A stretch of DNA of 64,000 nt, taken from NCBI GenBank assembly GCA_051294905.1, contig CM119381.1, positions 18,972,001 through 19,036,000 of the forward strand, given 5' to 3'. Source of the stretch: Botryllus schlosseri. Lineage: Eukaryota. The position numbers and the translations under genes were made by a program. This document shows, one piece after another, positions 1 to 64,000 of the stretch; positions within the stretch are counted from its first letter, which is position 1; the number at the start of each line of letters is the position of its first letter. A model generated the notes under the pieces. That model worked only from the letters and a program-made list of their open reading frames with translations. It was not told the origin of the DNA and did not search any database.

Positions 1-505
1 GACTGCCATAATGAACACCAGAGTTATACGATCTATCAAGGCCGTAACTTCCGCACCCCAAACCCACAATTGCTGGAAGGGGAGCTCGAACAGGCCCAAA
101 ATTGTATCATTGGTTGTTTATATGAGTAGCTATTCAATTGAAAATTTTCGTCGCGCTTCCACGATTTCATATCTCTGGCGGTCTGGATTTAAATATTATT
201 ATTAATAAGAGAAAAATGCCCATGTTTTAGAGGATAGGCATATCTGTGCTGGAGATTACCACCCACTGAACAGGATTATGACTCTAGGATAAGAGGTGGG
301 CATCAGAACATTTTCAAAAGGGGCCACGGCCAAAGAAAGGTTGAGAACCGCTGTGCTAGACCATCTCCTTTTAACTTTGGTTAAAGACACAAATATCCTG
401 CACCTACAAATTTTGGACTCAAGCATTGTGAAGTTCGCGGTATCCATATTTTAAGAGTGGAACTGTGCCGTCTTGTAATTGGTGTGATTTTATTGAACAT
501 TTCAG

Positions 506-574
506 TATCCCGATATTAAAATTGTCGTTTCCAATGACAATATTAATATTGACTACCCCGTGAAATTTGTGCGG
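506..574 (+). CDS. TTC3: TTC3 exon (YPDIKIVVSNDNINIDYPVKFVR)
   Basis: ttcag| ... |gtaaat, phase 0/0; resembles the pre-TPR YxxITKIV segment. Confidence 0.6.
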
Positions 575-3500
575 GTAAATGATGACCACAACATGTCATG
601 ACATGCTCCGCATTTGGACCCATGCTATGTTGATCCTGCTGACTGCGGCTACTTTATTTCAAGAACTGTATGGCTATTTAGTGACTTCAATGACGTCAAT
701 TTCATGAAGAGATATTCTATTACATCACTTGCGATTTATTCATCAAAATCTTGACCATGTCGTACATGAATTTTATACATATTACTCTCTTGTTCAGGAT
801 CTCGAAGGCCACCGTGAGTCTGGTAACACATTATACAAGCAAAAGAAATTTGGCGATGCCGTGAAGGAATACACCGTCGCAATCAACAAGGCTCCATTTC
901 ATTATCTCTTGTATAGCAATCGGTGCCAAGCTTTTATCCGTCTTCAGGATTATGAGTGAGATAAAAGTCATTTGATCTCGATTTCGTGTGTTTATGCTCA
1001 ATGGTACTTTTACGACATGAAGACAAGGTTGGCTGTGATATTAAGGGTGCGTACCTTATGGGTTGATGAGAAATGGACTAATTTATAAGTTACTGCAATT
1101 TGCAAGTTGAGATTTGTGGGTTGAATATTGGAAGATTGATTAGACATAGAAATATCTTACATTGTTAATACACCACCCTCCCATAATAACAGGCACTTCA
1201 AAGCAAAATCCTGAAAAGAAGTTATCCTTCTTAGTGCTTGTAACATTCTTCGCTTGGCGTAGTGTGAAATAGCATTAATTCTTTCAGGTGCCAATGTACT
1301 CACCCGCAAACGCTGATTTTCATACCTTTATTTAAACCTGCTACCAATATATTAATGAGTGTATCGTATTTTTTGCAGAACTGCACTTGCCGATGCTTAT
1401 AGATCCATCATCTTGAAGCCTGATTGGGGCAAAGGCTATTATAAAATTGTGACATGTCTTAGCGAAATGGGATATGTTGTTGAAGCGATTGAGTATGCTA
1501 ACGAAGGTCTTCGCCTTTGCAAAGGAAACGATGTCATAGAGGACTTACAAAATATTCTCAGAACAGTAGGTGAGTATTGTGATGGTGAGGTGCCATTTGG
1601 TTATTCTGTCTTTCTTATGATCTTGGTTTCAAGAATCCAAAAGTAAAGCGATGCTGGCACCGAAGATCCCATCTGAAGTTACGGCTAATGTTGGTAAAAA
1701 GAAGAAACGGAAAAAAAAGAAAAAGACTGCCGAAGTAAACCGAGATAAGGTGTTGATTGCATGATGACTAGGGCGAGTTTTTTTACCGAAAAAAGCAAAG
1801 GATTTTGACCTAATGAATGAAAATTTTGGCATTTTTGGTCTTTAAGATGCTCGATTTTGACAGAATTTTGTCCTCATGTAGGTAAATTAGGCATTTTCGC
1901 ACATAATGTTAGAATACTTATCTTCATTTCTGGTTGAAACTGTCTATCCTTGCGAAGTAGTTTTGCCTGAAAGAACTTTTTGACTTGAAAACTGACAAAT
2001 TTTGAAGTTTTGACATGAAAAAACTTTTACTTATAAAAAAATCTGGGCCTATGAAGAATTCCAGTAGTTACATGACGCATTATGGTAGAAATAATTGAAA
2101 AAATTGTAGTACAACGAAAGATTCTTTCCTACATTATCGGGTAGAAAGTGTATCTCCTTACTAAGTAGCTCGTCAAGAATGGAGAAAGATCCTTCAACAG
2201 CAGCAATTGTTGGCTGGCAACACTGTGACGTTTGCTAATGTGCATAGCCTACACCGCTGGTGACACCGTGTTGCTTCATTCTGACAATGTAATGTACAAC
2301 ACAATATTTCATTGTGCCCTTCTTGATATAAGAACCAATGCCCACTCAGTCTTGCTTCAGTTGGGATATTGCGGTACGTTCAGGGATATCTGGATATCTC
2401 TAGGTACGTTGAGCATAACACCATGTCAACCTTTCATTTGACCGTTTATGATTCACAATGAGTAAACAATGGGCGGTCTACAATGGTAGGTCTATGAAGT
2501 AGGCTACAAGATGTAAAATGTCAAATGATGAGTTCACCAGTACAAACATCTACGATTCAAACGAAATGCATTTTGAAAAAAAATTTTTACTTTGCAAACA
2601 ATTCTGACAATTTTTTGACCAGCGCTAAAATTTTGACAAAATTTTGACTTTTTTGACATGTCAAAAAAAACGCTCTTCTGATGATGTTCGTACTGACAAT
2701 GTGTAGGCCTATTATACATATCTGTTGAAAGCTTTAAATCAAAAATATATTACATTCGTATTATCTATGCATTGTAGAGGTTGGGAGTGTGATATAAAAT
2801 GCGAGATGTCAATTCATGCACATGCTCAAGGAGCATAATATGAACTATAATTTCCGTGGGTACAAAACACAGGGTCTGCAATATATATCCCGTATGTTGA
2901 AATGGTAAAACCAAGACCACGTAACTTCTGTTTTGATGTAGCAGCCAATGTTCTGATGTAAGCCTCTCTAAGTTGATAACTTCTGAAGCTTGATAGAGAG
3001 TAGTTCTATAGGGGAGGCCTTTTTCTCCTAGCAATTTATTTGAATTGCGATCTTACAGTGGTGCCTGGAAATATTACAAAATATATGCAAAATTTCAAAT
3101 ATACGATTGTATGTCCATCACACCTGCCCGTGTGCTGTCAGAAATGCTATAGATCCATTTTCATAATTTGAATTTACATATTCTGACACTTGTAGAGTTG
3201 AAGAATGGTTATGATTTTCGGTAATGGATAGTATCTCATTCTCAGCTATCTCGGTGTGTCGACACTTGTTATATTGATCTGCTCTGAATGCCTTTTGTTG
3301 TCTGTTTCAGGAACAGGAATTGGATTCAGACCACGAAGAAGAAGGTGAATATTGCATTTTCTGTCCTTAATGGGGGCTAAGACCATAATTATTAAGAAGA
3401 TTCAACTCGAAGAGACTACAATTCTCAAAATATAATTATGTACGATACAGCAGGGATACTCAACTATTTCTAGTCTGAAATTTTCTTTGACCCGCTAGTA

Positions 3501-6500
3501 ATATCTCACCAACCGTTTTTGGTTGGCTAGAAGGTCTACTCACCCACCAGTCTGCCACATACGAATGCTCATGGATACTAAAACAACAGATAACGTCCGG
3601 TGTCAGGATCCAACACTTCAAAGGTCCGCAAATTGAGTATATGTGATATATATAAGTTTACAGGAGGTGTTCCCAACCGGGAAGTAATTCTTCCCTGGGT
3701 GGTATTGTGATGACTTCAAGGCGTGGTTTCCAAAAAAATTTGATTACAAAGAAAATTTTGTCCATTATATATTTAGGGCCTCTGAATCTGGACTAGTAAT
3801 GCCAGAGGAGGCAAACTAGGTAATCTGGTAAACTTGGTATTTTTATTTCAGATTCTGGCTCTCCTTCAGAAATTGTGAGTGTTTTATTCCTTTTTGAGAG
3901 TCAGTTGCTAGTGAAGATCAGGTCAGCCTTATGCTATCACCGATTTCATAGACAGTTCTTTTGATAGTTTCCAAAAGCTATTACCTTAAATTATGGTGAG
4001 TTGGTATTTTAGAAAATACTGTAAAGCGAACGTATGATGTACTGGAACAGCAAAAACTGTACAGATGTAGGCGCTGTTGAGCAAAACTGAACTGCTTGCG
4101 TCTGACAGCTCAACACTCAACACACAAGTCACGCAAGGCTGCAATCTGGTCTGGTAGTGGCGGGCTTCTACTCAAATAGATCACTCACGTAGGGTACATC
4201 TTCTTCCTGTGGTCGGTGGTACATATTTATTTTAACCAGATTACAAGATTGACATGTTACTGGAATGAAGTGTCATAAAATCTCTGGAAATTGCTGTAGC
4301 CTACTATTACTGTATCATTTGCAGCAAGAACCACATCCACTTTCAGCGGTTGCTGCTTGCTGGTATATATTTGTGGAAAACAGGCTGCAAGATTGCGATG
4401 TTGCTTGAATGAGGTGTCATATAATCTATGAATGTTGGAGTACTATCATTTTATTCTGTTTTGTTCGCCGCCCGGTACGCATTGACCCTAGCTTTCATTA
4501 AATATGTCATGTCCATTGAAAATCGCGAAACATATAGAGTACGCATCTTTCACTGTATGCAAATTTTCACCTTCTTCCAGATAGCTCGAAATCGCTCACT
4601 GCACGGAATTTCGCGAATCCCATTGTCGTGGTTTTGAGAACTGTGTACTAAGTGCTTTGCGCCCAGTTTTAGTAATATGAATCTCTACAGGAGAGTGTAA
4701 AATCTAGTCAGTTAGGATTCCATCATGATGAGTTCGGATGAGTATATTTAATAAACTTGGATTATATGTTACCAGATGAAATTCTAAAGCGTGTGAATGG
4801 CATTGTGGTTCACTGTTACTACAGCAATGTGTTTCAAGTCTAGCGTAACTCAAAATTCTTTCCTAATGTCCATGCTCTTCAGCGAGTCCTGAAGTGCGCA
4901 GGCAGCGACTTACGGAAGCATAGAGGCAAGCCATGTTGAATTTGAGTCCATGGGAATCAAATTAAACATTCACACGAGCATGGTTTGGTTGGGTGACCGA
5001 TTCGGGCACAGTTTCATGTATAGAATAGAAAACTCAATGCTTTTTAATGCTGGCTAGTTTTTTCATGTTCTCGAGAATTATTTCCGAACATCCACCTCAC
5101 TCTCATATAGACACTTTCAGTCTGACATCTTCACTGAAATATTTACTTTATGGGACTGCGGGAATACTACGGTGCTAAAACAGTATATTAGAGCCTCTTC
5201 TCAAATGATGTATCCGTTGCGTAATAATGTTCATGTGGTAGGTTGTTGAAGCCTGTCCCCTGTAACCGCCTTCATAAACCACCGACTACGCGGCAACAAT
5301 GACGTTTCGATTCCAAATTTTATTCCTTCCGCTTAATCAGTTGCAAAGACGTTCTTGACGGAGGGGTGTCATGTTTGCGAGAATTATAACGCGTCGTAAA
5401 TTGAGAGAAAATAACGAATTCAAAAGGAACATCGTAAAAATATATGTAGTATATGTTAAACACGAAAACAATATAATCTCCAGGGTATCGTGGAGTGGAT
5501 GCGTGCGCGCGAAACGCAGCGGCATTGCACAGTGGTAGGTAATGTTCTTCGAATATTATTATAGATACGTGGCAATTGCACGCGGTCGTGCAATAGTCGG
5601 ATGAATAGCACCGCGAGTGATGAATATGAATTGTTAGGTTGGACTGTGGAACATATAATAACTGCGATAGCTCTTGATTCGTCGATCTTATCGTTGTTAC
5701 GTACTGGATGTCGCGATATTCTATTCTATTACTGCGCGTCCACCGGAGCCGTTGCTTACGGGTAACTTGCCGGGTACAGTTTCGACGTTGTCGAATTCGG
5801 AGTCCAAACCCACTACACCGCCGCTTGTGTCACTTGGTGGTATCGCGGGACCGCCATTCTCCATCCACTGCCTCCAGAACTCGTTGAGGTTGTCGGATTT
5901 CGTGCTGGAGCTGGATGTCTTGTTGCCGCTGGTCTTGTTAGACGAGATTTCGTTTTCGGAAGACGCCATGAAGTTCTTGTTGATGTCGTCCTTGCGTCGC
6001 TTTTCTTCTTCAGCCGCTCGCCGGCGCATTTCTTTTTCCAAGCTCTCTTCTGCAGCGGCTTCTTCCTCTTTCATTTCGTCGATTGTGGCGTCGCGTCGCA
6101 TTGCGGGCGTTTGGAAAATGTCATGCTGCCCGGCGACTGTTCGCGACATGATTACTTGGCGCGTCTGCGTTTGCATACTGTACGGCTGTTTAGCGCCAAC
6201 TCCTTGGCATGTCGCAAATCCTTGGTGTCTGTCTTCTTGCACAAGGTGAGCGCGTACTTCGCCTTCTTCGTCTCGTTCGCTGGTGACTCGAAACCTGCTG
6301 TCCATGATGAAGTCGTGACCTGGCGCGTCGCTTTTGAAGCATTTCGCGTACCAGCGACGCAGGAACTTTACGCAGGCGCATTTGCGGACGTACTCTTGAA
6401 ATTGCCTCTGCGTGAGGATGTACACCGCCGGGTTCAGAAGGACACTGATAAAACTCAGTATCCGCACCGCGGTGTTTAGTTGAAAGCACGTGAAGCCGTC

Positions 6501-9500
6501 TGCGCCCATCAGTGCCTGCGAAAGAAAAAGCGTTGGCTCGGATCGAAAGTTTGATTTTGCCTGTCGCTCATACTTCTGTGGTGTAGAGGAGGTAGGTGAT
6601 ACGCTGAGGTAGCCAGCACAGCGCGAAAACGATCACGTACGTCAGTAGCGTGCGCGATACGCGTAACTGCTTCTCCGCATTTTTGTGGACTATATTCTTT
6701 TTCCGTGATGAAGAATGGCTTCCTGCAAAAGTTATGAAACGATAGGTCATTGATTCTTAGTTATGTGATTCTTTAGTAAATATCATTTTACCTCCGGTAC
6801 TTCGCTTCGACGAGGAAGAAAGTTTTCTGCGAGGCTGAGAGTTACTGGAGTTGTTCGAACTCTGCCGGTTGTAGGTCGAGGTGTGTTTGTGTCCGTCGTG
6901 GTCGTGGTTTTCATGGTTCAGGCGTGAGTTTGACCTCGAAATCAACCACGTTGAGCTCGTCCGGTCTTCGTGCACGTTTCTGCTTGCCCCGTCGTGCGGG
7001 TAGGAGTATCGTTGGTCTTTCCGTGATGTCCCGCTTCTGCTGTGAATTCCGCTGTCTGTAGACGTGGTACGATGTTAATTCTGTTCCTATTTACCTCTAT
7101 TCAGGAACGGTACGGAGGATATCAGTGTCGAAGTGTTTTTAGCTTTTCGATGTATTCTAGTTAGTGTTTGACTACCCGCTCTACTCAATAGTTTTCAGCT
7201 TTTTTAGGCAAACCTATCCTTGAAATGCTTATAAATGTACTCAATTAAATGAAATCGCTACTGCTACTTGCACTTCATTCGAAATTTGCAACGTTACTTC
7301 TACTTGAGCGCCAACGATGACTACCTTGACCACCTCCGTCCGGGTAGGACGTATGTACCATACCTGGAAACTCCGGCGTTCCATTAGCTGCATGCATCCG
7401 TTGCTCGTGATCACCGCTTGGGCCTTGTTGCATTTTGCTCGGCTTCCGATACAGTTGTCTCGTGACATCGTTCAGCACCGTACTTTGTACGTAATTGATT
7501 TCGGCGCTCGGCGTACGCACGTGCGCGACTCTATCGTCAGCGTTCGGGAAAAAATGATTGTGGTACGGGCTCGCAGATTCCACGGGCGTGGGTGGTGTCA
7601 AAGCCGACGTAGTCGTAGCGGCCGAGTATCTCTTGTCGACGCACGGTATCAGTGAGGTCTGGTCGGTAGCCATGCTATCCATGGAGCTACCATACGATCC
7701 GCCGCTTTCTCGTCTGCTACCCGAGTTTCGCGTTAGCAGTCTAGTCGAATGCGTCGTCCGCGCGCTTGCGGATGTGCCGTCGAGTATACTCGAGCCGTTG
7801 CTGATCCTGAGCAACTCTTCTTCTTCGTTTACTCCCTCTGTCTCGAGAGGATGCTCCTCGATTGTTTGCGGGATGTTTTCGTTTGTGGAATCGTGGTACA
7901 GCGAATACTTCGCTCTTGTGTTACCGCTGCGCATGCGTACGTGGTTTGCGTGACGTGTCGCGTCGTCGGATTCCAGCCCCGGCGCCGCTTCAGTTTCCAA
8001 ACTTCCGTTGTCCACCGCGTTTGCGGTTTCCAAACACTGGTTGTTAGCTGCGGTGAGTTTCTGGTATCGGTGAAGGTTGTCAGAGCCTTCCGGTTGGTAG
8101 TTGGACTCTTCGAAACTGAGGGCTCCTGGCGATTGTGGCGCGTTCCTCGAAGACACGAGAACTGCCGCGTTTTGGTCGCTGTTGTCGGTAAACGACCTGT
8201 TCTCCACGCCGTCGTGTGGCTTTCGCAAGAGGACGTACCGCATGAAATCCGACATACGTCGGCTCATGGAGTCGGTGCGGCTGCTACGCTGGTTCGTCTT
8301 TTCCCTGAGGTGTATCGAATGTGCCGCGTTGCCGTCGGTGCTCGACTGGTTAGCGTGGAAATGGGTGGTCGAAGTCTCGCTCATGCTAAGCGACATCCTG
8401 TTGCGAACCCGTCGTCCTATCAGGCAGGCGATGGACACGTAGCTGAACACGATGATGGCGAAAGGCACGAAGAAACCCAAGGCAAGGTTGATCACGAGGA
8501 CGTATATAGTCGCGGCCCGCGACAGGTTGGGGTAACACATCGATTGCAAGCCGTCGAATTCGCTGAAATGCTTGACGACCGCCTCGGCGGTTGTCGTTAT
8601 CATCGTTCTGTACACTATGGTAGTCATCTTGACCTGTGATGATAATAGGAAATTAAGACCAGATCATGGTTTTTGTTGATATGTTTAGCACACTCATTAC
8701 CACTTTTTGCCCTTCGAAATGCATGGCAGCGTTGTAGACGTCTGTGTATTCGTCCAGAGGAATGATGTCTCCAATTTCTGCGTCTATTGTGCCGTCCCAG
8801 TCTTCTTCGTTAAGGAGCTCTTCCCAATCATCTCCGAGTAAGTCTGCCCCATACTGTTCGAGTAGGTCTTCGTCGTTGCCTGAAAAAACACGAAGCTAAT
8901 AATCCACGGTTGTGGTACTTCCTTCGTTTCCGATTAGGCTACCTGAAATACCGTCTAGTTCGTCCAAGTTCTGCGGTGCGTATGTTTCCTCGATGCTAAC
9001 GAGCTCGTCGAAGCACAAGTGAAGATTCACGTTGCCGTAGCTTTGAACGTATTCAGCGTTAGTTTCCTCCGCTCTCGCCAACAGCGTGAAGCACGCGTCC
9101 AAGACTCCCATGTCGGCGAAATAGTTCACTTTCTGCTTTTCATACGGTCGAGTTGTGACTGCAACAGTACATATATCACGTAAAAAGTTTTTCAAGCCAT
9201 CTTATAATAATGCCAGTACATACTTGACGGGGCGTTCCATTTGCTTCTGCAAGAAAAATGTGAACGTTACATTAGATTCCTCCAATGTGGATATTCTGTT
9301 ACTTTGCAAACAACTGATTGATGAGTTATGATTACCGGAAACCCCGTTTGTATCTGTACAGTACATGGCAACGTTTACGTGTCACACACGTTTAGACGTG
9401 CCGGGGCCTACGATATTCAATGAATGACGTGCTTACTCCTTATCATTACCAACAATGAGTTTACTTTGGATCAAAGTCGAAGAACGAATGGCTAATTGGC

Positions 9501-12500
9501 TATCGAATATAGTCTATATCGGTCGACCCTCTCATTCGGTTCAACCTTATCGGGTCAAGCGAAACTGCCCAGTGCCCACCCGGCAAGCAACGTGAAGCCG
9601 CCCGACCGCAACCCATTAGTTTTTGGCACAAGAAGTTATATTGATGTACATTTTACAATGATACACACCCTTTTGGCAACCCCACGCTGGTGTAGTTGGT
9701 CCCGGATCGCCGGTCATACGCCAGCAGAGTGTGATTTCCTTGTTGCCCGGCGGTAGGTAGGTTGTCGCGATTCATCACACGACTCAAGCTGTCTGGGGAA
9801 TCGCTCTCGCTAGCGATTAAATCGGGATTGACCATCTCGGGCATCGTGAACGCCAAGGCTATTATCCACATGACGATACTGATGCCGATGATAATCTTCC
9901 TCTGAAAAAAGGCATTTCGTAAACACAACATCATAGTATGGGAAGGACCTTTTGTGGATTATTGCCAATTGTTCATCGATGCACAAAATGCGCTTGCTGA
10001 TGATATTGATACGCGCGTTTGACTGCATTATATATGAAGACATTCATAATTCCTTGATGCACTCGTTTGTCATTCTACTCACGTCGTATTTATACCGTTG
10101 ACACCTCATGGACTTCCATACGGCCGCGCACCTTTCAACGCTCATGCTCGCCAGGAGGAAGATGTTGACGTAATAATGAAAGTTGTACCACGAGTTGATG
10201 ATCCGCCAAGTCCGTTGTTTGCTCGGCAAGTCGTCGGCAAACGTCGATATGTTGGTGGTCAAGTTCATGTCGCCAGCGGCATATTGAGCTGGGAGGCAAA
10301 TTAAAATGTGTTGAACTACACGTGCGCGGGAGAACGATTGACGTGTTCATAATCCAGCTGCAACGCCGCTGATACGATATTGCACCGATGCAAGGATATT
10401 GCATTGCGGTTATCAGATTGTTCCCTGTGGAATAGGTATTTCTTATAGGGCGATCCGTTTGTGTTATCATGAACTGGATGTGCGCACACTTAATAACACC
10501 AAACCGTTGATTGATGGGTGAATTCAAGTTTCCGATGCTGGCCCTTCCAGCCGACAAGAACGCGTGTTGGCATTACGTAGTTGCGGAATGAATTACCGCT
10601 TCGTTGACATCCACATACATCATACCGATTGCGTATGATAAAACTGTGCCTGAAGTGAATTTTCGACTGCGGCCGAAGCGGAATGCTATCGTCATGCAGG
10701 CTACTAGAATTCGCGAACGCCAGCGTTACTGTTTACACGACCAATATGTAATACAGATGGTTCACACGGCTACTGTAACTGTAATCCGACGTGCCTTCTA
10801 TCGTGAGATTTTCCGCCGAAAAATGAGCATTAGCATACCTCGCACGCTATCCGACACGGTCGTAAGAGTTTATGGGTAAACGTCGAATCTAGTCGACAAT
10901 TCGATTACGAATGGCGTCGGACTATCGTAAAACATCAATGCGTGCGTTGTATTCGGTATTCTCGAGATAAGCGCTGTCCAAACCGTGGCATCTGTTCATT
11001 TTATGGGTTTGTTTGTTCGTTGTGTGGATTGCACCGTTTCAACCCGTCTCGATTGCTAAAATATGGCAGGAAATTTTATCAGTACCGCATTTAATTTTCA
11101 TAGCACTGCAAATTTCTTAAATTTGTTTTGGAAACGATATCAAAGCGATAATGGTTCCCCTATTGGTAGTAACACTTGTAACCAGCGTAGTTCCGCGCTC
11201 ACATTTACTGAAAAAAAGTAATTTAATAGCGGGCCGCGAAGAATTTGTTTAAAACCAATATTTGTCTTTCCCTGCCACCCTGTATTATCGTCATGCATGG
11301 TGGGGCGCACGCACGTAAGTTATTGTGATGGGACAATAAGTGTGGAAAATGCGCTGCGCTGTGTAGACGGTTGTACGTGACTAAACGAAAATTAAAAAAA
11401 AGTTGTGCTGGCCGTTCCTCATTGTTCATTACGTAGATTGAAAAATTACACATTCGAAATGCGCCGTGCATGTCATCCTACGTGGTGTTGGAGATTCCCG
11501 AAGGTACTGGCAAGTTCAGATGTGTTCGATGCAACGCTCTTATCAGATACAGTTTTGCGGTTGCGTTATCGCCTTTTCGCCTAAAAACCGTTACAGATTG
11601 GCAGCGATGTCACCTTCTATTCGCCGTTAGCCGTGTTCCGGCGTCGTTATTTATCGTGAAGGTGCCCACGAAACACTGCCACGCGATCAATCTTGTTTCC
11701 TGCATTTTCATTCAAGCTTGTGAACTTTCGTCAAGTCGAGATTGTCAATTTTATCCAGAAATATGCGTCCTTCATCGCCTGCCGTCGAAATGTATTCGCA
11801 CGACCCTCGGGATCAGCCCCGTTGACAGATTGTAGCTAGCGAACCGACGGTACCGCAAACCACCCGTGACGAGGCTATATTCTTCGGAAGAAGATGGCTT
11901 AAGCCGAATGTGTTGCTGTCACTTAACGTTGCCCTGGTTTGCGTTGGCCCGGACTGGGGATTATTCGGATTTGAGCAAGGCGGTGTTGCAACCGCTGTGG
12001 TCTGTCAGCATTTGTTTCTTGTTCAATTCAAATATCTGTCCTTCAATCGCCCGAGTCCACAGCAGACCAACGGGTTCTGCCAGCGCATTTTATGGTTAAT
12101 TAAGAGGCGGTTGTTTTGGGTTCGTTCTGTGTCGTAACCCCACCGTGATGGTTAATGAATTCCTCTTTAAGAACACTCACCGTGTCATAAATGCATTGCT
12201 ACATTGGTTGTGGCATGCTTTATCGCCGGCTATGTGTGTCATAAACTGGAGGAGGTGATAACTTACCACTCGATTCAAACATTTCTTGCTTCATCGCGAC
12301 CATGTTGTGGGTCATCACGCTGTTGCTGATGAGCCATATTAGGCACACTAACAGGTCAGTCAGGGCGATTTGCACCATGTAAACTGTGTGAACCGAGTTC
12401 CGAACCTGCCGAAAGAGAGTTAGAATATTACACGGCGATTCCCAGGCGATATCGATAACCGCCGAATCAGGTGTCATTGGCCTCAGTCACCATACTGGTT

Positions 12501-15500
12501 ATACTTATAGGTTACATTTTCCAAGGATGCTCAGTCGAAATCCGAACTCCGAATTGCATCAGATTCCGCAGTATGCATGGGTTGAGGACTTCGAGACGCG
12601 CCGTGTTTTGTTTGGAGAATTTATAGACTTATTTAGATGACGCGACATTCTGATCGTATGACGTATAACCGAAATTATCATTACTTTGTTGTGTTCAGCA
12701 AAGCAGATTATAACATATCGGTACGCACCTTATCTTCAACTGTAGCCTAAGTCGTCATTGTCTTGGATATAGAGCGTTGGCAATGTTGGAAATTCCGCGT
12801 TGTTTTACTGCACCGACACTAACTATGTTCATTGTTCATGTTGTGGTTCTAGGTCTACTTTTTAACAAACCGACATTTCATCGATTACGGTGTGTAGACG
12901 AAGCAACACCAAAGTCCGAACTCTTGGCTCCAGTGGTGATTTACTGTGCCCGGATGTCTTTCTAACGGATCTGGGGTTATTCCCTGGTGTGGCGCGGTGT
13001 GTATTATAGGCAGCGTTTGGTGTCATCGAGCATCTATCATCTCATATCAGGTTGATACAGCGTAATGGTGCACGTTGCCTGCTTTGAAGTGCCCGCTTTG
13101 TTACTTGTGTCGCGTAAGTAGCTGTTATTATTAGTTGATCTGATTCGAAATAGCACACTCGACTATGGTTATTACGCAGAGTTCTCATTTTAAGCCCCCT
13201 TCAACGTTCTATTTATTGGTCCTCTCCAATCTACTGTAACTAAACCGGCGTGGTTAGTGTCCTCTTGAAGATCGGTGGTTACAAAATTCACCCAGCTGCC
13301 ATGGCCGTGGTCTCTTTTACGGTGAAGATTGTACTGTCACACTGGCACAGCCCTTTGTCTTTGAATTAGTAAGAAATTATGATAAGTGGCCAGACTGGCC
13401 ACGGTCCATACAAGCCAAAAAGCGTGAAGCATCGTCGATGTATTTTAGAAGTATGGACGACCGTTACCGATGCCTCCATACTCAGTTTTATCGTATAGCT
13501 TTTTGTCAGTTATGGTGCTCGAGGCACATTTCATGAAACGGCGCGTGCCAACTAAAATTAGTTCGGCCTCGTTCCGTTGTTTCTAACTATAAACCGTTTT
13601 AGGCTCGTACCAACCTGCTTTTTATGGAGCAGCATGTAGAGCATGATTGAATTCAATATCCCCCCGAAGATGCACATCAGTATTATTCCCACATGTTTTC
13701 CGATCAGGGTGCCGAAATACGCTTCCAGTTCTTCGGCGCTGGCCATATTCCACGTTTCTGTGTTATATCCAACTTCCGAGCATGTATTCTTCGTTGCCCG
13801 CTGGCCTGCCGGCTTCAACCCTACGATTAGACTTATGGACGGTGAACCTAGTAATCACCCATCGCGTAGATTTTCTGTGAATATGCAAAATTAGGAAATA
13901 TCCGTCTAATAACCACGTTTCGCGTGGTGTAGACAGCGTATAGTCTGCACAAAAAATTGAATCTTGTGGACTAGTGATCTTTCATTTTCGCAATCCCCAT
14001 CTACAGAATGCGGTTCCGACAACGGCACGATATGCGTATAGACGCCAAGAGAAACTCAAGCTAACTAGATCAAGCTCTCTGCCGTTGAAAAAGACGAATA
14101 GCCTGCGGTAATCCGACGCTTATCTCCCGTGTCTGTGGACAATGCCTTTCTCTTTTTCAATGCAGCGCAATGGCTCGAGACCTCAAGTGTATATACAATC
14201 TGATCACTCCGAAGCCTTTTTAACGCTTGCGTTGCTTCGCCTTTTTCCCTACTCTTACTGTATGCGAGTGCGAGTGTGATAGCGTGAAAGGCTTGAATGG
14301 GAAAACAATCTTATTATGCTTTGATAATATTTCTTTGGTAGCGGTGTGGATTTATAAATAACCAGCTTAAACTGATAAACTATCGCCATATACTCTATTG
14401 TGAAAATTTGTAAAAAGGCTCCCGTTAACGCTTCTGAAGTCGGAAAGATAGCGGCTGTAAATTGGAACAACCGCAGCACTTTTCTATTAATACATTTCAA
14501 TCGTGGACTACAGTATATGCGCAGACTTATGCTTCAAATACCGACCGTCGGTCGGTTTTGAATTGTTTAGCGCAGCGCATGCGATGACATTGCGTTTCGA
14601 CTCTATAAACTCCGCATCCCACATTCGTATACAATTGCTCCATTATGATATCAATTATGTAGCCTTTGTAACTGAAACTTCGCATTATTGACGTAATGCG
14701 TTTTACGCAGACTCGACTCTCCGATGACTGTTTTCATCTTTTAGAAATTTCATTATTTTATTTCTTCCCCTCCTCCGTGACGTCGCAGCCAAGCAACACA
14801 AACGGGATGTCTTCGCCCCACACAGCAATTCGAATATCGAATTCGAATCCAGTGTTAATTGCGATGATCCAAATCGAGTACTGTAAGACGATATTTTCAA
14901 GTATTGATATTATACACCCTTTTTCCCTAAGAGTGATATTTTCATGTGGAATTGTAGCTACGATGTTTCTTAGCCAACGCGGAAGCTTTTAAACTTAAAT
15001 CAGTCGTATCACAGCATCCAAAACATATAGAACAAAGCTACGCAAGTTCGTAGAAATGACATTTGTGAAGTTGTGATCGACCGACGGCATTGTCACAAAG
15101 TGCAATGGCATTGATATGGCCGAGAAAATACTAAACTATCTTTATGTGGTGTAGTGCTGGCATTATTTTCCTTTTAGTCGCATAACAGGTACCTATTTCT
15201 CAACAGTAGGGCGATTTTTTTTACCTAAAAACGGAAGATTTGCATCTAAAGACGTAAGATTTCGACATTTGTTTGACCTTAAAAATTTTGATCTCATGTA
15301 TGTAAATTAGGCGTTTTTCCACATAATGTTAGAATTGTACTACTGTTCTTCATTTCTGGTTGGAACTGTCTGTCCGTACGAAGTATAGGCCTGAAATATT
15401 TTTTTACTCAAAACTGACAAATTTTTACATGAAAAAAACTTTATTTTACCGAAATATAAACCTGCGAAGAATCCCAGTAGTTGGCTACATCACGCATTAT

Positions 15501-18500
15501 GGCAGAAATAATAAAAATTTGTTGTAGCACAACAAAAGGTACTTCCCTACATTCTCGGGTAGAAAGTGTCTGTCCTTACTAAGTAGCTTGCCCAGAACGG
15601 AGAAAGAACGTTCAACAGCAGCAGTTATTGGCTGGCAACACTGAAGTTGTGCATGTGCAATGTGCATACACTGCTAGTGACACATCGTGTTGCTTCGTTG
15701 TGACAATTTTGACAATTTTTCGAAACTAATGCTACAATTTTGACTTATTTTTACATGTCAAAAAAATCGTCTTGCTCATCCATTACTCTATGACATCGTA
15801 ATGAATAATACTCGATTGGACTCGAATGAAGATACTAGTTTAGGAATCGAATCACTCAGGTTCTCGATCTTTCCCGGGCCAAGTAATAAGCTGGTATATC
15901 TCGTGTTTGTCGTGACTGGATTTATTACCGCGACATCAATGAGTCCTACTTCAAGAATTTTATCACGCTGATAACGCGGTACTCGAAAACACCTCGTTCA
16001 TATTTCTGCGACCGTCGTGTCCCGTATTCGATTCATGTTAATTTATGGTCGCGGCCGCTCTGGATAACCAATGAAAACTTATCCTTTGCACTTAATTTAC
16101 TTGTGCGATAATTGCGCTGCCGTTTATGTGCATTACGACGCTCCAGTAAGGTTACCGTCGATCGCCGACATCGCTGCGTCGCGATGTGTATAGATTGACC
16201 TTACTGACTTTATTTGCTGTGTTACCATGCCTGCCGGTTGTGGAACAGGTAAATAAGCGATCTCTTGTAATTTATTTGTTATGCTTTGAGCAAAGCCTGA
16301 TTGAAGTGGATATTACAAGCGTGCAGTACAAGTTCTAGCCGATTTCATTTGTAAGAGTCATTATCTCCAAAAGCGTACCCGCCCGTGGCGATTCTCTACT
16401 GCAATTTTTAATCTTTATTCTGTGCCGCGTCGCCTTTTGACGTCATTATATAGATTTTGGAGATAATGGAGGGAAGTAGTTTTGTAATGCATTCCGCCTT
16501 GTCCCGATTACGTACTAATTTCTAAATAACGTTCGTATCGTGAAAGTGAATGTATCGACGATTGGAGACCGTAGTGATAATCGAGAAGAAGACTATGTCA
16601 ATTACAATGAGAGGTAATGGCCTAAAAGGTGTTGTATCAAAATTTAGGACGTGTACGGTGTCAAAATGAACCTGTGTACTTCACTTCATGTCTCATGCTA
16701 CACTTTGCATCGCACCAATGCGTCGCGGCCATCGCGGGGATGTGTCAACCTATACCACGGTGTTTATTCTGTGCTGTCGAGCGTACGGACAAGTATTGCC
16801 AAACTGAGAGCACGCAAAATGCCGATAAATCATATTACAATAATCCTTTCAGTGCATGACACGCTGAAGGCGTACACGGTTGACATGACTGTCTCAAGAT
16901 ACTGATCGTGTATGCGTAGTTCTATAAACGGGGTTACACTCCCGACTCGTTTTTCTGGCATGGTTATGAATATTTCAGAGTAACAGAAGCATATAGTGGC
17001 GACGACAGTATTTCAATATTCATATTAAAATGAAAATATATTATACGTTGATAGGGAAATTATTGCGTGGACTTTTGCGAATATTCGAGTGTTTCTAGCG
17101 TGTGACCATAGGGACAAAGTGGCATAAGTGGAGTCCGATACAAAACGACTGTAATCCAAACGTTACAACAGCTTTCATTGAGTCACAGCGGTAAGATTCG
17201 AAGAACATTGGATTTGCGCCGTGTCGCCGCCGTCTGTTAACATAGCTTTTCAATGCTCCGCTATGTTTCAATTGACCTCTGTTGTAATTGCCGCACTTGT
17301 AATGTTTATCTTGCACTCGAGTTGGTTTAAGTTTTGGAAGTGAATGCTTTCATAGCCGACATCCTGCGAGCCGCCAATTCTCGAACGGTGACCCGCGAAT
17401 GGGGAACGGTTTTCCCGGTTGATTTTCGACCGCTGGTCCCTGCACGTAACGTTCCCATGGAAAGGATTACTCGAGTGATGGAACGTTAACATGTGACAGG
17501 AATTCCCGGAGACTCGAAAACGCTGCCGTGACTGATTGCCTACTGATAAGCGCACTTGATTTGTAGAACCAGCTGCGCGCCAGATAGTATTCATGACCCA
17601 CATGCAGTTTCGTCACTAGTTTCATTATTTCGTCACTCGCGCGAAATGTATACATGCGCGATGCGCGCGCTTGCATCGCGCAAGCTTTGGATACCAAAAT
17701 ATTATGGGGCTGGCCGGGGCCCCGGGCTGGCATCTTTTCACGTCACAGTAAGGATAACAAAAACAAGCGATTTGAACTTCTCGGTAACCTTCCGTTCGTT
17801 CACTAGTACAGTTGAGTCATGGACTTTGATTTCCCGTATCTGGTCTGCCTATCAAATCACCATGGGTACAGTAAAACTTGCCACGAAAGCGGCGAAGAGT
17901 GCCCTGGAAATCACGTAGATTATACATGAATGTGATTTTACATTTTAGTACACTTGGCCATCAGATAGTGTTTTGATTGGTTTAAAATTGCTTTATAGTG
18001 TTGCTTTATAGTGTTGCTTTATAGTGTTATTTCTTAGGAGTATTGATGACGAACAAGTTATCTTCCTCCTCCGGCCGCCGTATGTGTAATATTGAATAAC
18101 CTACGTGATGGACGATGACGCACTTGCTTCGCCGAAGCTCAAGTGTTGTTTTGTTTGGCTGTGACGGGAGCTGATATCGTGTTTAACGTTCTTTTATGAA
18201 CTATTAAATATAGTTTGTCTCAATGCCTTTTCTTTTTTCTCGATACAACTCTTCTGCAATCCAACTCGATCCTATAAGACTAAGTAAATGCGAATCGAAC
18301 CTGGTGGCACTGTACTATTTGAAATCGAACTGTTTCTCCGGTTAATTCTACGGCTTACATTGCGTTGATTTGAAAAGGCTGCGTTTGAAAATATGCTCTT
18401 TCTTTCACTTGTATTTTTGTATCTCACGCGATAGCATAGGCTGCACTCATCTTATTTTTAGTTTCACAAAGTGAAATTTGGTCTCGCCTGCGCCCCTAAA

Positions 18501-21500
18501 ACGACTTGTTTGCACTTGCTTATCGCTCGAGTATATGGCGTTAATTACGAAATGCCTGTGTACAGCACAGCCCAGTGATTCCGCGGTATTTGCAAAATTC
18601 CAGCGCTTCCGATATACTGAAGGTAAGCTGATAAGTTCAATCGGTCGACATCGGCTAATGGATATCTAATACAATACCTCAATTTCCGAGTCTCTCGGGT
18701 GTCAAATCACGCAATCATCGTCAAGTATTGATTCGAAGACGTGGTAATATATCTCCATCTCGATGTGCCGGAGCCGGGCCGGTCGAAAGATGACTTGCAG
18801 TAGCGTTTGGCTTTGTGAGGGAGGTTTGATTAAATAGATAACTAGTGCGCACAGTTAGTACAGTCTACGTTACACCTCATAAAATGCTGTGCTCATGACT
18901 TATGCGACATACGGTTTGGTCACGTTACCGCACTATTTCTTTGCGTATGAGCCACGTCTTGATCCCCCAATTTTAGTCATCATTGTCAGTTAGAATGTAC
19001 CTCAACGGTAGGATGCGGGGCAAGGATCCCGATTTGTTATTTTACCAATTTACAAGTTTCTTTTACATAAGGTTGATGGTATCGAACCTGATCGTTTTGT
19101 TGGTGCTGACATATCGTACTTTCGTGAACTGGCAGCAAGCACTTTTAGTCAAAACTATATTGAATTAAATCAGTTTCCTGATCCCGTAACAATGCCACTC
19201 GCCTCTTAAGCTGTCGTGGTTGAGTTCCTGTCTTAAAGCATATCTGTATCATATTCAATTTTCCTCACCTCGACCCACTAGATGACTAAAATTCTAGTGA
19301 AGCAAAACTGCCACCGAAAAATATGCTGCGGAGTATATCCTAGTCCCGAACGGCAAGGAAACAAATAACCTGCTTTTGTCATCGACTTGGCAAACCTTTG
19401 AACACTTCACGGTAGTGACAATGACTAACCGGAGCGTGTTTCTCGCCCATGTCTTCTTTATCTCAAGATCTGACATTGTTTCAGATTAGACTGCAGGCGA
19501 TGATACGCCTTCGAAGCAGCACGCAACCGTGCGGAAATCTGATTACGGGCGTAGGAAAAATTCGTCTTTTGTATTCAGAACGCGCGCACGGTTTAACGCC
19601 TCGTTGCTCTCAGTGAAATGCCTTTTTGGTCTAAAGCAGATATGTCAGACATACTGCCCGATGGACGATTTTATCCGGCCCACGATGCAACGCTGAGTAA
19701 ACGAAAAAATGCTAGTATTATTCAGCGCATTTTTATCAAAGGGAATTCTTCCAAGTAACTAATCGCTCAACATACCAACATTTTCATAAACCACATTATA
19801 TCCGTCCGGCGGCGATGTTGCATTTTCACTTCGTATCAACTCCGTGACTTCGGCACCATACTCCGGAACCGGGAAGAGCAAATAATCCACACGGACTGCA
19901 GAGTTTTAACGGAAAATGAACCGAAAACTAGTTTTTCAGAGGCCTAAACTCCAGGGCTAAGCCGGTGTCTGCGGGTTACAGTTCTCAAAGAACACACTGC
20001 AAATATATGTGGTCGCACTGCTAGATAATTTCTTGCTCAAAAGGTTCAAGCCTAACGAAGTCCTATTGTCGAGTTGTATCCATCAAATATGCACTTTAAA
20101 AGTATGGCAGTTATGGTAAAATAATTTTTTGCTGGTCATTTCACTATTTTAGTGCGGTGAGTAGCCTACATATCTCAGTTGGTCGGGTCCATAACTGGTC
20201 CGGCCGGCCCGCAATCGATCAAGGTCCGAAAACAGCCGATACTTGTGATATTTATTCAGCGCAAACTTGCAGCTACTTACGAAATCTAATTAAACATTCC
20301 AAATCGGAATGTCTCTTTAATTCGAAGATGCTTGAGCTCATCCGGTGTGCATGAAACTGCCTCGCTGATATAGCGCATTCGATAGTAATATGGGCCGTAA
20401 ACTATTTACACATCTAACTTGACTCAGTCGCTATTGTTTGCCGATCAGCTACGCACCGATTCTGTACCACGCCCGCGAAATCCTATAACATTTTCACAAC
20501 TCTTTGACATTATGATTTAGCGAAATCAAATACTACTTGTTATGCGTTTCTTCCGCGATATAATCGCTGAATTTAGATTTGTCCTTTACACAGAAGATTC
20601 TATGAGCGATATCACGATGTATTGGGTGCTCGAAACGGTTCCTTATGATTTGTAAGTGTTTCCTGATTGCCCTGATTCTCTTCGGTGACTGTTAAGCTGG
20701 GTGACTAATTGCGAAGAAAATAGTCATTTTTGTGGCAATCTTGGTGGTAAAAATATTCATGAGAGGCATAGTTATTGTTGATATTTCTTTCTTCCTCTTC
20801 AGTTATTTTTTGTCACGGGTTTTGGGGCTTCCTACGCCCGATTTGCTGCGACCAGTCCAAGATGGATATCATTTGATTTGACACCCCGAAATAACTCGTA
20901 CCCTCTTATCACCTTGCCGTATATGTATGTTGTCATACAGGCACCATGATGCTTTCTGCCTTCATCATACTCTGATGGTTTCCACACTTACGGTTCTCAA
21001 TCGCAGATTATGAGCCCTGTCAGTTTTTTTCGTTACTAGCCGCTGCTATTGTTTTATTGACCAGACATTCTGTTATGTTTTCGCGCTGCAATAGACATCG
21101 TTCGCAGAAGAGCGACCCCGAAACTCGGCAGTTTGCTCAATCATCAATGAAACATCTCGGAAATGGAGTGAGATAACTGTGTTTACCATACGATTCTACA
21201 CTAGTGGGGGCGTGACGTGTGGGATTTATTGCTTTTACGGTTCCGTTCTTTTACAGTTTTTACGGCGTATATTCATGCTGAAAATCAATATTGAATTCCT
21301 AGCGTTAGTAAACAAGATGACCTATTACGAATGTGTTATTGCCAGTGTGCGCAATCAGGGTGTATGGACTGTATTCGTTGTGTGTATTCCGCCGCCTTCG
21401 GTTCCTATGCAACGTATACGTATACTCTCTCACCGAGTGTTCGCGGGAATTCACCTTAGAATGCGTTTCATCAAGCTTAACGCTTTTAATTTGAGAGCCC

Positions 21501-24500
21501 AACCTCAATTCCTCTCGCTTACAACTCTGAAGCTCGCCGTACTATAGTCGTGTGGTGTAATTCGTTTGATTGATGTTGATTTATGTGACTATGTATGGTC
21601 AGGCAAAATCGAATATCACATGATTCCAATCCAGTGGTACTCAGCCGTTGCATCTTCGCGGACCCCTTTTGGATCACGGACCCCGATCACCAACAGTTTT
21701 CCCCAACAAAACATCTATAAACTGCAATATAAATGTTTGCACGGTAGGAAATTTTATCTCAGACGAACATGATTCTGATGATGCGACATGCGAGTCCTGA
21801 AGTTTTAGCAATTATGAATCGATACTGTCTCATGCATTCGCTAATTTAAAAATATCGCAAATTGGGTTATCAATCGTTTTACAAAAATGCTTCGCAGACC
21901 CCCGTTCGAGAACCACTGTTCCAATCGGATTCCTATATTCACTCCCCGATCGTATCCGATTTTTTGAAATTATTCCTGTACTTCAAGGAATGAGTGCGTC
22001 AAAATAATTATATTGTTAATGTATATGTTTGTACCTACTTGTCAAATGCTAAGGATCTCATAGTAGGTGCGTGGTGTGATTGATACGGGCAAGTCAGTTA
22101 ACGTGGTTGTTGAAAAATGCCAATCAGATGCGCTTGTACGATGAGAAAAAAAGAAGTAGGGCCTACCCGCAATTTGATTATTCCGGTCGACTCGATTTGA
22201 AACGCCAGATTCTCGCACGTAATCAAAATTGATTCGAACCGACTTGATTTGGTGAAATGATTACCGCGTCCTTACAATACGACAAGTGACGAAAGAGGTA
22301 CACTTGCGATGTAGCAGTGCGGTGTATTCACGCTTTCCCCCATTACACCCACGTTCACGGGTGTCTTGCATTTCTAGCGGATACAAGCATACAGCTCACC
22401 GATTCATATCACTTGGCGAGTGCAATGTATACCCCGCCAGTCTTCTCACGCTATTCCTCGCGTTTACGTCCTTTTTCCCTTACCCTTCCCTTATCGATAT
22501 CGGTTGCCTATCAGAAAAGATGTAGAGATCCCGATCCGAATCGGAAACGGGCGACAAAATAAACCTTCTCGCAGCCTGCAACATGATATTGTATCCGCAA
22601 AGTCCCGCGGTCCGGATTACCTGTCAATCGCCTGTGGCTAACTAGCGGCGACGAAGAAGCGTTTACTTTTTTGAAGAATGCCTTTCATTGTTTAGCGATT
22701 GTCGAAAGGCATAGTGCAACACACTGTGATGTGGCGGAACTTATTTTCCGCACGAAACCAACACGACGCGCAGCCTTCTCCGGATTACGATGCAGAAGCA
22801 TGTGAATGATTGAGACGCACTCGACCGTGTGGTAGCGTAATGCATTTTCTAGAAGCTGGAACAAGCATTATCGTAATCTTGGTAATGAGCGGGGGTGCTG
22901 ACGTTGCATACCTCGCGTGTAAAGTTTGTGTAAGTCGAGTTCAAATAACGTTCATTTTCAATGCATCGGTTTGTCTTGTAATGGGGTGATTTTGTGCGGA
23001 AATCATTCCGGGACCAAACTTGTTTTTCCCGGCATTCTTTTATCATTTGTTGATTTCACGTGCAATTTGTACGAGTACGAGAGCACGTATCATGAAATGC
23101 TCCGGTGGAACGATAGCATTCGTGGCACCCGCGGGAGGAAACAGTTTTCTATCCTCAGTTTTCTACCATCAGCACCACCATGCAACTATTTGCTATCCCT
23201 ATACTAGTACTACATGTGCTACACCAACGTGTATCTCTCTACGACAGTGCGGGGCACTCGTCCTAAAATGGGTTTCAAATTCCCGCCTTGATTTATGCAA
23301 GGTTCAACCTCGCCGAATCGCTGCAATACGCTTGGTGCGTTTATTGATATTCGTTTTGCGACATCGGCAGAGACCTTATTTGTTGCAGTTGTCCCGTGAG
23401 AATCGCCGTTTCCGCGCGTTCAGGCACCCGATATAGACTGCCCGCGCCTCATGAGTGACTCATCCCGACCCTTAAGTAAATTCAATTGACAGAATCCATT
23501 ATCCCTAGCCATAATCTGGATTATGTCCGTAATATCACGCACGACGTACATCGCGCGGTCAAGGTTTTTATACGAGACCATACCGATACGATTTATGTAT
23601 GGCATGCTTCTTAATATGCTGATGGAGGTACCGCGAGTCTGTCTAGTCACACAAGCAAGTTCGTTAATTATCTCAGCTCATTGGCTATTAGCATTTTCAT
23701 CAAAACACCACGTGATCGCTATACAAATAAAATATAGGAGGAGTCGTACCACTTGGATAAGTCTACCTTGACCTGCAGGTGGGAGATATATTGCTTTAAG
23801 GCAGTTTCGACCAACCTGAAATGTTTCGTGTTTCCTAACATTTGTTACGCACCGCTCGTTACTTTTTCTACCCCGATTACGAGCGTTCGTTGTTTTTGTT
23901 ACGTTGAGTCGACAATTCGTGTTCGTCTTGCGTCATTTCGAACTCCAATCTGTCTTCAAGTATGAAGATTCTTCTATTCGTGGTAGACTGGTCGTTTAGA
24001 ATTTGCCTTGAGTACCGCGTTTGAATCAAGCATTCATAAATTCGATCTTCACTTCGCCTCTTTCCTAAGCGCTGACAATTAAAGACGAAGAGGCATGTGT
24101 AATTGTGTGTATGCTGTAATTTTACGTTAATTCGAAAGTTGTTATACTTGTTGGTTGTTAGCATCGTGTCGGAATTTGTTGCCTCGGTTCACAATTCCGA
24201 TGGCATCGTTCATACCTCCCTTAGAAAGTGCATGATTTTCCGAACACGATATACCAAGACTGGCGGGTTGAACCCCCTGTAATCTCCTGGAATGGGCGGA
24301 TAGATGTGACCATTGCTTGGCCTTTGTGGTTGCTATGTGCATTGTGCATGTGCAGGTACAAACATCCAAGATTTCAATGAAGCTACTGTGATACCACTGA
24401 AGACTGATCAATAATTCCCCGCATCTTATGTTAAAAACAATTAACTCCCTCCTGTCACTAAGGAAAATACATTATATGAACGATAAAGTTGGTAAAGTGC

Positions 24501-27500
24501 ACCACCCCCGCCCTGGATACGCCCATCATCCACATTGACCCGTCTGTGTTAGCGTAAACTTTCGTTTTTTACTCCTATTTATTGTAAGAAGAACACTAGT
24601 GAGTTGTAATCGACATAACAAGGGACACAGACCATTTTTATCTCTGAAATTAACACTTTATTTCTGTTCGTTTCATCGTAATGATATGTTTGGTTTTGAG
24701 GGTCGAGTCTCGAGCGAAACTTCATGACTTCAATGATGGCCTGGTGGGTCGGATATCAGATTGATATTCTCGGGCGGCGAAGGACCGCATTGGTCTGATA
24801 AGGCTGAGCCGTTGAACCGAATTTCCTTTACCGAAATATCACTCTAGTAGCGTTTGTGGTTTAGTTCTTGTGATGCAGGCTTGTAATGACTCGAGTCATG
24901 ACTCGACTCGAGTCTGACTCGATTCACGATTTTTAGTGACTCGACTCATATTTTCAAATGCGTAACATGACTCGACTCGAGTCAACTTTATTATCTCGAC
25001 TTGTACTCGAGTCATTCTGCATGACTCGAACCAAGTCCTATGACTCTAGACTAAGACGGCCAAGACAGACATTTCATTGTAACTTCGAAGAATAGTAAAG
25101 TTACCACGTTATTGGTGTGTCGTCTATCGTGCTTGATAATTGGAAAACATAGCCAGAAACTGTTACTGAGGAAAATTACTATATTATGAATGCGAGCCAT
25201 TCTGTATCACTCGAGCGGAGTTGAAAAGAGTGGGTTGAACTGAAAACTGAACAGTGACCTTAATGACTTGAAGTCGGACTAGAGTCAAAACGCTACGACT
25301 CGGAGTCGACCCTTTATTACCTGACTTGGACTCGAACTTGACTCGGAGGTGAATTGAAAATGACTCGACTTGACTCGAGTCAAAACTATAAAAGTGAGAT
25401 TGACTTGCGACTCGGAACCTTGTGACTTGGTTACAACCCTGTTGTGATGTAATGCTATTCGTTCATCAAATTGCTTCTGGGTGGAAAGACACCACCAGTA
25501 ATTTTCATAGTATCACACACTACAGGTGCGTGCGCATGCGCACAACCGCAGGCTCCGAGGTGCGTTACTCTTCGCTATTCCTCGGGGTCTAATTGCGCAC
25601 CAGTCGATAGTGACGATACGCCTACTTTTCATGCTTGAATCCCAGTAAATTCAACGTGCTATGTCGATAGCGTGAGACCGTTTATGCTTCAAGTGTAAGC
25701 TCGCCTTTGATCGCCAGACAATATCTGGATTTGAACGAAGGTACGACTACCGTTTGTGGAATTCCATCACACTGTTTCGCATTGCATTGCATAGCTTATT
25801 ATTCACGGTCGGCCAGATGGTTGTTAGTTTATTCAAGTGTGAGAGATGTGGGAGTGTATGGTATGGTGTGCAGAATTTTAAAGATATGTAAGAAGTGCGA
25901 GTTCCCAGTCGATTCAGTCGACGAATTTTGCCGCCACAACTGCTATGATTTGACAATGTTCCGCCCGTCGCTGATCTGGTATTGCCAGGGCAATGTGCCG
26001 CATTTCACTATATGTGAACTTCAGGGAAATCTAAGATATCCCTGTTAAATTCACCTGTAATGGAACTGGTGGTCTTCCAATTGGCGCATGCGAAGTGTGC
26101 GCACCACCGCTGCGCGTGCATGACTCAGTATGTGACTTCGTTATAAATCACCCAGTGACAAACGCTTGCACGTCTCTCTGTCGCCGCTAAGCTAGTTATT
26201 GTCGCAATCGATGTGTGCTTTGTTTTATTTTGTACAAATATATTCCCCGTTCAGTCTTCATTTAAAATCAATGTATCATTTTTGTCGATGGTCTGTTAAT
26301 GTCGATTTGATCTTCAAACAATGTTTTACTACTTGGGGTCGTAAGGACTCGTGCATTATCAACACATGAATGTTAGACACACTTCTCTTTACCATCGTCA
26401 TTAGATGTACCTGGGTAGGCAGTATAAAAATGCTGACTTCGAAATCTTTTAGAAACGATCATTCACCGGATTCTGTGTACTGGCGTCGGTCAGGGACTAT
26501 ATTTTGATAATATGGGATACTCGTGCAGAAGTGTTCTCCTTGACATAAAACACTTGTCCAAGTCATACTCGGGGCGGGATACACAAACGTAATTTAACCA
26601 CCCATTTACACCTTTGAACTCCCAATACGATTACGCCACCCATGCTCAATTTGTAAAAGTAGGCTCAGTGTTACTATTTCATCTCCGCCACGTCCGTTTA
26701 TCAAATTTTCAGGGTTTCTTCAAAATCGTCTCATCCCATGCTTCCTATCCATAGCGTGATTTTGTGTGAATTTTGCTACTTTTCTGCAGATGGTGCGATA
26801 GCCCTAATAATGGGCGAGGTGTTTTGGGATGTTCGATTGCATGACCTCATACCCCAGGCAGGAATGGTAACACCACCAAATTAACAGTAACGCTGCGTAA
26901 TTGCCCACTCTGCTACATTTCGAGAAAGGTCTTACACACCCATGACTGGATTATTTTTCGAGGTTACTTTTGAGCGAAGATAACTTGATATTGATGCTTC
27001 AACAGCGATTTACTCTCTTTCTGGGAAAATAGCCTGTGCCACCATCACTTTTCGCTGTGTTAGCCTTCTTTCACTAAGCAATCATTGACAATTCGGTTGC
27101 GAGACTTGACTATGTTAACATGCTTGGCTTCTGTCATACGCATGTTGACCTCGCCTGTCGGCGAACCTGCAATTATGCTGTAATGTTTGTCGAATCGTAT
27201 GATCTCTGACCGGGGGTTAAGTAACTTTCTTGCTTTAGATCGTCCGTCACAGTGTAACCATCAGGTCCGGTGATGACGTGATTATGTTTGGGTGCCGAAA
27301 ATACATCGGCTGTGTGCGAACAGCAGACGCTAATGTCTCGGCTCGTTAATGTTGACAGTGTTTTGACTGGTGTGACATTTTGAGGTACCGCCGCGGTCAA
27401 TTAGTTGCAAATAATCTGCGCAAGTGTACCGCGATTCTGGGATGTTGCTTTACATTTGCGCGAGACTCGTATACTTTCTGTCCGAGACAATTGTTGTTCC

Positions 27501-30500
27501 ACGAAACGACCGCGTCTGGGTGTAGCCGCATGCAATAAATCACTCACGCGACTTGCATTTTAACAACCGAGGTATATGTTACCATTCTTCCACATCGCCT
27601 GAAGCTGTGGGTATTCTTCTGCTGTTCGACGCCGACATTGGCGTAGCGACTACCATGCAAGTACCGGGAGGTCTTAAAAAGGGTCATCTGTCACGTTCAC
27701 GCTGAATGACTGTTGTGATGCTGTTAACGAGTTTTCAGAAAGAGTCGCTTATACTCTTCCTTGACCCACATTTTACTTGAGTCTTGGTTTTGCCACCTGT
27801 GATATAAAAGGTCCCAATCTGTGCGCGCTACTACCACGGCAAAAATAATGGAGTCCTTATGTTATAATGATGTAATTGGGCCAGAAGCGCACCACGAAAA
27901 GTAACTTCCTACGCATGCGTCATGTCCAAACACTTTTATGGTGTCTGTACTTTTACCTAAATGGCGTTTACGACTTTTTCGCAATGAGATGCACTACCGT
28001 TGATGCGGAATCCCGCCTCGTGCCTCGTTTGCATCTTGTCTGGTTTCCGCGCCAGCCGAGAGATTTAGCGGAGCTTTAGATTAAACGAAATCGCTTGATA
28101 TAACTGAAGCTAGAACTCGAAGTCATCTGCGTTTCCTCATAATTATTGTGGCCGCACGGGGCACTGAAGACGGCGACCCTGTCTCACGAAAGAGGTAAAT
28201 GAGACCATATTTCCGTGTCCAGCATCAATTTTGCATTACTTGACATCACGGTATAGTCCTTCCCACATGACATCCCAGTTATTTTCAAATCAGTCAGGCA
28301 GTTTGGTGTGTCTGTGTGTGCGACATAATCTACCTTGTATAGGTGTATTTGGGTGCTAAACGCTGCTACATGTCACTGACATACCGCGTTGTGGCACTAG
28401 CGGGGAAAATGCATTGGTTATTGACCATCGCGCGCTATTCTTATTACTACTGAAAATTATTACCCAACCAAGAATAATCATAGGGATTTTGACCTTCCGC
28501 ATAAGGCTCGATTAACCTCAACGATATCTTACCCATTGTAGGTGACCCGTGAGGTGACCACCTTCGCTCCCCGCGGCGCAATAAGGCCCTATATTTGTCA
28601 GAGGACAAATACCGGTTCAACCGTAAAGACCTGCGCAGCAGATATGTAGGCATTGCGTTTGCAACTGATCCTCGATAACATGACGTAATCAAATGTTAGC
28701 CGTATTCTTCTTCTCATCGGCAATGCGTTGTCAAGTAGCGAAACGCAACCAGATACTTCAGAAGTAAACTGTCTGAAATGTGGGCTGGTCGCGATCCGAA
28801 ACGTTGCAATCGCTACGAAAGCTTACTTGTGATGTTTAATTATGGCTGTCCGTACCAAAAGCCAAGACGAACGGGTAATTACTCGTCTCCACGTTATTAT
28901 TTGTGGGATCTACCGCGTCGCCGAACACTGTCTTTTGAAAATTTTGTTGTAACTGTGGGACCGCAATTGTGTCACTTAATTTTCATCGCGATGTCTCCTT
29001 ACCTTAAGCCGTGATTCTACACTTACGCTTAGGGGTGCATTTAAAACAAATATCAATTTAAATCGGACATGTTTAAAACAAGGCCATGACGTCACGGACA
29101 TTCAAGTGTGACGTCATAGGGAATTGGCATTGACAATTGGAAATATAGGGTCCTAATTTTACAACTTGAAAAAACGCATTTTTTTAAAGGGCTTTTGTTT
29201 GAAACACTGTTTAAAACATTTTTAAAACAAAGTGTTTTAAAACACCGTTTTTTTAAATGCAACCCTAATTAGGGTGTTAAAATTTCCGATCGAATGTTGT
29301 GCCATACTGCGAACATACGCGAACGAATAGGATTTGTTGTTGTGCAATGCTTTTCTGCGATATTCCCCGAATTGCAAGTCAGTGTCGGCTATTCGGCATT
29401 TTCTCCTGATACTGTCTCTCAAAAGTCGTGCGGTATATATTTTGTGAGGTACATTTCGAGACGTTTGTTACGGTTCCGCAGTGTGGATAACACGGTCTGT
29501 GGTGGCGACGACACGGCAATTTATTTGCCTACCAGTGTAGGGTGACAAGAGATCGTTAAATTGAAATTGAAACCGCATTTCGTCTCGCGGGTGGTGCGAC
29601 ATCAAGAGCTAGTCATGATTCACGCGACTTCGGAAATACACCGTTGGAATGCGTTCTTCTCTCGGACACCAATTCTCACCTATCAATGCAACAGTTCAGT
29701 AATGCAATGTTTCACTGCTCCAATGCACGAAATAACGACGTTGAGCACAAAATAGCCAATACTTCACATAACCCAAGTTTTTAAATCGCCCCTCCCGCGA
29801 ATCCTCGCGAATTGAGGTATAACGTAAGCAGATATCTATGCTTATGGTGGCTATTTGCCTTAGCTATTGTTATGACTGCGACGCTGCCCCAATGGGAATC
29901 CATCTGTGTAGTCTGTGTAGTCCACATGATTCTCCGAATTATGTCATTCGGGGCCCCGTGTCATTATTGGTAGGTTGTAAGTCACATGTTATTTTGCGTA
30001 AAATTTGAAGAGGGTGGTGAGTGGTGACATTCTTTTCAAACACATCCCTTGTTGCGCCAGTCCGAATCCATTCGACACATCCGTTCTCATATTCGAAAGG
30101 TCTGGTTCAATTCGGGTTGCATTATTTGAATCGCATGGAATCAGCGTTGATTCAAAATGCCCACCCCATCACTAATCTTAACTCTGCTGAAATAATTAAT
30201 ATCAGCAGTCCGATAACAACTCACTACGATGTTCTCATCGGAGTTCGAGATGAAGTAATCAGGATATTACGGTCAAGTACATTCTAACATCTTCAATGAA
30301 TGTATTTGTTTACACCCTATTTTGGTCTAGTCATGTTGCGTTTCTTACGCATCTCCCGCTGCATTCTGCGGGCCTATAACTCGTGACTATTTGTGACGAG
30401 ATGTTTCGCGATAATATCATAAGCACTTTCTCAATAGCTTGTCTGCCGGTCGTATGGAACATGATTTTCTGTTCCCGCACTGCGCTCGTTGGATTGATTT

Positions 30501-33500
30501 GACGGTGCTGTTTTTGTGTCTATTAAAGATTCGGCCTTGCGATGTACAATAGACTCGATTGTAAAAAAACAACAACACTTGATCCGCGGTCTTACATATG
30601 TCAAACCAAAGAAATCGTCGTAGACAACTTTCATCAAATCGCAGAAAACATATTGTTTCCGGGTCAAGTGCTTTGATTTGTAACTCCTTGTAAATCTGGC
30701 GATTTGGTGCATCACTGTAATTACTGTTCCATATGGTAAAACAAGTGTCATGCAACCAGCGACAAACAGCCAATAACAATAGTAAGTATTCGCAGATGAA
30801 TGATTTGCTGTTATCTTTGTTCGTGCATGCACAACATATAACATACTCGGTCGGTGGATCAAGCAGTCTTTTTTGACTAGAGGATTTGACTTTCATATTT
30901 CCCATTCGTCGAGGTAGAGTTTGCAACCAGCGACAAACAGCCAATAAAAGTAGTAAGCATTCGCAGATGAGTGATTTGCTGTTATCTTGGTTCGCGCATG
31001 CACTACATAATATACTCGGTCGGTGGATTAAGCAGTCTTTTTTGACTAGAGGATTTGACTTTTATATTTCTCATTCGTCGAGGTAGAGTCAAGTATTTGG
31101 TGGTTGTGACTCCAGGCAAGCTATTCGTTGAACGCGACTAGAGTCCATTCATGGCTCGAATTATCCTGACAGTGATTCGCAAGAAGTCGGAATTTTTGTC
31201 TCATTATGTTCTATTCGCAGCAATAAACATGTTTTTCCTGTCACCGCTTGGTGCGCCCATTATAGATGCATCGACTTCCCATGTTGCCTTAAATGTTACA
31301 TATTTCCCAACTATGTAATGTCCGTCTTGATCAAACTTATTATATCGCCTTTTTGCTGTTACAATAACGATAATTAACAAACCATCACTCGTACACATCA
31401 CTTGGAGACTACATGTCATCCGTGAAACTTGCCGTTCCTATTCATCCCTCAGTTGGATTTTGGTTTGAATTGTGCGATTACCTTCAAAACTATACCCTTT
31501 GCTTTGATAAACTAGATCAAAACAATTCCAAATCCGCAATCGGCTTTAACGGGGGTGGTTTTCGAGAAGTGCACACCTTCAATAGCGATATTTCTTTGTC
31601 AAAAGGCGATTAGAGGTTCGCTTCAAGTAATCTGCATGAACTTTTTTCAAGTCTTAGCGATGTTCCGGCACTACGTATTTCGCGCGCTGACGCGGGCAAA
31701 CCGCGAATTAGTCGTGGTGATTGTAGATGTAATTGGCGTACAGGGTACTTATTCACGTCGACCCTAAAGCCTAGTCATTAATCAACGCTGAGTTAATCGA
31801 GTTCATCCGAATCGACTTCAAATACGCGTATCTCTATTGGACCAGCTGTGCCGGAGCTGCGTAGCGTGAATGCGCGTCTTCGGTAAGTGCTGTTTCGAGG
31901 TTAGCCAAACTATTACTGCAGCAACCAACCCTACTAATTGCGTAACCAGTCACTTTATCGATGTGTTTAGTTGTTGGTATGCATGGTGTTTTTCGACAAA
32001 AATTGTCATTTACACCTGGCCGGTATTCTTTATTTTGATTCCGTATTTGACGACTTGTAGCACGGCCCACTTTTAGGCTTTTTCAAGGCACCGCTCACGT
32101 GGTTCAGGTGGCGAGAAGGAGGCTCTAGATCTGTCTTAGTTTATGACACAGTTTCGTAATTCAGCAACGCGCCCCGACTGCCCGTGCAATTCCGTGATCC
32201 ATGGTGATGGGCACATCGCCCATTTATGGCTGGGGGCTTCGGTCGCTGCCACAAGACTTGAATCCACGCAACCTGTAAACTGCTGACTGCTGAATAATCG
32301 CTGCTACGACCAGTTGGGTGACCGGAAGCGATTGCCGTTAGAAAATTTGACATATTAATGTTCTTTCAAAGTTGTGACGACATCAAAAGTATGACGTCAT
32401 GTCGTCATGCACAATTTGGTCATGGCCACAGGCCCCGCAGTAAGTATGTGTGTACAGTACAGTAGGGGTGTTCAAAAATGATTTTTTTTTCTCAAATTGT
32501 ACTGGCTACTTAATAAAATTGTTAGGTTACCTGATTTAGGTCACCTGATTTAAGCCCACACACCAAATTTGGTTCAATTCCAACCAGTAGCCGCATTGCT
32601 GCAGGACAAGAAAGTTTCTATTTATTATATAAAAATTGATTAAAAAAAAAATTTCAAAATTCTCTGGTCACCCCATCAAAGTGTTAGGTTGTCTATAGAA
32701 ACGGTGTTCACCAAATTTGATTAATTCCAACCAGTGGAAGCGTAGCTTTTGCCGTCGAAAAATTTGGATTTGAATAAAATAATATTTAAGGTGGCTGATT
32801 CTTTGATTATTTATTATAGTTGTGCCCACCGTAAATACTATCTTATTCGAATCCAAATTTTTGGTAGTTCATAATATTCGTTCCCGACTATCACGAGTAT
32901 ATGTTACACTGCAGCAGAAACTTGAGGCGCGCGATCTTTGGAACAGGTATCTTAAACCAGCGAAACTAACGATTTTCGTAATGTTTGCGGGCAACGCACA
33001 ATTGCTACTTTCGACCTTTGCAATTGATATAATACTTTTGCAATTGGATATCAGCCACAGGTACATTCCGACAATTAAGCATCTTACCGGATGCTATCGC
33101 CGCATCGACGTGAGTAAGTTTCCTCGCCGTATACACTCATTAGGCCGAAATAATTGCCGTTGATTGAGCCGATAATTACATCGTTTCATGTTCCAAGTTC
33201 GACGCTGTAATTTTCCCCTTTTTCCGCGTGACTCATTACTTCGATTCACAGCTTTCTCGAAAGTTTATTTTAGCCAACGCGGTTGCTCCATTCTTGCGAG
33301 ATTACTACACAGATCAGATTCCGACTGCATCGCGCTCTAATCTTGTGTACGCTTAACAGTATCACCCCGTTTTCTTGAAACTATTAAGAGATCGGGGCAA
33401 GTTAAGGTCTTTCCCACGGTGGTCTCATGGCAATAATCCTCGTCATGGCTCACCTAGCCACACGCGATACAGGTGATTATTTAATACTAATTGCTCGCTC

Positions 33501-36500
33501 GGATGTCGATGGGTTGAAGATCCTATACATGGTGTCAAGTGTATTTTAGCGTGGTGCTCTGACGTAAGTGTATGCCAGAAGCAGGATTTTGTGACTTCAG
33601 TCAACCACTGTAATTTTAAAATATATAAAAGTATGTTGTGCCCTAATGATATCTTTTCTTTCCTCCAAAGCTGCGGTTGTGTGAGGCCTTTCACAAAAGA
33701 ACCCACGTTACGCTTACAGTTGCTAATGCGCATGTCATGGGTTCATTCTCGGGGTATAGCATTTCGCTAATAAAGAAGTGAAACTACTGTTAAATCTCTT
33801 CCATAAACAGCGTAATGGCATTCTGTTTACTATCGGCCCAGTGGCAAAGTAACCCTACCTTGATTTAAGCCGCGGTTGCAATTTATCTGAATTTACTTGA
33901 TCATGATCAATTTACGAACTGACGCATAGGCGATACACTACGGGCTGGCAATTTGTAGCGTGGTTGTGAAATTTGTGATCTAATTTGTAATATATTTATT
34001 CCAATTTCGGGATACTTACAATGCTGTTTCGTCAAAGATATAGCTTTAGTGCAACGCGTTTTCTCGGTAAACTTAATCAAGCCCCACCTATATTGGGAAA
34101 TATTCAGTTAAATCGATATCTGTCTCCACAGAAATATCGGTATCTGCCAATGCAGGTCGTTATTTGTCGGCCTGTTCGATCACGTCATCACTACTACAAA
34201 TGCCCCAAGTAAGAATGTGTTTAGTACTGTTGGATTGATTTATGACCACTTCTTGGGGAAATTGCTGCTGCGTTTTCGTAATTGCGATATACGTATGCTG
34301 TATTGAAAGTATTAGTTATCATTTAGCTGGTGTTTCATTGTGAATAAATTGAGTTCAATGTCGCTATATTTTTCATATTAGTGCCACTGATTAGAAGTTT
34401 GGTTGACAAATATCACGTTTTAAGATTGGCAGATAATATCTTTGTAGGCAAAATACGTTTTATCGACAAAATTTTGACATATGCCTGTTTCTAATACCCA
34501 CGGTGTGACGGATGGATCAAAACCACTCGCCATAACGTATTATCGAGTATTATTCATCAATTAGCAATCATTGTGGTAACCTCCCGAGTATACCATGCCT
34601 TCTTTACGGCGCTGACTTGTCATCCATTTTGTTGTGGAAATTCGAATTCTGCTGAATTGCATGGTATCGTTGATTAGGTGTGGGTTGCCATTACGTTTAC
34701 ACTTCGTAAGTGTAATAAACGATGTTTTTCAGGAAACCTTTCAGACTTGTGATTTTAGCATTCGCCGATATAATGAACGTCGATTTCGTGGAAATAATTT
34801 GAGATTTGAGATTTCCAAACCATGCACGCTTTATCCTTGACACTGACCTTTTCGGAGTTGATTTTTACGGTGTCTTGTGGCCCGCTACTGGAGTGGATAC
34901 TATCAAACGTTTGCTATCCTTTCGATAGATTCGTCTCTCGTTATCATATTGATAGGAAATCAGCCTGGGATTATGTCTGCTCCATTGTGTACAAGCTGAG
35001 TTCAAATGTGATAATCCGCCTCTGCGCGTGTGTAACTGTGTATTTAGACGCAAATCGGAGTTCCCATACAGTGCTGAATGCTCTACTGCGCACTCTAAAC
35101 TGAGCTGATCCCATAGACCTCTTGCTTACAATCGATACCAGATTTCTGTTTACGACAGCCAGTCTAAGATATTATTATGCAGCGGTGAATGAAGACTGAC
35201 TTCAGTTAATAAATCATTGTTTTGTTGTTATTGCTTCAGCTCCAGTACCTGGCTTTTACGCCATCTTAGAGAATAGATTTATTTTACTTCTTGGCTTGTG
35301 GGAATATGAGAGGAGAGTCAAACGTAATATTTCTTATGTTCCGGATACACGGACGTTTACCAAATCTTTTCAATTGTGCGCGTGTCAGCGAAACGGATTT
35401 GCAAGCAAATCTACCGCGTGAAATTTCGATTTCAAATTATTTGCCCGTGGTACATTGGATATTTTACATTTTCACAAAGGTCTAAATACAAAAAGGATGA
35501 AGCGGGTAAAGAGCATGTTTCCACAGTCGCAAAAACATCGAAAATTCACCCAACCTTGCTTTGCACGAACCCATTTTCATCTTTTGCATTTGTCTGCTTG
35601 GTAGTAAGCCTGTTCGAAAAATCATTTGATAAAGATAGGGTCGTTAGTTTGTAGGGTGTGAGTGTGACATTCCTCCATCTGAAAGTTCTACAATCAACGA
35701 AGGATCCCATGTATTCGGTGGTGGAGTTAGTCGGATGAAGCATCATCTCTTAACACAACATGCATATACATTCAAACTACCGGGTCCGTACGAAATCCCA
35801 ACGATTAGTGCAACGTTTCGCAACCGTCGAGGCTCAAGTTACAAGCACGGGGCGTCACGCTGGAGTGTAAAACACTGGAGACTGATACTACAGTACTCCC
35901 TGAATTCCAAACATTGTATACTTGCCTCGGAATTTCTATATGGAAATACCCGATCGTCTATATGCTACGTCCCAGATGCCCGTGGAACGTAGTGCCGTTT
36001 TTTTGTCGAGAATACCTATTGAAATCCTCAACCAGTCTTCTTCGGCGATAAAGGGAGTTGGTTGACACACATCGGTATCAACCCGTCTCTGGGTTGCCGA
36101 TGTATGGACAATGGACATTGGATATGGACATTGAACTATCGATTAGTAACGTCGAAATTACCTCCCCACTTTGCATGGCAAACGTCATTGATAGGTAACT
36201 TCGTTTCTGTACTGCACCTTTTCAACTTCTCAATGAACCCCGTCAAACACGCACGGTCGTACGTGGCGCTACAACAGCGATCTGACCTTACGCGGTGTTT
36301 TACAAAAGACTTGAGCGAAGTTGGCCGTGCTGTAAGCAGACTTGGACAACTAGATAATTCTAGTTGTCTAATTTCACCAAAGTAGAGCGAAATGCCAGTA
36401 ATCTAATTCTAATCTAATTTGGAAAAGCTGAAAATTTCCTAGTTGTCCAAGTATATGCCTGGACAACTAGATAATTCTAGTTGTCTAATTTCACTAAATT

Positions 36501-39500
36501 AGATCGAAATGCCAGTAATCTAATTCTAATCTAATTTGGAAAATCTGAAAATTTTCTAGTTGTCCAAGTCTGGCGGTAAGTCGGCAATTCAGGAATCGTA
36601 AAAAATAACATCGGTCTGGTGTTAATTCACCGATGACCATCCATCTCGACAGAGACGGGAGTGGCGAGATAGCGTAGCGGTATCATCCACAGCTTCAACA
36701 CCAATGGTTTGTGGGTTCAAGTCCGAGGTCGACTTTAGAATTCCAACCCAAGTGTGGGAGGTTTATCTAGGCTTCTCCTCGCCATCTCATCCGCATGCGC
36801 GGTGTCTTGCAAAAAATCTAGAAGTGGGTCGTGCTATAATTCGGTAGTTAAGGAATCAGAAAAAACTAAGAAATATCGGCCTGGTGTAAATGACCATTGT
36901 AGCCGACAAACGCCATTAATACCACAGACAACAACTACATCTCGACACACCATGATTGCTAAGCAACACCGACAGCGACAAAACATTTAAGGTTGGAGAG
37001 GCGTGGACACTGAGGCAGGAGGTAAATAAATGATCGCGAGGAGCAGGTGACCTCTTGCAAGTAAGGGTAATTGGTCGCTAACTGTTTAAATGCAAGTGAT
37101 TCGATGATGAGTGGCGGCCCTTCATACTTCTTCCGGGATGTAACCGGCATGAAGTTCTTATATTTACGATCGACGCTATAACGCGATCGGCACGCTCTTA
37201 AAGTTAAGTTCGCATTATTCACGTGCTCGTAAGATGTAGGAATGTTCGTCAACCGGCGTTATCTTACTCAGAGCTTCATCTCGGAAGAAACGTAAGGATT
37301 ATTCTCACCAATGTGTACCATTTGACGTTGCTAGTCGAACCTGATTGACATCACCGTCGTGCATGATCTTACCCGCGCATATAGGGCGTGGGTTAGTGAT
37401 AAAATTTAAGTTACAATGTGCGCGGCAGCGTCGGGAACGCGGTGCCAATCGCCAGGTGCATTTCATGATACACGAGCATTTGTTACTGGAATGTATAGGA
37501 ATCAGAGATGAGCGGATTTGAAATTTCTATGACCTAATCCAATCCAAATCCGAACCTTCCAATCCAAATCCAAATCCTAATCCATAACTTTTTCATATTC
37601 AAGTCCATGTCCAATCCTAATCCGATTCCAACTGGAAATTCAGAAAAAATACTAATTTATGCAATGGAGGGATTCGAAAATTTTCTTTCACAACCAACGA
37701 TTCACTTGATTCAAGATAACTTAGTAACCATGAGTACATTAATAACTGATCTGAATAAAGTTTGTCGCCATTCGCCACACGACATTTCAATCTCCCAGAA
37801 AATTGGTAAATCCAATCCAAATCCTAATCCGCTCTGAAAAAAATCTCTAATCCAAATCCAATCCAAATCCGACAAAATTTCACAAATCCTGTTTTTTCAA
37901 AACCTAATCCTAATCCATGCTCATCTCTAATAGGAATAGAAACGTACTAGGAGGGAGTTGCAATATGTAAAAGCGGAGGTTGTATTTGAAATCGGCAGTC
38001 TCGTCTTCATTACCGCGGCGATAGTGATACGGTGATGTCTGGTTTCCCATGTCGGTGGTTAAGTTTGACGACACGGCCGCAGTCCGGTAAAATATCGCGT
38101 TACCTTAACGGTTCCTCGGTTCAGTGGCTGTGGTGAACTGGTGATGCGTTCCCGTTGTTACGTCTGACTTTCAATTTACGGTGTTAAGGCGAATTCACAC
38201 CTCCATTCCACTGTCTGTCTCATCTTAGTGGTGAGACGGTGAATGTACTTGTGTGTGGTGATTGGTGTCCAGAAGATTCACATAATAGTGCGTATCTCTA
38301 TGCTTGGCAGTAAACGGAACAACCCAGCGAAATTCGTTACATGCATGGGATGTCAGTTGGGATATCATTGCCGACTTGGATTTATTTGGGCTTATTCTTG
38401 GTTTTAGTTTTTCTCTGGATTTCATTACCGGAACTGTCAGACACGGGTAAAGCAACGATAAAACCGTCGCATACACTCGCATTATCGATGCCCATTGCCC
38501 ATACTCATCGTATATCGAAGGCAGCTAAGAACCGCTTTATCTATTGATATATTGAATTGCCAATCCAATTTGCATATGATGAGAAATCCCGTTTCAAGCT
38601 CGTTAGCCCGGTTGTGGTGCAGAAATTTGCTTGATCTCGCAAAAAACGTCAGCATCTCCCGCCTGAGAAGAAATCGACAAGCGATACGTGATCGTTGTTT
38701 ATTTATTCTGCGGATGTAATTGGGTATTAACCAATACTACGGCGGCGTTATCCGACTTGTTTGATTGGGGAAGCTGTGTTAAAAACGGATGTCTCGGTGT
38801 CCATGACGAGTGGTGTGTATACCGCAAATTCTCGCGGTTGGTTGATCGCAATTCTCGACCGTGTTTGTGGGTGATTTCCTCTATCCAGCACCGCCATACT
38901 CCACCACGCTTTCATTTCCGTATTGAAGACATCAGAACTCGGTCTAAATACCGGGCCCAATCATCCCGAACGTATCTGTCATGCAAGCGCATGATAGCGT
39001 ATAGCCGACGTGAATGACGCCACAAAACGGTTTAGAATTTTTGTGAAATGTTCATACATTCCAAATCCGCGGGTTCGATGCGCGGAAATGGCCTGGCCGG
39101 GATTGTTTGTTGACACTTTGGTGTTGATGCCCCAATGATGAAACGCGGCGGAATTTCGGGTGTCGACCATCGATCAAACCCCTACGTAATGAAACGATTC
39201 GTCACTATTCTGTGACGCAAGGCTTATCTGCAAGCGACATGTTGTTCACCCCGCCATTCACGCCTGTTCGGATGGAATGGATGTTCCCTACGAGTTCTCA
39301 AGGGTTCGGTGTCCAACACATTCATCAACGCTTGCTTACGATCTGGGGTCTTGCTGTTTGGATGTTCACTTTCTGGGGACTCCGAAAATTGAAGCGATGA
39401 AGTTACGTCGCGATTCAATACCTTTATTCTCATTCAGTCTGTGATAACCGTATTCTCCAAAAGCGCGCGGTTGACACGTGGTTTATTATGACCAATCCCT

Positions 39501-42500
39501 GGTATTTTTGTTCTACTTCTTTTTATAATGATATGGTTAGGGTTAGGGTTGCATTTAAAACAAACGGTGTTTTAAAACACTTTGTTAAAAACATGTTTTA
39601 AACAGTATTTTAAACAAAGGCCTTTTAAAAAAATGTTTTTCAAGTTGTAAAATCATGCCATAATTGTGTAAATACAAAAAACATGTGTGAGCCTACAGAC
39701 AATTGCCACCCGATATAGCCGACTTATACGACATGGAATGGTTGGAAACCTCTAAGTAGTCGGCTCAACAGCAATAGTACGTAGATATTTCGTCAAAGGT
39801 GCTATATTTACCTTCTATTTTCAATTGTCAATGTCAATCCACTATGACGTCCCAGTTGAATATTCGTGACGTCATGGCTTGGAAAAACAATCAAAAACAT
39901 GTTTTAAACAAGGGCCTTGTCTTAAACATGTTTGTTTTTAATTGATTTTTGTTTTAAATGCAATCCTGGATATCGTGCTGGATCCATATTTTTGCACTTA
40001 TGTCTTCTATTGTAAGTGTTGTTTACTGCATAAACTGCATGTGTTTACGATCGTGTCGTAAATCTTTGCTGTTTCCATTTGACTTCCGGTCGAATCGATC
40101 GGCAGCCCTTTGTAGTTAATCGCGAACATGGCTAAATTAAACAACTATAGCGTCAGGTGATACTATCGGATATGTTCGGTTTTCTGATGGGTGTTTGTCC
40201 GTGTCTGTTTCGCAAACAAGCATGCCGAAACTATAAAAAATAACCGCTGCATCAGACACCAGTCCTGTGCCCTAATTTTCGTAACCTCCGACCAACGTAA
40301 CGTAACGGTACTACTATGTGCGGTTTATATGCAATGATCCGTTTAGAACGGCTGTGATGTCATGTACGGTGCGTTACGGCTTCTTTGTGAAAGTTCGAGA
40401 GACTCCACAATTCATTGGAGACCCTATGGTCTTTGTGCGATTGCCGGGTGTATAAAGAAGTTTCACTTGCGGTAGAATGCGAGTGATCATAAACTCGCCG
40501 TATACTGATACGAATACGATTGACTTAGGTTTGTTTTGATTCGAATGTGGCGTGGCTGTCGTTGAATGACATTCACAAAATTTCGTGGTGTATCGCACTC
40601 GTACGCATCAGTCGCAATACCCTCGTTGAGTCGCTGTATACATCGGGTTCAACGGTGTGGCTTTCCAGTCTCATTTCCGAGCAAAATATTTTCAAACAAG
40701 CGTAAAGGAGCCAAGAACTTGTAATCCACCCACGACAATTGCTCCCGTCGACGGTATATGTGCCAATGAGATTACGAACGACTTTACGGTGTCACTGCAC
40801 GAAATTGTGACTTACGACCTCATAATCTCGAGTATTTCGCGTGAATCACGTCTCGTATCTCTTGATTTGCGATGCGTTGAACTGGGTGCGCGTCCTAAAA
40901 GCCTTGGATAGAGTTAGTACACTTTTGGGTGGATTTGTTTTGTTTCGGAATCAGATGAGGTCTCGATTGCCACTGCCTTTCGTGGCCTTCCTTCTCGCTA
41001 AAGCCACACAGGATTCCTCTATGAATTAATCAATATTTAGGCGTTATAGGGCAATAGAAGCCGTTGTCTTTATCTCGCTAAGTGGATCCTTGCCAATTAT
41101 CGTATGAACTTGGCAATCGGTATGTAGGGAATTCACCTGACATTCCCCAAGGACTTGCCAAATTTTGATTTGATATCAGCACAAGATCTCTCATCGAGTT
41201 GTCGACTAGACATAGCGACCATAAATTTATCACCACGACAGAATCGGGCGTTGAAGCATTCGCTGGGATTGACAGAGGTGATGGTAGTAATTCCTGGTTA
41301 CGAATTTAAAAATTCCTTACGGTTGGGTGACGGGTGTTGGGATTATGGCCCACGAACGAATGCTTTCATGTAGGTGGTCTGCATTTGGTAACCGCATTAC
41401 GATAGCCTAGGTAGGCGATGATAGTTTTGATTTGGGTATCGGCCAGATTTTATGGTATTCGTATTCACTACACATCCGGGAGTTATTTCTAATCAAACGA
41501 TGTTTGGAGCTTTCTGGCGCCTTTCAATGGGTAATCTTCCGCGTTTAAATAGGGATTATGTTCGACGCGTTTTTGTAAAGAGCATATTGAGGATGACATA
41601 GCGGTATTTTCACTTACATAACCGAGTTGCGTTGAGCCGGGTGGCAACCGAAGGGAAGGCTGTTGCGCCGAGCCAATTCATTTATTCTGTTCATTTGTGA
41701 CCCCTCGAAAGTCTAACGAAGTATGAAGCGGCTTCAAATGTACGTACTGTATAGATGCGAACGCAACAATGACATTTGTCGAATGGACATCGTAATCCTG
41801 ACCAATGTCTATGGAGTCCTTGCTAGCGTTTTTTTTTTAACAATGACGCTCGAAATGCGGAGGGAAGTTCCACCCTCTCACACTGACACCTATTAAGGAC
41901 TCGGATATTAACTTGCGCGTGGTCAAAGCTATACTCACTACAGCAAACAATCACCTTAGCGTGGCTGGTAGAGAAAACGGGCAATGGTTTTTCAGATCAA
42001 ATGAAGTTTGATTTAAAATGGAATCCTCATCTCTTCCAGATTCTGTTTCCGTCGTTAATTTTAAATTCCGTATCCCAAAAAATACTCAAGATGAGCATAT
42101 GTGGCCTCTGTCGAGTATATTTCACTAATTATGCCTCGGCAATGCATTGAAGTCTGTTTTTAAGTATCCTTCGAAATTTTGGTGCGATGTCGAAACCAAC
42201 CGAATCCAATTTCATGCAAAACATCGAACTAAACGAACGGAATATCACTTTCATGTACTATAAATTTGAAATTCTGTCCTGATTCTGGCACTCGCACTCG
42301 GAGCAAAAACGCGCATCCAATCCAGTTCCAGAAATACATGTCGGATTCCTGTCCAGGGCGGTTAGAATCCAAGATCTCGATCCTGAACGTGTCTACCGGC
42401 TGGGCGACGCCAGCTGCATGCTGCGTTCACCTCAAAATGGTTGGGATCCACTTGCTTCGCATCGCCGCGAATCATTTTCGGATAAGGGCCCCGTTCTCCT

Positions 42501-45500
42501 CAATCGCTGTCGCGTCGTGGGCTGTCGCCCGGGAGATTTGCGGGTTCAAAGTTATTAATGATCGCATGCTCATTTCAGACGTCTGTCTACGGCCGTGGCC
42601 GCATTCGGCTTGTTGGTTGTTGGCCTTTTCGCCCGGAAAAACACGAGCGCTTTGACTCGATGAGTGATAATCCTGTTGTTGTCAATCATCCTTTTGCTCT
42701 CGAATATGATCGCGGATGTTAACCTTGAACTTTGCGGTTTAACGAGAGCTGTCTTACTGTTGTGCGTGTGATTGCGCCGGGATATATTGTGTTATCCTAT
42801 GGCGATCGGAATTTTTCTTACTGATGTCTGGATTTAATCTGATGAAAATTGATCTGTGTTCCCGTACGATGGGAAGCGAGTTTTTGACATTATGCGATGT
42901 AAACGCGGGGATTATACAGCGTTGCTATCAGATCTCATGCGAATATGCGGTGCTTTTGCGGGGTTCATAATCAGCGCTACTCGACCGAACAAGTTCTGGC
43001 TGAACCTCGATATGGTCCGTGTGGTATAGCGATTATTGCTGTCGGTCTCGTGCTTGTCGGAATTTGTTACTGTTGTAGGGTACCATGCTTTTGACTGCGT
43101 TCATTGTTTGATGATAATCACATATTTGTTCTAGGAGAGCAATATAATATATATAATATCACAATTGTAGCTGTATCTTTAGTTTGAGTCATTGCGCTGT
43201 CTACTTCGGTGTACGTACTGCATGGGTCCCAACACTCCGTGCGCGAGAGTATTTTGTGAGGTCCGCGACGACATTTGGGATTTCAAGTATTCGAAAATAA
43301 TATTCAACTGCCACATATCTTTTTTAGATTTGAGAACTTGAGCTCTAAAACTACTCCAAAAACTTGAAATGTTATCATGCTTCACTATCACGTCACTTTC
43401 AAAGGCTACCGTGCGATGGAAGTCAGCTATTATGTCGCATTTCTAGTTCATGATGATAAAACATGATCCGTTGATGATTCGTGACGGAAAATTTGGATTT
43501 GGGCTCGAATGACTCGAATTCGGACTGACTGGGTGATAAAATAAAAATGACTCGAGTTGAGTCGGGTCAAACGTTTAAAGTCAGAGAAGGACTTGTGACT
43601 CGGAACGCCTAATACTTGGCTTAGTTGGAAATAGTACATTGAATACCGCTGTTATTGATACCGCTGCCCGAGCACAGTAGAGTTTGAGACCCCTGACGTG
43701 GTGTATCGTGTGGAGCCCTTTCCCCCGTCGTGGATCCGCTATCAAGGCGACGACATTGCTGATACGATGTCACTATCGACTATGATGTTACCTGGTGCGC
43801 TGCTGCTCATTTATCTCGGGTTGCACAGTTCGCCTGAGATTGGATGGTTCGTTGTTCTTCGTTCTGATGGTACATTCGTGTGACTGGTACTGTTTCAGCA
43901 GATTGCATCTATCAACCTGTCGACAGACGCACCACTTGTTATGTCACAAGCTTTGATTGTTTGACTGCCGATGCGTATCTGTTTGACAGTACTCCCAGCG
44001 CTTTGCTGTTGCGTGTATTGTGCTTTTGCATTTCGCAGGTTAAGTTGGGGATTAACAAAGTCTTGACATCGGTGCGAGTTATCAGCGGGGTTTTGACACT
44101 TCTTAACGCTCCGTAAACACTTCGCAAGTGGCTCTTCACCATCAAGTGTCAAACTGTCCGAGTGAAAAATGCTCATCGCTAGACGGGTTTTCCCGAATGC
44201 TCAACGCTAAATAAACAATGATCATCGCTTTTGCGAATTGTAATCGCCTGTGGTTCCTATGAACCATTACGTTAGCTTGGAAGTTTTACCGGTATTGGTA
44301 TTTGTATTAATATACTTTACTAATGAAACCACTGTATAGTGCTTATCACAGCTAAGGTCTTTTGCATCAAAAGCAAATTAATTTCATCAACCCGCGCAAA
44401 CTTGTTAGAAGTACTCTACGACCTTAAAAATATCATGGAACTGCGTGGCGAGAAATCTGGAAATAAATTCGAAATAGTAACCGATTTCCGATAATGAATG
44501 ACACTAGGTTGCTGAAAAAGGGATGATTAATGCCAATATGCAACAATTACAAAGCCGAATTTAATTAATAATTTCGCGCCAGTACATGATGTTCGATGCG
44601 TGGATTTGACCACAAAATAATCCGGTATTGTTACGCCACCTTCAATCGAATTTGAGTCACCAAACTCACATAAACTCGGATCGACACACATAGGCGAGAT
44701 TATGACTTGAACTTGCAGCTGAAGCGCAAACCACTAACAGGCAACAGGTCTCCGATGACTCGTGCGAATTCGCGACGCCACCTGCTGTGACGTAATAGTC
44801 GAACGCCGAAGGTTGATTACTGCGCGCCGGTGTGTCAGAACTCAAGCTGTTTTTTTTCTTGCCAACGTCACCGTTACGCTTACAAATCGGCGGTACTCGA
44901 ATCTCATTTTGATTAATGCGCTGCGCTAACCGCTGTTAATTTGATATCCGTCGTCTACTATCACAACTGATTCTTTACAAGTACAGTAGTAACACACGAG
45001 TGACTGTATTATTATTCAGGCTTAAGCGAAGCACGCACGCCCGCGCTACAATAATAATATCAAGGCTCTCTCTCTTTCTTGAACAGGTACGCGCGAGAGA
45101 CCCGCACGCGATGACAATCGTGCAAAATCAGGCCGAGATCGCGGCCGACTTCCACAAGTGGATCGAGAAGGGCTCCGTCGAGTTCCTGAAGAGACATTTC
45201 GCGGACGCCTGCAAGACCTACAAGCTCGCGGTGGACTTGATGGCGACGCACAAACAGGTCTGATGAGCAATCGGCCGCGAGCGTGTAATTAAGCGATTCG
45301 CAATGCAGTTAATCACGGCTCCGCGAAGCGCGCGTAATCCAAAGCTGTTTTCGTGTCGTCTTTAATGATGCGCTGTCGGTGACTCAATATGGATTCATAT
45401 TTTACGGCGTTTATTCTTCTCATATAATACGCTTGAGACTCGTGCGATATATTTACTTGCAGAAATCGCGGAGTAATGTTTTTTTCGGTGTCTTAAGTGC

Positions 45501-48500
45501 TTTTAGCTTGGAAATTTACGACATTCGTCGTTTTCCATATGAAAATTCTGAGCCATAGTTTTATCTTTCCACATAACCGTTCTGTTGTTAGGTCTTATGA
45601 ATTGGCTTTTGTCTAATCGATACGCTGGTATGGAGTTTGAAGGGCTCTTTGGGTGTATCGCGATTAGAGACTTTTAAAATCGTGACATCGTAATTGTGTC
45701 CTTGTCATCCAAATTTCATCTTACTTTTAATTATCGTTAGTTGCATCACGTATTTCGTGAATCCGATTTTAACTGTGGGCTTTCTCGGTATTTGTGAGCA
45801 CGGATTGAGTTTGGACTGGAATGAACCAGACTCACAGATTTTGGTCGGATTTGGAAGAGCCATTGCAATTTGATAATTCTGGTATAATATCAACTCAATT
45901 CAGGATTTGGATTTGAATGAAATTCGATCGTTAACAGTCTCACTTTATCACAGATTCTTACCACCAAACACTCTTCCAATAAGCCATATATTGTTGGTGC
46001 AAATGGATCCCATGCCGTTTCTTCTCAATATTTGAACTAAAAAATGCGGCAGATTGCATTCAAGGAAGCCCATATACTCCCTGTGTATACTTACTCCATC
46101 CCTGGGTGTAAAGTTTCTCAGGGCACATGATATTTTCACTGAAATTTTACGTGCGGTCAACTCCGTGTCGGCCAGATTTGGTTGGGTAGTCACTAATGCT
46201 ACACGATCTCAAGTAGAAATGGTTTCTTTCAAGGTAGACTGTAACTACTTCAAGTAGAAGCAAAAAAGTCTCTAAAGTCAGCAAGTTCACAAAAGCTACT
46301 TTAGTATGCTACTAAGAGAAATTGAAAGTACCAACCATTTCCGCTTCCCGCTTTACCAGGTTGAATTACCCCGAATATTTCTTGCCTTCATGATTACTCA
46401 AATGCTTCTTATCTCTACAACTGTTATAGGCTGTCTCTATTTTCTCTGAATAGCTTTGCTATCATTGAGTGTGCTTTCAAGTACTACTCATCCATCTAAA
46501 TCTCACTCGGATTCATGTGGCTTGTTATTGGCGAAGTTTTCGCTACCTTCTAATGGTCGTACTTCCTTTGTCCATTCTTCTTAACTGCTGCATGGCAAAT
46601 TGATAGATTACAGTCGTTAGTGCATGTTGAAATTATCTAAAAGGTAGTTTTGTGGGCCGATAAATTTAAGCTAAAGTTAGTCCGGGTATCTTGATGAAGG
46701 TCTTGCAAAGTTGCGTTTTGCTGATAACTTGTAATTGAGTGATCACAGTTACGCCTAGTAAAATGATGGCCTTTTAATGTTTGTTTTTCGATTCCCCATA
46801 GAAGCGACCTGCTTTCCGGATGGTGCTACAATTCCAGGTTTTTTCAATGACGGTTGCACATTGGTACTACGTGCCAGGTGTTATCTTCGTACCGGTACTC
46901 AATATGTAATATGTATATCTTCTATTCCTTTGTATTGCTGTGAAACATGTTAAACGGTGTTGTAATATAACAATATTCGTCAAGATTTGATAGGAAATTG
47001 AAATTTACTGGGAACCCCTTAAATTTAGTTCGTAATATTGCTAGACCAAGTAAATGACATGCTATCGAGGTGCGGTCTGAGTAATTAGTAGATCTCTTGC
47101 GCCACCATACGACCATGCTGATTTTTTCTTTTATTTTATCCAGTAGTGCTTGGCAAAATTTAGTATCTGACTGGGCAGAGTATTCGAGTACCACTGATTA
47201 TGTCGTCGTAACAGCTAGAATGAGGAAAATAACGTCTTCAAAAATAATTTTGTACGTCCTGACCATGATCAATGATCATTTATTTTCATTGAGCTTTGTA
47301 ACAATGCCACAGTATAATCACAGAAATTCAGGTCCCATCCTTACTCTAAAAGTTTGTATGCTGCGATACGTCCAATGCTGCGATACGTCCATTCTTGTTT
47401 CCAAGGCTTCCACAATGGGAATAAAGCATCGACAGTATATATCCTGCTCACAAAACTCTTAGTGCCGAGAACGTATAAGCTCGGTACGTGTAATAATCAA
47501 CTTTTAACACTCCGCTGTGTATCATTCAGATCAAAGGGCATAACGATAACGATTTCGCCACACTATTGTACGCACAAGGACAGGCGTCGCAACAACTTGG
47601 ATTTTCCGCCGACATTGATCATTCGAGACGGTGCTTCGTCCAAATAATTAACGAATTCAAGAAATTTTCTCACCTGTCCATGGCATACTACGCGGAAGCC
47701 AGATCGATTTACCTTCTTAACGAGTAAGTTTCTGTATGCGGGAGAGATAAGGAAGCCGGTTGCGATCCCGTGTTTTTTAAGGTTTGAGGAAGCAAAGAAG
47801 AAAGCTCGCAACGCCATGAAGATGGTGAAAAAACATCTGGTGCGAGGCTTACTCGCGTGGCCAGGTGCGTATTACATAATTTCGATGAGCATTATCACTA
47901 CATTTCCGGTCTATACGTGTTAGTCACGACAAAATCACAAACAATTTTGCTCAATATTGGAGCAATTCATATGTATTTGAGAGGGGTTATCAACTGGTGG
48001 GCCACGGAAGCATTTTGAAGTGATGCAAAGGAAAAGTCGTGGGGTATAAAATAGTAATTTGCACCATGAAGGAAAGAAAGTTGCGGAAATAGCTTCTATT
48101 GCATTATCAACATATGAAACAAGAAATAACATAGGCGTGGGATGGGCTGATTATATAGGGAGTGTCAATTGATGTTGTCGAAATGGAAAAGTACCGGACT
48201 CCAGGACACGTTTTTTGATATGGAATTTGAGACAATGAGAAATTGCAATGGAGACTGACAAAGGAAGGGTGTGGCTGAATGGCAATCGTATAGTTATGCA
48301 TTGGTTTATTTTACCGGCACTCATTTGTGTCTGACGATAAGTAGTGGAAAGAAAACTGGCTGCAGTAGTAGGACTGAACAAATCTCCACATCTTATTGAA
48401 TGGATTATGACAAAGAAGGTATCACCAAGTTACGATACGACACCTGAAATATTAGTGGAAATCAATGCAGATATTTGGATGGTAGAGAGCACTGATATCG

Positions 48501-51500
48501 TTGCCAAAAAGCAACTATCTCAGACACCTCGAAAGCGATATAATCGGAGACTACGGGAAGAATCTGCTTGCTCTATCAGCCTAGACCAGTGGTTCTCAAA
48601 CTTTTTTAGATGCGCCCCCCTTTTTGCTGGTGAAAAATTTCGTGCCCCTTATCGTAATATCACTAAATGCAAACAGAATGCTAGCAATCCCAACGGATAG
48701 TTCGATGGTATGGAAGGTTATGATTGTTGATGGGAGAATTCTCAAGTATGGAATTTGGATTACACACAGAGCAACAACTATGCAGTAGGGTGGGATCGCG
48801 GCTAGCGCGAAATAAATTTTCCGTTGACTACAGTATTCAACACCCTTCAGATGCTTTCACGCTCCCCAGTTTGAGAACCATTGGCCTAAACGAAGAAACG
48901 GCTGCAGCTTTTACCGGATAGAAGCGTAGAAGATACGAAATGACCCAGAAGAAAGTCATAACATCAGGATGTGTGAATTGCTTATGCATATGTTGCAAAC
49001 CAATTATAAAAAATTATTAAAAATAAACAAGGCTATTGAGATATTACGAACAAGTAACATTGAAAGCAGAAACGAAACCGTGCAGATGGAGTTCTGATTG
49101 TTGGTGGAGGGGTGATAAAAGGAAGGAACATCCTGAAAAGTGCCTTGCTACCGGACTTGCTAAGGATTGCAAGGGTAAATAGATAAAAGACGAAAGAAAA
49201 AAATAAACTAAGCTGAAAATGCAGATTAGGTTCCCTTTTAGGTCAGGGCGAATAGTGGACGCCGGACGCTGCTATGAATCCCCGGTCAACCTTTCCATTG
49301 ACAGACCCGTTTGAGGTGTGTGAATATATAATAAAATAATGAGAAGGCGGGATATTATGTTGTTATGGGATGAGAAAGGTAGGATCATTATATTGTCAAG
49401 GGAGAAAATAATGCCTGCTGGAAGGGGGTGATATTTGGTACATTTCCATGCATTTTCCATGTATTTTGAATACAACAAACCCTTGTAACCATAGTCACGT
49501 CGATATGAAAGCTGTCCTTTCCAATTTATCCTCGTCCAAGTTTGCTGGCAATCTTCAGAAGCACAATAGTATTAGCCTACAGTGCTAGTTCAGTATTCCA
49601 GCCCTATTTTTAGCGGAACTAAGACTCCAAGAAGTGAGCCACAGAACATTTTCAAACCGGAAAATGGGCCATGGCCGAAAACAGGTTGAAAACCCCTGTA
49701 GTAGTGTGACTGTCTGACGGTGGGTACTTCTGGTAGTGCTGTGAGTCTACATTAGGTAATGAGATTTCAAACAATGTATTAATCTGTAGCCAAATATCAA
49801 GCTGATATCTGGAATAAGAATGGGGATTTGCCAAAAAAAGAGGTTCCCGAGCAATGTAAACTCATCTAAACCTTTGCAAAATTTATGACTTCAGATGGTG
49901 TTGGATTAGGACACAAATTGAATTTGTCGATGCTGCGCGATAATGATATCTCTCCTGTTAGGTACCTCGGAGAATATCCCGGAATCCGATGAAAGAGTCT
50001 TGCGGAGCGAAATCAGATTGCTGATCCAGCAATGTTGTGTGCCGCCAGACCCGACTGCCGTGTGTCTCTACCCGAATTGCGCCAACGAATTTTCAAGGAG
50101 ACAAATCTACCACACTGATTTGAATTTCGATGTAAGTCGGTCGGTTTTCTATTTAATTCGATAAAACGAAATGAAATGCTCGCTCGGCGAATTTGTTGCA
50201 ACGTATTGATTCTGGGCTTTCTGCATAATTAATGTGTCGATTTACGCATGCGCATTCCATTCGTAGAACCCGCACTGCAAACCCGGTGAACATCGAACAA
50301 GCTTATTTGCCATTTTGATTTTCAGTAGAATTAAGACCTTATCCATTAACAGTGACGCTTGAAACTTATAATTAATCTCGTGTCCCCACCAATGCGATTG
50401 TAGTATTTTCATCAGTAAAATTGAAGTCGTGAATGATGTAATGTAGGCGTTCTATCCAAGTTAATTTACGGTTCTTGATTCAAATCTGACTACGACAGGT
50501 TTGTCTATAATTCTAAAATACACCATCTTCTACGATACTACGATAATAGTTTTCATCCTTTGAAAAACAAAATGCTATGTGATCCACAATATTCTAATGT
50601 TCAGGTTCAAAATAAAGGACTTGAACTGATATTAAACAAAGTGATCTTGCTCAGAGAACCTTTGCGGAGAAATTTGGTTGAAAAATACAGCCAGATACGC
50701 GGTAGTTTGTTAGGCTGAATCTATTTATTCAAGTATCGACCAAGAATGTGTATTTCGTAGCTCGCCCGTTCTCGTCCCTTCTCTATAGACGGAGGTATGA
50801 TTTCTATTTCTGTGTTTCAAGGATTTACCACAAAATGTGTACGATTGAGTCGTCGAAAATATTTCAGGGCTACTACGAGATCGAGTGCGACTGGCATTGC
50901 GTGATGGACTTCCATCTGAGCTGCTGGCCAAAGTATAAACACGACACGTTCACCGTGTCAGGAGATAAAGTAAAATGCTACTGCGCTGTCGTTGTAATTT
51001 GTCCCACCTGTGTTTTTGTTTGTGCGGCAGGAAGTATTAGGCGCGGAATGCTTCACTCCGGACTGCGGCGGAGTGATTGCTTGCATCAAGAAGTTTGACG
51101 AGAACCTAGAAACTAGAAAATGTCTGGTGAGTGCAATTTCATGTGTCGAGGCCAGGCTGAACGCGATTCAAATGCTAGTCAAGTGTCGTGCATTCCATTC
51201 TTGTCTCCAAGAAGACTAAGACGAAGAAACCCAGACCTGAAATTAGATTCACTGCGTATTTCAAAATCACAATCACAATAAAACCTCGCCTGTTGACCCT
51301 CTCTAATTGATGTGCAATATTTCCTGGACTTAAATATATAGTCCTTCCTGAATGGATTTGCTCTGATTTGCTTATGTGTTGAGTATGCATCCTTTGCTAT
51401 GATTGAAGTTTCACGAAATAGACCTACCATCGCTTAATTAAAATAAATTGTAGTTTGTCGATCGGTGGGATCTATGCCAAAATTTCAATGAATTCGCAAA

Positions 51501-54500
51501 TATGTTCATCCGAAGCACGGGGCTTGAACCGACTCCCAAAGCATTGCCAGAAACCGCATTGCAGACACCGGCAAAATTTGTTTTTCTGTATTCAACCTGC
51601 ACTTTGAACATGTTACATATATAGTTGATACATAAGTGGATGTAGGGTATTGATGAAACCTATCAATACAAAAAGTCTGTAACAGTCTATGACCGGTACA
51701 ACGCCTGATGTCTTGGAGCGTGTTGGTAAAAAATCAAGACCGTCTTAACCCTGAGACGGCCGATTCGAATAGGTTAAATAATATTTAATTATTGAATGAA
51801 TATTAAAAAAAAGTATAGGCCCGAGGAGTAGAAGCCCTTCACTCCAATCTTTTCAGAAGGATGTGATCCTGGGCATACCAAATATGTAATCAGATCCAGT
51901 CCTGGCGAGGAAAATCTGCTTTTTTAGACTTTATCCCCAAAAATTACAAACTTAGTAATTTTTGATCCATCCTGTTACAAACATATCAAACTTTACTTGA
52001 TCATTAATGAGATTACGATAGATTTGTGAGATTTTGATTGACGCGAACAGGAATTGCCGAAGGAGAGCAAGCGCAAGTGGGAAAAGCTGAAGAAGTCCAA
52101 AGATCACGGTCGAATGCACAAAAGCGAAACGAACATGAGAAAATATATGAGCGCGAGAGAAGAGAAGCGTCGCAACAAGTCGAAATGGAAAAGTCCGCTC
52201 AAGGCAGATTCGCCGGTTAGAGTCGCACTGAGATTGAAATTGTTGATTTATATCTCAATCCTCGATTAAAGATAGGGTATTTGTTAAAGTTTGCTGCCCA
52301 TTTGTCTTATCTTCCTCTTGCCATCGTTGTTATCTTATGTTATTGTAAAATGCTATATTCTCATTGCAGGATGCCAAAGTGAGAAGGAAGGCTTCTGGTT
52401 AGTATTCAATCAGTTCAGGGAAATGTGTATCAATCTTAATTTGTTTTCAATTAAATTTCGCGTTTTCAGCCGGCGTCGCGGACAATAGAGACGTGTCGCA
52501 AGCGACGATTTACGTGAAAAGCGATAATTCTCAACGGGTGAGATTTTAAGAATTGAGTCTTGCGACAAAACAAAATTGATGAGGAATTAGCCGAGTTGCT
52601 TTTTCTCTTATCTCCAATTGCGACATTGTACCATTACCCATTCATTACACATTGCTGCATTGTTAATCCATTTGTACATTCGTAGTTGACATTGTGAGAC
52701 CCTTTTTGTGCATACTAACCACGTTCGCGATGACATACGATAGCAGTGTGGCAAGATAAACCGAAAGTAGGCGTAAATTGAATAACGTTAAAAAAATATA
52801 GCACTGTTCTGAAATTATACCTACTTTCATTGTCGGCAAGATTCAAGAAATAAGCTTTGACGGACAGCTGTTCAAGAACCTATTGTTTGCTGCCAAAATT
52901 TTGTTTCTTGAAGAGACTGTTTCATCCGAGATGTGCTTTCAGAGTGACGGGCGAACCGGCGTGCGCCGTACCGTGACGCCAGCCTCACTCTACGATTATT
53001 GTTCGTCGCTTCCCGGTTACAACAGCGAATTGCCGGCTCAGGTTGTCGATGAAATGATTGAGAGGTGCGTCTCCGCTTTCCATCTGTGTGTCTGTGTACA
53101 GTTTTCCAGTCCTAATTTTCTTAACCACAGTGCTAAGACCGAAGGTTTCGAATTTGACATTCCCGGCGACGTGCTACAGGAAACGGAGCAGTTCATTTTA
53201 TCGTTTGGTGACGGCGTTCTCTTCACAGATGATGAGAAATTGAGGCTTCCATTTATATTTGGGTGAGATGTGTTCATGCTGATAAATGTCGAGAGCAATT
53301 GCGAGTGAGAGCAAGTGTAGGCCTACCGTACATATTTAGACATTAGTTTAATTGACATAGTCAAAAACTTGCCCTTACCGTACCTTCTTTTGGCCATTGT
53401 GATGTTATCTGGGTTCTCTATGTCACAATCACAGATGGTCAGTAATGAATTCTGCTTTTTCAGAGTTCCTAGTGCCTAGTGGCATTATAGACTCCAGTGG
53501 TCACGATGTCTTCTCATAACTTGGTTTGTTATGCCAAACTAGACCTGCTTATTTCTTACATCAGAGTCATTATGGTAGGCTACTAAGTGTGAATTTCCGA
53601 TGTTATTTCTACCCCTACTTCAGTACCAACAACCTATTGTCACAATGAATTTGTAACGTCATTGTTGAAGAAATTCGACCCATCCGAATATCCATGATTA
53701 TATCCTGCCTATTGTTGAAACCGTAATGGGTGTTTGTTCTGAAAATCCTTAGCTACAGCACCTTGAATTTAGGCTAGACGCTTGATATCCACCGGGGCAC
53801 CTATGGTATGAGTGTCCATTTGGATACATGCACACTGTACAGTACATTGTAGGTTGATTTTTAGCACCCGTCACCATGAACTGCAATTTTCAGATATTTC
53901 GTGACGTTCTTCTCGAAAAACGGGCCGTGTGACGTTTTCGACGACCTGTTCTCGGGCGAGGCCGCCCTTCTGCCCGAAAACTATTCTCGCATCGTGGAGA
54001 AGTGCGGCGGACTGGAACCTTTTCTCTGCGCCAGCCCATTGTAAATTACGAGCGCGGTTTGCGTTTGGAATCGATAAGCTGTAGCGATTGCCGTTTCAGA
54101 TTCATCAAAGTTTCTCAATTTATTGGAACCCACTCGCAGCACGCTTGCATGAAGGAGTTGACTGACGATATACAGGTGTGCTGTTTGAGCTTGTTCTTGT
54201 TTCGTGGCATTTATTACCTAACTACAGTCTGCAATCTTTTAACTGTCAGTTTTTGTTGCATTTACAATTGATATTTGATCGTGACGATGATGTAGTCTAC
54301 TATTCGAGTGCGTCGATGTTGAGAGTAATGGAATTTTTTGACAAGCGTTCTTTGCCCGTGTAACTTATATGGTTATTTTGTGGCGTAAATTGTTCTGGGT
54401 GCGTACAAAGATTTCTGTATTCGTAGCATACCCTTTCACTGGCGGTAAAGGCCCGGCACATCTGAACTGTCCGAGTACACAACAACTTCTTTCGCGTTTA

Positions 54501-57500
54501 GAGTTCGCTACAAAATGACTGTCAAAATAGTGATGTTATTCGAGAACAAGCGTCGCTTTATGATGATCACAAAATTTACTTTCCTTGACAGTCCCGAGAT
54601 ATTTTTGTTTCAATATAATTTGATCTCAAATACACTTTACGGGGTGTACTGTTTTGAGAAATAGTTATTAACTATGTGCCGCAGACTGTTGTTTCACAAA
54701 ACTTATAGAACTGCGGGTCAAGTCACGGACAGATTTGCTGGTGCGATATTTATATGGGTTCTATACGGGATGTACTTCCCCGCATACAAAGACAACATTC
54801 GACAATGTAATAGAATACGTTCTTGGACTTGAAACACTGCATAATTCAAACTAGTCTGTGTATGAAACCGTCTTAGTAAATAATGTAAGAGCAGAGAAAA
54901 TCAAAGTACTGTAATTTTCCATGTATAATGCGCAAAATTTTACTGATTTTTTGCCCTAAAATAGGGGGGTGCGTATTATACATGAGTACAGCAAGCCTTG
55001 AAAAATATCTGTCTCGATCAAAAACTTGAAATCACACCTTTTTCTTCATGTTTGTTTCCAATCGCGCATCACCTCTAGCCATCGTGATTCGTATTAAAGA
55101 GTGTAACGCGCTGCCAAATAGAGAAGCGTGTTGCCAATTAACGAAAAGCGTGTTGCCAAGTAACGAGAGTCTGTCTGCAAAGCACGCGATATCTTGCTGA
55201 GTTAGTTTGCTGTTTGTACACGAGCGAAATTAGGTCGCTGATTGCTACAAGCGTGCACGGCAATCCTTGCTAATTCATCGCGTCTACGACAGGTCGACAA
55301 TCGCATACGCAAGAGGGCATGTGCGCAAGATATAATCGCTTGCGTAATCAGTCGCATCTCCAACGGGACTGGTGCGCCCGACATAACCGTTGGCTTGAGC
55401 AATCGCATCTGTAATTGTAATAGGCCTCGTGCGCAAGATGTCGTTTGTCGCTAGCCTAAACTATCGCGTCGCCAGCCTCGCAGGCTTTGGCTACTATCTA
55501 CTTTCGTTTAGAGACAATGCCCTTAATTGTATTATGATTAGCGATGGTTATGTCATGATTGTTCGACAGTGACATCGCAAAACAGACAACATCGTATACT
55601 AAAACACAACTATTCATGTTCTGAAATGCAGGGTGCGTACTATACATGGGTACAGGCTTTTTCCCAGAATCTACACGCCATTTTAAGGGTGCGTATTATA
55701 CATGGGGGCGCACTATATTCGGAAAATTACGGTACCTGTATTTGGTACAGTCAACATCTGTCTGGAACCTCATGACATGTGCAGGCTAAATTTGATCTGC
55801 GTATCGCAACTCTTTCCGTTGTATTACCAGAGAAAGTCCTCAACACATTCGCCGATAAGCATTGACATTTTGGACCCGGACTATGCCGCGGAGGTATCTG
55901 CGTTTGCGCGGGATTTCTACGATACCGGTGTCACAATGGGTGAGAGCGACATTGCCAACCTCACCGGCGCGATCGGCCGTAACGAGGAAGCCCGTCATAT
56001 CGACCAGTCAAACGGAAAGATGAGCCAGAATTCTGAAACCTCCAGCATGTATTCGATCGAGGGTGAGCGATGTAGCAATTGAAGTTGACTGAGACAATTA
56101 GAGTGCCAAAATGATGCTGCTATCAACCAAAACACTTGTTATTTACGACTGATATTTCAGCGTTGAGGCAGCTCAGCTCATTGTTTCATCAGATCTAGCA
56201 TCACAAGATTATGATGCTATAACTTGGCAAAGTCAATCAATCAAACTCGTAACTTGTTGACAGCTAGAGTAAAAACAGGAAGAACGTGTTAAGAGACGTG
56301 CACATTTCACTGCTGTGCACACTCGAAGGGAAATAGGCCTTCACAAATTTCAATATGATATTCATATCAGTGATTGCCAACCAGTGGGTGGCATCATAAA
56401 TCTTGCAATAAAAGTGGGTCGCAAACTGAAAAAAGGTTGGGAAGCACTGATGGACTGATTCATATCAAATTTCTGTCTAAGTGGTGGACACCGTGACTCA
56501 TGGACTGGAATACCGAAAATCTTTATTGCCGAGTGTATTACGTGACAAGCCCGTTTGATATCGAGTTTCTTGGTGGTTCCATGCAATGTTTGATGTTGAA
56601 CTGGGTCCCTGATTTTTGAGGCTGGGCAAAACCGGGTGTCCGAGTGATTCGAGTAGGATTCAAATATTATCCTTCAAGTCGATCGTTCTGGTACCATCCA
56701 TTATATAACAGCAATAATGATGCCCCAGTTACATGTCATCCATAATAATTTCGTATTTCTGGACCATGGCTATTTCGTAGCACTTTCCGACCATCGCGAC
56801 GATCACACCGGTGGGAATGAAGTATGAAAACGATCTTTGTCCAGCCCTACTGATTTTCCAAGCCCTCTTTCGAACGAGAAAGGATCGCTTTTAGTGCTGT
56901 CTTGACAGACTTCGCATTGTCGCGCCTCAGTCTTGACTGGCCGGATGTGAATTTGTCTTCCGCCAATTTCTTGCAGACAGCGTCGAGGGAAAAATCGACT
57001 TGAGCAGTCAGACTAGCAGCGATACCGATAAGTCCAGCCAGCAGAGACCTGCAACGCCAGCTCCTGTCGCAGCCAAGGCACCGACTTTAAAGATACCGGT
57101 GGGTGTCCTGACCTTTTTAAACGATATCTGTGCTTCGGAAGCGTTTGGCAGTGAATTTATTACTTGGTCAATTCGCCGTGTTGAATTGTGCACTTGACGA
57201 ATTTGACTGTAAAAATGCGATAAATAGTATTGTAATGAAAGCAATGCATCAATATTGTAATAATGATTCCGAAAATGATAAATTAGGCTGAATATGAGCG
57301 TGAATTGTGGTATACGGGACTTGGTATGTATGTATTTACGTTTCGGATTAGGATTAGGTAGGTTAGGTTTAGAGCAGGGGCAGGCAACTTCTCCAGTAGG
57401 CGGGCCGGATATAGGGAAATGAAGTACTTGGCGGGCCGTATTCCTGATTCGTGTATTTACCCACCTATTAGGAATTATTCGTGTTTAATCCAATGTAAAG

Positions 57501-60500
57501 CATGGAGACCAAAATGGTAGTCACTGAATTTATTAACGTAATGTACTTCAATAGCTGTTGAAGTCAATGAGACGTCTGTGGTCGATCAAAGCTGTAAACA
57601 AGTTCTTTGAACTCTGGCTGCATGTTGGACGTACAAATCCTTAGTAAAGACTGCACGTGAACATGTGAACATAAGTTAAATTGGAACGTCGCTCTGTCTT
57701 GTTAATGTTCATGGTCGAAAACGTTTGCTCGCAAATGTATGTTGATTCGAGCTGCGGGCCACATCATATAAGACTGGAAGCTGTCGCGGGCCGTATGTTG
57801 CCGCCCCTGGTTAAGAGGTAGTAGAATCGCCGAGTTTACCAGTAACCCGATTTTACAGCGAGTAAAAAAATTATCCAAGATGACTCAGACTGACAGCCGT
57901 CACGATCCGGAGAAAGCGAAAGAAGCCATCGAGAGATTGCAGGAAAGATTACAGGTACGTTGAAAGATCGCAACGCTAAAACGCGTCTTCAAAATGTTGC
58001 TCTCCGCAACGCGTCAGGAACTGGAGGACGAGTCGACGAAACTGAAAAAGACTTCGCAAACCACGGAAGAGACTTTGCTGAAAAGGATCGAAGAACTGGA
58101 GGAGAAGGAGAGAGCGTCGGAACGGGAAAAGGAGAGTCTGAAGCAGAGTTTTGAGAGCGACATGCTCAAGTTTCAGCAGATGCGGAAACAGCTGCAGGTC
58201 GCCGAGACCAAACTGGAACAGGTGCCGTCGGGTTTGCTTTTTTTGGTTGTGACGTGAGGCGGGAAGTGGCAAAGTACTTCCATGTTGTCGTAGTAATCAA
58301 GTAGGTTTGCTCACTTACACTGCTTACTCGAATGGTTATGTTTGTAGACTACTATCACTTTTGCTTGAACAGTTATTTGAGCAAAAGAAATTACTTTTTA
58401 TCAGTGAAATCGTAGTAAGGCCTGCGTGTTGCTCCTAGTTTGTCATTTCTTACTGCCTTAACTGCTCTCTCAGTTGATAAAAGCCTTAGTTATTCTGCGT
58501 AATGAAGGTCATCACAGCCACTATATCACGATAACTGCTGAATGTATCTTCCGAAGAATCGCCCCTATCTGTAGTGTCCTTAGTCACTCTGCGCTGGTTG
58601 TGACTCTTGTGGACACATCCTGTAGTCATCGCTGCTGCTCATGTAAAAATTTTAAACGCATCCAGAACTACTTGAGTGGAGATAGAAAAGGAAAGATCTG
58701 AAAAGTAGTCGGTCACTCACAGAAGTGATGTAATGCAGACTCACCTAAAAGCACTTTCTACTATTCAAAATCCAGCATGAAAAGTTTGCTCTTTTGTCTT
58801 GAAAAACTGATCAAGTAGGTGAAATTGCCTAAACACATGACCACTCAAGTAAGCAGTGCAAGCAGAAAAAACCTACTTATCTACCTCTGCCTAACTTCAG
58901 CCTGCATGCTATTGTGTGGTGCGTGCCCTTGCCAGATTTGTGGAAGACTCTGTTTGCCGCTTTAGAGCAAGGCCCGGGAGCGCACGAGCGAGTCCAACCT
59001 GGCGTACATGACTCAAGGCATGCAGCGCGACCGCGAGGCCCACCTGCGCGAGATCGTCGACCTGAGAAAGTACGTCGAGTTCAAAGACAAGGAGCTGGAC
59101 GCGTCAATAAAGCGCGCCACTTCGTCCGAGGTCTGTACGTCGCGGTCCGTGACTCGGGGCACATTTAAATTCACGCGTTGCGCCTGTGGCCGCAGATCGC
59201 GCTGATACGGACGAAGGAAGCTTACCATGTCGCCGCTCTGACGCATGCCGGGACGCATTCGGAGCAGGCGGCCGGGGAGTTTGCGGAGGCGCTGGCAAAG
59301 ATAGCTGACGGGCTTCCGGAGAACATACTCAGGCAGTTTGAGATCGCGCACGGCGTTTGGAAGAAGAATGTGGTGACGTGTGACGAATCTATCGCTACTC
59401 TTAAGGTGGGTAATTCCTAAGCTGTTTTCCACCCTGATTCTCAACTGTGTCGCGAATCTTTTTGAAAAGAGCACTACAAATATTTGAAATAAAGCATGCA
59501 TACAAGTAGTCTATATACGTTCTAATTACTTCAACAACAGATTCGTACGCATATGTGACGATAATATTGCGTCGCTGGAGAAGTGTAATGTGTTTGAGTC
59601 CTAATTAGGCTGCACACTGCCAGGTTGGTGTAGTGCAGTGGTTCTTAACACTTATTGACCGTGGGAACCCTTTTGCCTTAGCCAAACCTTAGTTTGTGCT
59701 GAATCGCGCAGCATTTGCGGCATTAAATCGAGCTTGCGTCTCATTATTTTATGTTGTAAATTTTCATCAGGCCGCCTACGCAACGGTCGTCGAGCAACTC
59801 AATTCGGGCCGCCCGTTGTCCGAACTGGCGCCGGTACCTGACCTTCAGCCCCCGCCGCCTGGACCTGACCCGAGACGCATGATGATGGAATTTCACAGGA
59901 CTGGGCAAAGTAAGCGAGTTTCCGCAGTCGTGTGTTTTGACGGATTCATGACCACCAGACCACCAGATTTCAAAGGAAGTAAAAATGGCAGTGTTCTAGA
60001 CTTTATTTTGTCTGAAAACTGATGCTGGAGTGGAAATAATGATGTATATTTCTACCTGAGTACTTACCCATTTCCAAGTAAGTACAAAAGTATGTGTTCT
60101 CTGAAGTGTTTCGGTCTAAAAACAAAACTAGCTATTTATGAGTTAGTAAAAACCAGGCAATGTTGCTTTGCTTTATTTAATAATGGAAAACTGTAAAGTA
60201 GAAGTAGTCTAAAACCGTAGATAGTTGCGGAAGTAGTGCAAGTTGACAAAACCTGCTGGAGTACTTTAAAAAAGTACAATCACTGCCTCTAATTGCAGTT
60301 GCCTTGTCGAACGGCATCCAAGCGCACGACGGCTCGGGCGACAGTAAAAGATCGAACGGACTCGAAAGGTGAATGAAACGCACTTTTTCTTGTTCTAGAT
60401 TTTTGATTTAATGTTTTTCGTCATCAGTGCCTTGCCCAACGCTGCGGCTGCCTTGCCGAAACCAAAATCGCAAGCCCTTCCTTCAAAGTCGATGCCGCGT

Positions 60501-63500
60501 ACCAGCGAGCCGGCTCCTGTATCGGTACAGGTAGGACGTGGCGCTTTCCGGAATTCGTACGACGTGAATTAAGTAGCTGGTTCATGGTACAGAACTCGAA
60601 GATAGCTTTCAATACAACATACGTTGTAGTAAAACATTTAGTAAACTCAAATACTCTTCGGGTGCCTCATATCAACAGTTATCGGCGCACTAAAGGGATT
60701 TAAACAGATTCAGAAGCAAAACCAATAAGATGAGTATGATGTTGCAATCAAAATTACACATCATGAACTTCGCATTGTAGAAGTGGCAACAATAAACTTT
60801 AAAATATACGGTACTATGTACGTTACGAATATACGACTCAATTTAAAATTTCATTTCAGCCACCGATCGGTGCCGAATTGACGAAGGCCCCGAAGAAGAA
60901 GAGTTTCCTTTTGCTTGTGGAAAAATTGTCGAAAAATATCCCGCAGTTGTCGAAGTAAGTTCAGTTTTTGCTTCGCTAAAAATAGAAGTTTTGATCACCC
61001 AAGGTTCAAATTTCACAGGAATTGATGAGTTGGATCAGAGGTTCCCAAAGTAGGCGCCAGCGCCCCCTGGGGACGTTCGCAAGCGTAAAGGGGGCGCTGG
61101 TTATAAAATTGGGCGGTAGGGGCCGCTGAGAGCAAATGGGGGCGGTGTGGGTTCAGAAGGCTGGGTATAGCGTTGAAACTATTGATTAATAAATCAGCTA
61201 AATTCGCAGTAAAATGCATAATGAATTCAGTAAGGGCAATTTAGGGTTGTCTGTCTATTTATTCAGCTGTACCGGAAAAGTCCATTGTTACTTGACAATG
61301 TTGATCCTGCCCATCAATGGACTAATTTAGCAGTCGGCAGCATCCCCGAAAAGCGTGGTTCAGTCTGTGTTGTCAGAACTACGAAGTATTTGAGCAGTTA
61401 TTGCTCACTGCAAGGTGTGATGGTTTTTCAAGAGAAAGTGTCTTCCGCGATTTTATTCTCTATTTCAAACGATCGTGGATTTTCCACTGTGGTCTTAAAC
61501 ATAACGTTCTGATTGCGAGAAACGACATTGCTCCTATGTGACGGTAGCTCAAAAAAAGTTTGGGAAACACTGAGTTAGATGAAGACGCGAGTTTAATGAA
61601 AACTCAAACAGATACGACCACATCCATTCCAGCTGCTGTTATGTACGTTAATTTGCAGTCTCTGCCGAAAAAAAAATCGAGCGATTTTAGAGGCTCGCGT
61701 CACATACGCTTGGAGCGCAGAGAAAAAACTTGTCCTAGATTCAGTCTTTTTTAAAAAGTGAATTGAAGATATCGACAGCATATCAGATCATGTTGCGCCT
61801 TGCTCTTTCTTGCTCTTTTAGTTTTGTTCTTTTCCTAATACACCAATGCCGGCGCAGCTTAGCAGATGACGGATGATAGCGATTTATCGCGTCTGTATAT
61901 AGATGTACCAATTTTGTACTGATATATGGTAACCGTGACTAATTTATTATTATAGGATCATTGGTCTGATCTGTGTACTTGAATACGGTGTCATCGGTTG
62001 CACTGTTCATGTGTGCTTCTGTAACCAACCACCTTGCCTCTACTCGGTATATGAAGATCTATTCGTATATGCAATAACTGTGGTTCGTAACCAGTTTTCC
62101 CTGCAACTGGTATCACGCGCGCTGTTCTGTTTCGACCGAGCAATACAAAGAAGTCTCACTGATTTGCTATAAATATTCGATATAATGTTTTCGTTTTGTG
62201 TGAAAATCATATTATGATAGTTTTGTTCTTTTTGTCCACCAGTGATCTGTAGCAATGTGTTGTATGTGTATTGCCGTGAGTGTTCCCCGTGTTAATAAAG
62301 CTCAAGAACCACTGCGCTATGTATTTGAAGGAACGAGGTGGAAACATGCGCTCAAATCGTCCGCAATGATAACAACGGATTGACCGGGCTCACTTACGAC
62401 GAGATCGAACGCCGCGTTCGTCAGATATCTGGATTGGACAATTCCATGGTATTGTTATTACGCAGTGTTATGTTACTCAGAATTGTATCGATCGGTTGCG
62501 TCATCACAGTCATTTTGCTCTGTAACGAAGATGCATCTTCAAATTTCAAAATTTGCCCGCTCCGATTTGCAAAAAATCTTATGCAAAGCCTCGATCAAAT
62601 CTCACTCGAGTACTTTCCAGACCATTCTTTTTGTACCAATTAGATTTGGCATTTATTGGAAATCGTTGGTACTCGGGTAGAAGTAGAATTAACAACGTAA
62701 TTTCTACGCAGGTACAAGTAGTAGTGAGTTTCAAGATAGCAAAAAGGTAAGTATATTCCACGCCTAGTTTTGCCTATAAGACTGAAAACAGAAGTATTGT
62801 AGTGGTGCAAAAACAAACCGCTGAAGTAGGATAAAAACTGCTTCAGTACTTTGAAAAGTAAGAATACTTTGTTACTGACATCCTCTGGTAGTTACAGCTT
62901 GAAAGCACCGGTTGTTATAGGCTCATAACACTTTCTATTTAGAATCCCGTGCCTCTCATGTCCATGCCCTCTTCCGGACAACAGAACTGGAAACTAGACG
63001 ACGCAACAGCGTTTCGAACCTTGGCTCGGGTATGTTTGCGAGAGTGTTTGCGTCGATGCCTTGGGTAAAATTTTTATTCTTTCAAAAGACTGGCGATGAT
63101 GAAGAAGCCCTTTGTCCGATCTGTTGCGACCCGCTGAAGGACGGTCATATTTCGATGTTGGAATGCTCCCACAGGTGAACTGCGTTGTTTCTCTTCTCAA
63201 ATGGTAGAGTCGAATTTGAACATGAATTTTTAAACAGTGTAATTGTGTCATTTGTGTGCGTTTGGCTATTTACTTATGAATATTAACACCGCAGCGGTGA
63301 TAGCTTGTGATCAGTATCGGTGCAATGAAAACATTTAGCCTGTTTGATTATGGATTGGTATTTTTGACTGCCACGGTAGCGCAGTGGTTGCATGTCTAAG
63401 AACCCAGCAGCTCGTAAGCTAAACTGGTGTCGCCGTTTGTAAATTTGGTTCTGGTGTGGGTCGGCTTTGTCTTTAGAAGCACTGATTCATGATTATGTGA

Positions 63501-63666
63501 CTGGATGTGTCAATTTCATTCCAGGTTTCATTCCGATTGCATCAGCACATGGATGAAGAAACAACGCACCTGCCCCAACTGTAGGAAGTTCATGTCTGAC
63601 ACGACTGAATTTCCGTCTTTGAATAGATCGCCGCCTGGCCTATCAAGAAATCCGTTCCGCAATTGA
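506..63666 (+). CDS. TTC3: TTC3/DZIP3-family TPR + RING-H2 E3 ubiquitin ligase, multi-exon (>=33 coding exons, ~1337 aa visible, 5' incomplete)
   Basis: Hand-spliced exons all GT-AG and phase-consistent (4014 nt incl. stop). Segments follow human TTC3 order as recalled: TPRs (GNTLYKQKKFGDAVKEYTVAI..LLYSNRCQAF; ALADAYRSIILKPDWGKGYYK), LAWPG..CCVPPDP.AVCLY..C..IYHTD, C.MDFH..CW, CFTPDCGGVI, YFVTFFSKNGP..EKCGGLEPFL, coiled coil, LTGLTYDEIERRV, RING-H2 CPIC-x13-CSHRFHSDC-x10-CPNC. Confidence 0.9.
798..955 (+). CDS. TTC3: TTC3 exon, TPR1-2
   Basis: gttcag| ... |gtgaga; DLEGHRESGNTLYKQKKFGDAVKEYTVAINKAPFHYLLYSNRCQAF. Confidence 0.92.
1379..1569 (+). CDS. TTC3: TTC3 exon, TPR2-3
   Basis: ttgcag| ... 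|gtgagt; TALADAYRSIILKPDWGKGYYKIV. Confidence 0.92.
1634..1749 (+). CDS. TTC3: TTC3 exon, Lys-rich/NLS-like
   Basis: 64-nt intron upstream; phase 1/0; KKKKRKKKKK. Confidence 0.8.
1766..2680. mobile_element. Non-autonomous DNA transposon/MITE, family A copy 1
   Basis: Imperfect ~18-bp TIR (consensus CAGTAGGGCGATTTTTTT); long internal similarity to 15204-15778. Confidence 0.65.
3311..3344 (+). CDS. TTC3: TTC3 34-nt microexon (EQELDSDHEEE)
   Basis: tctgtttcag| ... |gtgaat; phase 0/1. Confidence 0.7.
3852..3874 (+). CDS. TTC3: TTC3 23-nt microexon (DSGSPSEI)
   Basis: ttttatttcag| ... |gtgagt; phase 1/0 restores frame to exon 45087. Confidence 0.7.
5319..5324 (-). terminator. Candidate GPCR polyadenylation signal (AATAAA on - strand)
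   Basis: tttatt on + strand ~400 nt past the stop. Confidence 0.35.
5721..6515 (-). CDS. GPCR exon 11: TM7 (NPAVY), helix 8, long C-tail
   Basis: 58-nt intron; ends at TAG. Confidence 0.92.
   Translation of the reverse strand, partial: ALMGADGFTCFQLNTAVRILSFISVLLNPAVYILTQRQFQEYVRKCACVKFLRRWYAKCFKSDAPGHDFIMDSRFRVTSERDEEGEVRAHLVQEDRHQGFATCQGVGAKQPYSMQTQTRQVIMSRTVAGQHDIFQTPAMRRDATIDEMKEEEAAAEESLEKEMRRRAAEEEKRRKDDINKNFMASSENEISSNKTSGNKTSSSSTKSDNLNEFWRQWMENGGPAIPPSDTSGGVVGLDSEFDNVETVPGKLPVSNGSGGRAVIE
5721..13746 (-). CDS. Class A (rhodopsin-like) orphan GPCR, ~1214 aa, 11 coding exons, nested antisense in the TTC3 intron
   Basis: Seven hydrophobic segments with class A motifs: GILNS (N1.50), IALTDLL (D2.50), SMSVERC (E/DRY variant), MWIIA (W4.50), FFVPF..SY (P5.50/Y5.58), CWLP, NPAVY. 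Exons 13746-13615, 12405-12267, 10288-10083, 9901-9669, 9246-9224, 9158-8943, 8879-8701, 8633-7325, 7055-6792, 6722-6574, 6515-5721 join in frame (3645 nt). Confidence 0.92.
6574..6722 (-). CDS. GPCR exon 10: TM6 (CWLP)
   Basis: ttttgcag| ... |gtatga. Confidence 0.92.
6792..7055 (-). CDS. GPCR exon 9: ICL3 (S/H/R-rich)
   Basis: gtctacag| ... |gtaaaa; phase 1/1. Confidence 0.8.
7325..8633 (-). CDS. GPCR exon 8: ECL2 end, TM5, most of ICL3
   Basis: catcacag| ... |gtagtc; 436 open codons. Confidence 0.9.
8701..8879 (-). CDS. GPCR exon 7: acidic ECL2 block; not in the ORF track
   Basis: ttttttcag| NDEDLLEQYGADLLGDDWEELLNEEDWD.. |gtaatg. Confidence 0.85.
8943..9158 (-). CDS. GPCR exon 6: ECL2 (alternative donor at 8952 possible, same phase)
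   Basis: ctgttgcag| ... |gtagcc. Confidence 0.8.
9224..9246 (-). CDS. GPCR exon 5: 23-nt microexon in ECL2
   Basis: tttttcttgcag| ... |gtatgt; bridges phase 2 to phase 1. Confidence 0.7.
9669..9901 (-). CDS. GPCR exon 4: TM4 + ECL2 start
   Basis: ttttttcag| RKIIIGISIVMWIIALAFTMP.. |gtgtgt. Confidence 0.85.
10083..10288 (-). CDS. GPCR exon 3: ECL1 + TM3 (ERC)
   Basis: cctcccag| ... YD|gtgagt. Confidence 0.9.
12267..12405 (-). CDS. GPCR exon 2: ICL1 + TM2
   Basis: ttcggcag| VRNSVHTVYMVQIALTDLLVC.. |gtaagt. Confidence 0.9.
13615..13746 (-). CDS. GPCR exon 1: short N-terminus + TM1
   Basis: MASAEELEAYFGTLIGKHVGIILMCIFGGILNSIMLYMLLHKKQ|gttggt; in-frame TGA upstream. Confidence 0.8.
15204..15778. 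mobile_element. Non-autonomous DNA transposon/MITE, family A copy 2
   Basis: Shares blocks such as gtaaattagg..cacataatgttagaat and cgggtagaaagtgt..ctaagtagct..cttcaacagcagca with copy 1; TIR-like ends. Confidence 0.65.
17988..18026 (+). repeat. (TTGCTTTATAGTG)x3 minisatellite
   Basis: Three exact 13-bp units. Confidence 0.9.
24876..25441. mobile_element. hAT-type MITE with GACTCGAGTC subterminal repeats
   Basis: TIR CAGG(C/G)TTGTAA; perfect 8-bp TSD TTGTGATG (24868-24875 / 25442-25449); partial relative at ~43470-43630. Confidence 0.85.
29030..29267. mobile_element. MITE family B copy 1
   Basis: TIR TAGGG(G/T)TGCATTTAAAA; homologous in opposite orientation to 39544-39968; no clear TSD. 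Confidence 0.7.
30420..30720 (-). pseudogene. Possible degenerate PIF/Harbinger transposase N-terminal fragment
   Basis: YKELQ..DPET..FLRFDE / FGL..VRPRIK / KNS..KSI..SIRPADKL echoes, with a 59-nt GT-AG gap; eyeballed only. Confidence 0.3.
30751..31089 (+). repeat. Tandem direct duplication, period 171 bp
   Basis: Copies 30751-30920 and 30922-31089, highly similar (tgcaaccagcgacaaacagccaat...cattcgtcgaggtagagt). Confidence 0.9.
31960..32325 (-). mobile_element. tRNA-derived SINE, related copy
   Basis: Degenerate A/B boxes (gattcaagtct) and homologous tail (ctcgcca..gcggtg.cttg..aagtggg.cgtgcta..cggcc.ggtgtaaatgac). Confidence 0.6.
36337..36572. mobile_element. hAT-type MITE made of two tandem ~120-bp units
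   Basis: Perfect 18-bp TIR CAGACTTGGACAACTAGA; TSD gctgtaag/gcggtaag (7/8). Confidence 0.8.
36663..36950 (+). mobile_element. tRNA-derived SINE
   Basis: A box TAGCGTAGCGG (36670-36680), B box GGTTCAAGTCC (36714-36724); 3' tail shared with 31960-32325 and a truncated tail at ~36590-36650. Confidence 0.7.
37503..37929. mobile_element. hAT-type MITE with (AATCC)n subterminal repeats
   Basis: TIR (C/T)AGAGATGAGC; perfect 8-bp TSD ATAGGAAT; partial relative at ~45790-45920. Confidence 0.85.
39544..39968. mobile_element. MITE family B copy 2 (with ~190-bp extra internal sequence)
   Basis: TIR tagggttgcatttaaaac...gttttaaatgcaatcctg; shared tgacgtcat/ttttaaaac blocks. Confidence 0.7.
45087..45257 (+). 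CDS. TTC3: TTC3 exon (helical region, ..ADFHKWIEKGSVEFLKRHFADACKTY)
   Basis: ctttcttgaacag| ... |gtctga; 57 codons. Confidence 0.8.
47358..47391 (+). repeat. 17-bp direct tandem duplication
   Basis: atgctgcgatacgtcca x2. Confidence 0.85.
47530..47723 (+). CDS. TTC3: TTC3 exon (TPR-like: ATLLYAQGQASQQLG..SMAYYAEARSIYLL); not in the ORF track
   Basis: tcattcag| ... |gtaagt; phase 0/2, open frame. Confidence 0.85.
47782..47864 (+). CDS. TTC3: TTC3 exon (FEEAKKKARNAMKMVKKHLVRGLLAWP)
   Basis: 58-nt intron; phase 2/1; matches the TTC3 LTWP motif. Confidence 0.85.
48130..49190 (+). pseudogene. Possible degenerate Ty3/gypsy gag remnant, interrupted by the 48587-48883 MITE
   Basis: Ordered motif echoes across frameshifts: WADY.., YNRRLREESAC, KAIEILRTS, CWWRG..HPEKCLATG..C; eyeballed only. 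Confidence 0.4.
48587..48883. mobile_element. hAT/Charlie-type MITE
   Basis: TIR CA(G/A)TGGTTCTCAAAC; TSD gcctagac/gcctaaac. Confidence 0.85.
49962..50131 (+). CDS. TTC3: TTC3 exon (CCVPPDPTAVCLYPNC..IYHTD)
   Basis: cctgttag| ... |gtaagt. Confidence 0.9.
50868..50969 (+). CDS. TTC3: TTC3 exon (GYYEIECDWHCVMDFHLSCW)
   Basis: atttcag| ... |gtaaaa; Cys/His-rich conserved block. Confidence 0.9.
51031..51126 (+). CDS. TTC3: TTC3 exon (ECFTPDCGGVI)
   Basis: 61-nt intron; |gtgagt donor. Confidence 0.9.
52051..52215 (+). CDS. TTC3: TTC3 exon (basic, K/R-rich)
   Basis: gaacag| ... |gttaga; 55 codons. Confidence 0.8.
52370..52397 (+). CDS. TTC3: TTC3 28-nt microexon (DAKVRRKAS)
   Basis: cattgcag| ... 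|gttagt; phase 0/1. Confidence 0.65.
52470..52537 (+). CDS. TTC3: TTC3 exon
   Basis: gttttcag| ... |gtgaga; phase 1/0. Confidence 0.7.
52943..53064 (+). CDS. TTC3: TTC3 exon
   Basis: ctttcag| ... |gtgcgt; phase 0/2. Confidence 0.75.
53131..53262 (+). CDS. TTC3: TTC3 exon
   Basis: ttaaccacag| ... |gtgaga; phase 2/2. Confidence 0.75.
53894..54040 (+). CDS. TTC3: TTC3 exon, TTC3/DZIP3 middle domain (YFVTFFSKNGP..EKCGGLEPFL); not in the ORF track
   Basis: ttttcag| ... |gtaaat; resembles the GP(L)..GGLKPFL block. Confidence 0.9.
54100..54175 (+). CDS. TTC3: TTC3 exon
   Basis: 59-nt intron; phase 2/0. Confidence 0.8.
54909..55732. mobile_element. Tc1/mariner (pogo/Tigger-like) MITE
   Basis: TIR C(T/C)GTAATTTTCC..TATA.TGCGC, TA on both sides; subterminal gggtgcgtattatacatg repeats. 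Confidence 0.75.
55831..56062 (+). CDS. TTC3: TTC3 exon (low-complexity linker)
   Basis: attaccag| ... |gtgagc; phase 0/1. Confidence 0.75.
56977..57098 (+). CDS. TTC3: TTC3 exon (S/T/P-rich linker)
   Basis: ttcttgcag| ... |gtgggt; phase 1/0. Confidence 0.75.
57375..57809. mobile_element. hAT/Charlie-type MITE
   Basis: TIR CAGGGGC(A)GGCAAC; TSD gtttagag/gttaagag; subterminal gcgggccg. Confidence 0.8.
57859..57954 (+). CDS. TTC3: TTC3 exon (TQTD motif, coiled-coil start)
   Basis: ttttacag| ... |gtacgt. Confidence 0.8.
58018..58221 (+). CDS. TTC3: TTC3 exon, coiled coil
   Basis: 63-nt intron; E/K/L heptad-rich. Confidence 0.85.
58966..59130 (+). CDS. TTC3: TTC3 exon, coiled coil
   Basis: gctttag| ... 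|gtctgt; 55 codons. Confidence 0.8.
59196..59405 (+). CDS. TTC3: TTC3 exon, helical
   Basis: 65-nt intron; |gtgggt; 70 codons. Confidence 0.8.
59771..59909 (+). CDS. TTC3: TTC3 exon (QLNSGRPLSEL..)
   Basis: tttcatcag| ... |gtaagc; resembles the G.xLSEL motif of TTC3/DZIP3. Confidence 0.85.
60299..60368 (+). CDS. TTC3: TTC3 exon
   Basis: aattgcag| ... |gtgaat; phase 1/2, needed to join 59909 to 60428. Confidence 0.7.
60428..60530 (+). CDS. TTC3: TTC3 exon (A/P-rich)
   Basis: 59-nt intron; phase 2/0; |gtagga. Confidence 0.75.
60860..60954 (+). CDS. TTC3: TTC3 exon (SFLLLVEKLSKNIP)
   Basis: tcatttcag| ... |gtaagt. Confidence 0.8.
61036..61572. mobile_element. hAT/Charlie-type MITE
   Basis: TIR CAG(A/T)G(G/T)TTCCCAAA; TSD agttggat/agttagat. 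Confidence 0.8.
62331..62448 (+). CDS. TTC3: TTC3 exon (VRNDNNGLTGLTYDEIERRV)
   Basis: tttgaag| ... |gtattg; resembles LSGLSIDEIVQRV. Confidence 0.88.
62943..63029 (+). CDS. TTC3: TTC3 exon (pre-RING)
   Basis: ctatttag| ... |gtatgt; phase 0/0. Confidence 0.75.
63089..63174 (+). CDS. TTC3: TTC3 exon, RING-H2 N-half (CPICCDPL..LECSH)
   Basis: 59-nt intron; |gtgaac. Confidence 0.92.
63525..63666 (+). CDS. TTC3: TTC3 last coding exon, RING-H2 C-half (FHSDCISTWMKKQRTCPNCR..EFPSL), stop TGA
   Basis: cattccag|; completes the C3H2C3 pattern. Confidence 0.93.
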
Positions 63667-63807
63667 ACTTACACGCTGCCTACTTTTTTGTGACTTTACG
63701 ATTAGCGGCCGACTTGCATTCAAATTTTAGTCTTTTAACTGGTCTGTAGTACCAATGTGGATACATCGGTGTCGGCTCGTTAGTTGAGTGGGTACTGGGA
63801 TAATAGT

Positions 63808-63813
63808 AATAAA
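63808..63813 (+). terminator. Candidate TTC3 polyadenylation signal AATAAA
   Basis: AATAAA ~140 nt after the stop, followed by GU/U-rich sequence. Confidence 0.45.
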
Positions 63814-64000
63814 CAGAAATTTGTGTGACATGACTTGCTTGGTCATTTTCAATGCCAAGCCAGTATATCACCTTGTATATATCGCAAGCTTTTGTTTCAA
63901 GTATGAGTGAAAACACCATGTCTTGTTAATAGTATTTTTGCAGCTGTCGCTACATAACAGTATTCTGAAGGGTAAACAATCGTGTAGTTCAGCACTGCTA

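What the first reader, a model, noticed from the sequence alone, without database searches (positions are those of the whole stretch)
3875..45086. Complete 11-exon giant GPCR gene nested antisense inside a 41-kb intron of TTC3
Seen: TTC3 exons on both sides of 3875-45086 are collinear with the family and join in phase 0, while a full spliced GPCR occupies 13746-5721 on the other strand. This intron is about 18 times longer than the next largest in the gene (~2.3 kb). Known: nested antisense genes occur, and host/guest expression is often anti-correlated. Inference: a ubiquitin-ligase host and a signalling receptor share one locus, so transcriptional interference could couple them. I do not recall a receptor nested in vertebrate TTC3/DZIP3, so the arrangement may be lineage-specific.
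Basis: partly seen in the sequence, partly recalled or inferred. Interest (0 to 1): 0.7.

Follow-up and report, generated by a model that had tools for sequence, protein, structure and literature searches.

The report
GPCR gene nested inside TTC3 intron
In this sea-squirt genome a large orphan receptor gene lies backwards inside the one giant intron of a TTC3-like ubiquitin-ligase gene, and Styela clava has the same layout, so it is a real, inherited but ordinary nested gene pair.

Summary
The sequence features are real. A TTC3/DZIP3-type RING E3 ligase gene runs on the + strand. Its TPR exons lie at 798-1749 and its domain and RING exons at 45087-63666. A complete class A GPCR of about 1,200 aa lies on the - strand (CDS 13746-5721, polyA site about 5306).

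RNA reads confirm the host splices 955>1379 and 1569>1634. They also show a spliced, polyadenylated GPCR mRNA.

The Styela clava orthologue (1650 aa) is collinear with both host halves. Its annotated gene carries the orthologous GPCR, antisense, in the same intron (44.6 kb), also just after a roughly 20-nt micro-exon with the same phases. Misassembly is therefore excluded, and the nesting predates the split of these two ascidians.

The junction 3874>45087 itself was not seen in reads. It rests on homology, frame and splice sites. A spliced-leader acceptor at 45087, which would mean a separate 3' transcript, is not excluded.

Transcriptional interference is untested.

The guest domain is not CpG-depleted, whereas the host exon clusters are. 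This holds in both species and is unexplained.

The scan noted another nested-GPCR case elsewhere in this genome (s1-249680, unchecked).

This is a new member of a known kind, of modest interest.

The parts
798..955 (+). Host (TTC3-like) exon A, TPR repeat
   Evidence: Pfam TPR_2. Aligns to P0001 residues 250-302. RNA joint 955>1379 with GT..AG in X1, X11 and X13, and loose ends mark the acceptor at 798.
1379..1569 (+). Host exon B, second TPR
   Evidence: RNA joints 955>1379 and 1567/9>1632/4. Aligns to P0001 residues 302-363.
1634..1749 (+). Host exon C (Lys-rich linker). The start is shown by RNA and the end is inferred. An alternative GT donor sits after 1693.
   Evidence: The joint to 1634 is in RNA. 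The frame is open to the donor AAG|GTGTTG at 1749. Read depth is about 0 beyond 1700, and the donor 1693|GTAAAA would also keep frame into 3852.
1801..2670 (.). Old interspersed repeat inside the host intron C-D
   Evidence: Many copies at 74-80% identity across the genome. Very high contig depth in X1.
3311..3344 (+). Candidate host micro-exon D (acidic, phase 0 to 1)
   Evidence: Strong acceptor and donor, and in frame. Same phases and acidic content as Styela exon L001:18242-18281. No RNA evidence, because it is too short to be laid.
3852..3874 (+). Candidate host micro-exon E (23 nt, phase 1 to 0), last exon before the giant intron
   Evidence: Polypyrimidine-cag acceptor and GTGAGT donor. 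Styela has a 20-nt micro-exon with the same phases at the same place, L001:18516-18535. No RNA evidence.
3875..45086 (+). Inferred giant host intron (41,212 nt)
   Evidence: Collinearity with P0001. The equivalent Styela intron is 44.6 kb. The junction was not seen in reads.
5306..5720 (-). Guest GPCR 3' UTR, with AATAAA (minus strand) at 5319-5324 and the mRNA end at about 5306
   Evidence: The 3,312-nt X1 contig starts at 5306. Raw RNA reads from X11, X13 and X15 cover 5301-6300. The signal is read.
5721..13746 (-). Guest GPCR coding region (about 1,190-1,230 aa, about 11 exons). TM1 about 13700-13615, TM2 12405-12298, TM3 with ERC motif 10226-10071, TM4 9910-9740, acidic ECL2 about 9200-8660, TM5 and long ICL3 8633-7364, TM6 with CWLP motif 6722-6574, TM7 with NPAVY motif and tail 6515-5721.
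   Evidence: 7tm_1 hits on three exons in profile order. Conserved blocks with the Styela nested gene. ORF map and rough splice model. PDB sequence matches to class A peptide receptors.
6516..6573 (-). RNA-verified guest intron between the TM6 and TM7 exons
   Evidence: Joint 6514>6573 (cut +1) with ends CT..AC, which is GT..AG on the minus strand. Seen in the X1 contig and in two X11 reads.
13747..45086 (.). 31.3 kb of non-coding DNA upstream of the guest and inside the host intron. It includes repeats at 24876-25441 and 37503-37928 and is not CpG-depleted.
   Evidence: No Pfam hit in its 10 longest ORFs. No Rfam family or tRNA. Repeats. CpG o/e 1.23. No sequence conservation with Styela above a reversed-sequence control.
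45087..45257 (+). Host exon F, the first exon after the giant intron. It has an in-frame ATG at 45119.
   Evidence: Aligns to P0001 461-504 and P0002 7-52. The acceptor is a long polypyrimidine run followed by cag, in phase 0.
47527..63666 (+). Host 3' exon cluster (at least 18 exons). TTC3_DZIP3 domain at 49961-50131, 50862-50969 and 51028-51126. RING-H2 at 63095-63175 and 63523-63666 (stop included).
   Evidence: Pfam hits. Collinear tblastn HSPs to P0001 and P0002. Intron sizes of 53-2,269 nt.

Best explanation
This is one host gene, a TTC3/DZIP3-family RING-H2 E3 ubiquitin ligase of about 66 kb that starts about 3 kb before the window. Its coding exons form two clusters separated by one giant intron (3875-45086).

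Inside that intron, on the opposite strand, sits an independent gene for a very large orphan class A (peptide-receptor-like) GPCR. Its polyA site lies 1.4 kb from the host's micro-exon donor, and about 31 kb of non-coding DNA lies upstream of its start codon. The guest has its own polyA signal and is spliced on its own strand.

The pair was inherited from a common ancestor of this ascidian and Styela clava.

My inference on why it persists is this. A guest gene and its flanking regulatory DNA, once inside an intron, cannot easily be moved out without damaging the host. The intron is therefore large because it houses the guest locus, not because the two genes need each other. Any regulatory coupling is unproven.

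Shown: the exons on both sides, homologue collinearity, the orthologous nesting in Styela, guest transcription and host 5' splicing.

Inferred: micro-exons D and E, the junction 3874>45087, and the passive-entrapment reading.
For: - Domains: TPR upstream, TTC3_DZIP3_dom and RING downstream. P0001 carries TTC3_DZIP3_dom, wHTH_TTC3, the TTC3 helical domain and RING.
- Collinearity of P0001 with both sides of the intron. Further 5' exons lie just upstream of the window on the same contig. No second exon-by-exon match to P0001 appeared elsewhere in the genome, only isolated single-domain hits.
- The Styela locus L001 holds one annotated 73.7-kb gene with a nested minus-strand 1258-aa 7tm_1 gene. 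That gene lies in the 44.6-kb intron that follows a 20-nt micro-exon.
- The nested receptors are orthologous: 66-78% DNA identity in four exons and 10 conserved protein blocks in order.
- In Styela and in a third species' transcript (L002), the first exon after the intron is coding, carries no ATG and differs by an in-frame indel. It therefore needs upstream coding exons.
- The window chain A-F is open in one frame with canonical sites.
- RNA shows host joints 955>1379 and 1569>1634. No read-through and no joint from exon C to anywhere up to 6700 was listed. The guest contig has a minus-strand intron and ends at 5306, next to AATAAA.
- The window has no N runs.
Against: - No read or contig was seen that joins 3874 to 45087, or that contains micro-exons D or E.
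- RNA depth over exon C stops near 1700, not 1749, so the exact 3' end of exon C is uncertain.
- The window lacks a counterpart of the Lys/Glu-rich exon that precedes the F-equivalent exon in Styela.
- Exon F has an in-frame ATG 32 nt after its acceptor, and earlier notes of this scan report spliced-leader trans-splicing in this genome. A separate 3' transcript is therefore possible.
- The 40-kb guest domain is not CpG-depleted while the host exon clusters are. In Ciona, repeats in introns of methylated genes are methylated with the domain (PMC3827831). The pattern would be simpler if there were two transcription units.
Confidence: 0.75

Rival explanations
1. There are two transcription units. 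The 3' part (45087-63666) is a gene of its own. Its mRNA 5' end is made by spliced-leader trans-splicing at the acceptor 45086|45087, with ATG 45119 as the start codon. The 5' TPR part is a separate short gene or isoform. The GPCR would then be intergenic (or sit in an outron) rather than nested in an intron. A milder version has both the long cis-spliced mRNA and a short trans-spliced isoform.
For: - An in-frame ATG lies 32 nt after a strong acceptor.
- Earlier notes of this scan describe SL trans-splicing and acceptor-preceded ORFs in this genome (unchecked by me).
- The CpG-depleted 5' block ends at about 5000, and depletion resumes only after about 46000. The same two-block pattern is sharper in Styela.
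- All named Pfam domains of the family lie in the 3' part.
- The junction was not seen in reads.
Against: - Transcripts of exons A-C show no terminal exon, no read-through and no listed joint to any place up to 6700, so they must splice to something farther downstream.
- In Styela and the L002 species the first post-intron exon is coding without an ATG.
- In Styela, CpG depletion resumes about 0.5 kb upstream of that exon rather than downstream of it. That is unlike an unmethylated promoter.
- From my own memory of the UniProt entry, not tested here, vertebrate TTC3 has the same order of two TPR pairs followed by the domain.
Confidence: 0.15
2. Functional coupling. Host transcription through the intron and antisense guest transcription interfere with each other, so the ligase and the receptor are expressed in a mutually exclusive way. 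Selection for this coupling keeps the arrangement.
For: - The arrangement, orientation and rough geometry are kept in two species. The distance from guest start to the next host exon is 31.3 kb against 30.4 kb, and the guest's 3' end faces the host donor 1.4-1.8 kb away.
- Interference by nested genes is described in general terms (title and abstract of PMC3192792).
Against: - There are no expression data at cell level.
- Both genes are detected in each of the three bulk RNA runs.
- Conservation of nesting is also expected under neutral entrapment.
- No non-coding sequence conservation above the control was found in the intron.
Confidence: 0.15
3. Assembly artefact. The two host halves were wrongly joined around an unrelated GPCR locus.
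For: None, beyond the absence of a junction-spanning read in my one call.
Against: - The window has no gaps.
- The same order, orientation and intron position occur in an independent chromosome-scale assembly of another species.
- The upstream host exons continue on the same contig.
Confidence: 0.02

Closest known systems
TIMP genes nested antisense in an intron of synapsin genes
   Same: A multi-exon protein-coding guest lies in reverse orientation inside one intron of an unrelated host, at a conserved position across species. Ciona is among those species (PMC2825198).
   Different: SYN-TIMP is conserved across most Metazoa. Here conservation is shown only between two ascidians. The guest is a very large GPCR with about 31 kb of its own upstream DNA, and the host is a ubiquitin ligase.
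Vertebrate TTC3 / DZIP3 E3 ubiquitin ligases
   Same: TTC3_DZIP3 domain, winged-helix and helical TTC3 domains in the Styela orthologue, a C-terminal RING-H2 and N-terminal TPRs.
   Different: There is a single locus in this genome, and the orthology to TTC3 versus DZIP3 is unresolved. From my own memory, untested, no receptor gene is nested in human TTC3 or DZIP3.
Class A peptide-type GPCRs (bombesin receptor subtype-3/GRPR, galanin, endothelin, C3a receptor)
   Same: 7tm_1 profile hits. The TM6 exon matches BRS3 at E 7e-6 and the TM3 exon matches C3aR weakly at E 0.06. CWLP and NPxxY motifs are present, and the large second extracellular loop recalls C3aR.
   Different: There is no clear orthologue. 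ERC replaces DRY. The protein is about 1,200 aa, with an acidic ECL2 of about 230 aa and an ICL3 of more than 450 aa. The ligand and coupling are unknown.
LRRTM genes nested in alpha-catenin genes
   Same: A nested membrane-protein guest in a long host intron, with lineage-specific origin and loss (PMC3933685, abstract only).
   Different: The genes and the lineage (jawed vertebrates) are different. I read only the abstract.

Membership tests
Nested (intronic, antisense) protein-coding gene pair | Host exons on both sides of the guest belong to one transcript | tested here: inconclusive
   Support comes from collinearity with one Styela protein, the single annotated Styela gene, and a frame- and phase-consistent chain. 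No junction-spanning read was obtained.
Nested (intronic, antisense) protein-coding gene pair | The guest lies wholly within one host intron on the opposite strand | tested here: met
   The guest mRNA end is at 5306 and its ATG at 13746, both inside 3875-45086. The strand is given by the GT..AG intron read on the minus strand and by the polyA signal. The position of the 5' UTR is unknown.
Nested (intronic, antisense) protein-coding gene pair | The guest is an independently expressed, intact gene | tested here: met
   A 3,312-nt spliced contig and raw RNA reads in three further runs. An open 7TM reading frame from ATG to stop. The orthologue is conserved.
TTC3/DZIP3 E3 ligase family | TTC3_DZIP3 domain (PF19179) | tested here: met
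   Two window exons hit the profile at E 2.4e-9 and 3.6e-6, at consecutive profile positions.
TTC3/DZIP3 E3 ligase family | C-terminal RING-H2 finger | tested here: met
   zf-RING_2 and zf-rbx1 hits on 63505-63666, with the first half of the finger at 63095-63175.
TTC3/DZIP3 E3 ligase family | E3 ligase activity and substrates | not testable with these tools
   This needs biochemistry.
Rhodopsin-class (class A) GPCR | Seven TM helices matching the 7tm_1 profile, with TM3 E/DRY-type, TM6 CWxP and TM7 NPxxY motifs | tested here: met
   Three exons hit 7tm_1 in profile order, though each is below the whole-protein cut-off. The Styela orthologue carries a recorded 7tm_1 hit. The motifs ERC, CWLP and NPAVY are read.
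Rhodopsin-class (class A) GPCR | Assignment to a named receptor subfamily or ligand | tested here: not met
   Only exon-level similarity to BRS3/GRPR/galanin (TM6) and C3aR (TM3) was found, with no consistent best family.

The most novel reading that the evidence does not exclude
The guest locus (GPCR plus about 30 kb upstream) may be an insulated, germline-unmethylated chromatin compartment embedded in a gene-body-methylated host gene, kept so in two ascidians. That would mean polymerase passage through a 40-kb intron does not by itself bring gene-body methylation. Alternatively, the host may in effect run as two transcription units that are stitched together or resolved by cis- or SL trans-splicing at 45087.
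Probability: 0.3. Interest if true: 0.55.

Novelty: new member of a known kind. Interest (0 to 1): 0.3.

Why it matters
Nested antisense genes are common in animals, so the arrangement itself is not surprising. It has three uses.

First, it corrects and annotates two genes: a TTC3-like ligase with micro-exons and a roughly 1,200-aa orphan GPCR.

Second, it gives a host/guest pair conserved between two ascidians, for which many single-cell RNA data sets exist. Interference can therefore be tested rather than assumed.

Third, the sharp CpG-depletion boundaries around the guest domain, in two species, offer a natural test of what sets the limits of gene-body methylation in an invertebrate chordate.

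Tried and rejected
- Direct RNA proof of 3874>45087. My one read-laying run was placed on 701-6700. It could not show the far acceptor, and only 22 of 80 loose ends were printed, none at 1693, 1749 or 3874.
This was uninformative.
- Two searches for further full-length homologues returned only P0001 and P0002. Synteny could therefore not be extended to other tunicates, amphioxus or vertebrates.
- P0002 (1220 aa) first looked like evidence for a short separate gene. It is a 5'-truncated transcript contig that begins with an adapter and 35 nt of intron, and it is open right from the acceptor. I rejected it as such evidence.
- L009, L010 and L011 are other TTC3_DZIP3-domain loci of unknown organisms. 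The gene there is compact, with no GPCR within about 9 kb upstream. The N-terminal TPR exons were not found either, so this is inconclusive.
- A counterpart in the window of the Styela Lys/Glu-rich exon: no convincing candidate.
- Conserved non-coding elements between the two introns: no better than a reversed-sequence control. The collinear tblastx mini-hits are an effect of sum statistics.
- Other genes in 14-45 kb: no Pfam hit in the 10 longest ORFs, no Rfam family and no tRNA.
- The dips in RNA depth at 1701-1749 and beyond about 6200 are not interpreted, because the tool warns that dips are no finding.
- Literature searches for this pair found nothing specific.
Full report
**What is in the window.** The window is a gap-free stretch of contig C11 of a 495-Mb genome. 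Earlier notes of this scan call the animal a stolidobranch ascidian, and the best homologues are from Styela clava.

On the + strand the ORF fragments upstream of 3875 carry TPR repeats. Those downstream of 45086 carry the TTC3/DZIP3 domain (PF19179, two consecutive exons) and a C-terminal RING-H2 finger.

On the - strand, between 13746 and 5721, several ORF blocks hit the rhodopsin-family profile 7tm_1 in profile order.

**The host gene.** A search of 1.8 billion representative proteins with the domain exon returned four proteins. The best is P0001, Styela clava XP_039249643, of 1650 aa. It was earlier named 'E3 ubiquitin-protein ligase TTC3-like'.

P0001 aligns collinearly with both sides of the proposed intron. 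Residues 224-363 match 714-1559, and residues 461-1647 match 45129-63642. Residues 59-251 match exons 1.5-2.7 kb upstream of the window on the same contig. No second locus in the genome matches P0001 exon by exon; the hits on contigs C15, C8 and C9 are isolated single-domain matches.

P0001 carries TTC3_DZIP3_dom, the TTC3 winged-helix and helical domains, and a RING.

P0002 (1220 aa) starts at the equivalent of exon F and at first suggested a separate short gene. Its source is a transcript contig that begins with a sequencing adapter followed by 35 nt of intron, and its reading frame is open from the acceptor onward. It is simply truncated.

**RNA evidence (window 701-6700; one contig run and three raw-read RNA runs).**
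- Host splices 955>1379 and 1569>1634 are seen in several runs, and loose ends mark the acceptor at 798.
- Beyond about 1700 there is no host coverage.
- The candidate micro-exons (3311-3344, 34 nt; 3852-3874, 23 nt) are too short to be laid, so their absence says nothing.
- For the guest, a 3,312-nt contig covers 5306-6515 and 6574-6699. Its 58-nt intron reads GT..AG on the minus strand.
- Raw reads from all three RNA runs cover 5301-6300.
- An AATAAA on the minus strand sits at 5319-5324, just before the contig end at 5306.
- The receptor gene is therefore transcribed, spliced and polyadenylated.
- The junction 3874>45087 was not tested. This was my only read-laying run.

**The junction by inference.** The chain 798-955, 1379-1569, 1634-1749, 3311-3344, 3852-3874, 45087-45257 is open in one frame. 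Each boundary is a canonical acceptor and donor. A shorter path, 1693>3852, also keeps frame.

The Styela gene has the same design:
- a Lys-rich exon;
- an acidic 40-nt exon that ends in phase 1;
- a 20-nt micro-exon that ends in phase 0 with a GTGAGT donor;
- then a 44.6-kb intron.

After its giant intron Styela has an extra 57-nt Lys/Glu-rich exon. The third species (L002) has it too, with an in-frame one-codon difference and no ATG. In those species the post-intron exons must therefore be joined to upstream coding exons. I found no counterpart of that exon in the window.

**The guest and its orthologue.** In the Styela locus a 1258-aa 7tm_1 gene is annotated on the minus strand at 19990-32714, inside that same intron.

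Four window GPCR exons match it at 66-78% DNA identity in the same order and orientation. Ten protein blocks are conserved, covering TM1 to TM7, parts of the long loops and the tail.

A rough splice model gives 1,231 aa in 13 exons. Its last junction is exactly the RNA-verified one.

The receptor has ERC in place of DRY, CWLP in TM6 and NPAVY in TM7. It has a roughly 230-aa acidic second extracellular loop and a third intracellular loop of more than 450 aa.

Exon-level searches of solved structures point to peptide-type class A receptors:
- TM6 matches bombesin receptor subtype-3 at E 7e-6.
- TM3 matches the C3a receptor at E 0.06.

There is no consistent subfamily. I call it an orphan.

**The rest of the intron.** The 31.3 kb between the guest ATG and exon F holds no recognisable protein domain, Rfam family or tRNA. 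It does hold interspersed repeats, including a young roughly 430-nt family at 37503-37928.

It shows no sequence conservation with the Styela intron above a reversed-sequence control.

The geometry is nevertheless similar in the two species:
- Guest start to the next host exon is 31.3 kb here and 30.4 kb in Styela.
- Host donor to the guest stop codon is 1.8 kb here and 1.5 kb in Styela.
- The giant intron is 18 times the next largest host intron here and about 39 times in Styela.

**An unexpected feature.**

| Region | Styela CpG o/e | Window CpG o/e |
|---|---|---|
| Host 5' exon cluster | 0.65 | 0.70 (1-3874) |
| Spacer up to the guest 3' end | 0.53 | 0.78 (3875-5305) |
| Guest gene | 1.11 | 1.34 |
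| Guest upstream DNA | 1.11 | 1.23 |
| Host 3' exon cluster | 0.58 | 1.08 (mosaic) |
| Flanking DNA | 1.05 and 0.90 | not measured |

The host-versus-guest differences are significant in 500-nt bins in both species.

In ascidians CpG depletion is the footprint of germline gene-body methylation. In Ciona, repeats lying in introns of methylated genes are methylated along with the domain (PMC3827831). A 40-kb undepleted block inside a depleted gene is therefore not expected.

Either the guest domain is protected from host gene-body methylation, or the host is, at least in the germ line, two transcription units.

The second reading connects with a rival I cannot exclude. Earlier notes report spliced-leader trans-splicing in this genome. 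The acceptor at 45087 is followed 32 nt later by an in-frame ATG, so a separate or additional trans-spliced 3' mRNA is possible.

Three points speak against full separation:
- Exons A-C have no terminal exon in the RNA data.
- The post-intron exons in the two other species are coding and lack an ATG.
- In Styela, depletion resumes about 0.5 kb upstream of the first post-intron exon.

**Comparison with what is known.** Conserved antisense nesting of a protein-coding guest in a host intron is a known kind of arrangement. The classic case is TIMP in synapsin, which also holds in Ciona (PMC2825198). LRRTM in alpha-catenin is another (PMC3933685, abstract).

I found no paper on a TTC3-GPCR pair. 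From my own memory, untested, vertebrate TTC3 and DZIP3 hold no receptor gene.

The scan's notes list another nested-GPCR case elsewhere in this genome (s1-249680, unchecked). That lowers the surprise further.

**Verdict.** The exact junction and the micro-exons are well-supported inferences, not observations. I put the single-gene reading at about 0.75 and the exact junction 3874>45087 at about 0.7.

The idea of regulatory coupling is untested. Both genes are present in the same bulk RNA samples.

This is a new member of a known kind. The CpG boundary pattern is the one feature worth following up.

Noticed in passing
window 1-5305 versus 5306-45086 versus 45087-63666; L001 10001-19989 versus 19990-63133 versus 63134-83703: CpG observed/expected is low in the host exon clusters and normal in the whole guest domain. 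The boundaries are sharp, at the guest's 3' end and near the first post-intron host exon, and the pattern appears in both species. It suggests an unmethylated compartment inside a methylated gene body, or two transcription units.
   Followed up: partly
window 37503-37928: A repeat of about 430 nt is present in many copies at 97-98% identity across all large contigs. It is probably a recently active short non-autonomous element.
   Followed up: partly
window 1801-2670 and 24876-25441: Two older interspersed repeat families, at 74-85% identity to many copies. The first lies in a host intron and has very high depth in the contigs of run X1.
   Followed up: partly
window 1634-1749: RNA depth over host exon C stops near 1700. 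An alternative donor after 1693 would skip the Lys-rich and acidic segments and still keep frame into 3852. This could be alternative splicing, but the tool warns that dips in depth are unreliable.
   Followed up: no
window 5306-6700: In the raw-read runs the depth over the GPCR's last exon falls more than 50-fold beyond about 6200, within a single exon. Six X13 reads break at 6068 with 9 foreign letters before the adapter. The cause could be 3' bias, a filter effect or a short transcript.
   Followed up: no
window 8656-9201 (minus strand): A very acidic stretch (many D/E residues) lies between TM4 and TM5 of the receptor. It is partly conserved with Styela (block 9150-8971) and agrees with the scan's separate note on a giant acidic ECL2.
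   Followed up: partly
window 30751-31089 and 36343-36569: Two short tandem duplications (169 nt x 2 and 117 nt x 1.9) lie in the non-coding part of the intron.
   Followed up: no
L009 8285-17690: A much more compact TTC3_DZIP3-domain gene of about 8 kb lies on a genomic contig of an unknown organism. No GPCR lies within about 9 kb upstream. This may be a lineage without the giant intron.
   Followed up: partly

Follow-up and report, generated by a model that had tools for sequence, protein, structure and literature searches.

A giant acidic second extracellular loop in a Botryllus schlosseri receptor matched to the putative C3a receptor of Ciona

By reciprocal sequence matching, a receptor gene on the minus strand of the 64,000-nucleotide stretch of Botryllus schlosseri DNA analysed here (the window) is the orthologue of the 'putative C3a receptor' of Ciona intestinalis (CiC3aR; P0011, CAI84650.1 / NP_001072020.1), and shares an orthogroup with CAB3234986.1 ('putative C3a receptor', Phallusia mammillata) and the unnamed Styela clava protein XP_039249644. 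The best joint explanation of its second extracellular loop (ECL2), to which we give a probability of about one half, is that a folded module lies over the ligand pocket while an acidic, probably sulfated arm captures the basic tail of C3a, or another basic ligand, leading to Gi-type signalling. The orthology is carried by matches in both directions: exon 8, encoding TM5 and part of the third intracellular loop (ICL3), retrieves the Styela protein (E 2e-78) together with those of Phallusia and Ciona, and the five strongest hits of the Ciona protein in the Botryllus genome all fall in the present gene, on five of its exons (E 7e-15 to 4e-6), whereas elsewhere it reaches only 9e-4. The architecture common to the Botryllus receptor and its Ciona, Phallusia and Styela counterparts comprises a rhodopsin-type seven-helix core with ERC (3.49-3.51), CWLPQ in TM6 and NPxVY in TM7; Trp or Tyr at 3.25, the usual Cys3.25 being absent; a very short N-terminus; a conserved cysteine in ECL3; and a very long ICL3 bearing RRMSDF and SGGS..SS.(E/D)S..TDQTS, shared as SGGS..SS.ES..TDQTS. 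Their ECL2s follow one plan: a 27-aa Cys-X25-Cys module, an acidic aromatic insert and Cys-(Asp/Tyr)-Pro-x-Leu-Ser before TM5. The large-loop, C3aR-like receptor of Ciona that an earlier note on this DNA mentions does exist, and is CiC3aR. At 1201 aa the Botryllus receptor exceeds the 848 aa of CiC3aR; its ECL2 (~237 aa against ~155) owes its greater length to a 65-aa linker that follows TM4 in Botryllus and Styela, and is only 18-25% identical to the Ciona loop. Its insert is the most negative in the family (-26). Published work treats the Ciona gene as that of a functional C3a receptor (PMC6707023).

The gene model, an 11-exon class A GPCR whose ECL2 occupies positions 8510-9838 of the window (Table 1), has GT..AG borders in 10 of 10 introns. 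All junctions from E3 to E11 are present in transcript contigs of three independent studies and in a few raw RNA reads, among them the two that flank the 23-nt microexon and the two that flank the acidic exon E7; the loose ends of these contigs at 10289 carry the 3' end of the E2 sequence, and the E1-E2 junction was placed solely by homology with Styela. Since its junctions were found in contigs from three studies, the acidic exon E7 is included in assembled mRNA; the contigs are also compatible with rare isoforms that skip it. The earlier note had staked its idea on the acidic exons not being skipped in cDNA, and the contigs of all three studies include them. Differences among transcript contigs number 28 synonymous to 11 non-synonymous; those in the ECL2 exons are synonymous in five cases of five, among them the single polymorphism seen in exon 7. 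The gene is single-copy: genome searches with the TM3 exon and the acidic exon returned no second matching locus, the acidic exon matching only itself, and the TM6 exon matched other receptor genes only weakly (E 0.003 or worse).

Table 1. Exons of the Botryllus receptor gene in window coordinates, with encoded parts and supporting evidence
Feature	Position	Strand	Encoded part	Evidence
Exon 1	13615..13746	-	Start codon, 17-aa N-terminus, TM1 (aa 1-44)	Open frame, GT donor; aligns with N-terminus of Styela orthologue P0004
Exon 2	12267..12405	-	TM2 (LTD motif), start of ECL1	Gene model; contig loose ends at 10289
Exon 3	10083..10288	-	ECL1 (NLT, NIS sequons), TM3 with Trp118 at 3.25, ERC motif E142-R143-C144	Junction 10083/9901 in three runs
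Exon 4	9669..9901	-	TM4 (9901-9839), then first 56 aa of ECL2 (9838-9669), NHT and NYT sequons	Model and contig junctions
Exon 5	9224..9246	-	23-nt microexon in ECL2 (aa 237-244)	Junctions 9669/9246 and 9224/9158 in contigs of three studies; required for frame
Exon 6	8943..9158	-	ECL2 module A, Cys267-X25-Cys293 helical hairpin (predicted), EETY	Invariant Cys spacing; pLDDT 92-96 in Ciona/Styela equivalents
Exon 7	8701..8879	-	Acidic Tyr/Trp-rich insert, aa 317-376, 20 D/E, 1 K, LLEQY, LDEYTDVY	Spliced in, three studies
Exon 8, 5' part	8511..8633	-	ECL2 module B helix (predicted), Cys409-Tyr-Pro-Asn-Leu-Ser (NLS sequon) directly before TM5	Conserved; pLDDT 84-92 in models
Exon 8, rest	7364..8510	-	TM5 (GFFVPF), first part of 459-aa ICL3, conserved motifs	Pfam 7tm_1; junction 7364/7055
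Exon 9	6792..7055	-	Ser/His-rich end of ICL3	Detected via transcript contigs only; in frame
Exon 10	6574..6722	-	TM6 (CWLPQ)	Model and contigs
Exon 11	5722..6515	-	ECL3 with conserved Cys947, TM7 (NPAVY), ~230-aa C-terminal tail, stop codon	Model and contigs

With TM4 assigned by hydropathy to roughly aa 162-180 and TM5 to roughly aa 421-439, ECL2 comprises aa 181-417, a loop of 237 aa (window 9838..8511). Five exons contribute to it: E4 with its 3' part, E5, E6 and E7 in full, and E8 with its 5' part. These limits agree almost exactly with the 8510-9838 of the earlier note, whose description of a strongly acidic loop of ~235 aa built from five exons holds up well: the loop contains 22 D and 21 E against 7 K and 8 R (net -28, pI 4.1), and the 60-aa exon that it had singled out for 20 acidic residues and one lysine is E7, in which 11 D and 9 E face a single K and no R. 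Such acidity is beyond chance: of 8711 60-aa segments from open frames across the entire 64-kb window, just 7 contain 20 or more D/E. The motifs it listed all fall within ECL2, namely tyrosines in acidic contexts in EETY (Y304), LLEQY (Y326) and LDEYTDVY (Y361, Y365), and the sequons NHT (N215), NYT (N228) and NLS (N412). Within +/-5 of Y326, as of Y361 (which lies inside D-E-Y-T-D), there are three acidic residues and no basic one; a simple ad hoc rule picks Y326, Y361 and Y365 as predicted candidate sulfation sites. In vertebrate C3aR, ligand binding requires a sulfated tyrosine of the acidic ECL2.

The loop has three parts: a variable linker; a conserved helical module, made up of the exon 6 Cys-X25-Cys hairpin and the pre-TM5 helix at the start of exon 8; and, between the two halves of that module, the acidic Tyr/Trp-rich exon 7 insert. 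Two independent structure models (Ciona full length and the Styela loop alone) give the ECL2 helices a pLDDT of 84-96 and the acidic stretch 42-68, the transmembrane parts being modelled with low confidence (pLDDT 50-70). The hairpin and the pre-TM5 helix are predicted to pack together in one module, and about two thirds of ECL2 is predicted to be a folded helical module, rather than simply a floppy acidic loop, with a probably disordered exon 7 insert. All nine relatives that hold the exon 6 part keep exactly the 27-aa Cys-to-Cys spacing, and Cys-(Asp/Tyr)-Pro-x-Leu-Ser precedes TM5 across the family. Of the ordered parts of the receptor, ECL2 is the fastest-evolving: compared with Styela it is 22-30% identical, the helices 65-79%.

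The earlier note suggested a cationic, anaphylatoxin- or chemokine-like ligand, a suggestion that our own spliced model of Botryllus C3a bears out only at one end. Unlike the C3a ligand of vertebrate C3aR, the predicted fragment (86 aa) is not strongly cationic, with a net charge of -3 and a pI of 5.2; its last 25 aa alone are basic (+5, pI 11.2). Because the core carries -8 and the whole fragment -3, the simple picture of an acidic loop grabbing a cationic anaphylatoxin fails for most of the predicted ligand.

In the explanation that we prefer, the folded ECL2 module would sit over the ligand pocket and stand in for the N-terminal domain, which the earlier note took to be missing and which is indeed reduced to about 17 aa. 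Both that placement and the disulfide pairing are inferred. The insert, probably tyrosine-sulfated at its predicted sites, would act as a flexible electrostatic arm that binds the basic tail at the C-terminus of the C3a fragment (or some other basic ligand) and passes it on into the transmembrane pocket; this would then trigger Gi-type chemotactic signalling in blood cells, by analogy with what is reported for the Ciona receptor. In its favour are the orthology with CiC3aR, the conserved plan and confidently modelled helices of ECL2, the excess of synonymous differences, the acidic settings of Y326 and Y361, the basic end of the predicted C3a and the work on the Ciona receptor. Against it count the acidic core and net charge of the predicted C3a, the near-neutral inserts of three relatives, the fast evolution of ECL2, the low confidence of the modelled transmembrane parts and the existence of a second, published Botryllus C3a/C5a receptor candidate (PMC7565592).

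Gene and orthology would be the same if the acidic exon were instead a disordered spacer under low constraint, holding the module halves apart or serving solubility or glycan display, with ligand recognition left to the folded module and the transmembrane pocket. The insert varies from ~87 to 126 aa among relatives and is poorly aligned, it is modelled with low confidence in both structures, three relatives (P0009, P0012, P0013) have near-neutral inserts (-5 to +2), and the core of the ligand is itself acidic. We nevertheless regard a mere spacer as unlikely: in six of nine relatives the stretch after the Cys-to-Cys module bears a net charge of -14 to -26, so that strong negative charge recurs, with aromatic richness, despite sequence turnover; the one polymorphism of exon 7 leaves the protein unchanged; and chemoattractant receptors usually capture their ligands through acidic segments rich in Tyr. 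The insert might otherwise bind divalent cations (Ca2+ or Mg2+ of sea water, or metals of tunic or blood), either to sense them or to stiffen the loop, as 33% Asp/Glu and runs such as D-D-W-E-E and E-E-D-W-D could suggest; this is highly improbable, given that the insert shows no EF-hand or other known cation-binding pattern and no Pfam match, and that nothing in the relatives suggests metal sensing.

Kinship with, or descent from, vertebrate C3aR is only weakly supported. Against solved GPCRs, a profile of the tunicate family scores C3aR at 44 bits (E 7e-11), ahead of GALR1 (36), P2Y2 (35) and FPR1 (33), a lead of only ~8 bits. CiC3aR alone also places C3aR first among solved structures; the Styela orthologue alone places the nociceptin and bombesin-3 receptors first, with C3aR at 4e-5; and the Botryllus TM3 exon alone matches only C3aR, all matches being weak (E 0.05). 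HMMER alignments to C3aR are limited to TM1-2, TM3-TM4, TM5 and TM6-7, with no match between the ECL2s. In C3aR the Cys3.25-ECL2 disulfide is retained and the insertion comes after the ECL2 cysteine that forms it; the Botryllus receptor departs from this plan, with Trp118 (Tyr in Ciona) in place of the canonical TM3 cysteine and the loop Cys409 sitting 8-10 aa before TM5, after the insertion. Since the ECL2s do not match, Cys3.25 is replaced and the insertion precedes the loop cysteine, the two big loops may be convergent. The interpretation offered in the earlier note is in part supported. A joint reading would have the tunicate loop arise independently of that of C3aR, as a small disulfide-stapled helical ectodomain inserted into ECL2, without recognisable structural relative, with rewired disulfides (no TM3 cysteine; a Cys409-Cys947 pair) and an exon-sized acidic capture arm. 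We hold this only tentatively and consider it, on balance, doubtful; if true, it would represent a second, convergent solution for reading anaphylatoxin-like ligands, and the Botryllus complement field would have studied a non-orthologue of CiC3aR.

The same comparisons bear on whether the name is deserved at all, for the family could be a tunicate-specific orphan receptor named on weak similarity, its ligand being another basic peptide or protein (a neuropeptide, antimicrobial peptide or chemokine-like factor) and not C3a. In Ciona, the receptor's mRNA reportedly peaks in the heart and the neural complex. The narrow C3aR lead, which is lost with Styela alone, the unalignable ECL2, the missing Cys3.25, and a 459-aa ICL3 and 230-aa tail with conserved motifs unlike those of any anaphylatoxin receptor all point the same way, as do Ciona GPCR surveys that lack supported chemokine-cluster orthologues (PMC2396169). 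We judge this quite improbable, however, as C3aR tops the family-profile matches, provides the only solved-structure matches, albeit weak, of the Botryllus TM3 exon, and has a TM3/ICL2 signature, DRC...CQ, that resembles the tunicate ERC...CQ. Furthermore, antibodies against extracellular loops 1 and 2 reportedly blocked hemocyte migration toward a C-terminal CiC3a peptide in the 2006 work of Melillo et al.; C3a-driven hemocyte chemotaxis via a receptor of this orthogroup is reported for Ciona only.

The C3a/C5a receptor previously proposed for this species, BsC3a/C5aR (MN053062, g020950; Peronato et al. 2020, PMC7565592), is a 431-aa protein of 6 exons, expressed in morula cells and originally found by BLAST with CiC3aR; it resembles the window's receptor in being class A with an enlarged acidic ECL2. 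That the two are one gene was considered and rejected, as they lie on different contigs and the proteins differ throughout: an 85-nt piece of BsC3a/C5aR exon 2 maps with 100% identity to G000 C9:15130781-15130865, and the window is on C11. BsC3a/C5aR aligns with Ciona R3/R4 and not with CiC3aR, is absent when the genome is searched with CiC3aR at E<=0.01, and its TM2-TM3 exon best matches chemokine, somatostatin and nociceptin receptors, with C3aR lower (E 8e-5). The gene in the window, rather than BsC3a/C5aR, is the Botryllus orthologue of CiC3aR, and complement expression and knock-down work in Botryllus should include it.

Among invertebrates, tunicates are the closest to the vertebrates and, to our knowledge, the only ones with a C3a receptor functionally tied to chemotaxis; Botryllus is in addition a model for allorecognition and regeneration. 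The predicted folded module and the exon-delimited acidic insert offer clean constructs for asking by what means a protein ligand is read when its receptor lacks an N-terminal domain. Whether anaphylatoxin receptors inherited their large ECL2s or acquired them by convergence is a question to which the absent TM3 cysteine and the different place of insertion are relevant. With vertebrate C3AR1 the receptor shares class A membership, an exceptionally large acidic, Tyr-containing ECL2 and, for the proposed ligand, a C-terminal tail ending in Arg; it differs in the predicted folded module within ECL2, an ICL3 and tail hundreds of residues longer, and 10 introns. In mechanism alone, the proposed working would resemble that of chemokine receptors and C5aR1, where a sulfated acidic N-terminus forms the first binding site of a two-site model: a flexible acidic, Tyr-rich segment would first capture the basic part of the ligand, whose tail would then enter the helical pocket, with the difference that this segment is the N-terminus in those receptors and an exon-sized insert in ECL2 in Botryllus.

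The minus-strand gene in the window encodes an 1201-aa class A GPCR over 11 exons and is, on the evidence of sequence searches, the one-to-one ortholog of the Ciona intestinalis 'putative C3a receptor' (CiC3aR, CAI84650.1, handled here as P0011), because a search of this genome with the Ciona protein recovers five exons of the gene (E 7e-15 to 4e-6) and the TM3 and acidic exons have no second locus in the genome. No other locus matched the Ciona protein better than E 9e-4, and the TM6 exon gave weak genomic matches only, to other receptor genes. Searched exhaustively with HMMER, exon 8 retrieved only 15 proteins, including Styela clava XP_039249644 (1258 aa, no assigned name) and the 'putative C3a receptor' of both Phallusia and Ciona. 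The earlier note's pointer to a large-loop receptor in Ciona was therefore right, and the practical value is that the true CiC3aR ortholog of Botryllus has been identified.

The gene model was built by splice-site enumeration on the minus strand and has GT..AG ends at all ten introns. Its product bears the rhodopsin-type hallmarks: N in TM1, L-T-D in TM2, E-R-C ending TM3, CWLPQ in TM6 and NPAVY in TM7. Pfam 7tm_1 matches both the exons and full-length relatives, single-exon matches being weak, and Pfam found no domain in any ECL2 exon searched singly.

Coordinates of the receptor exons (E1-E11, window positions) and of two loci (L019, L015) on contig C9 of the same genome (G000)
Feature	Position	Strand	Basis or remark
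E1	13746-13615	-	splice-site enumeration
E2	12405-12267	-	splice-site enumeration; 3' end matches loose contig ends at 10289
E3	10288-10083	-	splice model and contig junctions
E4	9901-9669	-	splice model and contig junctions
E5, 23-nt microexon in ECL2	9246-9224	-	contigs of X1, X2 and X9
E6, ECL2 module A	9158-8943	-	splice model and contig junctions
E7, acidic stretch of ECL2	8879-8701	-	splice model and contig junctions
E8, module B at its start	8633-7364	-	splice model and contig junctions
E9	7055-6792	-	unpredicted; revealed by transcript contigs
E10	6722-6574	-	splice model and contig junctions
E11	6515-5722	-	splice model and contig junctions
Anaphylatoxin region, probable BsC3	G000 C9:26013301-26015990 (L019:3302-5991)		R-K-K-R upstream
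BsC3a/C5aR locus (L015)	G000 C9:15129281-15132365		

The locus is transcribed: about half of the sampled words from window 5700-10350 are present in many runs of the same organism. In three studies (X1, X2, X9), transcript contigs align collinearly with the exons and leave out each of the predicted introns between E3 and E11; every interval left out has CT..AC ends on the plus strand, or GT..AG on the gene strand. Four of the junctions recur in a few raw RNA reads of run X24. The acidic exons, whose skipping in cDNA would have spoken against the loop, are thus spliced in within the main isoform, to which the contig data speak, and a rare isoform lacking them may exist. Transcript and genome differ at 28 synonymous and 11 non-synonymous positions, with all five differences in the ECL2 exons synonymous, and this fits purifying selection. 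In X24, the first mate of many reads in window 5700-6320 and 6792-7103 lies on the plus strand, as against the minus strand for reads on exons 7, 8 and 10, and loose ends accumulate at 7011 (six reads) and 6126 (four reads). An antisense transcript, an allele carrying an indel, or sparse reads from an unstranded library could produce this pattern.

Because hydropathy sets TM4 at aa 162-180 and TM5 at aa 421-439, the second extracellular loop (ECL2) spans aa 181-417, or window 9838-8511. The earlier note had read here, at 8510-9838, an acidic loop of ~235 aa built from five exons; its limits prove essentially exact, the five-exon plan holds, and the tyrosine motifs and sequons that it quoted are all found in the loop. 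In its 237 aa the loop has 43 Asp/Glu and 15 Lys/Arg, for a net charge of -28 and a pI of 4.1. Of the 60 aa encoded by exon 7 alone, 20 are Asp/Glu, one is Lys and none is Arg, an acidity reached by only 7 of the 8711 windows of 60 aa in open frames across the whole 64 kb. The microexon is read in another frame than the longest surrounding open frame. A simple neighbour rule marks Y326, Y361 and Y365 as candidate sulfation sites, and the acidic insert, probably sulfated, would serve as the electrostatic arm that engages a basic ligand segment. That so many acidic residues instead serve to bind cations is highly improbable.

A common ECL2 plan recurs in at least ten relatives. A variable linker after TM4, long in Botryllus and Styela and short in Ciona, leads to module A, in which Cys to Cys is exactly 27 residues in all nine relatives containing that part; there follow a hardly alignable stretch of 87-126 aa rich in Asp/Glu and Tyr/Phe/Trp, a helix (module B) and, directly ahead of TM5, an invariant Cys then (Asp/Tyr)-Pro-x-Leu-Ser. 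AlphaFold2 models, built from shallow alignments, were made for the full-length Ciona protein and for the Styela ECL2 alone. In Ciona, pLDDT is 77-96 in module A and 84-91 in module B but drops to 49-68 in the acidic stretch, and the membrane helices reach only 50-70. In Styela, the acidic stretch scores 42-64, against 92-95 for helices 77-104 and 118-142 and 80-92 for helix 207-233. Because the helices score high and the acidic stretch low, the prediction for ECL2 is a compact helical module with a flexible acidic insert rather than one long floppy loop. Searches with the Styela model yielded nothing specific: Foldseek gave a best E of 0.66 against PDB, AlphaFold DB clusters gave 0.14, VIA-align wide reached Z 6.7 with generic helical bundles, under the tool's noise level for helical proteins, and an ESM Atlas feature search returned no usable match. 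As modelled, the module is without a specific structural relative, yet its three-helix simplicity precludes a claim of a new fold. We propose that it serves as lid and docking surface in place of the absent N-terminal domain. The insert itself might be a mere spacer, a somewhat unlikely reading. Net charge of the stretch is -5 to +2 in three of nine relatives and -14 to -26 in the other six. The electrostatic arm is the preferred reading, and the exon-delimited parts of ECL2 offer a design for tests of loop function.

The charge of the presumed ligand bears on the earlier suggestion of a cationic partner. A genome-wide search with Pfam ANATO gave no match. One published qPCR primer matches C9:26001630 with one mismatch, marking the probable BsC3 gene; the forward BsC3 primer has no match in the genome, probably as it spans an exon junction. 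Thioester-domain exons with a GCGEQ motif follow on the same strand some 20 kb downstream, and three exons splice in frame from an R-K-K-R processing site to ...A-T-T-R then S-N-F-E-E-S. One of the three scores 19.1 bits against Pfam ANATO, just under the 21.4 cut-off; the ANATO-like exon has four cysteines, not six. At least eight loci with TED_complement exons, of which the one at C9:26.0 Mb was analysed, occur on contigs C2, C3, C7, C9, C15 and C16, and there is therefore a sizeable C3/alpha-2-macroglobulin/TEP family in Botryllus. In the spliced model the putative C3a has 86 aa, net charge -3 and pI 5.2, its basic tail exon encoding fewer than 30 aa. Because the core is at -8 and the last 25 residues at +5 (pI 11.2), the acidic loop, if the model is right, cannot attract the body of C3a and could attract its basic tail only; on this model the suggestion of a cationic ligand is weak, holding for the tail and not for the fragment as a whole. 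The C-terminal part of C3a is reportedly chemotactic as a peptide in Ciona (Pinto 2003; Melillo 2006). A natural ligand other than C3a is considered unlikely. With C3a as ligand, the tail would, once held by the acidic arm, enter the helical pocket and the receptor would signal chemotaxis.

A Botryllus receptor has already been published as BsC3a/C5aR, with 431 aa and 6 exons (MN053062; Peronato et al. 2020, PMC7565592). The window gene is not that receptor: an 85-nt piece of exon 2 of BsC3a/C5aR (Suppl. Fig. 1 there) has 100% identity on C9, the window lies on C11, and in the published alignment the window protein is unlike BsC3a/C5aR and matches 'R1 Ciona intestinalis' helix by helix. R1 is the CiC3aR described by Melillo et al. 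2006 (CAI84650.1); the gene models R2/R3 (g25017, g29610) of Peronato et al., with six helices and without the big loop, were placed as its sisters and might be pieces of the window gene. The TM2-TM3 exon of BsC3a/C5aR is closest to CXCR4, CCR6, CXCR1/2/3, somatostatin-3 and nociceptin receptors (E 2e-8 to 5e-6), with C3aR below them at 8e-5; judged from this one exon, the published receptor resembles a general member of the chemokine/somatostatin cluster.

On the intracellular side, ICL3 covers ~459 aa (aa 447-905; window 6792-8430, minus strand), in which the blocks RRMSDFMRY..LLRKP, NENIPQTIEEHP, RRESGGSYGSSMDSMATDQTSL and SALTPPTP are near-identical in Styela and other assemblies and partly kept in Ciona; their appearance suggests phosphorylation or docking sites. 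A C-terminal tail block of acidic/basic composition (aa 1081-1165; window 5832-6086, minus strand) reads TIDEMKEEE..EESLEKEM..DDINKN, then a Ser-rich run and F.EFW..W, and is common to Styela and present in reduced form in Ciona and Phallusia.

Kinship with vertebrate C3aR was judged by profile scores against solved structures. A family profile of three full-length tunicate proteins ranks C3aR first (44 bits, E 7e-11, across TM1-2, TM3-ICL2-TM4, TM5 and TM6-7), followed by galanin-1 (36 bits), P2Y2 (35) and FPR1 (33). CiC3aR as a single query also finds C3aR first; Styela places nociceptin and bombesin-3 receptors ahead, with C3aR at 4e-5, and the Botryllus TM3 exon has C3aR as its sole, weak match (E 0.05). 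By these scores C3aR is the nearest solved receptor, with a margin too small for a claim of orthology, and the case for descent from vertebrate C3aR is weak, given the small lead over galanin-1 and its loss for Styela alone. In C3aR, the conserved TM3 cysteine forms a disulfide with a cysteine where ECL2 begins. The large C3aR insertion comes after that cysteine (alignment in PMC7565592), whereas in the tunicate family it comes before the loop cysteine, position 3.25 is Trp or Tyr throughout, and a fourth conserved extracellular cysteine lies in ECL3. In Botryllus these positions are Trp118 (10216-10218), Cys409 (8535-8537, just before TM5) and Cys947 (6486-8). Because the 3.25 cysteine is replaced and the pre-TM5 and ECL3 cysteines are invariant, an unusual ECL2-ECL3 disulfide, C409-C947, is suggested; a second predicted pair, C267-C293, would lie within ECL2. 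Because the tunicate ECL2 does not align with that of C3aR, the large loops of the two receptors may be convergent.
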